This document shows positions 1 through 64,000 of a stretch of 64,000 nucleotides of DNA, piece after piece. The notes beneath the pieces are model-generated. The model made no database searches and was not told where the DNA came from. It saw only the letters and a list, made by a program, of their open reading frames with translations. The stretch covers positions 176,029 through 240,028 of the forward strand of contig RHPI01003079.1 in assembly GCA_009103225.1 (NCBI GenBank). Reading direction: 5' to 3'. The DNA is from Chlorokybus atmophyticus (lineage: Eukaryota; Plantae; Mesostigma and Chlorokybus algae). The first letter of the stretch is position 1. Each line of letters begins with the position of its first letter. Position numbers and translations under genes: made by a program.

Positions 1-97
1 CAGCGGCTGCAGCTGTCTCTGCAGCAACAGCCGCAGCATTGGCTTCCTCCCTCAGCCTCCTGCTGCTTGCAGCCCTAGCAGCGCGCATGGCCGACAT
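1..97 (-). CDS. Possible start of an Ala-rich ORF running off the left edge (MSAMRAARAASSRRLREEANAAAVAAETAAA), inside the leftmost DNA element
   Basis: ATG at 97 and 88 on the minus strand, open to the window edge; product unknown. Confidence 0.3.
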   Translation of the reverse strand, partial: MSAMRAARAASSRRLREEANAAAVAAETAAAA

Positions 98-217
98 GGC
101 CGCCGCCGCCGCCGCCGCCGCCGCCGGGCCAGTCGGTTACTGTGAGAGGCGACGGGAAGCCGCAGAGTTACGCATCAGTTACGCTGCGTCGCGTAACTGA
201 CGCGACGCAGCGTAACG

Positions 218-336
218 CCGCGCATAAATAGTACCCCCCTCGTCTAATAACTCCCCCCCCCTAATACAACACCCCCCCTAAAATATTAGGGGGGGGGCTT
301 TGTTTGTAGGGGGGGGTTGTATTCGCACAAATACGG
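218..336 (-). mobile_element. Terminal segment of a Tc2/pogo-like (IS630-Tc1-mariner) DNA transposon extending left of the window
   Basis: Minus strand reads TA|CCGTATTTGTGCGAATACAACCCCCCC (TA at 337-338), with subterminal C/G-run repeats; resembles Tc2/pogo-type TIRs; the partner TIR is not in the window. Confidence 0.55.
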
Positions 337-843
337 TACGCTCAATCAGTGTAATTTCAATCCAGTACTACGCCCTCTTTCACCCCGAATACAATTACCC
401 CCATAACACACGGATTGACGTTCAAGGACCATGAATGGTCCGTGACGCAGGACCGGGATTTCCCCCTGCTAAATGAAATCGGTGGACCTTGCATGGTCTG
501 TTTGTCATTGACAGTCGGACCATTCATGGTCCGAATTTCACGTGAATGGTACCATTGTCCCTTGGTACGCACCACTTAAGGTCCGGCCGATTACTGTTGC
601 GTCAGGACCAGATATGGTCCGGCCATCGGACCAGGGACTAAATCATATCATTACAAAACTTCAATTATAACTGGTCCGGCCAGCGGACCATGGACCGAAA
701 TTTATTATGGACCAATGTCAATATGAGTGCAAATGCAGTAAAAGTTGACACATCTTTGCCGGCGGCACCGGCCACGCCCAACCTGCGGCGCACGAGGCCG
801 CGGCCAGCTCCGCGGCGTTAGTGGAATGATTAGTCAAGAACAC

Positions 844-916
844 ACGCATCGGCCGGATTCGAACCCAGCACCTTTAGCATATCAAAGACGACGCCCTAAC
901 CACTAAGCTACAAACC
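844..916 (-). ncRNA. tRNA-like sequence (pseudo-tRNA or tRNA-derived SINE head) inside E1
   Basis: Minus strand GGTTTGTAGCTTAGTGGTTAGGGCGTCGTCTTTGATATGCTAAAGGTGCTGGGTTCGAATCCGGCCGATGC has box A (TAGCTTAGTGG) and box B (GGTTCGAATCC) at tRNA spacing; acceptor and anticodon stems pair poorly. Confidence 0.7.
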
Positions 917-954
917 ACGTGCCGGTAGGGTCGCATGGCAACCTATATCATGTA

Positions 955-3900
955 CAGTCTACCCTCGATATAATATACCCTCACATTAAGAGCATTTACG
1001 ATATAAGAGCCAAAAGGCCTTTGCAATTTCGTACATGGGGCAAAACCACCTCCCAATAAGAGTAAGAGCACTCGATATAGGAGCGCTCTGGCCCTGTAGG
1101 CAACTCTCTTATTGAGAGGGATTAGGGTTAGGGTTAGGGGATTTTGCGCAGGGGGCGCAGGAGCAAGCGGCGGCGGAGGAGGAGGGGGGGGAGCAGGGAG
1201 GACGACAAAAAGAGGGCCAGGTGTGCCGTTGTTGTTGTTGTTGTTGTCCTCCTGCTTTGCCTGCTCCTCCGCCGCCGCTTGCCCCTGCATGCCGTCGTAA
1301 TTGAACAACTTGAACAGCTTGCAGGCTGCCGTCATTCAAGTTGTTTACGTTGCTGCTGAGCAGCAACGTGAACAACTTGAACAACTTGCAGGCTGCAAGT
1401 TGCTGCAAGTTGCTGTTGCTGTGATGGGTTGCGTTATAATAGTAGTTGTTGTTGTGTGCTGGGTTGTGTTGTTGCTGTTGGTGTAGTCGTCATTGTTGCT
1501 GTCGTTGTTGACACACTCTGGCTATGTGCAGGTAATAACATGTGCATGCATGCATGTATGCTGCACGGGGTAAGGGCAGTAGTGAAGGTAGGTAGGTAGC
1601 GACTAGGTGAACAGCCCGGTGGTTGAATATGAGTGTTTGATGGTGTAGTGTGCTGACTGCCTGTGCATGTGTCACACTCTTATGCATGCCGCAATCCTTG
1701 CATATTTATTATACACACACACACTCTCTCTGTTTTGTCACAGCATGCCGTCCCCAAAGAAGCGCATGCGTCTAACTGATCTTGAAAAGAAGAAAATCTG
1801 CCAGCTGAGGGTCAACTTTAAGTCCCTTACCCATGACCTCTTTGCGCTTGAAGTGAAGAAGCAGCTCAAGCTGACTGTCAAGCGACAGACATTATCAAAG
1901 ATATTGCAATGTGAAGAGGATCTGTTGCAGTTAGATGATAGACAAGCAGCGCGGAAGTCCATTCGCTCTGCAAAATTTGAACAGATTGAGCAGGCTTTGG
2001 TGTCATGGTTCAAGATTGTAAGTGTACTATTGTTGTTATGCCGTAGATGTGTGTTGTTGCCATGATTCATGCTGAGATTTTGTATGTGCATGACTGCATG
2101 TCAGGCCCGAGCTGCCAACCTGCCATTATCGGACGCGCTGCTACAACAACAAGCGCTCACTTTGGCTCAAGCCAAGGGCGTGCCCCCAGAAGAGTTCAAA
2201 GCGTCCAATGGCTGGCTGGAGAAATTCAAAAAAAGGTGAGTGCCGTAGAAGTGAAAGGTGTCTGTCTTGATTGTGTGCTGACGTGTGTGCGTGCATGTGT
2301 GTGTGTACTTGAGTTGGGCTGGTTGCTGCAGGGAAGGGATCGTGTGCAAAAAGGCACACGGTGAAAGTGCTGATGCTGACATAGTGGGTGTGGAGCTGGC
2401 ACGGGAGTCTGTACCGCTTGTGCTGCACGAGTTGGGTGCAACTGTAGAGGACACCTTCAACATTGACGAAGGTGCGTTGTATACAAGGGCCGCACCCGAC
2501 CGCACCTTGGCGTTTGCGAGCGAGCAGGCGCGAGGCTTGAAGAAGTCCAAAGAGCGAATCACCGTGTTGTTGGGGTCTAACGCCAACGGCTCCGAACGGC
2601 TCAAATTGCTGCTCATCAACAAGAGCCTACGACCACATTGCTTTGGCAAAGGGTTTAGTCCTAATGATTTTGTGCATTGGTTCAGTAATAGGAAGGCATG
2701 GATGACCATGAAAATTTTTGAGGGTTACATGCAAGATATGAATGCGAAGATGGCAATGTCTAATCGCCATATCATTATCCTTCTGGACAATGCTGCTTGT
2801 CACAATTTATCAGGTGAAGGTGCATTGACTTGTATGCTACAATCACATACTGTGCATGTGATTGGTCACTTAAGCATGTCTTGCCTTGCTTGGCAGGTGT
2901 CAGGCGGGAGAAGCTACACGGGCTTGAGCTGCAACGGATGTCACACATCACCCTTGTGTTCCTACCTCCCAACACCACATCGCAGGTGCAGCCCATGGAT
3001 CAGGGCATCATCGCCGCTTTCAAGATGCGGTACAAGAAGCAGCTTGTGTCGTGGCTGCTCGCTGTCCTGGAGTTCAACCCGGGGACTGACCTGAAGGATG
3101 TCAAGCCATCCATCAAGCAAGCGGTGTTGTGGTCATCAGCTGTTTGGGAGGAGATGGACGCATCTATCTTCAAGAACTGCTTTGCTAAAGCTAACTTATG
3201 GCCATCAGATTGGTATCCCGCCACTCGCAGCGTTGATGAGAGTGTGGCACGAGCTGCCACAGCGATGCAGAAGACCGCAGATGCTGACTGCACAGAGTTG
3301 GATGAGCTGATTGGCAAGTTGGGTATCAATGATGCGCTCTCCGCGGCTGAGTACATCAACATGCCAGGTGAACAGCTTATAGAGGCTGAGTTAACCCCTG
3401 ACGAGTTGTTGGACATGCATGAGCCCGTGACGGCTGATGTGGATGTTGCCCCCAACATGATTGCTGATGGGGACATTGACATTGACGACATCACACCGGA
3501 GCCTGTTGCTATTGCCACTGCAATGGAGTGCGCGGAGAAGTTGGGTGTGTTTACGGCGGATAACTTGGAGGTTTACAGTGCAAGCGACATTGCATGGCTT
3601 GAGCGCTTTAAGAAAAAGGCTATGAGGATGGTAGTGGCAAATGTTACCCGCATGCAGCAGAGTGACATTCGTACCTTTTACGCATAGACGCACATGTTGT
3701 ATACTTGCTTCTTACATGCTGTGCATGTACACATCAAGGCAACTGCAGCTAGGCAAGCATCTACTTGACATGATATGCCTCACTGCAATTGCACCCACAC
3801 TTACACGCACACACTCACGCACACGCACACACCCACACTCACACGCACACCTACACACAGTCACACTGACACATAATCCAGCACACGCGTTGGTTGACTG

Positions 3901-4403
3901 GCCAGCATAAATGACGGGGTGGTAGAAGTAGTGGTGCTAGGTGTAGACTTAGGTGGAGGTAATGAAGTAGCCCGGTGTGGATGGTTGAACTAAGCGACGC
4001 CGTTGGCTATGCGTGTCGGATGCATGTTATGCATGTTGTGTGTGTGTGCATGCTGTGCCTGCTGGGTATAAGATACGGATTTATGTGCACTCGCACACAC
4101 TCACACTCACACATGAACACAGTTACACGCACGCACATTCCCATACACAAACACGCACATCATCACAGCACACTGACACTCGCATGCACACGCACACACA
4201 CGCCCACACTGATGATGCACCGCTGCTACCTCTTTACAAGAGCCATTGCTCCTAATTCGAGGTTACCTCATAATAAGAGCTGTGGCTCTTATTGCAAGGT
4301 TCCCTCTCTACAAGAGCACATGCTCTTATTTCGAGGTAAGAGCACCTCAATATAAGAGCCAAAAGGGCTCGCATAAACGTGGCTCTTATATGAGGGTAGA
4401 CTG
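955..4403 (+). mobile_element. pogo/Tigger-type DNA transposon, 3449 bp, nested in E1
   Basis: TIRs CAGTCTACCCTC(G)ATATAA; TA duplication at 953-954 and 4404-4405; subterminal TAAGAGC repeats at both ends; internal transposase gene. Confidence 0.92.
1745..3687 (+). CDS. pogo-family transposase (CENP-B-type HTH + DDE_1), 4 exons: 1745-2017, 2105-2235, 2332-2813, 2897-3687
   Basis: GT-AG introns join exons in frame; FKASNGWLEKFKKR (CENP-B HTH), FNIDEGALY, LLDNAACH, FLPPNTTSQVQPMDQGII; 42 residues between the second and third Asp after splicing. Confidence 0.92.
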
Positions 4404-5365
4404 TAGTTTATTGCATGCGCCGACAGCCGCTTGGCGACTGTCGGCCGGCGGCAGTAATTGCCGATGGACAGTCGTAGATTGTGTGTCGCTTTGATAGGCC
4501 CACAGGCTGAGCCTATGCAATTGTAGCATTTATAGGCTGTACCAGTTACATGGACGGTGGTAAACTACATACCGGTAGCCGCGAACTCGGCGGTTGTCAA
4601 TACGCCAGTACAATTTGTAGACTTGTTAGGGGCTGTCATTGTGACAATGCTCAGTGATAGTAGCCAAATTGCGACTGTCAATGCAGCCAGTGTACCTTAT
4701 CGGGCTGTCGATGATTCTGTGGTCGCATGAGGCTTTTATAGGCCATTTATGAGCTTATACAAGTAAGGCTATAAGTCATAACATCTGACATTGCTTGCGC
4801 TTTCGTTTCATACAAAGTATTAAAACGAATCATACCATAAACTACGCCTAGCAATGCAACATGCGAACAGCATCAACATATGTATTCATGGTATGATGTT
4901 AACGGTTGTGAACATTATGACAATGTAATAACTAACGAACTATATTTAATGCAATTAACACGCGCAATGCATGGATGTAAATTTGATATAGCTATTATTT
5001 TAGACTATGTAATTGTACAATAATCATAACATTTTGTACAATTATATTTTTATACACTATTAAAGATGTTTATAATTTTGCATGAAAGGTCTAATGCACA
5101 TGTGTACGCGCATCAATATACTTACAAAAATGTATGTACATGAAATGATAGATATGAAGTAGTTGCACGGCTGCAAATCGCGGCCGCAATACGTCAACAA
5201 TTTTTGCTTGTATACGTAAAGCCTATTCCTACATGCACACACACACACGTATATTTGTCAATATATATATACATATGCATGTATACATATATATATATAT
5301 GTGTGTATATATACACATATATTTATATGTATACACATATCCATTTATACATATATAGGCCACAA

Positions 5366-5466
5366 GTGGACAGCCGCAACTGGTCGGCGGCTGTCAAGTT
5401 AAAATGTACATGGACAGCCGGCTGTCAATATACATTGACAGCCGCCGACCATTTGCGACTGTCCAC
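5366..5466. repeat. Internal about 32-bp inverted repeat of E1; homolog at about 63705-63760 in E2
   Basis: GTGGACAGCCGCAACTGGTCGGCGGCTGTCAA ... TTGACAGCCGCCGACCATTTGCGACTGTCCAC (2 mismatches). Confidence 0.8.
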
Positions 5467-7151
5467 TTTATGGTAAGCGGCGACAGTCGGTGCGGCCTGT
5501 CATTTTATTAACTGATACACACAATGTACCTATGTACTCGTACATGCAATAACGACTACTTCAGTCATGGTACACGTGTAGCGCGCCCTGCAGGGCCGCC
5601 AACCAGCAACATTGCTGGTCCATGCCGCCCCATACATGGTGCGGCACGGACCATGTACGGTGCGCAGCTGCCGGGCCTCTGAGCCGCGGGCCCACTCCTG
5701 GTCCGCATCCAGGAACCAGCGTAGAGTACTGATCCGTGCCGCACCAGTAAAAGGTGCGGCACGGACCATATGTGGTGCGCGACTGCGCGCCAGGTGTTGG
5801 GGCCCCACAAGGACCATGGACGGTCCGTCCCTCGCGGACCAGACACTCGTGGTCCGCGGGGACGGACCATGTATGGCCCGCGGGGTCCGTGGAAGGACCA
5901 TGCATGGTCCCCGAACGTCAATCCGTGTGTAAATTTGAAGAAGGCACTGAGTTGGGGGGCAGTGTGAACGGGTGAATACGGTATGCATAATTTACCGTCA
6001 TAAGTGTCCATGTGCACACCGTTTGTGCTCGTATTGTGTTCTATAAGCAAACATGAGCAATATCATGGAGTTGGGATGTGCTCTGGACGGCCGAGATGTA
6101 ATTGATGTAGATCCAACGGCTTGAGACTGATAGACGCCGCCCAGCCAATGAGCGGCAGGCGGGACGCATACAGCCGCGCATCCCGCCAGTCGCGGGTGCC
6201 TATGCGTGATGGGCCAGTGATGGCCCTTGGTCGTGTGGGGATACATGTGTGATGTGCCGGCCGGCAGGCCGGCAGGCCGGCCGGCCCGACCAAACAGCCG
6301 CACCACTAGTTAGCGACTGCGCGAAGGTCACGTGTGTTTCTTCCGTGCATGCATTTATGCGAGCACACGTGCGTTGAAGAGATTCAATAGGAGGAGCGAA
6401 TGTACGTTGTAGCTAACATAGGGTTATTTACGCTTTAATAGCCTTGGAATGTTCACATACTCAATCCAACGGTTTGCTAGGTACAATGTATATGCTACAC
6501 CAAAGAGTCATTGGATTGGTAATATGCAAGAATTAAACTATTTGACTAATGCTCCACCTTCGCATAAAGACACACGTTTAAGCACATTGGATGTTCATAA
6601 TATGTTGAACAATGAAAGCGATCACTTAAGATTGCTCTGATCGTTTGTGGTCATATGTAAATCGTATGCAATTGAATTATTGTACATAACATATGCATGT
6701 ATCCATGTGTATAAGATGTATATCAACTCAAATGTCACGAGATGAAAAGTATAAATACGTGTAATATCGTTTATTGCACGTATACGAATGTGCATGCATG
6801 CGCATACTATGTACGTTATATTGGGTGTTTAGGTGTGAAGATTTTGTGTGCGTGCGTGCGTGTTGCTGTCCGCACAGGTATTGCACTGCTGTAGGGCCCT
6901 CCTGTCCTTGCCGTGCTCGTTTGCGTGGTACTGCTGTAAGCCCAAGCACCCTGCATAATGCATTGTTGTGCTATAATTCTGATTGACTTTGCACGGCTAA
7001 CTCCAGGTTCCCCGTGTCTCACGACAGCTCTACTTTTACACTACTTGTGTATCCGCTTGTGTTGCTTGTGATGTGATCGCCGCACTGATGCTGCTACGGA
7101 CCTGCGTATGTAACAAGTGCATTTTACCATTGACATGTATAGATGAAGCCG

Positions 7152-7184
<33 letters not shown>
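7152..7184. repeat. Poly-C tract (another at 8869-8898)
   Basis: Homopolymer runs, each ending in an N; lengths unreliable. Confidence 0.9.
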
Positions 7185-9281
7185 NCATGCATATGTAACT
7201 GCACATCGCAATTGATGGTACAAGATCATTGATTGTGCCATTACATAGTATAAACTCAAATTAGGCTCTGCAGCGGAAATGGCATTCAACCATGTCACAT
7301 CTGTCTTTTGGAGGCCATAGATACTTTGCTGTCACGTTTGGTGGGTAGCGATATAGGCAGCTGCTATGCTGATGCTGCCGCGTCATTGCCACCTCCTTGC
7401 GCGCATAATGTCTGGAGCGTTTGCAAGTTTTCTTTACATTCCTCCCACCTTTGCCTGCACCTTGAACTTGTTGCTTGCGTCGTATAGCTCCACCATCCAG
7501 TTTTGCAGGAGACGCTGGGGGTGTTCGCACTACATTTGCCCACATATGCGTTGTGTGTGATGATGGCACCGTCTGTATACACAAATTAAATGAATGGTTA
7601 AATCACATGTTCAACTTCTACTGCAAACTTGACATGTGCACCGTGTGAGACTTCACTTTTGTACCTGAGCGGATACCCGTGTTGGCTCTTGATGCGGAGC
7701 AGGTACACCTTGCGGTTCCTCCACCGCAGCTTCAACTCCATGCCAAAAAGCCTGTGCAGCAGCGAATGTAATGTTCAACTCTCTACCTGCATGCTCAGCG
7801 ACCAACTCCGTCTGATACTTCCGCAAGTGACTTTTCAACTTGTAGAAAATATTTTGGTTGGTTGTAGGATCTCGCATTTGCTCAGCGACGCGCAAGTTCC
7901 ATTGTCTAGCCATCTTCCCCCAATCAACCACGCCCGCATCATCAACCATATCCGTGTACATTGATAGCCACATCTGTTTTTCTGCTGGACTTGTGATGAC
8001 ACGTGCAAATTCCATTGGACATAGCTTGGAAAAGCGCATGCGCGACACGGCTTTGCGTTGCTTTCCCGTGTTCCTTTCTGTAACTGGACGCACCTGGATA
8101 CGGCGCTGAGCACCTTGGGCGCGATGTGTGCGTGGTCCTGCAACATGTCCTTGTTGCAAACCAATGTAACAGGTTTGGTCACCTCTGCATGCTAATGACA
8201 ATCAGCCTTACCAGCCTCTGGCATTGGTGATGCTTGCATGGGAGAGTATGAAGGCACTGGTGTTGATGGTTGCTGCAACCAAAGTATATCTCATCCATCG
8301 TTACGTGCACAGGCTTCGTATCATGCATATGCAGTCAATCAACAACAAGTCCATGCAACTTACAGCACCTGCGATGATGACGCCATTGCAAGTGAGGGCT
8401 GCATCGGTGACGCATCAGTCGTAAGGGCAATGGCCTCTGGTTCAGCACGTGCAACGCCTTGGGCACGCTGATGCAAGTTGGCAGTTAGATAAGTTACACT
8501 ATACATATGCTGCTCTGACTGTGTCACACAATGTGCGGTACCTGGGTGGCTTTTCCAACCGGCGTTACAGGTTGTCTTTGAGCCCTACCGCCGCGGCCAC
8601 CTTGCCCTTCTTGGCAACCTTCGGTGTCAGGTATGTGCGCATCGTGCTGCATGTTCAGAGATCAAGCACAAGTACAGATTAGACTGTCACGTGTTGGCAA
8701 CAGCATGTGCAACGACGTGTGACTGTGCACGCATTCATACCCACATGCACTCATGTGTGTCTTGCGTGGCCGCGGGCACATGCACAAACATGCAGCACAT
8801 GTGCACACATACACCTGCACACATACTCAACGCATACACATGTGCACACAGGCGAGCACACGCAGCCGCCCCCCCCCCCCCCCCCCCCCCCCCCCCCCNG
8901 TGCAAACGAATGGTGATTGAATGCAACAGCTGCATTCCTCATCACCATGTCGTCACACACGCACACGAGCCCCGAGACATGCACTACACGCATGCATCCG
9001 CAAACGTGTTTGTATGGGCGTGCACGCCCAGCCTCGCATGCGTGCGTGCAAACACGCGTGTGCATCTGTGGTACCTGGCTGGCTGCCCAAACTGGATGAC
9101 GTGTAGCAGGTTGGCCTTAAGTCCTGCCACAACCGTCGGCGCCAGCCATCCTTCCAGCCGGTGGGGCCATCCTGAGAAAACGTAGCTGTGGTTAGGCGGT
9201 ACACACACACGCGCATGCACACGCACTGCAAGGCACGCACGCACACACGCACGCATTGGTCTATGTGTATACGTGCATACA

Positions 9282-9428
9282 GCAGCTGCGCGCGCTCGCA
9301 TATGCTTGCTTTTGCGCATGTATGTGCATGCATTGGTCTATGTCTATACGTGCGTGCGCATACACATAGACCAATGCATGCACATACAAAGCAAGCAAAA
9401 GCAAGCATATGCGAGCGCGCGCAGCTGC
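9282..9428. repeat. About 147-nt fold-back (34-bp + 25-bp stems) next to the assembly gap
   Basis: GCAGCTGCGCGCGCTCGCATATGCTTGCTTTTGC pairs with GCAAAAGCAAGCATATGCGAGCGCGCGCAGCTGC; inner TGTATGTGCATGCATTGGTCTATGT pairs with ACATAGACCAATGCATGCACATACA. Confidence 0.8.
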
Positions 9429-9434
9429 CCCCCC

Positions 9435-10062
9435 NNNNNNNNNNNNNNNNNNNNNNNNNNNNNNNNNNNNNNNNNNNNNNNNNNNNNNNNNNNNNNNNNN
9501 NNNNNNNNNNNNNNNNNNNNNNNNNNNNNNNNNNNNNNNNNNNNNNNNNNNNNNNNNNNNNNNNNNNNNNNNNNNNNNNNNNNNNNNNNNNNNNNNNNNN
9601 NNNNNNNNNNNNNNNNNNNNNNNNNNNNNNNNNNNNNNNNNNNNNNNNNNNNNNNNNNNNNNNNNNNNNNNNNNNNNNNNNNNNNNNNNNNNNNNNNNNN
9701 NNNNNNNNNNNNNNNNNNNNNNNNNNNNNNNNNNNNNNNNNNNNNNNNNNNNNNNNNNNNNNNNNNNNNNNNNNNNNNNNNNNNNNNNNNNNNNNNNNNN
9801 NNNNNNNNNNNNNNNNNNNNNNNNNNNNNNNNNNNNNNNNNNNNNNNNNNNNNNNNNNNNNNNNNNNNNNNNNNNNNNNNNNNNNNNNNNNNNNNNNNNN
9901 NNNNNNNNNNNNNNNNNNNNNNNNNNNNNNNNNNNNNNNNNNNNNNNNNNNNNNNNNNNNNNNNNNNNNNNNNNNNNNNNNNNNNNNNNNNNNNNNNNNN
10001 NNNNNNNNNNNNNNNNNNNNNNNNNNNNNNNNNNNNNNNNNNNNNNNNNNNNNNNNNNNNNN
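9435..10062. other. Assembly gap (N run, about 630 nt)
   Basis: Ns in the sequence. Confidence 1.
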
Positions 10063-10586
10063 CGGGGAGGGGCACCCCCTCTACCACTACGTGCGCGCAG
10101 TCCTCCGTACTTGCGCACTCCAGCACCTGCGTTGGAGCGCATGCACACCAACGCAGCATGGGCTACATTTTGCCAGCCTTTCCCAATCCCACCCACACAG
10201 GCGCAAGACACGCCCCCCGCCCCCTCTCCACGGCCTTCAGTCCCGCGCACTCTTGCAGCCTTACACGCGCATTTGTACACACGCGCAAATGCAGCAAGGG
10301 CTGCATTCCATCACCAACTACACGCTCACAAGCACCGATATAAACGCTTATGCGCATGCATCCGCACACGCACACATGTGTGCGCGCGCGTACACATGGA
10401 CGCGCACGCGTGTGCATCTGCACAGGCAATGTTGTGCAAGCGACAGGGCTGCGTGTGTAGTACCTGTGCAGCTCCATGAATTGGCATGGCAGGTTGTCCT
10501 TGAGTCCTACCATAACCGTCGGCGCCAGACATCCCGACTTCGTCCTGCAATGTGAACAACTAATCACAGCTGCATGCTAAAACATA

Positions 10587-10622
<36 letters not shown>

Positions 10623-11797
10623 CAGATGCACACTCATGCACCCACCTTGTGAGTATCCACAAACATGCAACCACATGCAGGCATGACCCGTACTCGAGGC
10701 CCGCCCCCTCTCTCAGCCCGCACATGCGCACATCAACATCTGTGGCACCGAATACACATGCGCGCATGGTTGTCGCCACAATCACAAAGTGCCATTGCCA
10801 AGTGGCCGGCTATATCTGCCACGTACCTGTGTCATTGTCGGCGGACAGCCCGCTACGCGCAACCCGACATGTGTTGTGTAAATGTGGCGGGGCTCAAGCT
10901 GTACACAATCATGTGAGCGTTTTTGGCATGATGAGTGAGTTACTGAAACCGCAAACTGTCACCTCCTCTGGCTCAACATCATCAGTGCGGTCACCAGCTG
11001 AAGAAGCGCCATGTGGTGGCATACCAGTACGGGAAGGTGTCTCCTGTACGGTTGTGTACAAATGCATGCATACGAGTGTCAGTTGCTGGTAGTGACATGT
11101 GCTCAAGCAATCTAGCTTACCTCATCGTCTTCGTCTTCAGACGCTTCATCGCCTTGAACATCTTCACCCGCCTCATCGGCAACTTCCTCTCCTCTCCTTA
11201 GCGGCACATCCATCATCTCCTTTGGAACGAAGGATGCACAGAATCGTTCGTCATGCTCCAAAGACACCGGTTGAAACTGTGGAAACGGGTGATGCCAACC
11301 ATGGCGCTCGTTTTTCTGGTACAGCATGTACACGTCTTGCACCAGTTCCATGTGCTCTGGTGCCAAAGTCTAGGTCATTGCCATTGCGAATGCCGCTTGC
11401 AATGTTGTGTCGGTCAATGTAGTCGCAAATCAGCAACTCCACAAGCTCTGGAGTTGAGTTTGGCCCTTGTAATATACGCCGCAGCAAGCGGTGAAACCCT
11501 TCAAGTGCGTTGGTACCACGTGCGCTTACAAGTCGAGGCGCGCGACCTGGCTTGGCAACGTTCCAGTATAATTGCAGACCAGGTGGGTCTGCCATTATAC
11601 TGCATCCAGCAACGTGATTAGCATGAGTACGAGTGTTATAACCACACACAGTAACACACGCGCACGCACTCAGGCACGCAGGCGCATGCACGCACACGCA
11701 CACGCATGTTTGCGCGCCCGTACACTCAGACGTGCACGCGTGTGCATCTAAATGCGTTGATGCGTTGATGGTTGTGTGCGCGTGTGCGTGTGTGCAC

Positions 11798-12356
<559 letters not shown>

Positions 12357-14009
12357 CTTACCACATACCACTAGCTTGCCATCCCGCACGAGTTGCAATT
12401 GCCGCTCACGCAATACCTCACTGCACCGTGACACTGACCAATCTGCCCGTGACATATAGTTGGCTTCAACCATGACCACGAGGCCATTGCGGCCAAGTTC
12501 TATGAGGTGTACCGAACGCCCAAGGAGTGCCCCTTCCACTGGAGTGTCGCCTTGAAGAAAGCTACGCAGGTCCGGTTTAAGAATGTCACCAAGATCAAGC
12601 ATGTCCTTGAGAAGGAGTACAAGTGGACACTGTTTAACAGCAACAAGCGCAAGTGAGTTGGGTCCCTCACCACCATATCTGCTATGCAACACTGCCTTCT
12701 TACTCAGCCTCCATACACACCTACGCATCATCGCCTATTGTAACCAATTCAATCAGTCACATCGACGCCCTAATGGACCCCGAGACCCAAAAAGCGCAGA
12801 TGCGCAACACGCACTAAAGTAAGTCATATGCACTATTCTAGCCTAGTGCAGGCTTGACTTGAACTATGTATATCGTGACTAATGCCTTGTTGGTATGACT
12901 TTCGCAGATAAGCCAAGGCGGAAATTTGAGGTGACCAACAATGCAGACCCGGAGCGGAGGAGATACATCCATAAATGGGGCAATCCCATAATTTGGCAAA
13001 CGATCGTGCAATGCTGGTCTTACGCCGTCATTACACCTGGTCGGCGGCAGCTGACAGTCAACCACCTCGCACACTTGTTGCTTACGGTAAGCACTATAAA
13101 CTTAATCACTAGCAATTCAGGAATGTTGTAGCCCCAAACTACAGGCTTGCAGACTCGCTGCTGTGAATAGTGGCTTTCAATGCCACTAAGACATGCATGT
13201 AAACTACGTAGGTGGAGCGCAATTTAAAGGGCAAGGATGGAGACCATTTTATAGCTACTAGCATCGACACACATGAAGAGTACTGCAGCGAAATCAACAC
13301 CATGATCACGTTAATGAAGCGGGAAATGAGGCAACGGTACGCAGCCCCTCCAGCCATTCAACCTTGTCAAACGCCGCACTGCATCTTGTGTCGAATACCT
13401 GAAAGATCTCAATCGGCGCCAGCCGCAAGAGACGTCTGCTCATGACCCGCTCGCTGAGGCAGAAGCGGCATTTAACCGGCTGACGCAACCGTCAGAGGAG
13501 GAGGAAGAGCAAGCCCCGGCGTCTCCTCTACATGCCCCAGGCGCGTGGTGCTTTGTTTCATGATGACGAGCAAAGCGATAATGGAGAGAAGCTGTAGCGC
13601 AGTTGGTAGTTCGTTTAGCTGGTAATGTACACAGCTGCAAGGCTCTTGTGACTTAGTGTTGTGCATCTTAAAGCAGCTCAGTCAATTGTCATTATGCTCA
13701 TGCATGTTAAAACTTGCATCCCTATTATATATAGAACTGCAGGCACCCGAGTCACATAATCGAACTACAAGCCTTGGCAAGTGACTGGGAGACATTTCGT
13801 TCATTTTGTACACATTTCAGGTACCTGTTCACAGCACAGGCACATAACGATGCTGGCAGTCAGTGACAGACGCGTGTAGTCATGCTATGCAAATACATAT
13901 AACGACAGTTAGGCATCAGTCACCTTCAGTTGCTTGAAGAATGCCTTATCTTGTAGACAACTTCCTAGTTGGTGCTTGTGAATTAGGCTAAGTCACCTGC
14001 GCTGAACTG

Positions 14010-14215
14010 GCGAGTAACCTGCAGGTGCCTGTTAAGTAGGTATAGTCACCTGTTAAGGCCTAATGTGCAACTTATAGGTGCCGGTTAATTGGTGATAGTC
14101 CCCTGTTAAGGCCTGATAAGTAATGACAGGTGCTTGTTGATTAGATATAGTCACTTGTTAAGTAACTAATAGGTGCCTATTAATTACGCACAGTCAAATG
14201 TTAAAGACTAAATTG
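14010..14215. repeat. Imperfect tandem repeat, about 45-55 bp unit, about 4 copies
   Basis: Recurring AGGTGCCTGTTAA...ATAGTCACCTGTTAAGGCCT. Confidence 0.7.
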
Positions 14216-16028
14216 TAACGGAAAGGGGCTGATGGTTACAGAAGTTGTACTCAGGTCCGGTATCGAGTTTACAGATGGACTAAGCCACGACAGTCTAAAT
14301 TAGTATCTTCAGGTGCACGGCCGTTGCCAATAGTTGGTCGGCCGACAGGAGAAACATTTTGCGATGTAGGTGTTGCATCTTTCTTGAATCATGGCAATGC
14401 ACAAGTGTTGCATACCATGGTTGACCGGCGCTGTACAATATGGTGATGTCAGTGCCATCTTGCTGTGCATAGTCCTCCAATAACACATTGAGGGAGCTTT
14501 CAATAAAGCTTTGTGGCACCTGTGTAAGCATGAGACGCGTTTTGCATGAAACATACAGGTAAGGTACTATGTGCGTATGTGGGTGCGCGTGTGTGCATCA
14601 GCGTTGACGTGCTGTATGTGTCTGTGTCTGTGTCTGTGTGTGTGTGCGCGTGCGCGCGTGTGTGCTGTGTTGAAGGGTGTACAATGAGTCCATTCCACTG
14701 CCTGTGCTGCGCGCATGCATGCTCATCCCAGGCAAAAACAGACATGCACAACATCACACTAACGCACGCGCACACATGCATACATTCAAAGCAGAGCCTC
14801 TGCGCATGCACAGCCCACCAACATCAACACGTGTGCACGTGCGTGCGTGCGTGCGTGCGTGCGCAAATACTAACCATGCAAGCAAAACTTACTTTGTACG
14901 ACCATGAACCAATTGACATCCAACAGCAGCCTGCCCCTTGCCGTCGCACATTGCACGACCTGCAAATTAGACATAATAGGTGTTGCATGTTCTTCATCAA
15001 TGCCTCACAAGTGTTGCGTACCCTGGTTCACCGGCGCTGCACACACTGATGATGTAATCTTGCTGTGCTTAGTCCTCCGATAACACCATGTGGGAGCCTG
15101 CATTTAAGCTTTGAGATACCTGTGCGAGCACGGAAATCGCTGTACATTAACCATACACGTATGGAACTGCAAGTGCATATGCCTGTGCGTGTGCGATTAC
15201 GTTGTTTGCATGCGTAGTGTGCTGCGTGCATTAGTGTTGATGTGCCGCGTGTGTGTGCTAATGCTCTGCATTCTGTTTGTGTGCGATAGTGTTGGAGCGC
15301 TGCATGTGTCTGGTCTACGTTCTGGTTGCATGTGTGTAAGTGTGTACATGAGTTGGTGTTGACGTGCTGTGCGCGTGTGCCTGCTTAGCACTGTATGTGT
15401 GTGCGCTGACGCGTCAGTATTGTTGTGCTCTGTGCTGTGTGTACAAAAGATGCAAGGGGCATTTATCTGTCTTTGCCTATGTGTGTGCGTGCGCGCGCAT
15501 GCGCCACATGGTGTGCATTGCCGGAATCACAACACCGCATTAGATGACACATGCTTATAAACACACCAAGCACACACAACTCCTTTACAAACGGTAACAA
15601 GCACAACGAAGCACTTACACTACTATTTCTTGTTCGTACTAGTATTGGTACTTACACGGACAAACACGCACTCCTCACAATAGCACACCTGCATTAGCTG
15701 AGCAAGCACACACACACACGCCGCCTGCTGCGCAGGGGTGTGCTTACTTTGACTTGTTGGGGGTTGGGCTAAGTAAGTTGTAGTCAGAAGTCACGTAGCC
15801 TGACGTACATGCTCCCGCTGTGAGGTGAGTGTATTGGTCTTTTTAGTTGCTATGTTCTATTGTTAATAAGCTATGGTGTGCCTATGGAGTTGTGGCACAG
15901 TAAAAGACTACTTGTCTTAGTCCTGTACACTCTCACACTAGCGCAGCACATAGGGTTGTTCGCTTACTTGCAAGGTTGCAACGGCAATGATAAAGGCGAT
16001 AGCCACGACAATGCCAACGCCTCGGGGC

Positions 16029-16229
16029 TGTCATGCCTGCTGCCCACGCATACCAGCCTTCATCGAGCATGTCTACATCAAAACCATCGCCCGGCTTACC
16101 AGCATACCGGCGCGCGCGCGTCACTGACCAGTAGCTAGGTCACGACTCCAGCGTAGCTCACGACCATAGCCTACATAGGCACCGCGCGTAGCTGTTCGGT
16201 TGTGAGTTTAGTTATAAGTTGTGTTCTAT
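16029..16229 (+). repeat. G1 5' LTR, portion matching the 3' copy (true 3' end probably further right, not determined)
   Basis: Aligns with 37392-37592. Confidence 0.85.
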
Positions 16230-17250
16230 ACCAAGTGACAATTGCTGTGGAAGTAGCCTCGATATGACCGTCAGCTCATGTTCTGAATAATCATAATTTG
16301 ACTTGTATAAGTAGTCACAGTGTTCACCGGATCAACTGGTGACACTGTGAGTGAGAAAGCTAAAAGCTTGTGAAACGACTTGAATTGCGAACACGCCATC
16401 CCGGTTACCAAGCACCCCCCTCACTGTGTGAGAGCCTGTGCATGCTCATGTGTGCATCGTGCTTGTTATTGCTGTGAGCTTGGTGTGCCTGGTTGCAGTG
16501 TGTTTGTTGGCATTAGTCAGGGCATAGTATCCACGTGTTGCTTGCTCATTCACCTCACTTAACAGTGTAACACATTTTTCGCTCATGCAAAGAACTATGT
16601 AAACAGCACTACCTTTAGTAGTGGCTTGTTGACTCGCAGTGTCACCCTCTTTGCTCAAGTGAGTGGGTTGCATTCTGCATCAGATAGTGCAGTCTGAATC
16701 TAGGGACACAACCTTGTGCATTCACTGTCATTACATAGTGCGTACACAAGCACTAGTGTGGTGAGTGGTAGCGGCATCGAGACAGGCAGTAGAGCACAAA
16801 CACTCTACCTTGCATACACTTTCACCTTCGAACTAGCTGTATGAGCAAGCCCACCCCGTTCTCTCCAATAGACGAGGGTGACCTCAGCAGCTGCAGCCCA
16901 ACCTCCAATCTCACCTACGAGCGGACCAGCGACGAGAGCAACGATCGTAGCAGCAGAGGCTTGCGTTCTATCTCCAACTTCCCTCCGTTCTTGTCCACTC
17001 CTTGGCATCGAGCCTCCCCACTCTCGTCCAACAGTGACGACTACGAGAGAAGTCTTCCAGCTCAACCACGTCCCTGCGCTTTTCCGGACGTGCTGGCACT
17101 ACCTCGCTGGACAAATTCATCATCAAGTTCCGTTCCAAGATGCAACAGCAGACTCTAAAGAACAAAGACTGGTCCGATGAGATCTCTTTTCACATTGCTG
17201 CTTAGTATCTGGACCATGAAGCACATGATGACTGAAAGTCTGTTGCTGAA

Positions 17251-18357
17251 TTGCATCGAGTTGATGGCTATGGCGAGCTCGCCAATACCATAACATCTGC
17301 GTCACTGCTCAGTCCACCAACCGTCTTTCCACCTGCCACTCCCGCTGCAGTCAGCGGGTTGTCCATAGCGGCAGCCATTGACAGAGCAGAGGAGGAGGAA
17401 CCTGAGTTGGTAATCGTTAACCTGACCCCTGCAGAGATTAAGATCAAGACGGCCGCGCGACGGGCCCGGATCCTGGACCGTTCTGCTGCCATCCTTGAAG
17501 AACAACGAACTGCAGCTGTTCAGGTGGGCACACCTCTACCTTTGGCAACACCTGGCTCTCGTGCGGGGGGCAGTGCTTTCACCCTCGGGTCAGTCGCACT
17601 GCGCGCACCAGCCATCACTGTAGGTGCTGCCATCTGTGACTCTCCCCTCAAGGATCTATACGCTGCACTTCATTGCACCTTCCCACCGCAGACCACTAGC
17701 AAAGTGGAGGAGTTGAGGCGGTTCCGATGCAAGCCCAGTGAGGACCCTCTACGCCTGTACTCCAGACTGGAAGGTTCGTTGAAGGGCACTGACTACAAAA
17801 TCGTCAGTGACGAGGTTGCTGTAGTGGTATATGTCAATGAGTTGGATGCGACCCTGAGCGAGTCGACGCGCCTGACCCTGAACTACAGCAGGCCCTTTGG
17901 CTACACGCTCAAGGAAGCTTTCGAGACTGCATAAGCCATCCATAAGCGTTTGGTGTATGAGCAGGCAGTGCTGGACACCAACCGCAGTGCCTCACGGCCT
18001 GTAGCCAGCACAAATGTCGAGCCTCCTCGCCACGACCGTGGCCGGGACGCTCAACCAGCACGCGACAAAGGGAAACGGTCAACGCATACTGCTTTGCCTG
18101 CCCCTGTGCTATGTCACGGATGTGGACGGCATGGGCACTACCAAAAGGAGTGCACCGAAGAGTACTCAACTCTGGTCTGCGACTACAGTCACAAGCCAGG
18201 CCACTTGGAATCAGTTTGCTGGCTCAAGTTCCTTGATCTAAGACCCGCCAACAGCTACAACGGCAACAACTTTGGTGGCTACAACAGCAACAACACTGGA
18301 GGCCACAACAGCAATCACACCGGAGGCCATAGCAACACCAACTACGCCCGCTCGTAA
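17251..18357 (+). pseudogene. gag: G1 gag with two CCHC zinc knuckles (stop/frameshift near 17934)
   Basis: FPPQTTSKVEELRRF...TDYKIVSDEVAVVVY aligns with G2 gag (YPQSTPAKVRELSYF...TDYKVMTDLTAAVVY); CHGCGRHGHYQKEC and CDYSHKPGHLESVC. Confidence 0.8.
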
Positions 18358-18383
18358 GGAAGAGCAAGGCTACAGGGGGAAGA

Positions 18384-18803
18384 TGTTGAAGGACTAGCAT
18401 GCACATGTAGTTGAGGCAAGCATAGACACACAGAGACAGAGCTACCGCCACCAGAGCATACACAAGTCACATCACATTTTATTACAAGTTGTCCGCTGGT
18501 TCTTATACCAGCCAGTTACACACACGTCTACGTTGCAAGCACTGCGTAAGCTATACTCAGCGTTTTGACGCGCTCTAAGCTGCGTTATCTTTCTTACAAC
18601 TATAGCTTTTCAACAAGCTCTTACACGCTCAATATGAGTAAGTATACGCGGAGATACAAAGCAGTTAGTAAGGCTCCAGTCTGGAGTCCGGAGTCTAGTC
18701 CGACGACGCCATCTTGCTAAGTCCGGTCCTAGTGCTCGTCCTTACGACCTTCTACTCCTGTGTGGAGGGTTGATGCTGATCGTATGTAGGAATACTCTCA
18801 GCA
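18384..18803 (-). mobile_element. Solo LTR of the C2 Copia family inserted in G1
   Basis: Near-identical to 41453-41877 and 46403-46827; GAAGA duplication at 18379-18383 and 18804-18808. Confidence 0.95.
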
Positions 18804-21789
18804 GAAGAATCGTTCTCCTCAACGCAAGAAACTGGAAGGACGTCCGCGCACTGCTGCTTTTGCCAAGGCTCCAGCCAACCCGCCAGCTGACGACCATATG
18901 GCTGCCCTCATGGCGCGTATAGCACGCTTGGAGGAAGACAAGGAGCAGGACTACCGCGCCAGCTACTCTGCCCGGTGGGCACTGATGGCTCCAAAGCGCA
19001 CGAGAAACACCAGCACTCCGTCACGTATTCAACCATCCCGACGAGTTCGAGGGGAAGCCGCAACATCGTCAGCCGCTACCTCCTCTGAAGCCACCAGTGG
19101 TGCTGCACCAGCAGCAACAGTTACACCGGCTACTACGTCGTCTCCGTCAACATCAGCAGCAACTGCTCTAATTTCACCAGAAGTTGGTATATTAATGAGC
19201 ACCGTAACGCCAACAATGGTGAGCACGCTGGCAACAGCCACTGCTGTCACCGACCTTGCAGCAGTAGGTCGCACCGGTCCCGCTTCAACTGCAGGACCAC
19301 CTGTGTTAGCAAGTGTTGAGACCACTCTCGCGCCACCGAGCGGCACTTACGCCACCACCGGCAGTGCCATTATCGAGAGCCTGCTGCCACTGCAGCGACA
19401 CGCGCAGCTACATTGCTCGCCCTCGACGTCACTCAAGCTGTCCCGCGAGGTCAGCAAGCTGAGCGTGTATGGGAGACCATCATGCGTGGAGCAGATCCTA
19501 CTACCATTGCTTTTGGGCGCGGAGGGGAGCACACAACACGCGTTGAACGCAATGACCGAGTCTTCCCACTGCCTGAATATCACACGATGCCAGAACAGAC
19601 TCATCAGCAACTGGAGGATGAATTCCTCGCTGGCACGGCGCCTCCCATGCAAGACCGTGTTATTGTAGTTAAAACATTTGTTGTACTGGAGTTGGCACTA
19701 CAGCTGTTTCTGAACTCTGCATAACAACATGCAGACGGCACCATGCCAGCCCGCACAAGTCCGTCATGAACTCTTTGAGCCAAGCCCGATGGACACGTAT
19801 CGGGACAGGCAACCCAACGTACAGCAGCATATTGTTGATACAGCCGACATGCCCCTGAGTGACAACGAAGCACCGAGGCCCCTCAATACCGTTCGACTTC
19901 ATGAGCGCTACACCGCGCTAGAACAGGCTTTCACTTGGCGACAGGATCAAGCGGCAACAATTGACACAAGAGCGCACGCCCTTGCCAATGCTCGCGCTGA
20001 CGTTCTTCAACCCACAGTCGCTGGCCCATCATCCAGCTCGACACCCCTCATCGATGGGCCCGACATTGACCAGACGAGGGCACTGGCCCAACAAACCAGG
20101 GGGGTGATCGCCCCGCTGCTACCCGCTTTGTTGAAAGACTTGTCTGACAATTAACAAGATCCAGGGAGAGGCTACCTCACCGCAAGGGTGAACACAAGGA
20201 GATGAAGCAGGTTCAATTGGAGAACAGCAACTTCGCACTGCCCTGTTGCGACAAGCAACTATGCTGCACCGGCAAGAAGACATCGGCCTGAGACGGATGT
20301 TGGGGATGCGATAAGGTGGTAATGCAACTCGAGCAAGACTGGTGACTTGGCTAGTCACCAATCACCCCGCCGTTCCCCTGTTCGCATTCGGCACCAGATT
20401 GTTCTGGTTGGACGCGTTCTTGCGCTCGCTACGGCAAGCCTATATCGAGGTTGCCTCGGCAGCCACTGACACCTTAGAAGGAGCTTAAGAGACCATATTG
20501 AGGTTGCCAGGGGTGGAAGCAGCGCGGCAATGCAGACGCATCGCAACTGCTTATGAGCAGCATGTCCGACAGTCAAAGATTTACCTCACTGTGCGGGCAC
20601 GAGCAACAACGGTGCTGAAAGTGGCAGCGGTTAATGGCAGATGGGATGCCTACATGACAAGGATCCTAAGGGTTCCCACCATCACCCACAACATAAGAGC
20701 GCGGCTCTTGCGCGTAGTGTATCTCTAGCCTATGCCTCAGCATCACCGCTGGAGTGACGTGGTGAACAACCCAACAGCCACATGAGAGGGTACACTGGTC
20801 GAGGAGGCAGCTCATGCAATACGCTGGACTTATGTGAAAGAGCAGGCTGCACGGGAGGTGGGCCCACAAACACCTGGTCCTCCAGAGTTTCCCCAACAGT
20901 CACTGGCTACGCCACCAGGAATGACCCCGGCCACACAGAGGCGCAATCCCCCTATGCCACAACCAAGGGCAACCACAGGCAGCACCGCCAACACCCAGGC
21001 CACAGCGTGTTGATCAACAGCCAAGACAAGGACGGCTCCGGCCAGGCTGCGGTCAAGGAGGATCTCAAGACCCAGCTGGTCGAGAGGCGCTTGCCGCACT
21101 GCGCTCGACACCACCGGAGGAGACTGCAGCAGCAGTCACCCCATGCACGCGCTACCAACGATTCAAGCGGCTGCGCATCCACGCCAATGTAGCCATGATT
21201 GCCAACCAAGGCAAGCATGTCACTATCAATTGACAAGCACCCAAGCATGTTATGCTGGAATCTGGAGCCCAGCCTGTCATTATCGGACGTTACCTCGCAC
21301 GCAACCTTGGCATCTGTTGAAGATATTCCTACATCCGGTCAGCCTGTCCTGGATACAAGAGAGAAGAGAAGGGACCTCGATGGGAGGACCTCGAAGACTC
21401 CGGACATGAAGGTCCTGGCGCGGACTGCAGAGAAGGGTCCTAGGAGAATCGTCATATCTCCTAGAATACTCAGTCATTTGGGACGTGGCATAGCTTGTTG
21501 GAAAGCTTGTCAAGTTAGCTACGTGGCACATCTTACAGCGTAGGATTCGGTTCAGTAGATCGGACGCTGTTGCGTTTAGACCAGCAATGTGTACAAACTG
21601 TGTACTAACTGGCGGGTATATAACCCCGCAGTTTGTTGGTAATAAATCGGGAAGTGTGTTGCCTTCTCCTGTGTGTTATTGCTTGCCCTCTTCACTTGCA
21701 TGCTTGCTTCTCAACAGGTTATGGGCCCACACTACGCGTGAAGAGTGTGAGAAAGAGAAAGAAAGCGAAGTGAAGAAAAGTGACAAAGT

Positions 21790-22010
21790 GCATTGAAGTG
21801 AAGCTCGAAGTCACTCAAGACTGAAGAGTGAAGAGAAGACCGAAGTCACTCAAGACTGAAGGCGCTGAAGAGTGAAGTGAAGACCAAAGTCACTCAAGAC
21901 TAAAGGCGCTGAAGAGTGAAGTGAAGATCGAAGTCATTCAAGACCGAAGTCATTGAAGTCACTCAAGAGTGAAGTGTAGATTAAAGATACTGAAGTCAAC
22001 AAAGTCACTC
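21790..22010 (+). repeat. Tandem repeats in the C1 5' UTR
   Basis: GAAGTCACTCAAGACTGAAG...AGTGAAG repeated about 4-5 times. Confidence 0.75.
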
Positions 22011-22083
22011 AAGTCACAACACGTGAAGATTATTAAAGCAAGTCTCAAGTGCTAACTGCAAGAAGAAAGCAGGCGCGGCAAAG

Positions 22084-25000
22084 ATGGAGGCAAGCTACGA
22101 TAAAGGGCTGATCACAAAGCTGGACACAAACAACTACAGCACTTGGTGCGTAGAGATGAAGGCACTACTTATCCACAAGAAGATGTGGAAGTATGTTGAC
22201 CCGAAGGCATCTGCACCAAGAGCAGGAGAAGAAAGCATCTGGCTTGAACACTCAGTTGAAGCACATTCATTGATGGTGCTTAACTGCAAGCCACATCACT
22301 TTCCCATGCTCACAGCATGTGAAGATGGCAGACAAGCTTGGGAGAAGCTTGCAGCCGTATTTCAAGCTAAGAACAACGCCAGAAAGATACAATTACGCAA
22401 GCAGCTAAGCGCGCTTCATAAAGAGACGGCCGAGCCGGTCACAAAGTATGTTGCACGTGCGAGAGAGCTGTGGGCGGACCTCATCAACGTCGGCCACAAG
22501 ATGGAAGAGACGGAGGTCGTATTGGCGATTGTTGCAGGACTGCCATTAGAGTACGAAGTTGTCGCTACTCTGCTCGAGACATCGTCATCGGAGCTAACCC
22601 TAGACGATGTGCTACCCAAGTTGCTCACTGTGGAGCAACGCGTCTCAAAGAAGGAAGAGCAAGCGGACTCTGTGGCCTTCTACACACGAGACAAATACAA
22701 GAAATTAAGCAACTATGAAGACAAGAACAAGGCGAAAGGCAGCAACTCAAAGTTCAAAAATCTCACATGCCACTATTGTGGTATTAAAGGACATATCTCA
22801 AAGGATTGTCGTAAGCGCCAACGAGAGCAATCTGAAGCAGGCACCAGTAGCAACGCTCAACGCAAAGAAAAGGGTGTTGCATTTACTGCCTCAAGGAAGT
22901 TTGATACAACTTCATGGGCAATTGACTCAGGCTGTGACCAGCATCTCACACCGCACAAGGAGGTGATGGAGAACTACAGGAAGATGTCAACCACAAGGAA
23001 GGTGGAAGGCTTTAGTGGTCACGAGTTGGAAGCAATAGGAGTTGGTGAAGTGAGGCTTCAATGCAAGATTGGTGATGGTGAGAGAGAGGTGGTACTGCGT
23101 GAAGTATTGCACGTACCTGGAGCTGCTGCAAGCTTGTTTTCTGTGAGAGTTGCTGAGCGCGTGGGAGCTGAGATAGTGATCCGGGAGGGACGCTGCTCCG
23201 TACGCATGGATGGGGTCGAGTACATGGTCGGCACCCAACGAGGAGGGCTCTACATTGTGGAGCAGACTCATGGCAGCAAGGCCATGATTGTGAAGGAGAA
23301 GGAGACGGCTGAGCTTTGGCATCGAAGGTTCGGGCATTTGGGCTACAGCAACCTCACACGCCTGGTCGCTGAAGACATGGTGAAGGGCATTACTGGGAGC
23401 AAGGAAGATTTTCAAGCGTCTTCAACTACGCTCTGTGAACCCTGTGTGTTGGCCAAGCAGCATCGCATGCCGTTCTCATCATCTTCTTCAAGTAGCAAAC
23501 ATCCCTGCGAGCTTGTGCACATGGACGTTTGCGGGCCTATGCGCATTGTGGCGAAAGGAGGGGTAAGGTACTTTGCAACATTCCTCGACGACTACAGCAA
23601 GCTTTCCATCGTCTTCCCTTTGATTCAAAAGTCAGAAGTCGCTGGAGCTGTGCGTACAGTCATTGCATTGCTTGAGATTCAATCGGGCAAGAAGATGAAA
23701 GCAATGAGAAGTGATCGAGGAGGGGAGTACATCAACGCCCAGCTCAAAGAGTTCTTCGCCAGCAAAGGCATACGGCATGAGACAACAGCACCATACACTC
23801 CGCAGCAGAATGGAGCAGCTGAACGTCTCAACCGAACGTTGTTGGAGCGTGTTCGAGCCATGCTCAATGACACCAAGTTGGAGGACAGTCTGTGGAAAGA
23901 GGCCGTTCTCACTGCCAACTACATCCGCAACCGTTCACCGATAAGCTCTGAGCAAAAGACTCCGTGGGAGCTCTTTTACGGTGAAGCGCCAGATGTGAGT
24001 GGCATGCGTGTGTTCGGATGTGTGGCATATGCACTTGTGCCAAGTCAATTGCGACACAAGTTGGAGCCGGTCAGCAAGAAGGGCATCTTCGTTGGCTACG
24101 AACCAGGCTCAAAGGCGTACAAGGTCCTACTGGAGGACACGCGCAAGATTGTGGTGAGCAGAGAAGTCGTGTTCCACGAAGGCTCATCACAAGTTGAAGC
24201 TGAAGAAGGTTTCTACCCTCAAGATGAAGATGACAAAGCACAACCTGAAGAGCTTTCAAGCAGAGAAGAGGTTGAAGGCGAGGCATCAGTCATCAATAAA
24301 GAGCAGGGCTCATCTGTAGCAGGCGAGAAGCAGAAGCAGCAGGAGCAAGCTCGACGCTACCCAGTGAGGGAAAGACAAGCACCTGACTTCTACAAGGCAC
24401 ACATCGCTAGTGTGCACAATGACGAGAGTGAAGAACCAAGCACCTACGAGGAGGCATTGCGAGCACCAGATGCAGAACAATGGCAGCGAGCTATGGATGA
24501 TGAGATTGCATCACTCCATGCCAACAACACATGGGTGTTGGAGAAGCCCCCGCAAGGTGTGAAGCCCATTCCGGTCAAGTGGGTGTTCAAGGTGAAGCGT
24601 GATGGTCAAGGCAACATCGAGCGCTACAAGGCAAGGTTGGTGGCAAAGGGATTTTTGCAACAAGAAGGTGTGGATTTCAATGAAGTGTTTGCACCTGCAA
24701 GTAAGCATGCAACCTTCCGCACATTGATCGCCATGGTTGCTGCTGAAGACCTCGAGTGTCACCACCTTGATGTGAAGACTGCTTTCCTTTACGGAGAGCT
24801 GGAGGAAGAGATCTACACCAAGCAACCACCAGGCTACGCAGAAGGGGAGCCAGGCATGGCTTGCAAGTTGATCAAGGCTTTGTATGGGCTGCGACAAGCA
24901 CCACGTGTGTGGCACATTCGCCTCACGAAAGAGTTGGAGAAACTCGGCTACAAAGCATCCTCAGCGGATCCGGGGCTCTTCATCCATGAAGAGAAGAAGG

Positions 25001-25965
25001 TTTACTTGCTCGTGTATGTGGACGACATCATCGTCACGGCCAAGCAAGTTGAAGACCTGAAGCAAACGAAGCACGGATTGCAGCAAGCATTCGCAGTACG
25101 CGACCTTGGAGAGGTCAAGTTATTTCTTGGCATGGTGATAGAGCGTGACAGAGCAGCACGCACAATCAAGATCAGCCAAGAGCAGATGGTGAAGCAACTT
25201 GTCACCAAGTTCGGACTCAACGAAGCAAAGACCAAGTCTACTCCATTGGCACTCGGCACCAACCTCGTCAAAGCGAAAGATGAGGAAGTACTCGACAAGG
25301 CTCAGTATCCCTATGGTGAGCTTGTTGGGAGTATGCTCTACCTAGCAGTGTGCACAAGACCCGACATCGCACATGCAGTTGGAGTGCTTGCGCGCTACAT
25401 GTCTGCACCAAGCATGGAGCACTGGCGTGCAGCGAAGGGAGTATTGCGCTACGTGGCTGGAAGCGCAAGTGTTGGCATCAAGTTTGGTTGCGGAAGCACA
25501 GAGATGGAGGGCTATTGCGACGCAGACTTTGCAGGTGACCTCGATAGCAGGAGGTCCACCACGGCGTACGTCTTCAAGTTGAATGGAGGCGTGGTGAGCT
25601 GGAACAGTAGGCTGCAACCCACAACAGCTGCATCTACTTCGGAAGCGGAGTACATGGCAGCATCGGCTGCAGTGAAGGAGGGGTTATGGCTTCGCAAGCT
25701 GATGGCAGATCTGGAGCAACCGATGGCGTGCATCACGATCAACTGCGACAACCAAGGCGCCATTAAGTTGCTGAAGCACCCCATCGCCTCGACAAGGACA
25801 AAGCACATTAATGTCATGCATCACTTTGTGCGAGACAGAGTCACACGCAAGGAGGTTGAGTTCCAATATTGCAATACGGAAGACATGCTCGCGGACTTCA
25901 TGACGAAGCCACTGTCACCGCTGAAGTTCAAGGCATGTTGCAAGGGACTCGGCATATGTGCTTAG
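22084..25965 (+). CDS. Copia gag-pol polyprotein, 1293 aa, uninterrupted
   Basis: Gag; CHYCGIKGHISKDC knuckle; protease AIDSGCDQHL; integrase HMDVCGP/RSDRGGEY/QNGAAERLNRTL; RT KARLVAKGF/YVDD; RNase H YCDADFAGD/EAEYMA/CDNQGAI; Copia order IN before RT. Confidence 0.98.
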   Translation: MEASYDKGLITKLDTNNYSTWCVEMKALLIHKKMWKYVDPKASAPRAGEESIWLEHSVEAHSLMVLNCKPHHFPMLTACEDGRQAWEKLAAVFQAKNNARKIQLRKQLSALHKETAEPVTKYVARARELWADLINVGHKMEETEVVLAIVAGLPLEYEVVATLLETSSSELTLDDVLPKLLTVEQRVSKKEEQADSVAFYTRDKYKKLSNYEDKNKAKGSNSKFKNLTCHYCGIKGHISKDCRKRQREQSEAGTSSNAQRKEKGVAFTASRKFDTTSWAIDSGCDQHLTPHKEVMENYRKMSTTRKVEGFSGHELEAIGVGEVRLQCKIGDGEREVVLREVLHVPGAAASLFSVRVAERVGAEIVIREGRCSVRMDGVEYMVGTQRGGLYIVEQTHGSKAMIVKEKETAELWHRRFGHLGYSNLTRLVAEDMVKGITGSKEDFQASSTTLCEPCVLAKQHRMPFSSSSSSSKHPCELVHMDVCGPMRIVAKGGVRYFATFLDDYSKLSIVFPLIQKSEVAGAVRTVIALLEIQSGKKMKAMRSDRGGEYINAQLKEFFASKGIRHETTAPYTPQQNGAAERLNRTLLERVRAMLNDTKLEDSLWKEAVLTANYIRNRSPISSEQKTPWELFYGEAPDVSGMRVFGCVAYALVPSQLRHKLEPVSKKGIFVGYEPGSKAYKVLLEDTRKIVVSREVVFHEGSSQVEAEEGFYPQDEDDKAQPEELSSREEVEGEASVINKEQGSSVAGEKQKQQEQARRYPVRERQAPDFYKAHIASVHNDESEEPSTYEEALRAPDAEQWQRAMDDEIASLHANNTWVLEKPPQGVKPIPVKWVFKVKRDGQGNIERYKARLVAKGFLQQEGVDFNEVFAPASKHATFRTLIAMVAAEDLECHHLDVKTAFLYGELEEEIYTKQPPGYAEGEPGMACKLIKALYGLRQAPRVWHIRLTKELEKLGYKASSADPGLFIHEEKKVYLLVYVDDIIVTAKQVEDLKQTKHGLQQAFAVRDLGEVKLFLGMVIERDRAARTIKISQEQMVKQLVTKFGLNEAKTKSTPLALGTNLVKAKDEEVLDKAQYPYGELVGSMLYLAVCTRPDIAHAVGVLARYMSAPSMEHWRAAKGVLRYVAGSASVGIKFGCGSTEMEGYCDADFAGDLDSRRSTTAYVFKLNGGVVSWNSRLQPTTAASTSEAEYMAASAAVKEGLWLRKLMADLEQPMACITINCDNQGAIKLLKHPIASTRTKHINVMHHFVRDRVTRKEVEFQYCNTEDMLADFMTKPLSPLKFKACCKGLGICA

Positions 25966-26023
25966 GTGAAAGAAGACCAAGCGTTGGAGGCCAAGCTGCC
26001 CGCGTGGGAGTGTTGAAGATATT

Positions 26024-26529
26024 CCTACATCCGGTCAGCCTGTCCTGCATACAAGAGAGAAGAGAAGGGACCTCGATGGGAGGACCTCGAAGACTCCGGA
26101 CATGAAGGTCCTGGCGCGGACTGCAGAGAAGGGTCCTAGGAGAATCGTCATATCTCCTAGAATACTCAGTCATTTGGGACGTGGCATAGCTTGTTGGAAA
26201 GCTTGTCAAGTTAGCTACGTGGCACATCTTACAGCGTAGGATTCGGTTCAGTAGATCGGACGCTGTTGCGTTTAGACCTACATCCGGTCAGCCTGTCCTG
26301 CATACAAGAGAGAAGAGAAGGGACCTCGATGGGAGGACCTCGAAGACTCCGGACATGAAGGTCCTGGCGCGGACTGCAGAGAAGGGTCCTAGGAGAATCG
26401 TCATATCTCCTAGAATACTCAGTCATTTGGGACGTGGCATAGCTTGTTGGAAAGCTTGTCAAGTTAGCTACGTGGCACATCTTACAGCGTAGGATTCGGT
26501 TCAGTAGATCGGACGCTGTTGCGTTTAGA
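26024..26529 (+). repeat. 253-bp tandem duplication confined to the C1 3' LTR
   Basis: CCTACATCCGG at 26024 and again at 26277; 3' LTR is 655 bp versus 402 bp for the 5' LTR. Confidence 0.95.
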
Positions 26530-27355
26530 CCAGCAATGTGTACAAACTGTGTACTAACTGGCGGGTATATAACCCCGCAGTTTGTTGGTAATAAATCGGG
26601 AAGTGTGTTGCCTTCTCCTGTGTGTTATTGCTTGCCCTCTTCACTTGCATGCTTGCTTCTCAACAGCATCACCAGCTGAGCTGATGCTGTACCCATACGT
26701 ACTCGACACAGCAACCGGCAGCCGAAACAAGGTGATTGGCATCACCAAGCAAGCCCTCTGCATTCGCTTGACAGGAGTGGACCCTTCCCACAGCACCGAG
26801 GTCATACAGAAGTGTGTGGTCACCGACGCAGGATTCTTCGACCTGTTGCTGGGACAGGACTTCAACTTCCCTGTTAGCATGGGGCTGAACTGCTGGACAT
26901 AGAAGGCATGGTTTCGTCCTCATTGGGATGAAGAGGATGGAGAGGTTCAAGAGTATCTGCCTCTCAAGCTGGTGGCTCGCACTCGCTCTCGCCAAAGGTC
27001 AGCTACAACAGCCACCTACAGGTCGTTGTCGACAACCACTACCAGGTCAGCTGCGACAGCCACCCACAGGTCGGGTTCGACAACCACTGACAGATCATCT
27101 GCGGTGGTCACCCACAAATCTGACCAAGACTCTCCTATCCCATACGACGAGTCTCAGGAAGATGCCATTGAAGACGTGGCCCACCGGAAACCAGCGGAAC
27201 GCCGCTGGCGCGCACATGTGGTCGCACATTTACTACTGACCAGACCACGGCTTACTTTACGGTTCCCTCTTTACAAGGACCAAGCTGCGGTCTAGGAGCA
27301 ACACCTAGTGGCTACTGGAGTAGTGGATGTGTTTCACGTATTCCGCTTACAACAA

Positions 27356-28310
27356 GGCATCACCGTGTTGAAACTATTTGGAGGAATAGGTAGTGGCCTC
27401 GCCGCTGTCCTCAACACCGGCGCGACGGTCACCAAGTACTTCTACTGTGACCCTGATCCATACACATAGTTTGCCCTGGGCCACCACCTGCGCCACCTGC
27501 ACAAATGCTACCCGCAGCAACTGCCGCTATCGGCACTGCAAGGCAATCTGAAGGCATTGCCACAGGACATCCGTATAATCACTGCGGATCACCTTCTGGC
27601 GGTGGGCAACATCGACCTGCTAATAGTAGGTTGGGAGTGTTAAGAACACTCTGGAGCAGGCAGAGGCCAAGGACTCGCTGATCCTCGCTCGCGACTATTC
27701 TGAGAACTGATGCGTGTCATCAAAATCCTGCAGAGCAACCAGCTATCCAGGCCTTTGGGATACATCATCGAGAATGTGCACTCCGAGGACGATAAGCGCC
27801 ATCACGTGGCCAACAGCTTTCAATAGGTGTTTTTTTTTTGGGGACATCCTCTCAGCATCAACGCAGCACAGCATGGCTCTCGTGCTCATTGCGTCCGCGC
27901 CAAGTGGACCAACCTGGCTACAGGCGAGAATCTCTTTGATGCTGCATATCTGCACAGCAGTCGTCCACGCGATCTCACCATTGACGCTATTATGGACCCT
28001 AGGCGCACAGCACAACCAGTCACCCGACACATCACCAGCACTTCTACCAGTGCAGCCAGTCTGGTTAACCACGTCGTGCGCACCCCACTCTGGTATCTTA
28101 TCCAGGATCATACGCCTTCCGCAACCACGGCGAAGACACGGTGTTGGATTCCAACACAGGCCAACTGGAGAAACCCAACGCACGTGAGCGCGAACGCGCT
28201 ATGGGATTCTCTCCAAGCACTATCACAGGATTCACGCTGACCGACAGTCAGCAATGTCAGCTGTTGGGACGCGCCATGAACCAGAACAAAATGGTATGCT
28301 TATTGAAAAT
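27356..28310 (+). pseudogene. G1 C5 cytosine DNA methyltransferase domain (stops and frameshifts)
   Basis: Motif I VLKLFGGIGSG, motif IV IVGWEC*EHSG, motif VI YIIENV, HGSRAHCVRAKWTNL, motif X LLGRAMNQN; colinear with the G2 DNMT. Confidence 0.88.
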
Positions 28311-28315
28311 ATGCT

Positions 28316-30007
28316 TTGCTTCTCAAGGACCGCCATGTGTCCTTCCATGAGCTTGAATACCTGGCGGGGGGGTGGGCTGATCGCGTGCAAGATACCAAAG
28401 CGGCATACACCGCCCTCGAAATCGCCCATATGGAGGAGCAGGCAGCAGTCACTATGGAGGACATCCTAGTAGTCGCCAACGCAACCTCTTGGTCCCATGC
28501 CATTGGACCACTGACTACAGGCCAGACGCGAGAACAACTTGAGGCTCTCCTCAACAAGTGGAGGAGTCAGTTTAGCTTCAGCGTGAAGAAACTGGGCGTT
28601 TGCTCAGTTTACCAGATGGACATCGAGTTGGTGGACACCGAACCGGTGTTGCGACGACAGTACCGCCTCTCCAAGTTGGAAAAAGACTTGGTGGAGCAGA
28701 GGTGCAAGGCTCTGCTAGATGCAGGCCTGATTGAGGAGTCCACATCGGACTTTGCGGCCGCGACCGTCATGGCCCTGAAGAAGGGATCAGCAGGCAACTG
28801 GACAGACCGGCGTATGTGCGGCGACTATCGCCCCCGCAACAACAAAACCCAATAAGACATGTATCCAATGCCTACTGCAGAGGGTATCTTTTATGATGTA
28901 AGAGAATGTACCGTCTTCAGCATCCTGGACATGCGACAAGGGTACAACCAGATCGTCATTAAGGAGGAGGACAAGCACAAGACAAGATTTTTTTGGCGCA
29001 ACCGACAACTGTACTAGTGGAAGGTCATGCCCTTCGGTCTGAAGAATGCTCCTGTCAAGTTTCAGCGCGTCATGGACAAAGCCTTGAAGGGGCTGAACTT
29101 CGCGCAATGCTACATTGACAATATTCTCAAGTTCAGCCGCAGCAACGAAGAGCACCTACAGCACATCGAGGATGAACTGGAGAGACTCCAGGGGGTGGGG
29201 AGGACGGTGCACCCCGACAAGTGCACCTTTTTCACTCGCAAGGTACCGTGCCTGGGGCACATGATTGTTCCCCACGGTGTGTACGTACAGCAGGCAAAGG
29301 TGAAGGCCTTGGCGGCTATCCCTGCTCCAACAAACCTTACACGCCTTCGCGCCTTTCTGGGCCTTGCCAACTACTATTGCCGGTTTGTGAAGGACTTCGT
29401 AAAGATCGCGCGACCCCTCAACGAGCTTCTTAAGAAGGAAGTGGAGTTTGCGTGGAAGGAGCCACAACAGCAGGCGTTTGAGGAGCTAAAGGGCAGGCTC
29501 ACCACCGCTCCCATCCTGCAACGCCCTGACTACACCAAGCCCTTCATCCTCCACACCGACTGGAGCAAGCTTGGGATGGGGCTTGTGCTGGTGCAGCACG
29601 ATTAGAACAAGAAGGAGCGGGTGTTGTTGTACGCCAGCCGAAGCAACAACAGCGCTGAGGCCAACTATAGCAGCTACGAGGGAGAGTGCCTCGCTGCAGT
29701 GTGGGCTATCTCCTTTTTCAGACCTTTCCTCTTTGGTCGCCAATTTCAGCTAATTATCGATCATCAGCCACTCAAGTGGTTGATGACCAACCAACATCTG
29801 ATAGGGAAACTTGCTCGCTGGGCCTTGTTGTTGCAGGAGTATGACTTCGAGATCGACCACCGCGCCGGCCTCACCAACCAGGACGCTGATGGCCTCAGTC
29901 GCAACCCTCACCGCAGTACCAACGATGCAACCAGAACTCGGCCCGAGCTCGGCCCTGCAACAGCAGCTCCCACCGTGGCGGCCTTGGTTGCTGTTGCCGC
30001 GTTATGA
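28316..30007 (+). pseudogene. pol: G1 reverse transcriptase and RNase H
   Basis: RMCGDYRP, FSILDMRQGYNQI, MPFGLKNAP, YIDN (YxDD mutated), LHTDWS, YASR, EGECLAAVWA, IIDHQPL, NQDADGLSR. Confidence 0.95.
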
Positions 30008-30100
30008 TCAGGGTGCTAGATCAACACCACCCCCACTACAACGGCAGAGGAGATATCTGCCCTTGAGTCTACCGGCCCCACAATGACCACACCCCCAGGG

Positions 30101-30604
30101 TGTTGAGGATATTCCTACATTCAGGTCAATAGGTCAGTCGGTCAGCTTTCCCTCTACATAGGAATAGCCGCCAGAAGACGAAGACTCGAGAAGGTCCAGG
30201 CGCGGACATGAGTTGAGAGAAGGTTCCCGGCGCGACGCGGACATGAATCTGGAAGACTCAAGCGTGGTTAGAAGAATGATGACAGCTCGGTGGTTACTTG
30301 GCCATATGGCACGTATGGCGGCATGTTGGAAAGCTCTTGAAGTTAGCTACGTGGAGCAACTTAGAGCGCAGGTTAAGGTTGAGTGTGCTAGACGCAGTAG
30401 CTTTTAGAGTAGAAGCATGTGTAGCTGGCGGGTATAAAAGCCCGGACTTGTACACTCTGAAACACTCTTGTTGGTGTAGAGTCGCTAGTCGCGATGTAGC
30501 ATGTGCATATGCTAAGGTCCTGTAGTGCATGGTTTCCTCATGTTGGTGTTGCTGTTGGCGTGCGCACATGTGTATGTGTAGGCTTCTCATCGTCCATCTC
30601 AACA
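30101..30604 (+). mobile_element. Solo Copia-type LTR (related to the C1 LTR) inserted in G1
   Basis: TGTTGAGGATATTCCTACAT...TCTCAACA; flanks CAGGG / TAGGG (5-bp TSD, 1 transition). Confidence 0.88.
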
Positions 30605-31293
30605 TAGGGGACGTCCACGCGGTCGACATTGAATCGACGACACCGAGCTGGCACCCACCAACACCAGGCACGACATATGGCTGGACCAGCCATCACTCTC
30701 CTTCCTTTAAAGTGGCCAGCTTCCATTCAACATGAGTGCACGAGAAAAAGATCGTGTCAGTCAGCGCACCCGCCGCTATCGGTGGGCGGATGACAAGGTG
30801 TATCGCCGCGTCCATGGCGAGGACAAGGAGGTGCCAACACCAGCCATACGCGAGGGCATCATCGCTGCCCTCCACACTGAGCTTGGACACTTCGGTGTCA
30901 AGCGTACCGTCAGCCTCGTAAGGGCGCAATAATGGTGATATGGGCTGTCCAAACAGGTGCAGGGGTTTGTCAGTCGCTGTCAACAATGTGACATGGTACG
31001 CGCCAGCCTCAACACACGCAGCGCCACCTTGCACCCTCTCCCCATCTCCAATCTATTCCATTGCTGAGGACTCGACATCTTGGGAGACTTCGCACCCTTG
31101 GCACGTGGCAACCGTTGCATCCTGGTCATGCTCGAGCACTTCTTCAAATGGGTGGAGCTGGTGCCACTACCCGACAAGAGCAGCAGGGGGGTGTCTCAAG
31201 CCTTACTCTTGTCGTGCCTTCACTCCGCGTTGCTTAAACTCGTTGTACAACCTTCTTGCCATGCATGTCAGCATGCTGTTGTACACCTCATCA

Positions 31294-31821
31294 TCACACA
31301 ATTGAGAACACCTTTGCATCGCCAATGTCATCGAAGATTGCCTCCGGGATAGGCATGGGGTAGCGATCAGCCTTGGTCTTCTCATTCAATGGCCGATAGT
31401 CACCACACATCCTCCTTGAGGTCCAGTTTCCCTGCGCATCCTTCTTCAATGGCAGCACTGTCGCAGCTGCGAAGTCTGCAATCGACTTCTCAATGAGTCC
31501 GGCCTCCAACAAGTCAGCACACTTGTCCAACACGAACTCCGTCTCCACCTTACTCAGCCGATATTGCCGATGAAAGATGGGCTCAGGAGAGGTCAACTCA
31601 ATGTCCATCGTGTAGAAGTTGCAGACTCCCAACTCCTTGATAGAGTAGGCGAAGCAATTGCGCTTGCGCGCCAATAATGCTTCGAGCCGCTCACGGTGCT
31701 CTGGTGTCACACACTCGCCCATACACCACTCCATGGTCTGGTCGGTAGCCTTCTCAAGCTTCAAGGCACCATCTATAGCCGCTTTCTTGCCACTTGCAGC
31801 TGTCACAGGCGAACAAGACAC
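31294..31821 (-). pseudogene. pol: G2 RT N-terminal fragment
   Basis: RRMCGDYRPLNEKTKADRYPMP...KVFSIV then stops; colinear with G1 28316-28930. Confidence 0.92.
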
Positions 31822-31881
31822 CCCTTTACTCTCACCATCATGTACACCATGCTCCCACCCTCTCGACAGAGGCGCAGGAGC

Positions 31882-33000
31882 CTAACGTGCTTGCTGTCGC
31901 ACCGGCATGAAGGCTGATGCCAACTCTTGTACCGCCAAGCAGACAACCATCAGCCACACCATGCTGTTCTGGTCCATGGCTTGCCCTAGCAGCACTCGGC
32001 GTCGTTGTTCACTCAGTCCTGGCGCCGCCGTCGCATCGGACAAGAACCCCATCGCTCGCTCGCGCTCTTCAGCTGTTGGCTCTTCCAACCTGCTGTGTCG
32101 TGAGTCTCACACCAGCCCTGGCCCACCGTTACGGAATGCATAAGAGCCTGGGTAGGTCACCTGCGTCGGCAACGCTGCCATGTCATGCTCGACCTGGTTC
32201 ACCACCTCTTGAGGCGGCCGATCAGCCTTGCTGACCTGTTGTGCTGTGCGCCCATGCTCCAGCACCTGGTTGACTGTCAAACCTTGCGGTCTTTTATACT
32301 CTTGCTGCACCGTGCGAAGTAACTCGATAGGCGCGAGGTTTGTCCACTTCACACGCAGCCGATGCGCGCGCGAACCATGCCGTGCCGCATCCATGACCAG
32401 CTCATGGCCTAGAACATGTCTCACCAGCTGATAGTCCTCTTTCACGCGCTTGCGCTTATCGTCTTCAGCCGGCACATTCTCCAAAATGTACGCCATGGGC
32501 TGCTCTTGTCTTTGCTGAATCATGTTGATAACACGCACCAACTCCCAAAACAATGATGAGCGCGCATCCATCAATCCCTTCCGATGACCAGCCCGTGAAT
32601 GCCCTTGGCATTCCCACCCCGCTACCAGCAAATCAACCTTGCCGATTGCCGCGAGATGATGTGGCCCCACCAAGCAAATGTCTTGAAGCCATGCACTTTG
32701 GAAGCCCTTCACCGCACTCTCACATAGCAGGTCCGGGTACTTCGTCAACAACACCCTCACATGATGTTGAGCACCTTGCTGTGCCGTTGGCAAAGGGTCC
32801 ACATAGACGTAACGCCGCACCTTAATGCCGGCGTTCAACGCAGCCGCAAGCCTACTTGCAATGCCACCGAACAGCTCTACCATCACAACACCGTCCTCGA
32901 GGACCTTCCACTCAACGGTGTTGTAGTGATAGGCGGATGTACAGCTCGCACACCCTCGGGCAGCAACGGAGGCGCCAATGCCATCACATCTCGTGTCCAC
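31882..33000 (-). pseudogene. G2 C5 cytosine methyltransferase (one break near 32100)
   Basis: VELFGGIAS (motif I), VAGWECQGHS (IV), YILENV (VI), HGSRAHRLRVKWTNL, ERERAMGF, LLGQAMD (X). Confidence 0.92.
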
Positions 33001-33015
33001 GCATGGCCAACCTTC

Positions 33016-33669
33016 TCATAAGCTCGTTGATGCCGCTGAGCACGGTGTTGTGCATCGAACCTTGAATGCTGTGGTAGCACCTCCCATTGCAGTCACACGG
33101 ATCTCCACCGGCTGCACGGTGATGCCTCGCACCGTCTCGACGGTCCCCGCCGAGGTCTTGATCATGAACGAGCAACATGTCTCCCAATCCTTGGAGGTAA
33201 GTAGGCCTAGGCCTGCCACAGCTCTGGAACCTAAGATGACAGGTTGTGCGCCTGTATCTACCAAGACAACATCTGGTACAAAGCCGTCCAGGCTGACGTG
33301 ACCACTCCGGTTGTCTACCATAGCCACATCGGGCGAAATTCTCTCTCTCAAGGCCGGCCGAGTGGCGGGAAGCTGTGCCAACATCGCTCCTATACTCCCC
33401 ATACCTTCCTCCAGCTTGTCTCCAAGCTGAATGAGAGAACTCGACTCCGACGCGGGCCCTCCCGACGCCGCCAGCATTGCCCGCGCAGCCATACGGCCTA
33501 CTTGCGCCATCATATCTCCTTGAGACTTGCTTATCTGGTCATGAGACTTTGTGGAGGCACTCTTCATGGTGTCTAGAGCACTTTGCAACAGCCCTACCAC
33601 CTGCTCCTTGGTGACTCCAAGGTCCTCCAAGCGAAGAAGAGGCAAACCCGACCAGCACCGCCGCGACAC
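33016..33669 (-). pseudogene. G2 aspartic protease region
   Basis: VPDVVLVDTGAQPVILG. Confidence 0.85.
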
Positions 33670-34239
33670 CCTCCAACGGCGCCGTCAACTCCGAGTTTCC
33701 CTCATGGACTTGGGTTGGGGGCTGTTGGTAAAGCATCTTTGACTCCTCTAGAAACTTTACACAAACTTGGAGCAGCTCCTCCACTCTCTTGTGCTCACCA
33801 CCGCTACCGACGCCGACCTCACGTCGCGCCGTTGCCGTAGCAGTCGGCTGCACCTTCGCACCTTCCGGACGCGAACTCTTTTGCTCCAACGGGGTTGTTG
33901 GCAGCAACTCAAATGACTTTGGCATGCGGGCAGGTGGTGCACGCATCCTATCATGATCCACACCCTCCTCGCGGACGAGTGCGGCCTCCTCCTCGACCAT
34001 CCTAGTCGGGGGAGCTGGTGCAGCCCCGCCGCGCGCCGACGCTCTCGTTGTAGCCGCCGCTGACACCTCCGTGCCTCCGTGGAGCGCACCAAATGCAAGG
34101 TAGCTTCCGGAGCTGCTAGGCACATCCCTCCCTCCGCTCTCGGGCCACTTCCCTCGCTCGAGCATGCTCTTCAACTATGCATACGCAGATTGCATAGCCG
34201 CTAGGGCTCTTGTCACCTCTAACATTAAAGGCTCTTCCT

Positions 34240-35348
34240 TCACACCCGAGTGAGCACCGGCTGCACCTCCTCGTGCTTGTGGACGCAGCTCTGGGTGCTT
34301 ACTCCAACACTTGGCCTCGACGTGCCCTCCCTTCTTGCAATGAGAACACACGTCCTTCTTGCCACCCTTCCCACAATTCTTTGCGATGTGACCTTGCTCG
34401 CCGCACGACTAGCATTTGGCACCCGACACACCTTCTACACTCGCGTTGTTGGCGTGCTTGAGCTGCCCGGACTTGCCACCAGCTGCCTTGCTCGCTGCCA
34501 CGGGCTTGGAAGAGCTCTTCTCCTCCGACGCTTCAAGCAACTTCAACCCACGACGCTGCCGGTCGATGTTCTTGAGGTACTCATGCTGAATCTCGGCCGT
34601 CGGCCACCTTGAACACATCCGCAAGCGTGTACGTACCAAACTCTGACTGAGTGGTCAACATGGTCTCCACCTTCAGCCTCAAGTCCCCCTCAAGTTGTTG
34701 AAGGTACACCACCGCCGCGGTCAGATCCGTCATCACCTTGTAGTCCGTGTCCGTCAAGAGCTTGAGCATACGCGTGTACATCATCCTCGCCGTCTCACCG
34801 GTGTGGTACTTGAAGTAGCTCAGCTCGCGAACCTTGGCAGGGGTTGATTGTGGGTAAGTCTTCCTCAGAAGCGCCTTGAACTCAGTCACGGGCTGCTCCT
34901 TCTTCCACTCTGCCTCAAACTCAGCCGGTGCACCCACGCGCAACGCCCTCTCTCGCATCTTCAGCTGCTCCTTGAACTCTCTCCACGTGCTCAAGGCTTC
35001 ATCCTTAAAATATAGAGGCAGCATCTTGAAGGCCTTGTGCTCCTCCCACCCCGACTTGTCGCGGTACTCCCATTTGACCATCTCGCAGTCGAAGCGGTTG
35101 ATGAAGTCGCGTAGGTCCACCGTGCCGGGCCTCCCACTGAACTTCGGTGTGCTATCCATGGCTGAAGCTGAGTCAAACATCACCCCACCCTCGTCTTCGA
35201 AGTCGGACTCCTCGTCACTCGAAGACTCCACCTCTTTAGCGACGCCCTCCACCACCAGAGTGATCGCCCTTCTCGGCGCTCTTCTCTTCGAAGCCGCCTT
35301 CGTGGGTCTCTCGTGCCAGTCCTCACCAGACCGTAGGGGCATGAACAC
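34240..35348 (-). pseudogene. gag: G2 gag with two CCHC knuckles
   Basis: KFSGRPGTVDLRDFINRFD gag-like region; C*SCGEQGHIAKNC and CSHCKKGGHVEAKC. Confidence 0.85.
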
Positions 35349-36736
35349 GCCTGCTCCTCACTTCAATTCGAGCAAACTCAGCTGATGGGCTGAATGCAAG
35401 TGAAAGATGCGTGTCTCCTTGCAAAAGGAAGGCAAGCTGACCCCAACTTGACTTGCAATCAGCCGTTTGCTTATGAAACTCAGTTCTCACCCATGCTCAT
35501 ACGGTGCATCAAGGTCGCAACAATGATACACACTCCTTCATGCAAGGCAACCAAGCAAGGCACACGCGCGCACACACGCAAGCACGCACACACGCGTACA
35601 CTCAGCCAAGAACCTCTTCCCGAAGGCTTTGCTTGCACTCCAGTGAGCCAACTTGCATTCAACCAACTGTAACACAAGCTAGCTAAGGCTTATATACCAC
35701 CGTTGAGTCCATGCCCAACCAACTCCTAAGCAACTCTTCAACTTGTAATGACTTACAGGCTGCACCAGCTGCATAACAGTCATTATGAGGCCGATAAGTG
35801 GTCGTAAATGGATAGCAATAGCTCCCCAAAGCTTATCCTCTTCAAGTACACACCAAGACGCATCTTTTAAGTCCATCCCCACGCCAAACCACCACTCCAA
35901 CTGTCAGCTACATCTGTTACAAGTGATGACTCCAAAACAGCTGCGCGGGATACCATACTAACTCCATTACGCCAAGAACTTTGTATCTGGCTATGTATCT
36001 GGCTATGTATACACCTCGAATATGCCTCCCACTCGTAAATGACGACCCAAACTCGAGTCCCAAGTGAAAACCTAACATTAAGCCTCTATACTAGCTCAGG
36101 GCTCCAAAGTCATAGGGCCCATGTATGCTGCTAGCCCCGACGGCACCATGCACATGACATTATATGCTCGCGCATGACACTCTCCCATGTCCTCAACCGG
36201 TTCGGCAGCTGCGCTGAGGTCATCACCGACCAGGGCACTGAGTTCAGAGGGGAGTTCGACACCCTGCTGGACAGATTCTACATCGATCATCGCCGCACTT
36301 CGCGTGACCACCCTCAAGCCGACGGTCTCGCCGAGCGGACAATACAGACCATCGAGAAGGCCCTCCGCAAGTACGTGCTGGAGTATGATAAGAACACCTG
36401 AGACGGCCACCTTCCGTGGGTGGCTCTTGGATACCGATTGTCAAGCAGGCGGCTCTGCGCGAGTACAGCCCGTACTACCTGCTGTTCGGGCGTCTGCCAT
36501 TGCTTCCCCTCCGTGCACAGCAGGAATTAGACCGCGTGGTGAACAACCTCGACAATCCTAACTAGATGCACCACGACATTACCACACGCGCCACGCTGTT
36601 CGAGCACACCGTCCTAATGGCCTTCAACAACCTGCGCATCGCACAGCACCGCGACACCCTGCGCTACAAGCGCATGCGGAGCGGTTTCTACAAGGAGCGC
36701 CAATGGCGGTTTCAAGCAGGGGACTTTGCCTAACGC

Positions 36737-37108
36737 ATGGCAGCCACCAAAGACACGCTCGACACCTCCGTGGGCCGCACTGTCTACAAGGTACTCAAGA
36801 TGTACCCCATAGGAGTGCTGGACCTCCTCGGTCAGAACGGCGAGAGGTTGAAAGGCAACATGGTGAACTGCGCGCCATGTCACCTTCCTTACATAGCAAG
36901 CTTCGCGCGCATCCAGCACCCTCGCCCCGCCCGCAGCACACGCTGTAAATGCTGCGGCAGCGCCGTCGACGACACACTGATGATGCTCTGCGATGGCTGT
37001 AACAAAAGCCTGCATTGCTACTGTCTAGAGCCCCCATTGGACGCAATACCCATGGAGGAGTTTTGGTGCGACGATTGCCGCACCAACGGTCCTCCTCACC
37101 TGCGTTAA
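36737..37108 (+). CDS. G1 integrase C-terminal region with a PHD finger (part of the decayed pol)
   Basis: CKCCGSAVDDTLMMLCDGCNKSLHCYCLEPPLDAIPMEEFWCDDC is a C4-H-C3 PHD with the conserved Trp. Confidence 0.93.
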   Translation: MAATKDTLDTSVGRTVYKVLKMYPIGVLDLLGQNGERLKGNMVNCAPCHLPYIASFARIQHPRPARSTRCKCCGSAVDDTLMMLCDGCNKSLHCYCLEPPLDAIPMEEFWCDDCRTNGPPHLR

Positions 37109-37391
37109 CAACTGAGCTCTGGAGCTGGAACCTCCTCAGAAGCTCAGGGGGGGTGGCTTGTTGACTGTGTGCTCTACAGCACAGCACGTACCCCAAGGAG
37201 GACACCGCCTCCGCATGTCCGTGTGACTCAGCGAAAGCGGAGCAGCTGCACCAAGCATTCCTTGCCACACGAGCTGGGTTATCTTTTACTTTTGCTACAT
37301 ATTATAATGTGTTGCAGCGACAGGGCTAGCAAGCATGTCTCCTGTAGCGGCCCGAAACAGTGTGACCCTCGACTCTCCTCGACCCGACAGC

Positions 37392-37592
37392 TGTCATGCC
37401 TACTGCCCACGCATACCAGCCTTCATCGAGCATGTCTACATCGAAACCATCGCCCGGCCTACCAGCATACCGACGCGCGCGCGTCACTGACCAGTAGCTA
37501 GGTCATGACTCCAGAGTAGCTCACGACCATAGCCTACATAGGCACCGCGCGTAGCTGTTCGTTGTGAGTTTAGTTATAAGTTGTGTTATATA
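37392..37592 (+). repeat. G1 3' LTR, left part
   Basis: Matches 16029-16229; homology stops exactly at the E2 TIR. Confidence 0.9.
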
Positions 37593-40500
37593 CACACGGC
37601 TTAACGTTGAAGGACCATGCATGGTGCATTCACGGACCCCGCGGACCATGCAGGATCCGTACCCCACGGGCCAGGACTGCCTGGTCCGCGGGGGACGGAC
37701 CGTTCCTGGTCCATTTGGGGCCCCGCGGCCCGTGCATGGCTGGCGCGGCGACATGGTCCGTGCCGCACCATCCATGGTGCGGCACGGACCAGCAATGTAT
37801 GCTGGCCCTTGAATGCGGACCAGGTGCGGTCCCGCAGTCCTGTGGCCCTACTAGCACGCACCGTACATAGTGCCGTACGGTCCGCGCCGCACTATGTACG
37901 GTGCAGCACAAACCCGTGACCGCGGCCCTGCCGCTATCATGAGTAGGTAGCAACAACCTACGTAAGGTACAATAGATTGCCTAAATGATTGCACAAGTGC
38001 ACTTAACAGTCGGATCGCCCGACGGGTTCTCATCAAGCAAAATGGGCCTGCAAGGTCCCCCGCGACTCGCTGTGTGTCAGCGTGAGTCGAGCTGGGACGC
38101 GGTGGCTGTGGCTTGTCTTGTCCGCTGGGATGTGCCGGTCATGTGCTCGTTATGTCATTATGCTGCGACGCGGATGTGACGAGCCGGTCGCATTGCGTGT
38201 CGGAGCTCTTCGGGGTCGGTCTGCGCTGACATTCCGTGCCGCTGGCTCTTTGGGAGTGCGACGTGCGGTGACATTCCGCGTTTCGCCGCGCTCGGTTAGC
38301 ATACTATGTCGCGATGAGTCGGTTAGTGTTCACGGGGACCGTTGTGAACTAAGCGCCAGATTCAAATCGTTTGAAAACGTTTCGGTTGCTCTCCATGTTG
38401 AATGGAGTGTTGTTCGTGGGGGGCGGTGGCGGCGGTGGCGGCGGCGGCGGCGGCGGCGGCGGGTTCTGGGTTGTGGGTCCAGAGACATGTCCACGACGCC
38501 TAGTGTTTGGTCCAACCGCCCAGAAGTGGGTGGTTGTGTGTCACCTGATGGCACTCAGCATGACGACCTGCACAGGCAGAGGGGCGATGGTGATGCAGTG
38601 GGTGGAGGTGATGAGCGGGAGCAAGAGCATACCTCGCCGCCGCCAGGGGGGACTGCTCGCAAGCGCAAGGAGCCTGGTGAAAGGGTGGAAAGCGAAAGGG
38701 CCGAGGGGAAGAAGAAGTCAGCGAAGTCTGCACGTGAGAATCAAAAGGCCCAAATCGAGATATTGCGCCGTGACCTCAAGATTGAGGAGGTGCTGGGCGC
38801 AGCCAGAGTGTACACTCTAGCTCTCACCAGCGGCAGGTGCTGGGAGGTGGCGCCGGAGGGTCTGCGTATGCTGCCGGTGAGCAGTCTGGTTGGTAGCATC
38901 CATGCGTCAATGTATGGTTGAGACGTTGTGGGGCTGTGTGCATAAGTGACTGGCCATTGAATGAACGCTGATAGCGTGATGTGGTGGTTAGGGACTGCAT
39001 CCTGCCAAGTTGGAGGTCTCTGTGTCGGCGGTTGCGCTGCTGAGCCCTCCTATCGCAGTCGGTGATGGCCGACTCTACCGCCCAACTGCATGCTGCTCGA
39101 GGCCCACATGTCAGGGATGTTGCTCATGGTTGGTGATTTAAACTTAATTCTTGACCCAACGCATGGTGATTGCGGGTAGAGTCAAAGGAGTAGCTGTGCG
39201 TGCCTAACTGCGTTGTCGTGTAGTCAGACGCATGTACGCCAGGCCCCGGTCTTTGATCAGGAGAATCAGTGCTATGTGGACCATGACGGCAACATGTTGC
39301 GGCCGACGAGACGCACTTCCAATGTTGGGCTGCAGCCACCTCGATAGCCCAACATCAACATGTCGCAGTTCGACTTCTGAACGCCGGCGGGCACGATGGG
39401 GACAGCCTGGAAGACTTACCCATCTGCGTCGGTGGGGGGTGCGTCCCTCAACTTTGGATAGTTCATGCGGTTATGTGAGAGCGAACAGAGTCAGAGTAGC
39501 CCGTTTGCATGCTGACTTTGGCTTAATCGAGAGATGATTGGCAATGCAACAGGGTGGCCATTGCATGACTGCTTGATGCATGTGCGCATTATCTGATGAG
39601 GTGTGTCCCGTGTGTTGTAGGGCGTGTTTTAGGACGTAGGTCGTGCGGAGGTGTGTGCAAAGCTGCATTGTCTCAGGTTGGTTGCCAGTGTGCATAAGTT
39701 CGAAACAGCATTGGGTACTCGGATGTGCGGGAATTCTGAGTGTACTGTCCAGTATTGTGTTGTGCTGTGCGTGTGCCTGAGTGTACTGTGCGTGTGCCTG
39801 AGTGTACTGTGCATGTGCTGGGGTGTATTGTACTGTACCATAAGCTATGCTGCTACATATGCTCATGCACAAAAAAATTTAAAGACCGATGTTTTTTGTG
39901 CCAGATTCAAGCTGACTTAGCGACGCAAATGGCACTGGTTGCTGAGCTGCAAGAGCAGCTGCTGCTGGCGGTGGAGTTGGTCAGTAAACAGTGTGGTCGG
40001 GCTGACGCAGCCGAGGAGGAGCTGAGGGTGTTGTCTGCAGCGAGGACTAAGGAGCGTGCTGAGCGAGCAGGTCATATTCAGCGACTGGAGGCTCGTTCCA
40101 GGGATCTGCATGCACAGCGCACGGCTGTGCAGATCGGCATAGATGCGGCTGAGGGGAGCATTGTCACGATGTGCTAACAGGTGGAGAAATTAACCCACGA
40201 ATGTCGCAGCCTACAAGGGAGTCTGGTGTCAGAGAGGCGCAGCGTTTCGGCATTGCAAGAGCGTGTGTTGGAGCTGGAGTCCTTGTGGGAGAGGTGCGAT
40301 GCTCGTGCCTCTGAAGCGCAGCGCCTGCGTGCCGTGGTGGACGTGCAGTATATGGTAGTAGCTGAGGAAGCGCAGCAGTTGCGAGCACGTGCTGAAGTTC
40401 TGGAGGCGCGCCTGCGCACCGCTGAAGGCGACAGCGCTGAACACCAAGCAAATCTCTGGGATAGGCTGCTAGAAACTCAAGACGCCACAGCGCATGCACA

Positions 40501-41919
40501 GTCGGAGGTAGAGAGGGTTACCGCCCTATTTAGGGAGGCTGAGAGCGGAGCAGAGCAACTTGGCGAGCTGGTCGATGAGCAGCGGCAGCTGCTCAATGTC
40601 AGTCAAGAGTCAGCGCATTAGAGTCACGGGTGCGGTCATCTGATGCGGCCACAAGTGAGTTGCTGGCGAGGCATACGGCAGACATGCAGCGTGCGTCAGT
40701 GGCGAGAGAGCAAGCGCTGGTAGCTCTTTCCAGGGGGGTGGCCGCTGGTGGAAAAAGACTCCGCGTGCAGCGTGAAGACTTTGGTCAGTTGCTGTCAACA
40801 GCGCAGCAGGACCTTCGTGCATCAGTTACGGAGCTGGAGGCTAAGAGAAAACTGCTGCTGCAGTCACACGAGGCAACGCGTCAGCTGCAAGTGCATGCGC
40901 AAGGGTTGGAGGAGGAACTGGCGGAGGGCAAATGTGCTATGGCAGACCTGCAATTTTGCTGCAGTGATCTGGAGAGCAGGAAGTGTGCCTTGGAGGACGA
41001 GTTGGCCACTTGCACAAGGGCGAGGGAGGTCTCAATGCGACTGCTGGACGCCGAAGTGTCAGCCAACGCGCAGCTGACGCAGCAGTGCAACGATCTGGAT
41101 GAGCAGCACAGGTGGAAGGACTCTAAACTTTTGGAGTGGGGGCAGCGGTGCAGCTGCCTGGAATCTGATATCGAGGAGCTGAAAGAGTGCCTCGCACAAC
41201 AGGCGCATCATCTTGAGCAGCAGGCTGAAGCATTGCGCAAGCACACAACCAGCAGCAACTCGGCAGAGCAGCAAGCGCAACGGGGGCAGCACGAGGATCA
41301 CCTCAGAAGAGTGGCAGCCAGCGCAGGGTCTGGACCTGTGCACAAGGCGTTGGTGGCGATAGCCAAGCAGTTGATGTCTCCCGACTGTGTGGTCAACCTC
41401 AACGTGATCTGCGAACAGCATGGAGTCAGAGATGTGCGCCAATTGTACAATGTGTTGAAGGACTAGCATGCACATGTAGTTGAGACAAGCATAGACACAC
41501 AGAGACAGAGCTACCGCCACCAGAGCATACACAAGTCACATCACATTCATCTATTACAAGTTGTCCACTGGTTCTTATACCAGCCAGTTACACACACGTC
41601 TACGTTTGCAAGCACTGCGTAAGCTATACTCAGCCTTTTAACGCGCTCTAAGCTGCGTTGTCTTCCTTACAACCAGAGCTTTCCAACAAGCTCTTACACG
41701 TCTAGTATGAGTAAGTATACGTGGAGATACAAAGCAGTTAGTAAGGCTCCAGTCTGGAGTCCGGAGTCTGGTCCGACGACGCCATCTTGCTAAGTCCGGA
41801 CCTAGTGCTCGTCCTTACGACCTTCTACTCCGGTGTGGAGGGTCGATGCTGATTGTATTTAGGAATGACTCTCAACACTCCCACGCGAGCAGCTTGACCT
41901 CCAACGCTTGCTCCTGTAG

Positions 41920-44900
41920 TCAAACACAGATGCCAAGTCCTGCGCAACAAGTCTTGAACTTGAGCGGTGACAATGGCTTTGTCATGAAGTCCGCCAGCAT
42001 GCCCTCAGTGTTGCAGTACTGAAACTCCACCTCCTTCCCTGTGACTCTGTCACGCACAAAGTGATGCATGACATCAATGTGCTTCGTCCTTGCTGAGGCG
42101 ATAGGGTGCTTCAACAACTTGATGGCTCCTTGGTTGTCACAGTTGATGACGATGCACGCCATGGGGTGCTCTAAGTCTGCCATGAGCTTGCGAAGCCAGA
42201 GTGCCTCCTTCACTGCTGCTGCCGCTGCCATGTACTCAGCCTCTGATGTAGATGCTGCTGTTGTTGGCTGCAGCCTGCTGTTCCAGCTCACCACGCCTCC
42301 GTCAGCTTGAAGACGTAGCCTGTATTGGACCTCTTGCTGTTGAGGTCACCAGCAAAGTCCGAGTCGCAGTAGCCCTCCAACTCAGTGCTCCCGCTCCCAA
42401 ACTTGATGCCAACTGTTGCGCTCCCAGCAACATAGCGTAGTACTCCCTTTGCTGCGCTCCAGTGCTCCATGCTCGGTGCAGACATGTAGCGAGCAAGTAC
42501 TCCCACAGCATGTGCAACATTGGGACGTGTGCACACTGCCAGATAGAGCATGCTGCCTACCAGCTCACCATATGGATACTGAGCCTTGTCGAGTACCTCC
42601 TCATCCTTTGCCTTGATGAGGGCAGTGCCAAGTGCCAACGGTGTGGTCTTGGTCTTCGCTTCAGTGAGCCCGAACTTGGTGACGAGTCTGTTCACTTTCT
42701 GCTCCTGACTGATCTTGATTGTGCGTGCAGCCTTGTCGCGCTCAATCACCATGCCAAGGAACCACTTGGCCTCTCCAAGATCACGAACTGAGAATGCTTG
42801 ATGTAGAGCAAGTTTCGTCTCCTGCAGGTGGTGCACCTGCAGGGCGGTGATGATGATATCATCAACATATACGAGTAGCCAGACCTTGTTGTCTGCATAG
42901 ATGAAGAGCTCAGGGTCTGCAGAGGACGCGGTGAGGCCAAGTGCCTCCAGCTCCTTGGTGAGCTTGATGTGCCACATACGCGGTGCCTGTCGCAGCCCGT
43001 ACAGTGCCTTGATCAGCTTGCACGCTGTGCCTCTCTCCCCTTCTTCATATCCAGGTGGTTGCTCGATGAAGATCTCCTCCTCCAGCTCTCCGTAGAGGAA
43101 GGCAGTCTTCACATCCAGGTGATGCAGCTCTAAGTCTTCAGCAGCAACCATAGCTAGCAGTGCACGGAAGGTGGTATGCTTACTTGCAGGTGCAAACCCT
43201 TCGTTGGAGTCCACACCTTCCTGCTGCAAGAAGCCCTTTGCCACCAGTCTTGCCTTGTAGCGCTCAACGTTGCCCTGATCATCACGCTTCACCTTGAAGA
43301 CCCATTTCACTGGAATGGTCTTCATTCCTTACGGTAACTGCTCCAGTGACCAAGTGTTGTTGGCATGGAGTGACGCAATCTCCTCGTCCATAGCACGCTG
43401 CCATTACTCCGCATCTGGTGCTAACAATGCCTCCTCGTAGGTGCTTGGCTCCTCATTCTGCACACTGGCAACGAGTGCCTTGTGTAAGAAGTCAGGTGCC
43501 TTTCTCTCCCTCACTGGGTATCTCCGAGCTGCGTGCTTCTGCTGCAGGTGCGGCTCCTTCTGGCCTGCTACAACTGAATCTCGCTCACCCTTGTCATTGA
43601 TGACTGCCTCGCCCTCAGCCTCCACTGTCTTAGGATGCTCCTGTGGCTGTACTTCATCGTCATCTCAAGGAAAGAAGCCTGCTTCTGGTTGTGGTAATCC
43701 CTCGTGGAAAGCCACCTCTCTGCTCACAATGATCTTCTGAGTGTCCTCGAGCAAGATCCTGTAAGCCTTGAAACCCGGTTCATAGCCAACGAAGATGCCC
43801 TTTTTGTTGACCGGCTCCAGCTTGTGCCTGAGCTGTTTAGGCACTAGTGCATATGCCGTGCATCCAAGCACACGCATACCACTCACATCTGGTGTGGCTC
43901 CATAGAAGTGCTCCCACGGAGTCTTCTGCTCTGAGCTCACCGGAGACCTGTTGCGGATGTAGTTGGCAGTGAGTACCGCCTCCTTCCACAAACTGTCTTC
44001 CATTCTTGTGTCGTTGAGCATGGCTCGAACACGCTCTAAGAGTGTCCTGTTGAGGCGTTCTGCTGCTCCATTCTGCTGCGGGGTGTAGGGTGCCGTTGTC
44101 TCGTGGCGTATGCCCTTGCTGGCGAAGAACTCCTTCAACTCCTTGTTGATGTACTCCCCTCCTCGATCACTCCTCATTGCCTTCATCTTGTTGCCAAACT
44201 GGGTCTCCAACAAGGCCACAACTGTGCGCACAGCTCTAGCAACTTCTGACTTCAGTGTCAACGGAAAGATGACGGATAGCTTGCTGCAGTCGTCGAGGAA
44301 TGTAGCAAAGTACCTGACCCCTCCCTTCGCCACAATGCGCATAGGGCCACAGACATCCATGTGCACAAGCTCGCAAGGATGCTGACTGCTAGAAGTGTTG
44401 AAGGTATTACATGGGTGATGCTTGTATCCGGTCAGCTTGCCCTTCATACAGGAGTCGAGGGTCGAAGGTACCAGGAAGAAGCGCGTGGACTCCAGACTTA
44501 GCAAGACGGTCGAGTCATGACGGACTCCGGACCAGGCTGCTTGGTAGAGCCTTGGGAGAAATCGCGTAGCTTCGTGGATATGTAAGCTTAGCAAGCGTGG
44601 CTTAACTTGTTGGAAAGCTCTGGTTGTGAGCTAGACAGCGTAGCTTACAGAACAGCAATCGGCTGAGTATAGCGCACGCGGTGCTTGCCAATGTAGACGT
44701 GTGTAGAGACTGGCGGGGTATAAAGCCCAGATTTGTTGCAATGAAGATAAGAGGTCACGATGTAGCATGTGTGCGGATGCTATGGCAGCAGTAGCAGTCA
44801 TGCTCTTGTGTTGATGTTGTTGGCGTGTCACTTGCACGTGTGTATGTCAACAAGAAGAGGATGATGGGAATGGCATAGCATGCTGCTTTGCAACCAGGCA

Positions 44901-46273
44901 TGGTTCACAAAGTGCACCTAATGCATTCTTGAGTTCTTCTGTGCTGAGATGGATGCCCTTGACCATCTTCTCAGCGACAAGGCGAGTGAGGTTGACGTAG
45001 CTGAGATGCCCGAACCTTCGATGCCACAATGTTGGCGACTCCTTGTCCTTCATCACCATGGCTTGAATGTCAATGTCCTGAGGGTGCTGCTCCACGTGAT
45101 AGAGCCCTCCCGGATCAGCGATTCCAACCATGTGCACGACCCCATCAAGGATGACTGTGCAGCCACCCTTCCGAAATAGGATCTCCGCGCCTAAGCGCTC
45201 CGCAACCCTCACAGAGAATAGACTCGCAATAGCCTTAGGGACATGCATAACGTTGCGTAACAACACCTCGCGTAGTGTGTTACCAACCTTGCACTGGAGT
45301 CGTACGTTGCCAACTCCCTCGGCCACCAGTACTTCACCACCAAAGCCCGCCACCTTGATTGTGGACGTCAGCTTCCTGTAGCCCTCCATCACCTCTTGAT
45401 TTGGTGTGAGATCGCAGCCAGAGTCCACCACCCAGAAAGCTGTGCCCGCCTTCGAACTGGATGCAGTAAAGGCGACATGTTTCTCCTTGTGTTGGTGCTC
45501 GCTGCCGCTGTTGCTGGTGCTTGCTCTACGTTGCCCCTGTTGTTTCTTCCTACAGTCCTTGACAATGTGCCCCAACCACACCAGTGGCATGTGAGGTCTT
45601 TGTGACGAGGATTGCCTGGCTTGTTGCCCTTGTACTCCTCTTCATGGTTGCTCTTCTTTGCGTGCTTGCCTGCGTAGAAGGCGACGGCATCCGCTTGCTC
45701 GTCCTTCTTCACAACCCTCTGCTCTACGGTGAGCAGCTTCGGTAGCACATCGTCCAACGTCAACTCCGATGATGACGTCTGCAGCAAGGTTGCGACGACC
45801 TCGTGCTCTGCTGGTAGCCCTGCAACAATGGCCAACACTACCGCCGTCTCCCCCATGTTGTGGCCGACGTTGATGAGGTCCGCCCACAACGCTCTCGCGC
45901 GCGCAGCATACTTTGTGATGGGTTCTGCTGCCTCCTTCCTGAGTGCGCTCAGCTGCTTGCGTAGCTGCAATTTTCTGGCGTTGTTCTTGGCTTTGAAAAC
46001 GGCTGATAGCTTTTCCCAAGCTTGTCTACCATCTTCACATGCAGTGAGCATGGGAAAGTGATGCGGTTTGCTGTTCAACACAAGCAAAGAGTGTGCTTCC
46101 GCTGAATGCTCTGACCACACAGTGTTCGCTCCTGGTGTTGGTGGTGGTGCCTTCGGATCAACGTACTTCCGCACCTTCTTATGGATGAGCAAGGCCTTCA
46201 TCTCCACGCACCATGTGTTGTAGTTGTCGGTGTCCAGCTTTGCAATCTGCCCCTTGTCGTAGGTCGCCTCCAT
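41920..46273 (-). pseudogene. C2 gag-pol in fragments (gag, PR, IN, RT, RH)
   Basis: ORF pieces 46273-45389, 45590-44847, 44395-43665, 43625-43404, 43325-42288, 42294-41920, each closely matching the C1 protein. Confidence 0.95.
44396..44852 (+). mobile_element. Solo LTR (family L3) inserted in C2
   Basis: TGTTGAAGGTATTAC...TGTCAACA; AGAAG TSD. Confidence 0.95.
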
Positions 46274-48726
46274 CTCTGTCGTGCCTGCCTTTTCTTGCAG
46301 TTGACACCCAAGGCTCTGCTACTAACAAGCTACCGTAGTGTAGAACTACTAATGCACACAAGCTAGTCTCACACTCTTCAAGCGTAGTGTGGGCCCATAA
46401 CCCGTTGAAGGACTAGCATGCACATGTAGTTGAGGCAAGCATAGACACACAGAGACAGAGCTACCGCCACCAGAGCATACACAAGTCACATCACATTCAT
46501 CTATTACAAGTTGTCCGCTGGTTCTTATACCAGCCAGTTACACACACGTCTACGTTTGCAAGCACTGCGTAAGCTATACTCAGCCTTTTAACGCGCTCTA
46601 AGCTGCGTTGTCTTTCTTACAACCAGAGCATTCCAACAAGCTCTTACACGTCTAGTATGAGTAAGTATACGCGGAGATACAAAGCAGTTAGCAAGGCTCC
46701 AGTCTGGAGTCCGGAGTCTGGTCCAACGACGCCATCTTGCTAAGTCCGGACCTAGTGCTCGTCCTTACGACCTTCTACTCCTGTGTGGAGGGTCGATGCT
46801 GATCGTATGTAGGAATGACTCTCAACAGCGATCACGCAGAAAGCCAAGAGTGCAACCCGTGCATACACGAAACGTATGAGGGAAAAGGTTAGTAGTGAGA
46901 GTGCCTGCTGATGTGCAAGATATTCATAACGTAAGCGCTGTACGCAGATTCAGCTGCTCAAAGCTTTGGCAAAGCAAGGAGCCAACGAGTCCGCTTGCAC
47001 TGCGCAATACTCACCCATACCCTCTGCTCTGTTCACCGACGATGGGTTGATGAGAAAGGGCAACAAGTCGGCATTCTTGGCAGCACTTGTGCGTGCAGCT
47101 GAAGGTGCTGAGCGCCGCAGCTTCCCCCCTGGCGGCGAGTGCCTGATCTTGGAGGTGCATGTTCTTGATCAACAAGAACCCTCTCCCTCATGTCGGCACT
47201 ATACGTGAATATCTGGACCAGTTGCTCAAGACCTGCATCGTCCCTCGTCTACATAACCCGACACTACAGGCCCTGCATGTTGTCTTTGACGATCCTAAGC
47301 ATTCCACAGCAGTCAAGGCTGCATTGCAGGCGACCCGAGATGCAGGCTGTCAGAGGAGCAGCACAACTCTGGAACTCACCTCAGAAGTGCCAAAGGCATG
47401 GCGAAATCTGCTTGCTGATCGCAACCTGAAGCGGCGGCTATGCCACCTCTTTACTGCAGCCATCCCAGCGATGGCCGTCCCTCACATGCGTGAGGGACAA
47501 GAGGTCATCATTGCGGATGGTTCAGACACTGAGCCATGGGCGCATGCTGCGCGCAGAGTCCGCAGCGTGGATGGAAAGGCAGTCTACGACACTATGGACA
47601 CATACAGATGCAACCATGCCGAGGCCGACTCAAGAGTGTGGTACCATGCCAAGACGTGTGAGCAGAAGACACTCCTGATCTACTCACCCGACACGGATGT
47701 GTCGATCATAGGGCTGGCAGCTCTCGAGATGTGGGGCGAGGGTGACAAACAAGTGCATGTGCAGCTCAGCAGCAACGGGAGTGCCTCAACCAGAGCGCCC
47801 TTCATCAGCCTCAACGTGGTGTATCGTCACATGCAGAACATGGCACATGTACGTTACACAGCAAGAAACCAAGTGGCGCTGCAAGTCCTCATATTTTACG
47901 CGGTCACCGGGTGTGATTACACCAGCTACACAAGCGGCATTACCAAATTGTTCTACTGGCAACATGCCATGGGGAGGCAGCCAGAGTTCATATCGCCCGG
48001 TGGGCAACTCACTCGAGACAAAATGGTGCCCATGTTGCTGCGCTTGATTGGGTGCGCCTACTTTCACAAACACAAATCATCCTTCAGTCCCACCACATCT
48101 GCATCAGCTCTGTTCTACGACCTGAACGGTACGCGCGCATGCAAGGATGACACGCCAGCGCTGGAGGCATGGCTCGCCCTCATCAGGAGCAGTGCCTGGC
48201 CACACACGTGGGTCAACCTTGAGGACATGGCGTCTACTCAAGCGCTCACTTACCATTGCCAACGTAGCTTACGTTGGCAATGGTACGCCTGTGGGTTGTC
48301 GACATGTGGCTTCAGTGTTGCAGATCAGAAATGCAGCTGCCCAACCTTGCAGACAACGGTTTTGACGTGGTAGACGGCGTTGCTCACGCCATCATGGACA
48401 CCGCTGAGAACATGGCCGCTGCCAAGAGTCGCACCAACCAGCTGCTGCACGGATGCAGCTGCAAGAAGAATCAGTGCACCACCAAGATATGCAAATGCCG
48501 CAAGGAAGGCCAGCGCTGTTGCAGCAGGTGCTCATGCATAGGATGCACCAATTCAGCGGGCGGTCAGCCCACTCAAACACAACATCATGGTGCAGCACAG
48601 ACGGGCGCAGATGCACACAACAATCAGGCAGACGACCCTAGGTATGACTTACCAGCCAGCTCTGAATCTGACGACAGCGATGACGATGCCGACTGTAGTA
48701 ACTCGGAGGATGATCTGACGGATGCA

Positions 48727-49176
48727 TGTTGAAGGTATTACATGGGTGATGCTTGTATCCGGTCAGCTTGCCCTTCATACAGGAGTCGAGGGTCGAAGGT
48801 ACCAGGAAGAAGCGCGTGGACTTCAGACTTAGCAAGACGGTCGAGTCATGACGGAGCAGGCTGCTTGGTAGATCCTTGGGAGAAATCGCGTAGCTTCGTG
48901 GATACGTAAGCTTAGCAGGCGTGGCTTAGCTTGTTGGAAAGCTCTGGTTGTGAGCTAGACAGCGTGGCTTACAGAACAGCAATCGGCTGAGTATAGCGCA
49001 CGCGGTGCTTGCCAATGTAGACGTGTGTAGAGACTGGAGGGGTATAAAGCCCAGACTTGTTGCAATGAAGATGAGAGGTCACGATGTAGCATGTGTGCGG
49101 ATGCTATGGCGGCAGTAGTAGTCATGCTCTTGTGTTAATGTTGTTGGCGTGTCGCTTGCACGTGTGTATGTCAACA
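48727..49176 (+). mobile_element. Solo LTR (family L3) inserted in the acidic tail of A1 gene 1
   Basis: Near-identical to 44396-44852; ATGCA TSD; the reading frame resumes in frame when it is removed. Confidence 0.95.
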
Positions 49177-49284
49177 ATGCATGCTCTGACAAGGAAGGCG
49201 ATGAGGCCAACATTGTGGACGACAACAATATGGCTGATTGGTTGGACATAATCGAAGACTTGACTGTTCCTGAGGAGTAAAGCC

Positions 49285-51353
49285 ATGAACAGCCCATGCC
49301 ACGACTGCATGCGTCACCTGCTGGCATTCAAGCACTGGCGCCCTCTTACTCCAGTCCGCCGCCGCCTTCGCCGCCGCCGCCCCTACCGCCGCCTGCAGCT
49401 GACATCTCGGACTATCAGAATGCACAAGTCCGGGAAGTGTAGTGTCAACCCGCGCATTATTAGGGTTGCGCTCGTAAAGTTAGGGCGGCGATAGGCCGCT
49501 GGTGCTCTTCTCTGTGTGTGCTCGGCTGGCATTATTTACTGCATGCAATGGCAGGTGGTGCACAGCCACGGCGCGCATCGGTCTGCGAAGTATGCAGGTC
49601 TTTCGTGGTGAACAACGGCCAGCGTGCACGTCTGGAGCAACATCAGAGGCAATGCAGCCAGTATGAGGTGATGTTCAGCTTCATCGCCTCATGCTGGCAT
49701 CACCATTGTCAGGGGATGCATGTGCTTGAGTGCCGTGGCAAGCACAAGTGCACCTTGCCCAAGTTCTTCCAGCCTCAGTGCTTTTGCCCTGCATGCGCAC
49801 GCTCTCCATTTGAGTGGCATGGGCTGCCCATGCGGTACATGCCGTATGCCTACCCGGGCACCATTGCAAATGGCCAAGCTTTCACGCTACTCAACGTAAG
49901 TGCAGCGCGTGCCATGCTGCATGATTGCACAGTCAAGGTTGGAGCTGTTGCATGAATGCACAGCCCTACACTCTCTCACGTGCGGCGTCGCAGAGGCAGC
50001 TTGCGCGTTGCGGACGCGGCCGAGTTGACGGCACAGATGCGTTTGCGCTGGAGACAGACACCCAGCACACACTCACAGTGGAGGTCAGTGTGCGTGCTTG
50101 CAACCTGCTGTGCTGTGTACTGCTCAGCGTGTATTGCATAGCACACACTCACAGCGCGCACTGAGAGCATGGTTGCCCTAGCAGAGCGTGCGCGTCAACT
50201 GCGTGCAAGACGCGTACAGACGGCGTTGCAGCACAGGTGGGTCTGCACTAGTGGGCTGCGACGTCCAAGTGTACTGGCCTGCCGACAAGGCTTGGTATCC
50301 AGGACACATATACAAGTACAATACTACACAAGGTGATTCAAAACACCACACTATTTACCCTATGACCAGCCCGGGTGGAGGGTCTAACTTGTGCATGCTC
50401 ACGCACACAGGACGTCACAGCGTGCGCTTCGTAGATGGCGATACCCAGCATCTCCAGATCGACAAGCACAACGTTGTCGTCTGCCTCAGCTCACAAGGAC
50501 ATCACTATTGCATTCGTGTCGGCGGTTGCAGAGTCCCTACCACCCGGAAGGCCATACCTCCTTTGCCTTGTCTCCCACATTGGTCAGGAGCCCCCCCTAT
50601 GCTCTTGACACACACGCCGCAACTCCCCAACGGGGCGCCGCATCGCCCCAAGTTGCTGGACTTGTTCTGCGGAGGGGGAGGCGCCAGCATGGGCTTGTAC
50701 CGCGCCGGCTTTGACGTCACTGGTGTGGATATACATGCCCAGCCAGAATACCCCTTCCACTTAATCCATGCCGAGCGCTGACAGTCGACCTGGTTGAGTA
50801 CGATGTGATCTGGGCAAGTCCCCCCTGCAAAGCCTTTGCGCGCTGCATACCCGACACACAACGGCGCAAGCACTCTGACAAATGGCAGCACAGCACGGTG
50901 CTACATGACATCAGACAGAAGTTACACGAGTCCGGCAAGCATTACATCTTGGAGAACATCCCCGACGCGTCCATACACATGCGTGCCGACATGGTCCTGT
51001 GCGGCACTATGTTCTCGCTCTCTACATTTCAACACAGAGTGTTCGAGTCCAGCCCGCCTTTGTCTGTTGACAAGGTTTGTGACCATGCATTACACAGTCT
51101 GGATGCGTTGTCTTGACACCGCACTGCACACACCAACGCGCAGCAGCCCCTACAGCACCAGATGTATCCGATCTATGGGCAAGCGGCTTCACGCGGGACT
51201 GTAGCAGGGTGGCAGAAAGCGATGGGCATCGATTGGATCCATGCAGAGTCTACTCTGGTAGAGTGCATACCCCCGGCCTACTCTGAGTACATAGGCCGCC
51301 AGATGTTGAAGGCGCTAGGGTACACTCTGCACGATTCATCTCTGTCGTGGTGA
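49285..51353 (+). pseudogene. A1 gene 2: Pro-rich leader, Cys/His domain, Tudor domain, C5 DNA methyltransferase; start approximate
   Basis: Tudor VQVYWPADKAWYPGHIYKY|RHSVRFVDGD (intron 50333-50410); DNMT LLDLFCGGGG, IWASPPCK, YILENIP, LCGTMF, FQHRVFE, AMGIDW, ECIPPAYSEYIG; 1-bp frameshift near 50774 and TGA at 51114-51116. Confidence 0.9.
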
Positions 51354-51499
51354 TCCACTGCATTGTGGTTCATGCACTTATTGGTCTTAATCTTGCACAC
51401 ACATTGATAGCGCTGCAGTTGTTTAAAGTCACAATCTCGCTATATGACCTAGTGCGATGAAGACACGAGTCGACCAACGCATTTTGCATCTTCAACAGA

Positions 51500-52200
51500 T
51501 ACAATCTGCAACAGCACACACCATCACCCATTCACAATCTGTACACGTCCCCACATGCACTGCAGCCTCCTGAATTGTGGCATTTTCCAGTTCTCACCAT
51601 GCACAAGATCATTTACAACACCCAGGCCGCTGATACAATTCCAGCACAATGGCAAGTGGTCCAAGAGCCAGTGCACGTGCTGTAACTGCACCACTTTGTG
51701 TAATTTGCATTGCGCATGACAGCATGCATGGTTCAAGCTCTGCAAAAGCATTGCATTGCACACGCAAGTGTTCAAACTGCGCATGACCAATACACACACA
51801 GGCAAGGGTTCAAGGAGCCAGCTTACATGCTGCAACTGCACATGCATTGCATTACTTGGCATAGCGCATCCCAATATGCACTTGCAAGCTCTGCACAAGT
51901 CCGGCATTGCACACACCGCTGCCAAGAGCCAGGTGCACAGGGTCATAACTTCAAGCCTCGCAGTGGGACCTGCTGGTAGCGTAGAGCGCCGAGGTCGACA
52001 CGACCGATCCATCTAGGCTCAATCACACGACCCACTTGAAACAAGGCGAATTGCAATGCCGTCGGCATGGGCAACGCTGCCTGGGCAAGCGGCAGCGCCG
52101 ATGGCGGCGGCGGTCCATCTGCAGCGCTCACATCAGACGCACCATCGATAACAGGGACCGCAAGACTGCAATTAGAAGAATCCCCCGCAGACATAGCGCC
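51500..52200 (-). other. Possible third, convergent A1 gene remnant of unknown function
   Basis: ORF 52194-51943 plus exon-like pieces; same relative position as a minus-strand ORF cluster in A2; includes an imperfect about 150-bp tandem repeat at 51650-51940. Confidence 0.3.
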
Positions 52201-52919
52201 AAGAAGCTTACTCTCTCTTTCTGGTCCAACCCGCCGCCGCCGCCAACAACCACACCGCCCTGCTCATCCACCTCGCTGCCCCGCCCACACTCTTTAAGTC
52301 GTGCATGGTCGCGCCCAAACCACGAACTGTGACGAGGGTTCGTCGTGCCAAGACTCGCCGACATAACGCGACACCTTCCGCCACCCAGAACGCGGACTTC
52401 CAACGAAAGATGTCGACCTTGTGAGACTCTCAGCCGATCCCCACAACCACCGGCCTGCAATGTCCGGGCGTTTCACGGCAAGGTCGCTGGACAAGCCACA
52501 CCCAGTCAGAAAGCCAGAGGCCTTCCCTATGGCAGATTGCAGGAAATGGTTGGTCGAGATGGATGCTCGCGTCGTATGTAGGCCATGAGTAACGTGTGAG
52601 CATGGGTGAACTGGGGTAATCGACAGCCGTGGTCTCTGTAAGTTTATCGTTGATTGTCGGCGGTGTTGGTAAGGTGAACAGCGTAAGTTAACGACCGTTT
52701 ATGAGCGGTGTTGCATCAACGATCGACTGTGTGCGTTGTTGGTTGTCGTTTGCGGTCGCCGTTGCTCACGGCAAAGTATATCACTGTCGTCGATGCGGAG
52801 GCGCCGGTGTACCCTGATATCAGCTTATGCCAACGGTGGTAGTATTCGAATTTGCAAGTGCAGATGAGGCGGGGTGTTTGCAGTGTTGGCTGGGCTGTGT
52901 GTTGTGGGCGGTGGCGTCG

Positions 52920-55900
52920 ATGGCGGATGATGCTAGTCTAGCGTCGCTTTTTGAGGAGCAACGACAGAAGCTCGAGTTGATAGAGGCGGCGAGGAAGGGT
53001 CGCAATACAAGCCAGCGTGACTATGCCAGGCGTCGCCGTGAGGAAGATAAGAATTACATTCAGCAGCTGAAGGAAGAGTGTGGGCTGGTAAAGTCTTGGA
53101 TGCACGCAACTGGCGTGTTTCTGCATGCATTGACATGTGGGAAGACTTGGAGATGGCAAGGAGATAACCTTGTTTTGGTTCAGGTGCGTGTGGAGGGTGC
53201 TTCGTGTGTTCATGCGTGTGTATTGTGTGTATCGTGCATTGTCTCCACCTGTGACTGCGGTTTGATATGGCAGCTGATATGGACGAGAAGTGTTATGTGC
53301 TCGACATACTGACTTTGATGTATTGTGTGAGCAGGATACCTTGCCGACGCTTGGTGGTGCACCTCTTGGACTATGTGCGCAGGTGAGGTGCGGTTGCATG
53401 CTGCATGCTGCGTAGCACTGTAGTTGGCTGCAAACCCGTGCTCAATGGTGCATGTTGCAGGAGAATGATGTTGAATTGGCTCTGTCGTCGTCCGATGAGG
53501 AGGAAGATCAGGAGAACATCCATCAAGTACTTTCGCAGCGTAAGAAGCAGAAGCAGCATCATACGCCTCATCAGCAGCAAGTGCCACCAGCCTCTGCACT
53601 GCACCAGACACCGCATGGCAATGTGCGCCATGATTTGAATGGCAACCGTGTCGTGTTGGGACCGGCCATGTCTCGGTTGAACACAGCGAGAGGCGTACCT
53701 AAAACGCCCAAGACACCACTTGGCACCTTGCCAGGTGGGCGCTTAGCTTAGCCTGATTTGCTTTGCTAGGCGGTACCCTGAAAGACTATGAATCATGTGT
53801 AGTAGATGAGACGATGTTGTATACCTATTGCCTAAATGTGGATTTGAGAACTAGTTTCCACAGCTTGATGCATGTGTGTTGTGTGCCGACCAGGTTCGTC
53901 GTGCCAGCGTGCATGCGGATGATGCGTACAGGCAGACCCGTGTGTTCAGCCAGCTGGAGGTATAATGGGAGTGGGGGGCACGCAAACAAGTAAACATGCT
54001 GTGTAGTTGATCCTTCAATGCACAGTCATCTTGTCAGCAGCTTGTGCTAGGTTCGATGTATTGGCGTTCGATGTAGAAAATGGGGATGTGGTCTGTAAAT
54101 TTGCCAGGTATCCATACTCAAGTCACCATGTGGAATGGCAGAGTGGTATGAACGGGTGTCATTATAGTCTACATCACTATGTATGTAAGCACTTTTTCAA
54201 CGAGTCGGCAGATTGCGAAATAGGGGACTACAGCCATATGATAATATATGCTCTGAGCGCCCAACCACTGTGTCTATGCAGTCAGCGACTTTACAAGTTC
54301 AGAGTTTGAGGGCAGAGATGGCTTCAGTCAAGCAGGGGAGAGATCGTGTACAACGCGACTTGGATGCGGCGCTGGAGAGGCTGCGTGTCATGGAATCAAG
54401 CGGCAGCTCCAACACCAACAATGCCTTGCAGAATGCCTTGCTGGAGGTTCTGCAGTTGCGCACACAATGCGAGGTTGGTGTTGCCTAATCCTGTTTGTAT
54501 GATGTATGTGGTGTATGTTTGGGTTTGACTTACCTCTGGCTTGCATGGTGTAGAACTTGCGAGATCAGCTCACACGGAATGTATGTCAAGATGACCAACG
54601 TCGCGCAGAGTCTGCACGGGCTGTTGGGGAACTGGAAGAGGAGTTGGATGCAATGACCCTGCATGCCGAGGTGAGTGGGTGCACAACCTTGCATGCAATA
54701 TTATATTGACTATCAGAGGCCTCTATGTCCAGAAGTCGAACATATCACCAGGTGTTAGAGACCAGGGTGGGCGAGGAAGCGGACGCTTATAACGCTGAGA
54801 GGAGACACTGGCTGCAGGTGGAGTGCAATCTGTCAGGATACCGTGGCAAGTTAGTGGAGCTGGAGGACGTGATCGCTAGTCTACGTGAGACTGTGCGCAC
54901 AAACAGGGCGTGCCATCCATCGCAGCACGATGCACGTGTGGCGGACGAGGTGCGCCAGCTCTATGAGGACGATGTGCAGCGAGCAGCCAATGAGGACTGT
55001 CACGAATCTTTGGCATGCGCGGTGAGAGATGTTGCCTCCCAGTTGCTGCCGAGGGGTGCCGTTGTATTCCTGACTGCAGTAGCAGTCAAGTACAATATTA
55101 CACCTGCGCGTGTACTGCTGCGTGCTGTGAACCAGCGCTTACCGGGAGCGGGTGTGGTAGTGACCGGCGCCAGGCAACAGGGTACACTAATGATTGCTGC
55201 TTGGGCCGATCCTTTGGCATGCCTGTTGCGCCATGGGATGAGGGTTACTGAGGTGCCTGCCAGCACACAGCCAACTCGTACGGGTACCAGCGCGGTTGAT
55301 GGCGACCAACTGCCTGCTGCTGTACTTCGTCACCTGAACAGGGTTATGGAGGCGGAGAGGCAACGGCATGTCGAGCGCAACAGACAGGAGCCTGATCTGC
55401 GCTGCGTGAATTGGCAAGAGGAGTGGGAGAAATAATGAAATGAAATGAAATGAAATGCGGACCTGTAGTGCGACAGTTGTTTGGCACACTGACTGGCTAC
55501 AGTCAGATGGAGCGATTGCCATCTCCTGGTCCCGAACGGGCTCGTGCTTTAACAATCCTGCGCAATAAGACCGTGTTCCTGATGCACTGTGCATTGTATG
55601 CAAGGAGCAAGTTTGCATACTCTCTATTGCATCTGGCGGTCACGGACGAGGTGGACACACATTCTGAAGGGAACAAGTTAATCAGGACCCTCAACCGCCT
55701 GGGTGTGACAGTAAGCCGAAGCCACATCGATCGACACATACACACCAGGGCGCTTCACAATATGAACAGCATCGCTCGATTGCAGCCCCGACGTGGTATA
55801 CATGTGCTGGCATCGATTGATAATCTAAACATAAAGGCAGGCCACCAGGCACGCTACAAAGGCAGGAAAGCAGGAGACATCCATGCCACTTCAACTCAGC

Positions 55901-58900
55901 TTACCTCGACAGCCGCTCGGATGCCTCCAGAACAGCTGACTCTCGCAGGTGAGTTGTCAGCCCATGGTGATCAGGGAGACCAATTACTGCGAGTACAGGT
56001 CAGTCAAACCCGCATCTTGTGGGCAATCCATGTACTCATTGTTGGTGTTGTTGCAGCCATCGAGGAATCGCATGCTGGCAGAGTCACTGGTGGCTGAGCC
56101 GTGCGTCTACAATATGCCTCCTCCTGCGCCCATGCAGAGAGCACCAATTGTTGTGCGGAGTGACCCAATCTTGAATTTAATGCCTGAAGAGGTTGCGGCA
56201 CTGGAGAGTTCCAGAAATTGTTACACAATGCCGTGTTGATGCGCATGCAAGAGCCGGACCAAACAAGTTTGCCAACACTCAAGGAGGATTGGGCACGGTG
56301 GCTGCAACTGGCCACAGGCAGAAGCACTGAAGTTGCCAACGACATTGAATACCTGCTTGTGTTGCCTTTCTGCCCTGACAATATAGAGAACCTCAAGTTT
56401 GCGCTCTTGCAACTGCGCGCCAAGGTTGGCATCACGGATTCAACAAGCAAGATCTATGTTACTAGGAACCTGAAGACGTTTGCCCTGATGCAAGCACTAA
56501 AAAAGGCAGAGCCGGGCTACTGGGACTGGGTGGTGCCTTTCCCTGGCGATTTCCATGTCCTGATGAACATGCAGCCCGTTATTATGAAGATGGCCTGGGA
56601 CGCTGGTCTCGATGCTATGTCCTTGGAAGCCGGTTTTTCTGCAGCCATGGCACGCAATCATTTAGCAGACGGCTCTCATTGGAAGAAGATACACAATTTT
56701 CTGTGTAAAGTCTTGGAGGCACTGTACAGACATATGTTCAAGTTGTGGCAGCAGGCAGAAACCGCAGAAATCAAGAACTTGTGCAGAGCTGACCTGGAGG
56801 AGAACGGGATCAATGCCCCAAAGTCTGCTTCCTTCTTCCGCGAATGGTGCGAGGGTCAGTGCAAGACCGATCGTACCTGGCAGTTCTGGTGGAACTTCGT
56901 GAGCCGTGATATGCTGCATTACTTTCGGCTATTTTGTGGTGTTTCCCAGAAGATCTGGCATCTCCGACTGGCCAGCTGGAAGGGTCTGAGCCCGCTTCCA
57001 TTCGCCTGGGATCGCTACCATTATTAGAAAGTCATGACGCTGCATCTTGCAGACCTGCAGAGCATGCCGCGCTCTTTGCTGGATATGCTAGCCGAAGGTG
57101 GCTTTGCAGTCAGTCTAACAGGATCGGCTGGCAGACTGGTTGCTCTCGATGAAGCCCATGAGTGCCAGGTCAACAGAGATATGAAGATGTCACTGTGCAG
57201 GCCCACCACCGAGCAGCTCTGTCAGAAGTCATTGTACTTGGGGGAGCGCAGTCAAGCACACAAGCAACTAAAGCGTCAGCTACTGCTTGACAACAACCTG
57301 GTCAGCAACGAGCTGGATGATGACGCCGACGATGACCACGAGAGGGTAATGCGGACATTGGCTACCGACGCCGCCAGGTGTGGCAGCGATCTAACGCATC
57401 TTGTTGAGCTGCTGGAGGATACACAAGCCTTGGCAAGGCCACACGCGCTGCTCTTGACGCATCTTACCACCGGGATACCAGCGGCGGCTGCTGCTTCAGC
57501 AGATCTTGCGCAACACTACCAGGTTGGTGTTGAGGCCATGAAGTCGTTTGTGGAGGTTGACGTCTGCCGCGAGGCACCTGCGTGCAAAGTCAGTCGCAGA
57601 TTCAACTTGAAAACAATGGCACCTGCTAAGAAGCGCATGAGCAAACAGGCCACCGTGATCAAGCAGTACCGTCAAGAGATGTTGGTGGCCAAGCGCCTGG
57701 CTGCCAATGGTGCTAGTCAGGAGACCGTCACAGCAAGATACTGCGAGCATCCACGGGCGCTGTTTGAGGAGCTCACCGGCAAGATGCGGTCTAGCGACAA
57801 GGCCAAGTTGATGGCGCAGGTAGCTCCTCTCGACAACACATGCTGGAGCCGCATGTCCCCGCAGGGCGTGGAGTGCATCATCCTGGAAGGCATGTTCCTG
57901 ATTAATCAAGAATGCCACATGCTGCAAGGCACCATCAAGGACTATATCCAACACCTGATGCGCACCTGCGTGCTCAGCCGGCTCGCCAATCAGACCGTGC
58001 GCAGCGTGCAAGTTGTGTTTGACACTCCACGACTCCAAACGGGGGTCAAGTCTTCACTGCAATGCGCACGTGACGGTGCGGCGCAATCCTCTGGTGGTCG
58101 TCTAACTCTGGACACTTAGCTGCCGAGATTGTGGCGGGATGTGCTAAGAGATCGTAGCTTGAAGCGATCGCTGTGTGAACTGATAACAGAGCACATGCCC
58201 AACATGATTGCGGAGTACCTGCACCCCGACCAAGAGGTTGTATTCGCTGGCGGTTCAGATATAGACGAAGTTGGAGACCTTGCGCGTGTCGTGGCACGCG
58301 ATTCGGACAGCCCTGCACGCGTATATTTTGTAAACGACTATGTTTGTAACCATGGAGAAGCTGACTCTCGCGTCTGGGTGCATGCGCACAAATGCCCCTA
58401 CAACAACATCCTCATATACTCACCTGACCGATGTGACCATGATTGGCCTGGCGATCCCCGACGGGTGGGATGCAGTGTTGAAGGACGTCACAGTACAGGT
58501 GGCACATCACTCCAGTGGCTCCACTCGACCACCCTTCCTGCACTTGTCTACACTGGAACAACAAGTCAACAGCATGCACCAGGTGCAGAGCATCGCCACC
58601 GGGTTGCGTGGCTGGTGGCTTCTTCTGGTGTATGCAGAAACTGGTTGCGACTACACCTCATTCATTGGCGGCATCTCGAAACAGTTCATCTGGCGCAAGG
58701 TCCTGGCACAGCATGCAACATTCATCACCGGCAATGTTAGTGTAGTGGAACATGAGATGTGTTTCGCTATACTGCGCCTCATTGGGTGCTCTTACTTCGA
58801 GAAGTACAGGTCCAGCTTCCACAGCGGCACTCTTGCATCTCTGTACTTCGAGTTGCACGGGCCTGAATCAACCACCAGCGATAAGGGACGATTGGCAGAC

Positions 58901-59446
58901 TGGTTAGAGGCGATCCACAAAACAGTGTGGAAGAAGATTGCCACGCCACGAGATACCATGCCCACAGTCGATGCACTATGGCTGCATGCACTTCGCTCGG
59001 TGTATGCAGTGCAGATGTGGATGCAGAGCTGCAATGGTGACATGCACATGCCTGACTTGTCTGATTATGGTTTCACTGAGGTCGATGGGTTATGGACTGC
59101 TGTCAAAAATCTGCCAGAAAACATGGTGGAGGCGAAAGCTAGGAGGCAATTGCTGATGAAGGGTTGTGGATGCAAGACTAAACAATGTATCAGCAAGAGA
59201 TGCAAGTGTCGCAAGGCAGGACAAGCATGCACCGACAGCTGTTCGTGTTTGGGATGTGACAACCACGGCAATCACGTGGACGAGGACGCTAGTGCAGCTC
59301 CTAGTTGCCACACAACACCCCCCCCGCCCGTGGTCAACCCAACAGCCAAACAGTCAACACAGGCAATGGACAACGATTATCCAGATTCTGTCAACTCAGA
59401 CAGTGATGAGGAAGACCTCACCATGATGGATATGGACGACGTCTAG
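52920..59446 (+). pseudogene. A2 gene 1: coiled coil + putative Academ DDE transposase + XPG/FEN1-like nuclease + Cys8 finger
   Basis: ASIDNLNI, VTRNLKT (probably VTGDLKT), PFPGDFHVLMN, LDEAHECQVNRDMK; VQVVFDTP, CNHGEADSRVWVHA, SPD(T)DV, TGCDYTSFIGGISK; CGCKTKQCISKRCKCRKAGQACTDSCSCLGCDN; stops at 57025-57027 and 58117-58119, 2-bp deletion near 58428. Confidence 0.87.
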
Positions 59447-59546
59447 GGCGGCCTGCTACTCTCGCAGAAGGCGACGCGAGCAGCAAGTTCTACCATAGCC
59501 ACGCCCCACTGCACCTCACCCGACCCGCCCAACCTTCGGCAACCCA

Positions 59547-61535
59547 ATGTACTGCACCTGTCAACGCCGCCGCCACCGGCAGCATCCTCTTCCGCAACCT
59601 CCTCCGCAACCGCCGCCGCCTCCGCCGGATGCCCAAACCGCAGACACACAACCACATCAACATAAGGTGCCGGCACCGCCGCCGCCACCGGCAGCTTGCT
59701 CCCCCGCCTCTGCCTACACCGCCGCCCCCGCCAGCCTCGAGAAGAAATCTGTGCTGGCTGGTATGTAGCAAGCGCATTTTTTTAGGGTTTGCAACGCGTG
59801 TTTCTAGGGTAGTGCAGCTCAGCAACATGTGTGTTACATTGCAAGGCGGCGGAGTTGGCGGAGTGCGGTGGCACCAACACGGAGACGGCGGGCACGGTCA
59901 AGAAGGTCATGGTTTGTGACGTGTGCCATTCCTACGTCGTCAACAACGGTCAGCGTTCGCGCCTTCAGAAACATCAGGCTCAGTGCAAGGCGTACCAGGA
60001 GCGCTTTGAATACACTGCCGCATGCTGGCATCACCACGCTGCAGGTCATCACATCCTGCACTGCCGAGTGAAGCTTAGGTGTGCGCAACCAGTGTTTTTT
60101 AATATGCAATGCGCATGCCATCAGTGCGAAAGCTCTCTGTTTGAATGGCACGGCCTACCCATGCGATACATGCCTTACGTCCGCCCCACCACCATGATCG
60201 AAGGGATGCAATGCCGCCTGCTGGCGGTGAGTGGCACAGATGGCACTGATAATACTGCACGCATTTGTGCCAACACTAATACTGTATATACAACTTGTGC
60301 GCCAGGGCCAGCGCGCGTGCGCTGCGGACGCGGTGACGCGGTGACCGTTGTCATGCTGCCAGAGATAACGGCTGTTGCATCAGAATTCCTCGAGGTTGGT
60401 GTTTCAACGTGAACGTGCATCACACCTAGTGCATTACACAACAGCATTGTAATTGTGGACAACCAGACTGAACGAGAAGGAACCGATGCCGCCAGCGTGC
60501 TGCGCAAGCGTTGCGCGCGCGGGGATGATGCATTGGAGGGCCTCGATGTACTGGTGTACTGGCCGATGGACGAGACTTGGTATACCGGAGTCGTCTACAT
60601 TTACAACCCACGCAATGGTGAGTTATCACGGTCAAGAGCATTCACACGTGACACCGGCCATGGACTCAACGTAGCGCACTGCAATTGCAGGGCGCCACAG
60701 TGTGCGCTTTGTCGACGGCGACAAGCAGCATATGAAAATCGACAAGCACAACATGGTGGTTGTGTTCTGGCACCAAGGAGCTCAGTGTTGCCACCGCGTT
60801 GGTGGTCAGCGCGTACCCACTCACCGCAAGATCCCTCCGCCTCTGCCGTGTCTCCCGCTGTGGTCGTCATCAGCGCCATTGCTCAACGTTACCGGCGTTG
60901 ACATCAATCCACAGCCCGAGTACCCGTTCCCCTTCATACAAGCTGATGCCCTGGTAGTCGACCTGGCGCCATACGACCTGATTTGGGCTAGCCCCCCTTG
61001 CCAGGCATATGCCCGATGCATACCAGATTCACAACGTCACCAGCATTCCACACGGTGGAAGCACAGCACACTGCTGCCATCGCTGCGATTGCGCCTTCAT
61101 GAGTCAGGGAAGAACTACATCCTGGAGAACATACCAGATGCTGCATGTCACATGCAGCACAACATGGTGCTGTGCGGCACCATGTTTGGACTGCCAACCT
61201 TCCGGCACAGGCTTTTTGAGACACATCCCAAGATGGTAGCCGACCTGGTGTGCGACCATACGTCCAAGAGTCTAGGTCCACTGTCGGGTCATGTGTCCAG
61301 CACTGCCAGCCGCACACTGAACAGCACTACCCAGCAGATGTACCCCGTGTATGGCTCCGCTGCATCGCGCGGTACCATATCCGGCTGGCAGCAAGCATTA
61401 GGCATTGACTGGATTGATGCTGATGCCACACTCGTCGAATGCATTCCGCCTGCATACTCTGAGTATATTGGGCGGTGCATGTTGCAGGCAATGGGATACA
61501 CATTGAACAGCGGCCCCATATCATGGGGCCGCTGA
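59547..61535 (+). CDS. A2 gene 2: Cys/His domain, Tudor domain, C5 DNMT lacking motif I; start approximate
   Basis: Tudor VLVYWPMDETWYTGVVYIY|RHSVRFVDGD (intron 60618-60690); IWASPPCQ, YILENIP, FRHRLFE, ALGIDW, ECIPPAYSEYIG; open frame from the Tudor 3' exon to the stop. Confidence 0.88.
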
Positions 61536-61807
61536 GTATCAATCCGCATGTCTATTTGTGTTAGTTTACAAGTCAATTTGTACACTGGTGCACTTTGATT
61601 CTCAATGCACATTTCCAGGTCAATATATGGTTGCAACCTTGCATGACCACAACATTGCATTTGCGCTCAAACATCAACGTCAGTTTTCCACTGCCGCTCA
61701 CACACAGCACCAGACATCCTATCTGCACGCCCATGCCGGTCTAACTACACAATGTCACCGTCCAGTTGATGCGGAATAGGGGACATGCATACACTGCGCG
61801 CAGTCAC

Positions 61808-63113
61808 CTAGCGAGCAGACACACACGTTATGTACAAGTAGCTTGTTGCGTACAGTGCACACTGCCTAAGACAACACAGCTGCACTGGCATCCTCATTGC
61901 CCTCCTCGCTGGTGTCACACCCTGCCTGCGATGGAGTCTCTTTGTCGTATGCACCACACCACTGACCCCGTACTCGGACTGGTCAGAGTCAGAGTCAGTG
62001 TCGTCGTCCATGTCTCTGAACACCTGGGTGAGGTCGTCGTGAGCAAGCATCCATTCCACAGGCGTGAGTACATGTGACCCAGGCACACCATGATCAACAT
62101 CACCCATTTAGAAGCGTCTGCGTGTTATATACCCTACCTGTCAAGCACCCTGATCCATATGCCTGGCAGACTGAATCACCACTGTAACCGCAGCTTGCAC
62201 ATCGCATGCGACTCGCAACCCAGGCCATGCGCACGAGACAGATCACAACCCAGCTGGTCGGCATTCCAGTGCATATGCATACATCGATAAGGGGCAGAAT
62301 ACAACTGAGTCTCGTGACACAACACACACCCAATCAATATATACACGCACCACATTAATTACAGTTGCAACACACATACGTGCGCACATACCAGGGTCTG
62401 CAGGCACGACAGGATCCCAACCTCCACCGACAACTGCAGGGGGCGGGTGGGGCAAGTCAGGATTATCTGATTGGGCATCGTCGCCACCCTGCAATGGATG
62501 CATGCTCCACTAACCGATCTCAAACGGGCTCCAATCAGTGTCATGCCACTGCTCAAGCCAATGCCGTCGCCTTCCAGGTCCCACATCACAATCAGTGGCG
62601 ATCACCCAACGTGCCAGCACCACTCCACCCACCACATGCTCCAACACCAGCAGATCACTACTCAAACGCATTGGCCTGCCGCCTGCTCGTCGAACCCTAT
62701 GCAAGCTGTACCCAAACCCAAACCCACCCAAAAGCTCCACGTGCAGCTCCTTGACACCATCGCCAGACTGCACCCCTGATCTAGCAACCTGCAACGGCCA
62801 GCCTAGCAAAACCTACACAAGACCGGGGGACAATATCACATGCCACGCATCCGCCTATACAGAGACCAAAGCAGCACGAAGCTGCACAACGACAAATCAT
62901 GCACATTACTTAACGCTGACTCACCTGCTCGTATGCAGACTGGTAGAATGTGCTACTCCGATGTATATGAGGGAGTGCCCTGCTGTCAGCAATAGTAACT
63001 GCCAAGGGGATGTCGCCGCCCCCGCCGTCGACATCCATCACACCCACCCACCCAACGCAATCGCCGACCCCGCCGCCCACCAGCACCACCCGCCAAGCAA
63101 TGCCCCCATTCAC
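61808..63113 (-). other. Possible third, convergent A2 gene of unknown function
   Basis: Exon-like ORFs 63113-62910, 62809-62510, 62333-62100, 62107-61808 (acidic DMDDDTDSDSD); no recognised domain. Confidence 0.35.
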
Positions 63114-64000
63114 GACCGATATATCAACGCCAAACAGTAGTCAGCACGCTGATATCCACCGGACGGCGGCAACATTCACATCCGACCAACAGCGTCAACC
63201 GCCGTTTACTTAACAGCACCACACGCACCTTCCACCATGCAACAGCGTTAAACATCGCATGAACATGCGTGGACAACAGCGTTGTGTCGACCACTCAACA
63301 CGCTCAGCCGACGCTAATCGATCAGCGCAGACACTAGACAATGCACCGTTGATCACCCGATCAACTACAACCAGGTCAGCGGTGTCAATAAACGTTGCAA
63401 CACCGCCATCCCACGCGTCTCAGCAGACCAACACCAACAGCAGCCGCGCGCACAGCGCTGCCAGGCCTGGCATAAGCTTTGCCCGCCGAGAGGCCTCTGG
63501 CTTTCTGACTGCACCCGGTCGGCACGACACGACGCGACGCGAAAGCCTCGGACACCTGACCCCTAAATTATGTCGTGTCCACGAGGACACAGCGCGATAC
63601 ACATAGGCATCAGGCGTCATCACGCGGCCAAGGCTTGCTTGATGAATAGCAGTATATGACCCCTCGGGCGATCCGACTGTTAACGTGCACCGACTGTCGG
63701 GTATATACCCGTGGATAGCCGCAAATGGTCGGCGGCTGATTGACAGCCGGCCGGCTGTCAATGAAGCTGTAAGGGGCTTTGAATGCAATCAACATACTTC
63801 ATAGTACCGTACGTGTATTTGCCAAAATTTGTGGACATGCACCATTAACATGTTCTATGCGTTTATCTAAGTATCTACGTATACATGAACATTATATATT
63901 TGTATGCTTTAACGCAATATATATCACATATAATATATATATATATAATGTTAGCGTGTGCATAAATAAAATTAATTTATACGCATAGATGCGCAGGTTC

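Follow-up and report, generated by a model that had tools for sequence, protein, structure and literature searches.

A nested pair of AcademX-like DNA transposons that probably carries a Tudor-cytosine methyltransferase gene as cargo

The window (the whole stretch of 64,000 nucleotides that was analysed, from a probable green-lineage alga) includes two elements with terminal inverted repeats (TIRs) and target site duplications (TSDs), referred to here as A and B. Both carry all or part of a transposase gene (gene 1) and, downstream of it, a methylase gene (gene 2). Features are listed below with their strand.

38007..63679, + strand: outer element A, AcademX-like; TIR CAGTCGGATCGCCCGACGGGT; TSD TTAA at 38003-38006 and 63680-63683
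38082..41452, + strand: 5′ part of A, with coiled-coil open reading frames (39950-41451)
41453..46827, - strand: Copia LTR retrotransposon inside A; 424-nt LTRs, 97.6% alike; flanks CAATG and GCGAT, unmatched
44396-44853, inside the Copia element: second copy of the solo LTR found at 48727; TSD AGAAG
46930..48729, + strand: remnant of A gene 1, with predicted 5′-nuclease (47147-48370) and CXC cluster (48268-48729); DDE core missing
48727..49177, + strand: solo LTR at the end of A gene 1, TG..CA; TSD ATGCA
49575..51350, + strand: A gene 2, with Cys/His module, putative Tudor (intron 50333-50410) and predicted C5 methyltransferase with motif I DLFCGGGG
52503..63511, + strand: inner element B; 21-nt TIR; TSD CACC at 52499-52502 and 63512-63515
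54710..59443, + strand: B gene 1 (pseudogene), N-terminal piece 54710-55432
about 55444-57400, + strand: DUF6589 DDE-type core of B gene 1
about 57690-58990, + strand: predicted 5′-nuclease of B gene 1
about 59160-59260, + strand: CXC cluster of B gene 1
59909..61532, + strand: B gene 2, with Cys/His module to about 60370 and predicted C5 methyltransferase to 61532
60503-60617 and 60691 onward, + strand: putative Tudor exons of B gene 2, intron 60618-60690

The outer ends of A (38007 and 63679) carry a 25-nt inverted repeat which starts with CAGTC, is complementary at 24/25 positions and is flanked by TTAA on both sides. Its 16-nt core occurs at two sites only in the window, the two ends of A. 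B is bounded by a perfect TIR (CAGTCAGAAAGCCAGAGGCCT, 21/21) with CACC on both flanks, and the TSD is 4 bp long in A and in B. A first-pass annotation of this DNA had proposed two elements with CAGTC TIRs and 4-bp TSDs. Both are real, but they are not separate neighbours: B lies within A, in its 3′ part. Colinear similarity is observed between them at the protein level despite little DNA similarity, A 46960-48552 matching B 57691-59263 (nuclease and CXC cluster) and A 49482-51350 matching B 59795-61526 (Cys/His module, Tudor and methylase). A and B are probably diverged members of one cut-and-paste DNA transposon family; A would be the older, and its 3′ end the site where the younger B inserted.

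Gene 1 appears to encode one large protein, in which a DDE transposase of RNase-H fold would be followed by a 5′-nuclease of FEN1/XPG/XRN type and then by a CXC zinc cluster. Pfam detected DUF6589 in B gene 1 (1.7e-6); in A as well as in B it also reported a TCR/CXC domain, which holds 9-10 Cys (5.3e-6 and 7.4e-5). The DUF6589 core of a relative (P0121), modelled with a pLDDT of 79.1, matched the P element transposase (Z 12.9), Hermes (Z 11) and ISCth4 (Z 8), and its predicted fold is the RNase-H fold of DDE transposases, carrying an alpha-helical insertion. For the nuclease pieces, neither the Pfam XPG_N and XPG_I models nor phmmer against the PDB returned anything. Sequence searches having given nothing, the identity of the nuclease was resolved by fold search only. 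The model of A 47147-48370 (pLDDT 79.6) matched solely XRN1/2, FEN1, T5 exonuclease and GEN1, with Z from 6.9 to 10.8 and the next match at 4.8. Judged from this model, it is a 5′-nuclease of the FEN1/XPG/XRN fold, a fold which cannot separate XPG from FEN1 or XRN. The near-invariant acidic residues of the nuclease are D48, E159, D161, D182, D184 and D257.

An exhaustive search gave 405 relatives of gene 1. Among ten long ones (1250-2250 aa), from Antedon, Branchiostoma, Mytilus and Holothuria, DUF6589 lies upstream of the matched nuclease segment in nine, and a weak TCR/CXC match was obtained in four. No convincing TIRs were found on the metagenomic contig (L004) of a relative. In A itself the DDE/DUF6589 core was not detectable, and the place expected for it is occupied by the Copia element. 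Of the initial description of gene 1 in each element as a coiled coil, a DDE-like core, a nuclease and a Cys8 cluster, the last three parts hold for B, and the nuclease and Cys cluster, not the core, for A. A coiled-coil N-terminus shared by A and B, as had also been supposed, could not be demonstrated by homology: the coiled-coil 5′ part of A and the B N-terminus aligned with a score of 46, where shuffled sequences averaged 39.6 (sd 6.1), a difference that is not significant. Since A has lost its transposase core, the complete two-gene layout is present in the window in B only.

Gene 2 lies within the TIRs of both elements, about 0.4 kb downstream of gene 1 and in the same orientation. Its earlier description as a Cys/His-Tudor-C5 methyltransferase gene is supported, with the Tudor part putative. 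The methylase motifs of A follow the canonical order (DLFCGGGG, SPPCK, ILENIP, FQHRVFE, CIPPAYSEY), and the catalytic motifs PC, ENI and RxR are kept in both A and B. Gene 2 is accordingly annotated as encoding a predicted small C5 cytosine methyltransferase with motifs I, IV (PC), VI (ENI) and VIII. The search gave 2790 homologues, of which small bacterial and phage DNMTs bearing PF00145 reach 1e-37; the PF00145 model of Pfam gave no direct match to the window pieces. The best matches are methyltransferases with a methyl-CpG-binding domain (MBD-DNMTs), on contigs with kinases, topoisomerase II and a 2OG oxygenase. In the tree the window methylase groups with these MBD-DNMTs (support 96/92), and relatives occur on at least 458 phage-sized IMG/VR contigs. 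From these comparisons, its nearest kin are the MBD-bearing enzymes on giant-virus-like contigs, followed by phage enzymes.

Upstream of the methylase, the first Tudor exon gave a match of 2.6e-4 to the PDS5C Tudor in complex with H3K4me1 (PDB 7de9), limited to the first half of the domain. Pfam gave a weak Tudor_KDM3B match (0.0034), and the spliced Tudor sequence displays W/Y positions. A GT-AG intron is predicted at the same codon in A and B. The domain is assigned by sequence to the PDS5C type, as a putative H3K4me1 reader. For the Cys/His module no family was found, the matches being generic zinc-finger look-alikes only, below 0.9. Within the length limits of the search, the protein collection held no Tudor-DNMT fusion; two candidates (P0307 and P0308) were rejected as tandem double methylases.

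An alternative is that gene 2 is not specific to this family but is an independent module, either a gene of the host or a unit mobile in its own right, which tends to adjoin transposase genes. In particular, no methylase was found in or adjoining the gene 1 relatives of other organisms. Since these relatives lack it and no Tudor-DNMT fusion was found, the Tudor-methylase cargo is a trait known from this genome only. Nevertheless, gene 2 is enclosed by the TIRs in A and in B, with the same orientation and about the same spacing, which argues against an independent module, as does its divergence in step with gene 1 (45-73% amino-acid identity between A and B for the two genes alike, with silent sites saturated). 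We regard an independent module as unlikely. From the presence of gene 2 inside the ends of both old copies, it follows that the transposon family has kept its own methylase gene for long. An AcademX-like nested transposon pair carrying a Tudor-methylase gene as cargo is, overall, the reading that we hold with good confidence.

The substrate of the enzyme has also to be considered. A phmmer search of the PDB with the B methylase returned nothing, and a family profile was needed to reach solved structures. This profile matched DNMT2/TRDMT1 best (6e-7), then Dcm (3e-5) and M.HhaI (2.5e-3), an order compatible with methylation of RNA (tRNA) rather than DNA, as for DNMT2. However, members of the family are numerous in phages and bear the annotation of DNA cytosine methylases, the nearest kin bear a methyl-CpG-DNA-binding domain, and the window enzyme is fused to a putative histone reader. 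An activity on tRNA thus seems very unlikely.

Comparison of the A and B methylases gave a dN of 0.26 with saturated dS. Identity was 0.78-0.94 at codon position 2, and 0.34-0.42, near random, at position 3. With this dN at saturated synonymous sites, the cargo methylase has been under long purifying selection and strong constraint, in agreement with the first-pass annotation, which had seen protein conservation despite heavy nucleotide divergence.

Both copies in the window are pseudogenes. A gene 2 carries a 1-nt frameshift near 50772 and a TGA at 51114. B gene 1 is interrupted by TAG at 57025 and 58117, changes frame near 58426 and harbors substitutions at otherwise invariant positions, and B gene 2 is, in this assembly, without the 36 codons holding motif I (gap at 60883/60886). 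The same element was present at roughly 96-99% identity in contigs of two public runs, X1 and X2. At the motif I gap, the X1 contig has 110 letters where the window has 2; the stop at 58117 reads GAG in both X1 and X2; and X2 has 2 letters that remove the B frameshift, together with a stop of its own. Some of the B lesions are therefore private to the window copy. The recent changes between the window and X1/X2 (6 synonymous versus 19 non-synonymous) look neutral. This, and the broken state of both window copies, would fit a methylase captured as a passenger without a role for the element, simply decaying like the gene fragments of Pack-MULEs. Such a passenger is highly improbable, given that second codon positions were kept between A and B while third positions were randomised, that the three catalytic motifs persist in both copies, and that some B lesions are absent from the X1/X2 copies.

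A GGWCC-rich repeat starting with CACACGG is located at about 37593, just outside A; its partner end would fall beyond the window. Over 37507-38006, also outside A, GGWCC occurs 11 times versus 0.9 expected. This outer repeat could speak for a single composite element of two tandem units spanning all of 38-64 kb (27.5 kb, CACTA-like ends, 3-bp TSD). Such an element is scarcely credible, as A and B each have their own TIR and 4-bp TSD, those of two ordinary nested insertions; the best reading of the repeat is an unrelated third element that served as the insertion target of A. Two other candidate marks of the elements were rejected: GGWCC-packed ends (only 0-3 per 500 nt at the ends of A and B) and CpG depletion (observed/expected 0.76, versus 0.77 in the rest of the window). 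Elsewhere in the window, at 32107-33000, another TE-borne open reading frame with PF00145 is present.

Returning to the nested pair with its methylase cargo, we suggest that the Tudor domain and its intron are of host origin and, once captured, became joined to a methylase derived from a virus. The resulting enzyme would be brought to H3K4me1-marked transcribed chromatin, including the element's own active copies, and would write 5mC there. Its purpose may be self-limitation or gene-like marking, the family persisting at low cost, a suggestion made tentatively. It is possible, but doubtful, that the family's enzyme is active as a de novo DNA methyltransferase guided by chromatin, formed from a giant-virus/phage methylase and a host H3K4me1-reading Tudor and writing 5mC on the element's own or host chromatin. 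If so, the transposon would be a writer of the host epigenome and not merely its target. Hosts act against transposons mainly through cytosine methylation, a relation that methylase-carrying elements turn round. An intact copy, if active, would provide a compact natural enzyme converting a histone mark to DNA methylation, and would make it possible to ask directly whether an element is helped or restrained by the methylation that it encodes.

The AcademX lineage of the Academ superfamily was reportedly described by Kapitonov and Jurka in 2010 and by Kojima in 2020. As summarised in PMC10045372 and PMC5751038, AcademX elements have TIRs, a TSD of 3-4 bp and a single large protein which combines a DDE transposase with an XPG-like nuclease and a Cys cluster. 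The parts of gene 1 that the first-pass annotation had ascribed to AcademX were all recovered: a DDE-type core, an XPG/FEN-like nuclease located C-terminal to the transposase in the same protein, and a Cys cluster, with TIRs and, twice, a 4-bp TSD. In contrast to the single-gene AcademX, A and B both carry a second gene, the Tudor-C5 methyltransferase, within their TIRs, and the genes of the window elements contain predicted introns. The elements match the published outline, and their architecture, modelled folds and TSD length suggest an assignment to AcademX. A literature search found no published description of an AcademX-like transposon with a Tudor-C5 methylase gene, as had been expected for this combination. 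A broader claim, that DNMT-carrying DNA transposons are unknown, would be too strong, since DNA transposons encoding DNMT in marine viruses are cited in PMC5890265.

The retrotransposons KnitGypsy-Dnmt3, SymbioLINE-Dnmt and SymbioDIRS-Dnmt3, of dinoflagellates and Klebsormidium, also carry a C5 methyltransferase under purifying selection (PMC5890265). These are class I elements with a DNMT of Dnmt3 or orphan type, in the Pol polyprotein or ORF1 (PMC5890265), whereas the window elements are class II TIR elements with a separate gene, a predicted intron, a small methylase of phage/giant-virus type and an added Tudor. A reader-coupled C5 methylase in a TIR transposon would add an independent case, in which both the enzyme lineage and the reader differ.

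Fungal DNA transposons with TET/JBP genes were reportedly described by Iyer et al. in 2014, and SET genes are likewise carried by DNA transposons. Those fungal elements, which carry TET/JBP dioxygenase genes (PMC12730594), share with the window elements the association of a DDE transposon with a separate gene acting on cytosine methylation. However, their enzymes oxidise 5mC (anti-silencing), whereas the window enzyme would write it.

The giant-virus-like MBD-DNMTs (P0001, P0003-P0006; L001, L003) are the closest methylase sequences, with 42-48% identity. They share with the window methylase the CDHxxxSLG and QMFPVYG insert, the LGYTLDYPP tail and the logic of a reader coupled to a writer. In these enzymes an MBD placed within the variable region serves as the reader, whereas in the window methylase the variable region is short and the Cys/His module and Tudor stand at the N-terminus. 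The location of the nearest, MBD-bearing methylases on giant-virus-like contigs points to reader-writer methylases moving between algal viruses and transposons. Finally, the Tudor of plant PDS5C/RDM15 and MSH6 (PDB 7de9; bioRxiv 10.1101/2022.05.28.493846) shares with the first half of the putative window Tudor the motif VxVYWPxDxxWYxG ... VxFxDGD; in contrast to these proteins, the window's Tudor is joined to a methyltransferase inside a transposon.

The two AcademX-like elements, A and B, and the insertions found in A are located as follows.

38007-63679, + strand: outer element A, with 25-nt TIRs (one mismatch) starting with CAGTC and TTAA on both flanks
52503-63511, + strand: inner element B, with a perfect 21-nt TIR CAGTCAGAAAGCCAGAGGCCT and CACC on both flanks
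41453-46827, - strand: Copia LTR retrotransposon in A, with gag, integrase and RVT_2 and 424-nt LTRs 97.6% alike
48727-49177: solo LTR in A, with TG..CA ends and a clean 5-bp TSD ATGCA
44396-44853: sister solo LTR inside the Copia element, with TG..CA ends and a clean 5-bp TSD AGAAG

Since the B TIRs and their CACC flanks lie within A, the insertion of B took place in the 3′ region of A. The 16-nt core of the A TIR has no further occurrence in the window besides the two A ends. The first-pass annotation had proposed two CAGTC-ended elements with a 4-bp duplication, spanning 38007-63679. Both elements are indeed present and the span corresponds to the boundaries of A, as judged by TIR and TTAA; the TIRs and the TTAA and CACC flanks nevertheless correct the arrangement, which is nested and not adjacent. 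In each B subterminal region (52503-52900 and 63110-63511) the GTGTTGGT motif occurs in three copies, in inverted orientation, as candidate transposase-binding repeats. Just outside A, a repeat (37507-38006) starting with CACACGG near 37593 carries 11 GGWCC sites versus 0.9 expected; it shows 75% similarity to 5623-5934 (inverted) and lies next to a copy of 16027-16231 (96%). It probably represents one end of a different transposon that received A. A tandem array at 11773-12353, with ~50-nt spacing and self-matches of 91-98% identity, has a diverged 100-nt relative 2.3 kb downstream (14570-14670).

At the DNA level, A and B resemble each other only in parts of gene 2 (68-78%). Translated comparison gave a colinear series of matches, listed here with amino-acid identities.

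Nuclease and CXC: A 46960-48552, B 57691-59263, 36-48%
Cys/His module: A 49482-49946, B 59795-60271, 45%
Tudor and methylase: A 50218-51350, B 60503-61526, 47-73%

In this comparison the B transposase core (55444-57690) had no counterpart anywhere in A, and the Copia element occupies the exact expected position of this core. The flanks of the Copia element are unmatched (CAATG versus GCGAT), which fits recombination between two insertions with removal of the intervening DNA and suggests that such an event deleted the A transposase core. When both pieces were compared, homology of the A 5′ coiled-coil ORFs to the B N-terminal piece was not demonstrable. A second Copia copy, 72-80% alike, lies at 21315-26666. 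The two solo LTRs are 95% alike and have ~118 nt (75-80%, inverted) in common with the Copia LTR.

Pfam detected DUF6589 in B (56188-57024, 1.7e-6) and a TCR/CXC cysteine cluster in both A and B. With the conserved A segment 47147-48370 as query, an exhaustive search retrieved 405 gene 1 relatives, whose named hosts are crinoid, amphioxus, mussels and sea cucumber. Domain scans covered ten of the long relatives (1250-2250 aa): DUF6589 was found upstream of the matched segment in nine, and four additionally showed a weak CXC match. The AlphaFold model of the A nuclease piece (pLDDT 79.6) matched only 5′-nucleases of the FEN1/XPG/XRN superfamily (Z 6.9-10.8), the next, unrelated structure being at Z 4.8. 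D48, E159, D161, D182, D184 and D257 are near-invariant in the nuclease family alignment and would form a putative active site. The DUF6589 core, the nuclease fold and the CXC match thus define gene 1 as a transposase with a 5′-nuclease and a Cys cluster. The modelled DUF6589 core of one gene 1 relative, P0121 (pLDDT 79.1), aligned with P element transposase over 355 residues (Z 12.9), with Hermes (Z ~11) and with ISCth4 (Z 8); as modelled, this core is a DDE transposase of RNase-H fold that contains a helical insertion. SxDNxD, GDGKT, PFPGDWH and DEAHE are the conserved motifs. B retains the candidate D, D and E, and three otherwise invariant positions are changed.

In gene 2, motifs I, IV, VI and VIII and the C-terminal IPP motif are readable in the A methylase, and the family profile matches DNMT2, Dcm and M.HhaI. 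The B methylase ORF (60675-61532) has 2790 homologues. Small bacterial and phage PF00145 enzymes of ~210 aa match it to 1e-37 with 40-43% identity, and this short form is encoded on >450 phage-sized IMG/VR contigs. Enzymes of 300-350 aa whose variable region contains a methyl-CpG-binding domain (MBD) match best (to 9e-54), and the window enzyme is sister to them with support 96/92 in a small tree. Their contigs are compact and intron-free, with kinases, topoisomerase II and a PLOD-type glycosyltransferase/2OG oxygenase gene, and look like giant viruses. On two giant-virus-like metagenomic contigs, the MBD is inserted in the variable region of small C5 methyltransferases (L001 8803-9858 and L003 2028-3050); this looks like an undescribed compact 5mC reader-writer design. 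The first Tudor exon, upstream of the methylase, matches the H3K4me1-bound PDS5C reader structure 7de9 (2.6e-4), and in both copies a GT-AG intron (A 50333-50410, B 60618-60690) interrupts the Tudor at an identical codon position. The Cys/His module upstream of the Tudor is conserved between A and B; Pfam and further family searches recognised no family for it.

Between A and B, identity at third codon positions is close to random (0.33-0.44), and methylase second positions retain identity 0.78-0.94; methylase dN is 0.26, with dS saturated and giving no estimate. Constrained methylase positions together with saturated silent sites indicate that the A and B lineages went on diverging as working genes over a long period. 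Both copies in the window are dead. A has lost the transposase core and contains three nested insertions; its gene 2 is interrupted by a 1-nt frameshift near 50772 and by TGA at 51114. B carries TAG at 57025 and 58117 and a frame change near 58426 in gene 1, and lacks 36 codons including motif I in gene 2 (60883/60886). B is also present in contigs from two public runs (identity roughly 96-99%). Position 58117 is GAG in both runs; one contig has 110 letters instead of 2 at the motif-I gap, and one run has two extra letters at 58426 and its own stop at 58036. The listed differences between window and public-run B are 6 synonymous and 19 non-synonymous. Together with contigs free of some lesions, this indicates that B is now decaying neutrally and that its lesions are private; the B copy was therefore intact in these respects at insertion.

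Taken together, the data show a cut-and-paste element of DDE type to which a 5′-nuclease has been added and whose cargo is a reader-writer methylase gene under constraint. Within the host lineage, a virus-derived methylase may have been joined to a Tudor that was captured along with its intron, and the gene 2 product would be steered to H3K4me1 chromatin and write 5mC there. As to purpose, our tentative preference is self-limitation, or a gene-like mark on active copies; coupling of transposition to replication by hemimethylated ends, or marking of host chromatin, would be alternatives.

Our literature search turned up no report of a Tudor-C5 methylase carried by an Academ-type transposon or by any cellular TIR transposon. 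DNMT-bearing retrotransposons are published (PMC5890265, which also cites marine-virus DNA transposons with DNMT), and TET/JBP or SET genes are known in DNA transposons (PMC12730594). A third methyltransferase in the window, positionally unrelated to the Academ-like elements, recalls KnitGypsy-Dnmt3:

32107-33000, - strand: TE-borne C5 methyltransferase ORF (PF00145, 3.4e-12)

The plant-type Tudor, the introns and this ORF may indicate a green-lineage alga, for instance Klebsormidium, as the source. As of 2017, Pfam contained no model for the Academ core (PMC5751038); we infer that DUF6589 is this core. Compared by description, the gene 1 parts and the 4-bp TSD correspond to the published AcademX outline (TSD rule, PMC10045372).

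What the first reader, a model, noticed from the sequence alone, without database searches (positions are those of the whole stretch)
50650..51353. The Academ DNMT looks bacterial/phage-derived and independent of the Gypsy DNMTs
The compact domain (about 230 aa; LLDLFCGGGGASMG...VTGVDI..QPEYPF...IWASPPC...ENIP...LCGTMF..HRxFE...AMGIDW...ECIPPAYSEYIG) resembles, from my knowledge of the family, small Dcm-like methylases of actinobacteria and their phages, not DNMT1/3/CMT or the GWECQ enzymes 20 kb away. That would mean two independent DNMT captures by two TE classes in one genome, one probably by horizontal transfer.
Basis: inference. Interest (0 to 1): 0.8.

Follow-up and report, generated by a model that had tools for sequence, protein, structure and literature searches.

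The report
Virus-type DNA methylase carried by transposon
A broken copy of a small cytosine DNA methyltransferase gene rides in a DNA transposon of a green-lineage genome. Its family is common in phages, its closest known relatives sit on giant-virus-like contigs, and it is unrelated to the Dnmt3-like methylases carried by the Gypsy retrotransposons nearby.

Summary
The domain is not one open frame, though. One base is missing after 50774, and 51114-51116 is an in-frame TGA. A second, diverged copy (ORF 60702-61535) is open but lacks exactly 36 codons that include the SAM-binding motif I.

The domain belongs to a very large family of about 200-aa C5 methyltransferases:
- 2969 cluster representatives
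- at least 483 IMG/VR viral contigs
- 323 isolated phages
- at least 506 bacterial species from many phyla

The window copies sit in an 11-member clade (support 97-99) whose three members with long contigs lie on giant-virus-like contigs. The clade shares indels, and several members carry an MBD insert.

Profiles separate this domain cleanly from the Gypsy DNMTs, so the two captures are independent. A phage-type origin is supported. "Actinobacteria and their phages" is too narrow, and the route (giant virus or direct) and the family's root stay open.

The host element fits AcademX: a FEN/XPG-fold nuclease, a CXC finger, and a DUF6589 region upstream. Its ends were not defined. dN/dS of about 0.1 between the two copies argues for long-term function, but both local copies are defective. 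This scan had already noted the same stretch in an overlapping window.

The parts
50650..50774 (+). Copy 1 MTase, N-terminal piece (frame 1): motif I (FCGGGG) through VTGVDI and QPEYPF
   Evidence: The phage-type profile scores the whole copy at 247 bits.
50774..50781 (+). Break 1: one base missing after 50774, so frame 1 runs into the stop at 50779-50781 and the protein continues in frame 3
   Evidence: Reading. A contig in run X1 has an extra T behind 50774, which keeps the frame. Copy 2 reads ADALVVDL here.
50778..51113 (+). Copy 1 MTase, middle piece (frame 3): motif IV SPPC (catalytic Cys), motif VI ENIP, LCGTMF, motif VIII QHRVFE
   Evidence: phmmer against PDB hits DNMT2 at E 0.013 over motifs IV-VI.
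51114..51116 (+). Break 2: in-frame TGA at a codon that is Gly in copy 2 and GGA in a related contig
51117..51353 (+). Copy 1 MTase, C-terminal piece: QMYPIYG, AMGIDW, IPPAYSEYIG, GYTL tail, stop at 51351-51353
   Evidence: The tail and the QMYPVYG motif are shared with the giant-virus-linked clade.
50188..50604 (+). Reader-like region upstream, in the same reading frame as the MTase: two halves (50218-50332 and 50411-50604) split by a GT..AG phase-1 intron at 50333-50410
   Evidence: The halves are conserved in copy 2 at 52% and 68% aa identity, and the intron is not conserved. Splice sites were read. The first halves match Tudor_KDM3B at E 0.002-0.0085, below the Pfam cut-off.
49569..49901 (+). 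Cys/His-rich region conserved between the two units (55% aa identity); no family found
48727..49177 (+). LTR-like insertion of about 450 bp that splits unit 1 between the CXC finger and the cargo gene; 95% identical to 44396-44853
   Evidence: It is high-copy in public runs, at depth 70-320 against 2-4 for the flanks.
47159..48373 (+). Nuclease ORF of unit 1, with the FEN/XPG/XRN 5'-nuclease fold
   Evidence: 28 multi-copy homologues lie on large eukaryotic contigs. The AF2 model has pLDDT 74. Foldseek hits Rat1/XRN2, XRN1 and flap endonucleases.
48274..48732 (+). Cys-rich CXC finger downstream of the nuclease
   Evidence: Pfam TCR/CXC at E 7e-5. The unit 2 counterpart scores E 5e-6.
41454..46827 (-). 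Copia retrotransposon inserted upstream of unit 1, with 424-bp LTRs that are 97.6% identical
55450..59446 (+). Unit 2 transposase-side genes: DUF6589 region (56218-57027), nuclease homologue (57778-58849), CXC finger (58988-59263)
   Evidence: The same gene order is seen in other genomes.
59900..61535 (+). Unit 2 cargo gene: Cys/His region, reader-like halves with an intron at 60618-60690, and an MTase ORF (60702-61535) that is open but lacks 36 codons including motif I
32107..33000 (-). Gypsy DNMT used for comparison: motif I ELFGGI, AGWECQ loop, ENVP; Dnmt3-like family
   Evidence: PF00145 at E 3e-12. Its relatives include Closterium proteins.
27347..28143 (+). Second, degenerate Gypsy DNMT, 47% identical to the first, with in-frame stops

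Best explanation
Window 50650-51353 is a decayed copy of the last domain of a cargo gene carried by an AcademX-like DNA transposon. The element encodes a DUF6589-type transposase region, a FEN/XPG-fold nuclease and a CXC finger. Next comes a spliced gene made of a Cys/His region, a Tudor-like reader and a roughly 230-aa C5 cytosine methyltransferase.

The methyltransferase belongs to the minimal phage/prophage 'orphan' C5-MTase family, which has motifs I, IV, VI, VIII and X with almost no target-recognition domain. Within that family it belongs to a small clade whose other members with known context lie on giant-virus-like contigs. It therefore entered the transposon lineage by horizontal transfer, separately from the Dnmt3-like DNMTs of the Gypsy elements in the same window.

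Inferred mechanism: in intact copies the reader domain brings the enzyme to chromatin, and the enzyme methylates cytosines in a short motif, on the element's own DNA or nearby. This would tune how the host's methylation-based silencing sees the element.

Shown: the family, the clade, independence from the Gypsy DNMTs, linkage to the transposon genes in two diverged units, purifying selection, and the lesions.
Inferred: the donor, the DNA substrate, the target motif, and any benefit to the element.
For: - Family: copy 2 finds 1141 and 2969 relatives. Most are 190-240 aa, many hit PF00145, and the best prokaryote-type matches reach 40-44% identity.
- Phage and prophage spread: a tailed-phage context for P0005, 323 isolated phages, at least 483 IMG/VR contigs and at least 506 bacterial species.
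- Fold: the nearest relative P0001 models as a C5-MTase. The family profile hits the solved C5-MTases 3g7u, DNMT2, HaeIII and HhaI.
- Clade: the window copies group with 5 MBD-insert proteins and 4 long proteins at SH-aLRT 97 (154 rows), 99/97 (67 rows) and 98 (ingroup only). Shared indels and motifs are visible.
- Giant-virus contexts: L006 has Rpb1 with an intein and PolB on a 245-kb contig. L005 has Topo II, RNR, an aquaporin and a U-box protein. L172 is a Tara marine contig with densely packed genes.
- Independence from the Gypsy DNMTs.
- Cargo status: the order nuclease, CXC, Cys/His, reader, MTase is colinear in two units that share only 38-73% aa identity. An intron lies at the same place and phase in both.
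- Selection: dN is 0.25-0.27 with dS saturated.
- Nuclease fold.
- Same transposon gene order elsewhere, without the MTase.
Against: - Both window copies are defective. Copy 1 has a frameshift, a nonsense codon, an LTR-like insertion upstream, and lacks the transposase part. Copy 2 lacks motif I.
- No intact copy was seen as a whole, and the related contig that lacks break 1 shows another 1-nt gap at 50868 at low depth.
- No RNA run holds the stretch, so expression and splicing are unshown.
- Transposon termini and target-site duplications were not found, and the DDE core was not demonstrated.
- The backbone of the family tree is unresolved. An AU test did not reject a tree with the outgroup next to the nine virus-type rows (p 0.40), so the root, and hence the direction of transfer, is open.
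- Only three of the nine clade relatives have enough context to be called virus-like.
- The Tudor assignment rests on sub-threshold hits.
Confidence: 0.72

Rival explanations
1. Direct transfer from a bacterium or tailed phage into the alga or its transposon. Under this reading the giant-virus genes are a parallel or later offshoot.
For: - The family is overwhelmingly phage- and prophage-borne.
- The N-terminus of copy 1 is nearly identical to that of metagenomic phage-type proteins such as P0003.
- The root is unresolved.
Against: - No prokaryote-type sequence exceeds 44% identity, whereas virus-clade members reach 45-49%.
- Clade support is 97-99 in three trees.
- Several insertions and motifs are shared only with the virus-linked clade.
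- Actinophage enzymes are among the more distant members, at about 35% identity.
Confidence: 0.15
2. The clade is an old eukaryotic or transposon-borne 'orphan' DNMT lineage, and giant viruses took it from their hosts. The direction would then be host or transposon to virus.
For: - The window copies are sister to the MBD-insert group, not nested inside it.
- MBD is a eukaryotic domain, which suggests the viral genes recombined with host genes.
- Several clade members sit on short contigs of unknown origin.
Against: - All three members with long context are virus-like.
- No other eukaryotic genome copy, and no Tudor-MTase fusion, appeared among 1.84 billion representatives. However, intron-containing genes are poorly called in that library.
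Confidence: 0.15
3. The MTase module is only a dead relic. It was captured once, is not used by the element, and may never have methylated DNA in this host (or it acts on RNA).
For: - Both local copies are defective.
- No RNA evidence was found.
- A relative of the element in another genome lacks the module.
- Some C5-MTase folds, such as DNMT2, act on tRNA.
Against: - dN/dS is about 0.1 over 807 nt between two lineages with saturated dS.
- The catalytic motifs are kept in both copies.
- Each copy's lesions are private to it, and break 1 and break 2 of copy 1 are absent from related contigs.
- The intron and the fusion architecture are conserved.
Confidence: 0.12
4. The MTase gene is a host gene, or a piece of an endogenised giant virus, that merely lies next to transposon genes. 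It would not be cargo.
For: Element ends were not defined. The nearest relatives are viral.
Against: - The same gene order occurs twice in the window in units that have diverged to 38-73% aa identity.
- No other viral genes lie around it. The neighbours are Copia and Gypsy elements and transposon genes.
- The gene has spliceosomal introns.
Confidence: 0.05

Closest known systems
Small 'DNA methyltransferase' genes of tailed phages and prophages (for example Mycobacterium phage Timshel gp56, Gordonia phage Malisha gp85, Rhodococcus phage Trina gp021; PHROG 363)
   Same: Same family: the same motif order and length class (about 200-230 aa) and a minimal variable region. The family profile scores the window copies at 223-247 bits.
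   Different: - Identity is only about 35% (up to 44% for metagenomic members).
- The window copies carry the clade-specific insertions and the GYTL tail.
- The window copies are fused to eukaryotic-type reader domains with introns, and they sit in a eukaryotic transposon.
C5-MTases on giant-virus-like (Nucleocytoviricota-like) metagenomic contigs: P0001, P0121, P0124 and P0169 (with an MBD insert) and P0136, P0148, P0207 and P0238
   Same: These are the nearest relatives, at 45-49% identity. They form one clade with the window copies at 97-99 support. They share the 'IP..QR..H..W.H..LIP' stretch, the two-residue insertion after ENV.GA, QMYPVYG and, in the MBD group, the GYT(V/L) tail.
   Different: The viral genes are stand-alone and intronless. 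Most carry an MBD-like or other long insert where a target-recognition domain would sit. The window copies have only a short linker there and have N-terminal reader domains instead.
Retrotransposon-borne DNMTs: KnitGypsy-Dnmt3 of Klebsormidium nitens, and SymbioLINE-Dnmt and SymbioDIRS-Dnmt3 of Symbiodinium (de Mendoza et al. 2018, PMC5890265)
   Same: A mobile element carries its own C5-MTase. The Gypsy DNMTs in this window match that description, with the DNMT inside Pol and Dnmt3-like.
   Different: Those are retrotransposons with DNMTs related to eukaryotic Dnmt3 or to orphan lineages. Here the carrier is a cut-and-paste DNA transposon and the enzyme is of the phage/giant-virus mini family.
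Mariner-1_OLpv, a Mariner transposon in Organic Lake phycodnavirus that encodes a C5-MTase and an EcoRII-like endonuclease (Bao and Jurka 2013, PMC3627910)
   Same: A DNA transposon with a C5-MTase cargo and a link to giant viruses.
   Different: That element lives in a viral genome, belongs to another superfamily, and pairs the MTase with a restriction-type nuclease. No such pairing is seen here. I could not compare the sequences.
'Orphan' eukaryotic DNMTs acquired through viruses (Mol Biol Evol 2025, PMC12344493)
   Same: The same general idea: lineage-specific DNMTs in eukaryotic genomes with viral or bacterial affinities.
   Different: That survey screened with PF00145 at E < 1e-4. The two window copies do not reach that threshold, so this lineage would probably have been missed. 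No DNA-transposon carrier was described in the passages I read.

Membership tests
C5 cytosine methyltransferase superfamily (Pfam PF00145 fold) | Motif I, the SAM-binding FxGxG loop | tested here: met
   Copy 1 has LFCGGGG at about 50659-50679. Copy 2 lacks it through a 36-codon deletion.
C5 cytosine methyltransferase superfamily (Pfam PF00145 fold) | Motif IV Pro-Cys with the catalytic cysteine, motif VI ENV, motif VIII RxR | tested here: met
   SPPC, ENIP and (Q/R)HR(V/L)FE are present in both copies, and these columns are invariant in the family alignments.
C5 cytosine methyltransferase superfamily (Pfam PF00145 fold) | Significant match to the curated family model | tested here: not met
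   Neither copy nor its pieces hit PF00145 at E 0.1 or below. Many relatives do. The family profile hits solved C5-MTases at E 2e-6 to 1e-2. The model of relative P0001 matches DNMT1, MET1, 3g7u, HaeIII and HhaI at probability 1.0.
C5 cytosine methyltransferase superfamily (Pfam PF00145 fold) | Cytosine-5 methylation of DNA | not testable with these tools
   This needs expression of an intact natural copy and a methylation read-out.
Phage/prophage mini C5-MTase family (about 200 aa) | Full-length similarity and clustering with the family, to the exclusion of other C5-MTases | tested here: met
   E 1e-37 at 40-44% identity over the whole domain. Profile scores are 223-247 bits against 10 bits for the Gypsy DNMT. 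The family is monophyletic at 100/98 against the Dnmt3-like outgroup.
Giant-virus-linked clade of that family | Clade membership with support, plus shared indels | tested here: met
   Support is 97, 99/97 and 98 in three trees, with the indels shown. The MBD insert typical of the sister group is absent from the window copies.
Eukaryotic DNMT classes (Dnmt3-like tested; DNMT1, CMT, DNMT2, DNMT5 and DNMT6 not available) | Affinity to a eukaryotic DNMT class | tested here: not met
   The Dnmt3-like profile gives about 2 bits for the window copies and 70 bits for the Gypsy DNMT. Matches to PDB DNMT1 and DNMT2 are confined to motif I or motifs I-VI, at E 1e-4 or weaker. The other classes were not in the tree.
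Gypsy-borne DNMT family of this genome | Sequence affinity to the GWECQ enzymes | tested here: not met
   BLASTP gives E 0.011 over 63 residues only. The Gypsy-family profile gives 4.4 and -0.2 bits. The two hit lists do not overlap. The two types lie on opposite sides of the tree.
AcademX DNA transposons | Encodes an XPG-type nuclease next to the transposase | tested here: met
   The model of ORF 47159-48370 matches the Rat1/XRN2, XRN1 and FEN fold family. The nuclease as a trait of AcademX is stated in PMC10045372, citing Kojima 2020. Pfam XPG models are not hit.
AcademX DNA transposons | Academ-type DDE transposase | tested here: inconclusive
   Unit 2 has a DUF6589 region (E 1.6e-6), and the same region sits directly upstream of the nuclease homologue in other genomes. 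I could not show that DUF6589 is the Academ DDE core. Unit 1 lacks this part.
AcademX DNA transposons | Terminal inverted repeats and 3-4 bp target-site duplications | tested here: inconclusive
   No ends were defined. A 25-nt inverted repeat (38003-38027 and 63659-63683) and a GGWCC-rich palindromic block (37612-37883) were seen. The window may end before the right terminus.
Restriction-modification system | Cognate restriction endonuclease next to the MTase | not tested
   Nothing resembling one turned up in the Pfam scans of neighbouring ORFs, but no dedicated search was made.

The most novel reading that the evidence does not exclude
Intact members of this Academ-like family may be active 'epigenetic' DNA transposons. 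They would use a giant-virus-derived mini C5-MTase, aimed by a Tudor-like histone reader, to write 5mC on their own or neighbouring DNA. One algal genome would then hold two unrelated classes of self-methylating mobile elements: Gypsy with a Dnmt3-like enzyme and Academ with a virus-type MTase. The sister viral enzymes, with an MBD inserted in place of a target-recognition domain, would be read-write enzymes that copy methylation.
Probability: 0.25. Interest if true: 0.8.

Novelty: new variant of a known kind. Interest (0 to 1): 0.6.

Why it matters
Mobile elements that carry their own DNA methyltransferase are rare. The known eukaryotic nuclear cases are retrotransposons. This would be a cut-and-paste DNA transposon doing the same with an unrelated enzyme of phage/giant-virus type, fused to chromatin-reader domains, in a genome that also holds Gypsy-Dnmt3 elements.

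It points to gene traffic among phages, giant viruses and eukaryotic transposons. It also shows that PF00145-based censuses of eukaryotic DNMTs miss this lineage. And it offers a compact natural reader-writer fusion whose target motif could be measured directly.

Tried and rejected
- **Introns at the breaks:** rejected. Break 1 is a 1-nt shift with the protein readable across it. Break 2 is a single TGA where copy 2 and a related contig have Gly.
- **Pfam and NCBIfam on the three pieces:** only generic SAM-MTase hits on motif I.
- **Single-protein scan of GTDB genomes:** nothing found. The alignment-based scan worked.
- **PDB profile search for the nuclease ORF:** nothing by sequence, so its fold was predicted instead.
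- **PADLOC:** no hit for the window copy, and only generic type II or DrmMII MTase hits for relatives.
- **PHROGs:** phrog_363 is also hit by the Gypsy DNMT, so it does not discriminate.
- **Sequencing runs:** only Logan contigs with coded organisms and no RNA holder. Expression, splicing and the species name could not be obtained.
- **AU test meant to test placement:** it mostly measured where the distant outgroup attaches (p 0.40). It says the root is uncertain, not that the clade is wrong.
- **GGWCC as target motif:** only mildly over-represented in the window (117 against 92 ± 9). It is clustered in three blocks that are not shown to be the ends of this element. Left open.
- **Kojima 2020 (PMC7165386):** not held in the library.
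- Exons and pieces were searched separately by reference. Copy 1 was read through only inside scripts, with X at its two breaks, for alignment, profile scoring and trees.
Full report
**What is at the coordinates.**
It is not one open frame.
- The N-terminal part, with motif I (LFCGGGG), VTGVDI and QPEYPF, is in frame 1 and runs into a stop at 50779-50781.
- The sequence continues in frame 3 with LTVDL..IWASPPC..ENIP..LCGTMF..QHRVFE.
- That frame holds a TGA at 51114-51116.
- It then continues to QMYPIYG..AMGIDW..IPPAYSEYIG and a stop at 51351-51353.

The first break is a single-base shift, because the protein can be read straight across it. The second is a point nonsense codon. Contigs of a public run carry a roughly 96% identical copy or variant with an extra T behind 50774 and G for T at 51114. 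Both lesions are therefore private to this copy. That contig also shows a 1-nt gap at 50868, at a depth of only 4.

**A second copy.**
A self-comparison found a second unit 10 kb downstream. ORF 60702-61535 is open through the whole domain and is 65-73% identical in protein. It lacks exactly 36 codons, including motif I.

Over 807 aligned nucleotides, dN is 0.25-0.27 and dS is saturated (LWL85 gives 2.9). This gives dN/dS of about 0.1. The module was under purifying selection for most of the time since the two lineages split, even though both local copies are now defective.

**Which family.**
Neither copy reaches Pfam PF00145. Copy 2 nevertheless finds 1141 proteins in the word-indexed search and 2969 cluster representatives in the exhaustive HMMER search, 1706 of them at E 1e-10 or below. 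Almost all are 190-240 aa and many hit PF00145.

The family sits in the following places:
- a tailed-phage contig, for P0005, with portal, Mu F, S78 protease, PolA and RecA genes
- 323 isolated phage genomes, at about 35% identity: 189 Mycobacterium, 52 Streptomyces, 28 Paenibacillus, 22 Arthrobacter and 19 Gordonia phages
- at least 483 IMG/VR viral contigs
- at least 506 bacterial species, from Actinomycetota, Acidobacteriota, Alphaproteobacteria, Verrucomicrobiota, Patescibacteria and Chloroflexota, plus one Methanobacterium MAG

A profile of the family hits solved C5-MTases only weakly: 3g7u at E 2e-6, then DNMT2, HaeIII and HhaI. An AlphaFold model of the nearest relative (pLDDT 84) matches C5-MTase catalytic domains in general.

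**Nearest relatives.**
The best hits are not the phage-type proteins. They are a handful of longer ones, P0001, P0121, P0124, P0002 and P0169, at 40-49% identity. A second group comprises P0136, P0148, P0207 and P0238.

These proteins share the following features with the window copies:
- an extra stretch between motifs IV and VI (IP..QR..H..W.H..LIP)
- a two-residue insertion after ENV.GA
- the QMYPVYG motif
- for the first group, the GYT(L/V) tail

Three trees put the window copies with these nine proteins:

| Tree | Rows | Support for the 11-row clade |
|---|---|---|
| Quick | 154 | SH-aLRT 97 |
| Careful, Dnmt3-like outgroup | 67 | 99/97 |
| Quick, ingroup only | 59 | SH-aLRT 98 |

In the careful tree the window copies are sister to the first group at 99/88.

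Where enough context exists, these relatives lie on giant-virus-like contigs:
- P0136 is on a 245-kb contig beside Rpb1 with an intein and a family B DNA polymerase.
- P0121 is on a densely packed 29-kb contig with topoisomerase II, the small subunit of ribonucleotide reductase, an aquaporin and a U-box protein.
- P0238/P0275 is on Tara Oceans contigs with densely packed eukaryote-like genes.

The first group carries an MBD-like insert at the place of a target-recognition domain (Pfam MBD at E 2e-6; PDB MBD hits). The window copies have only a short linker there.

The backbone of the phage-type part is a polytomy. An AU test did not reject a tree in which the distant outgroup attaches next to the nine virus-type rows (p 0.40). 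The root of the family, and so the direction of transfer, remains open.

**Independence from the Gypsy DNMTs.**
The Gypsy enzyme at 32107-33000 (-) has motif I ELFGGI, an AGWECQ loop and ENVP, and it hits PF00145 at E 3e-12. A degenerate second one lies at 27347-28143. Its relatives are a separate set of 52 proteins, including Closterium proteins and one labelled DNMT3A. None of them appears in the other hit list.

Cross-profile scores:

| Profile | Academ-type copies | Gypsy DNMT |
|---|---|---|
| Phage-type family | 247 and 223 bits | 10 bits |
| Gypsy-DNMT family | 4.4 and -0.2 bits | 397 bits |
| Dnmt3-like group | about 2 bits | 70 bits |

The joint tree separates the two families at 100/98. 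This agrees with the published KnitGypsy-Dnmt3 of Klebsormidium nitens (PMC5890265). I had no DNMT1, CMT, DNMT2, DNMT5 or DNMT6 sequences to include.

**The carrier element.**
The two units are colinear from the nuclease gene to the end of the MTase (47044-51350 against 57778-61526). Protein identity between them is 38-73%.

- ORF 47159-48373 has 28 multi-copy homologues on large eukaryotic contigs. Its model has the FEN/XPG/XRN 5'-nuclease fold.
- It is followed by a CXC cysteine finger.
- Unit 2 has, upstream, a DUF6589 region. The same region precedes the nuclease homologue in other genomes.
- One such relative (L175) has no MTase module. The cargo is therefore an addition in this lineage.

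This fits AcademX as described in PMC10045372. The DDE core, the termini and the target-site duplications were not shown.

Unit 1 is badly damaged:
- A Copia element (41454-46827) lies upstream.
- An LTR-like insertion (48727-49177) splits it.
- The transposase part is missing.

Upstream of the MTase, in the same gene, are a conserved Cys/His region and a two-part reader-like domain. Its first half weakly matches a Tudor model, below the cut-off.

**Mechanism and novelty.**
The likeliest reading is a reader-writer cargo. The reader domain would bring a minimal, motif-specific C5-MTase to chromatin, so that the element marks its own or nearby DNA. This echoes what was proposed for retrotransposon DNMTs (PMC5890265). 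That part is inference.

Related precedents exist:
- A Mariner transposon in a giant virus carries a C5-MTase (PMC3627910).
- 'Orphan' DNMTs acquired through viruses have been described (PMC12344493).

I therefore rate this a new variant of a known kind. The new elements are the carrier (a nuclear Academ-like DNA transposon), the enzyme lineage (phage-type, giant-virus-linked, invisible to PF00145 screens) and the fusion to reader domains.

**Limits.**
- No RNA data were found.
- The organism name is coded.
- The element's ends are undefined.
- Copy 1 was read through only in scripts, with X at its breaks.

Noticed in passing
P0001 (L001:2028-3050), P0121 (L005:10001-10843), P0124, P0169/P0268 (L174:5065-6078): Mini C5-MTases on giant-virus-like contigs have a methyl-CpG-binding-domain-like insert exactly where a target-recognition domain would sit (Pfam MBD at E 2e-6; PDB MBD2/5/6 hits; two strands and a helix in the model). 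This would be a possible read-and-write enzyme. I found no description of it in the papers searched.
   Followed up: partly
L002:33-1436 and 1549-2583: The MTase relative P0002 lies next to a gene with weak 2OG-Fe(II) oxygenase hits, on a short contig whose first half is 72% GC. This may pair a methylase with a possible oxidase. The contig's origin is unknown.
   Followed up: no
window 44396-44853 and 48727-49177: Two 95% identical repeats of about 455 bp are distantly related (inverted) to the Copia LTRs. One lies inside the Copia element and one inside unit 1. They are high-copy in public runs (depth 70-320). They are probably solo LTRs of another family.
   Followed up: partly
window 38003-38040 and 63629-63683: A 25-nt inverted repeat is 96% complementary across 25.6 kb, with a further 11-nt complementary block beside it. 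It brackets both units and could be part of the ends of a larger composite element, or two copies of a small repeat.
   Followed up: partly
window 426-713, 5617-5910, 37612-37883: Three dense clusters of GGACC/GGTCC sit within palindrome-rich sequence. The whole-window count is 117 against 92 ± 9 expected. Their relation to the MTase-bearing element is not established.
   Followed up: partly
window 27347-28143 (+): A second Gypsy DNMT is 47% identical to the one at 32107-33000 and is interrupted by several in-frame stops.
   Followed up: partly
P0122, P0123, P0131, P0134: Some prokaryote-type members are tandem fusions of two complete mini-MTase domains in one protein of 377-453 aa.
   Followed up: no
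window 49338-49504 and 38419-38462: GCC/GGC triplet-repeat tracts. The one at about 49356-49393 attracts very high contig depth (about 2970) in run X2, which reflects simple-repeat cross-matching rather than the element's copy number.
   Followed up: no
L172:7130-7936: On the Tara giant-virus-like contig, a neighbouring gene three genes away from the MTase P0275 has a faint MBD hit on record.
   Followed up: no
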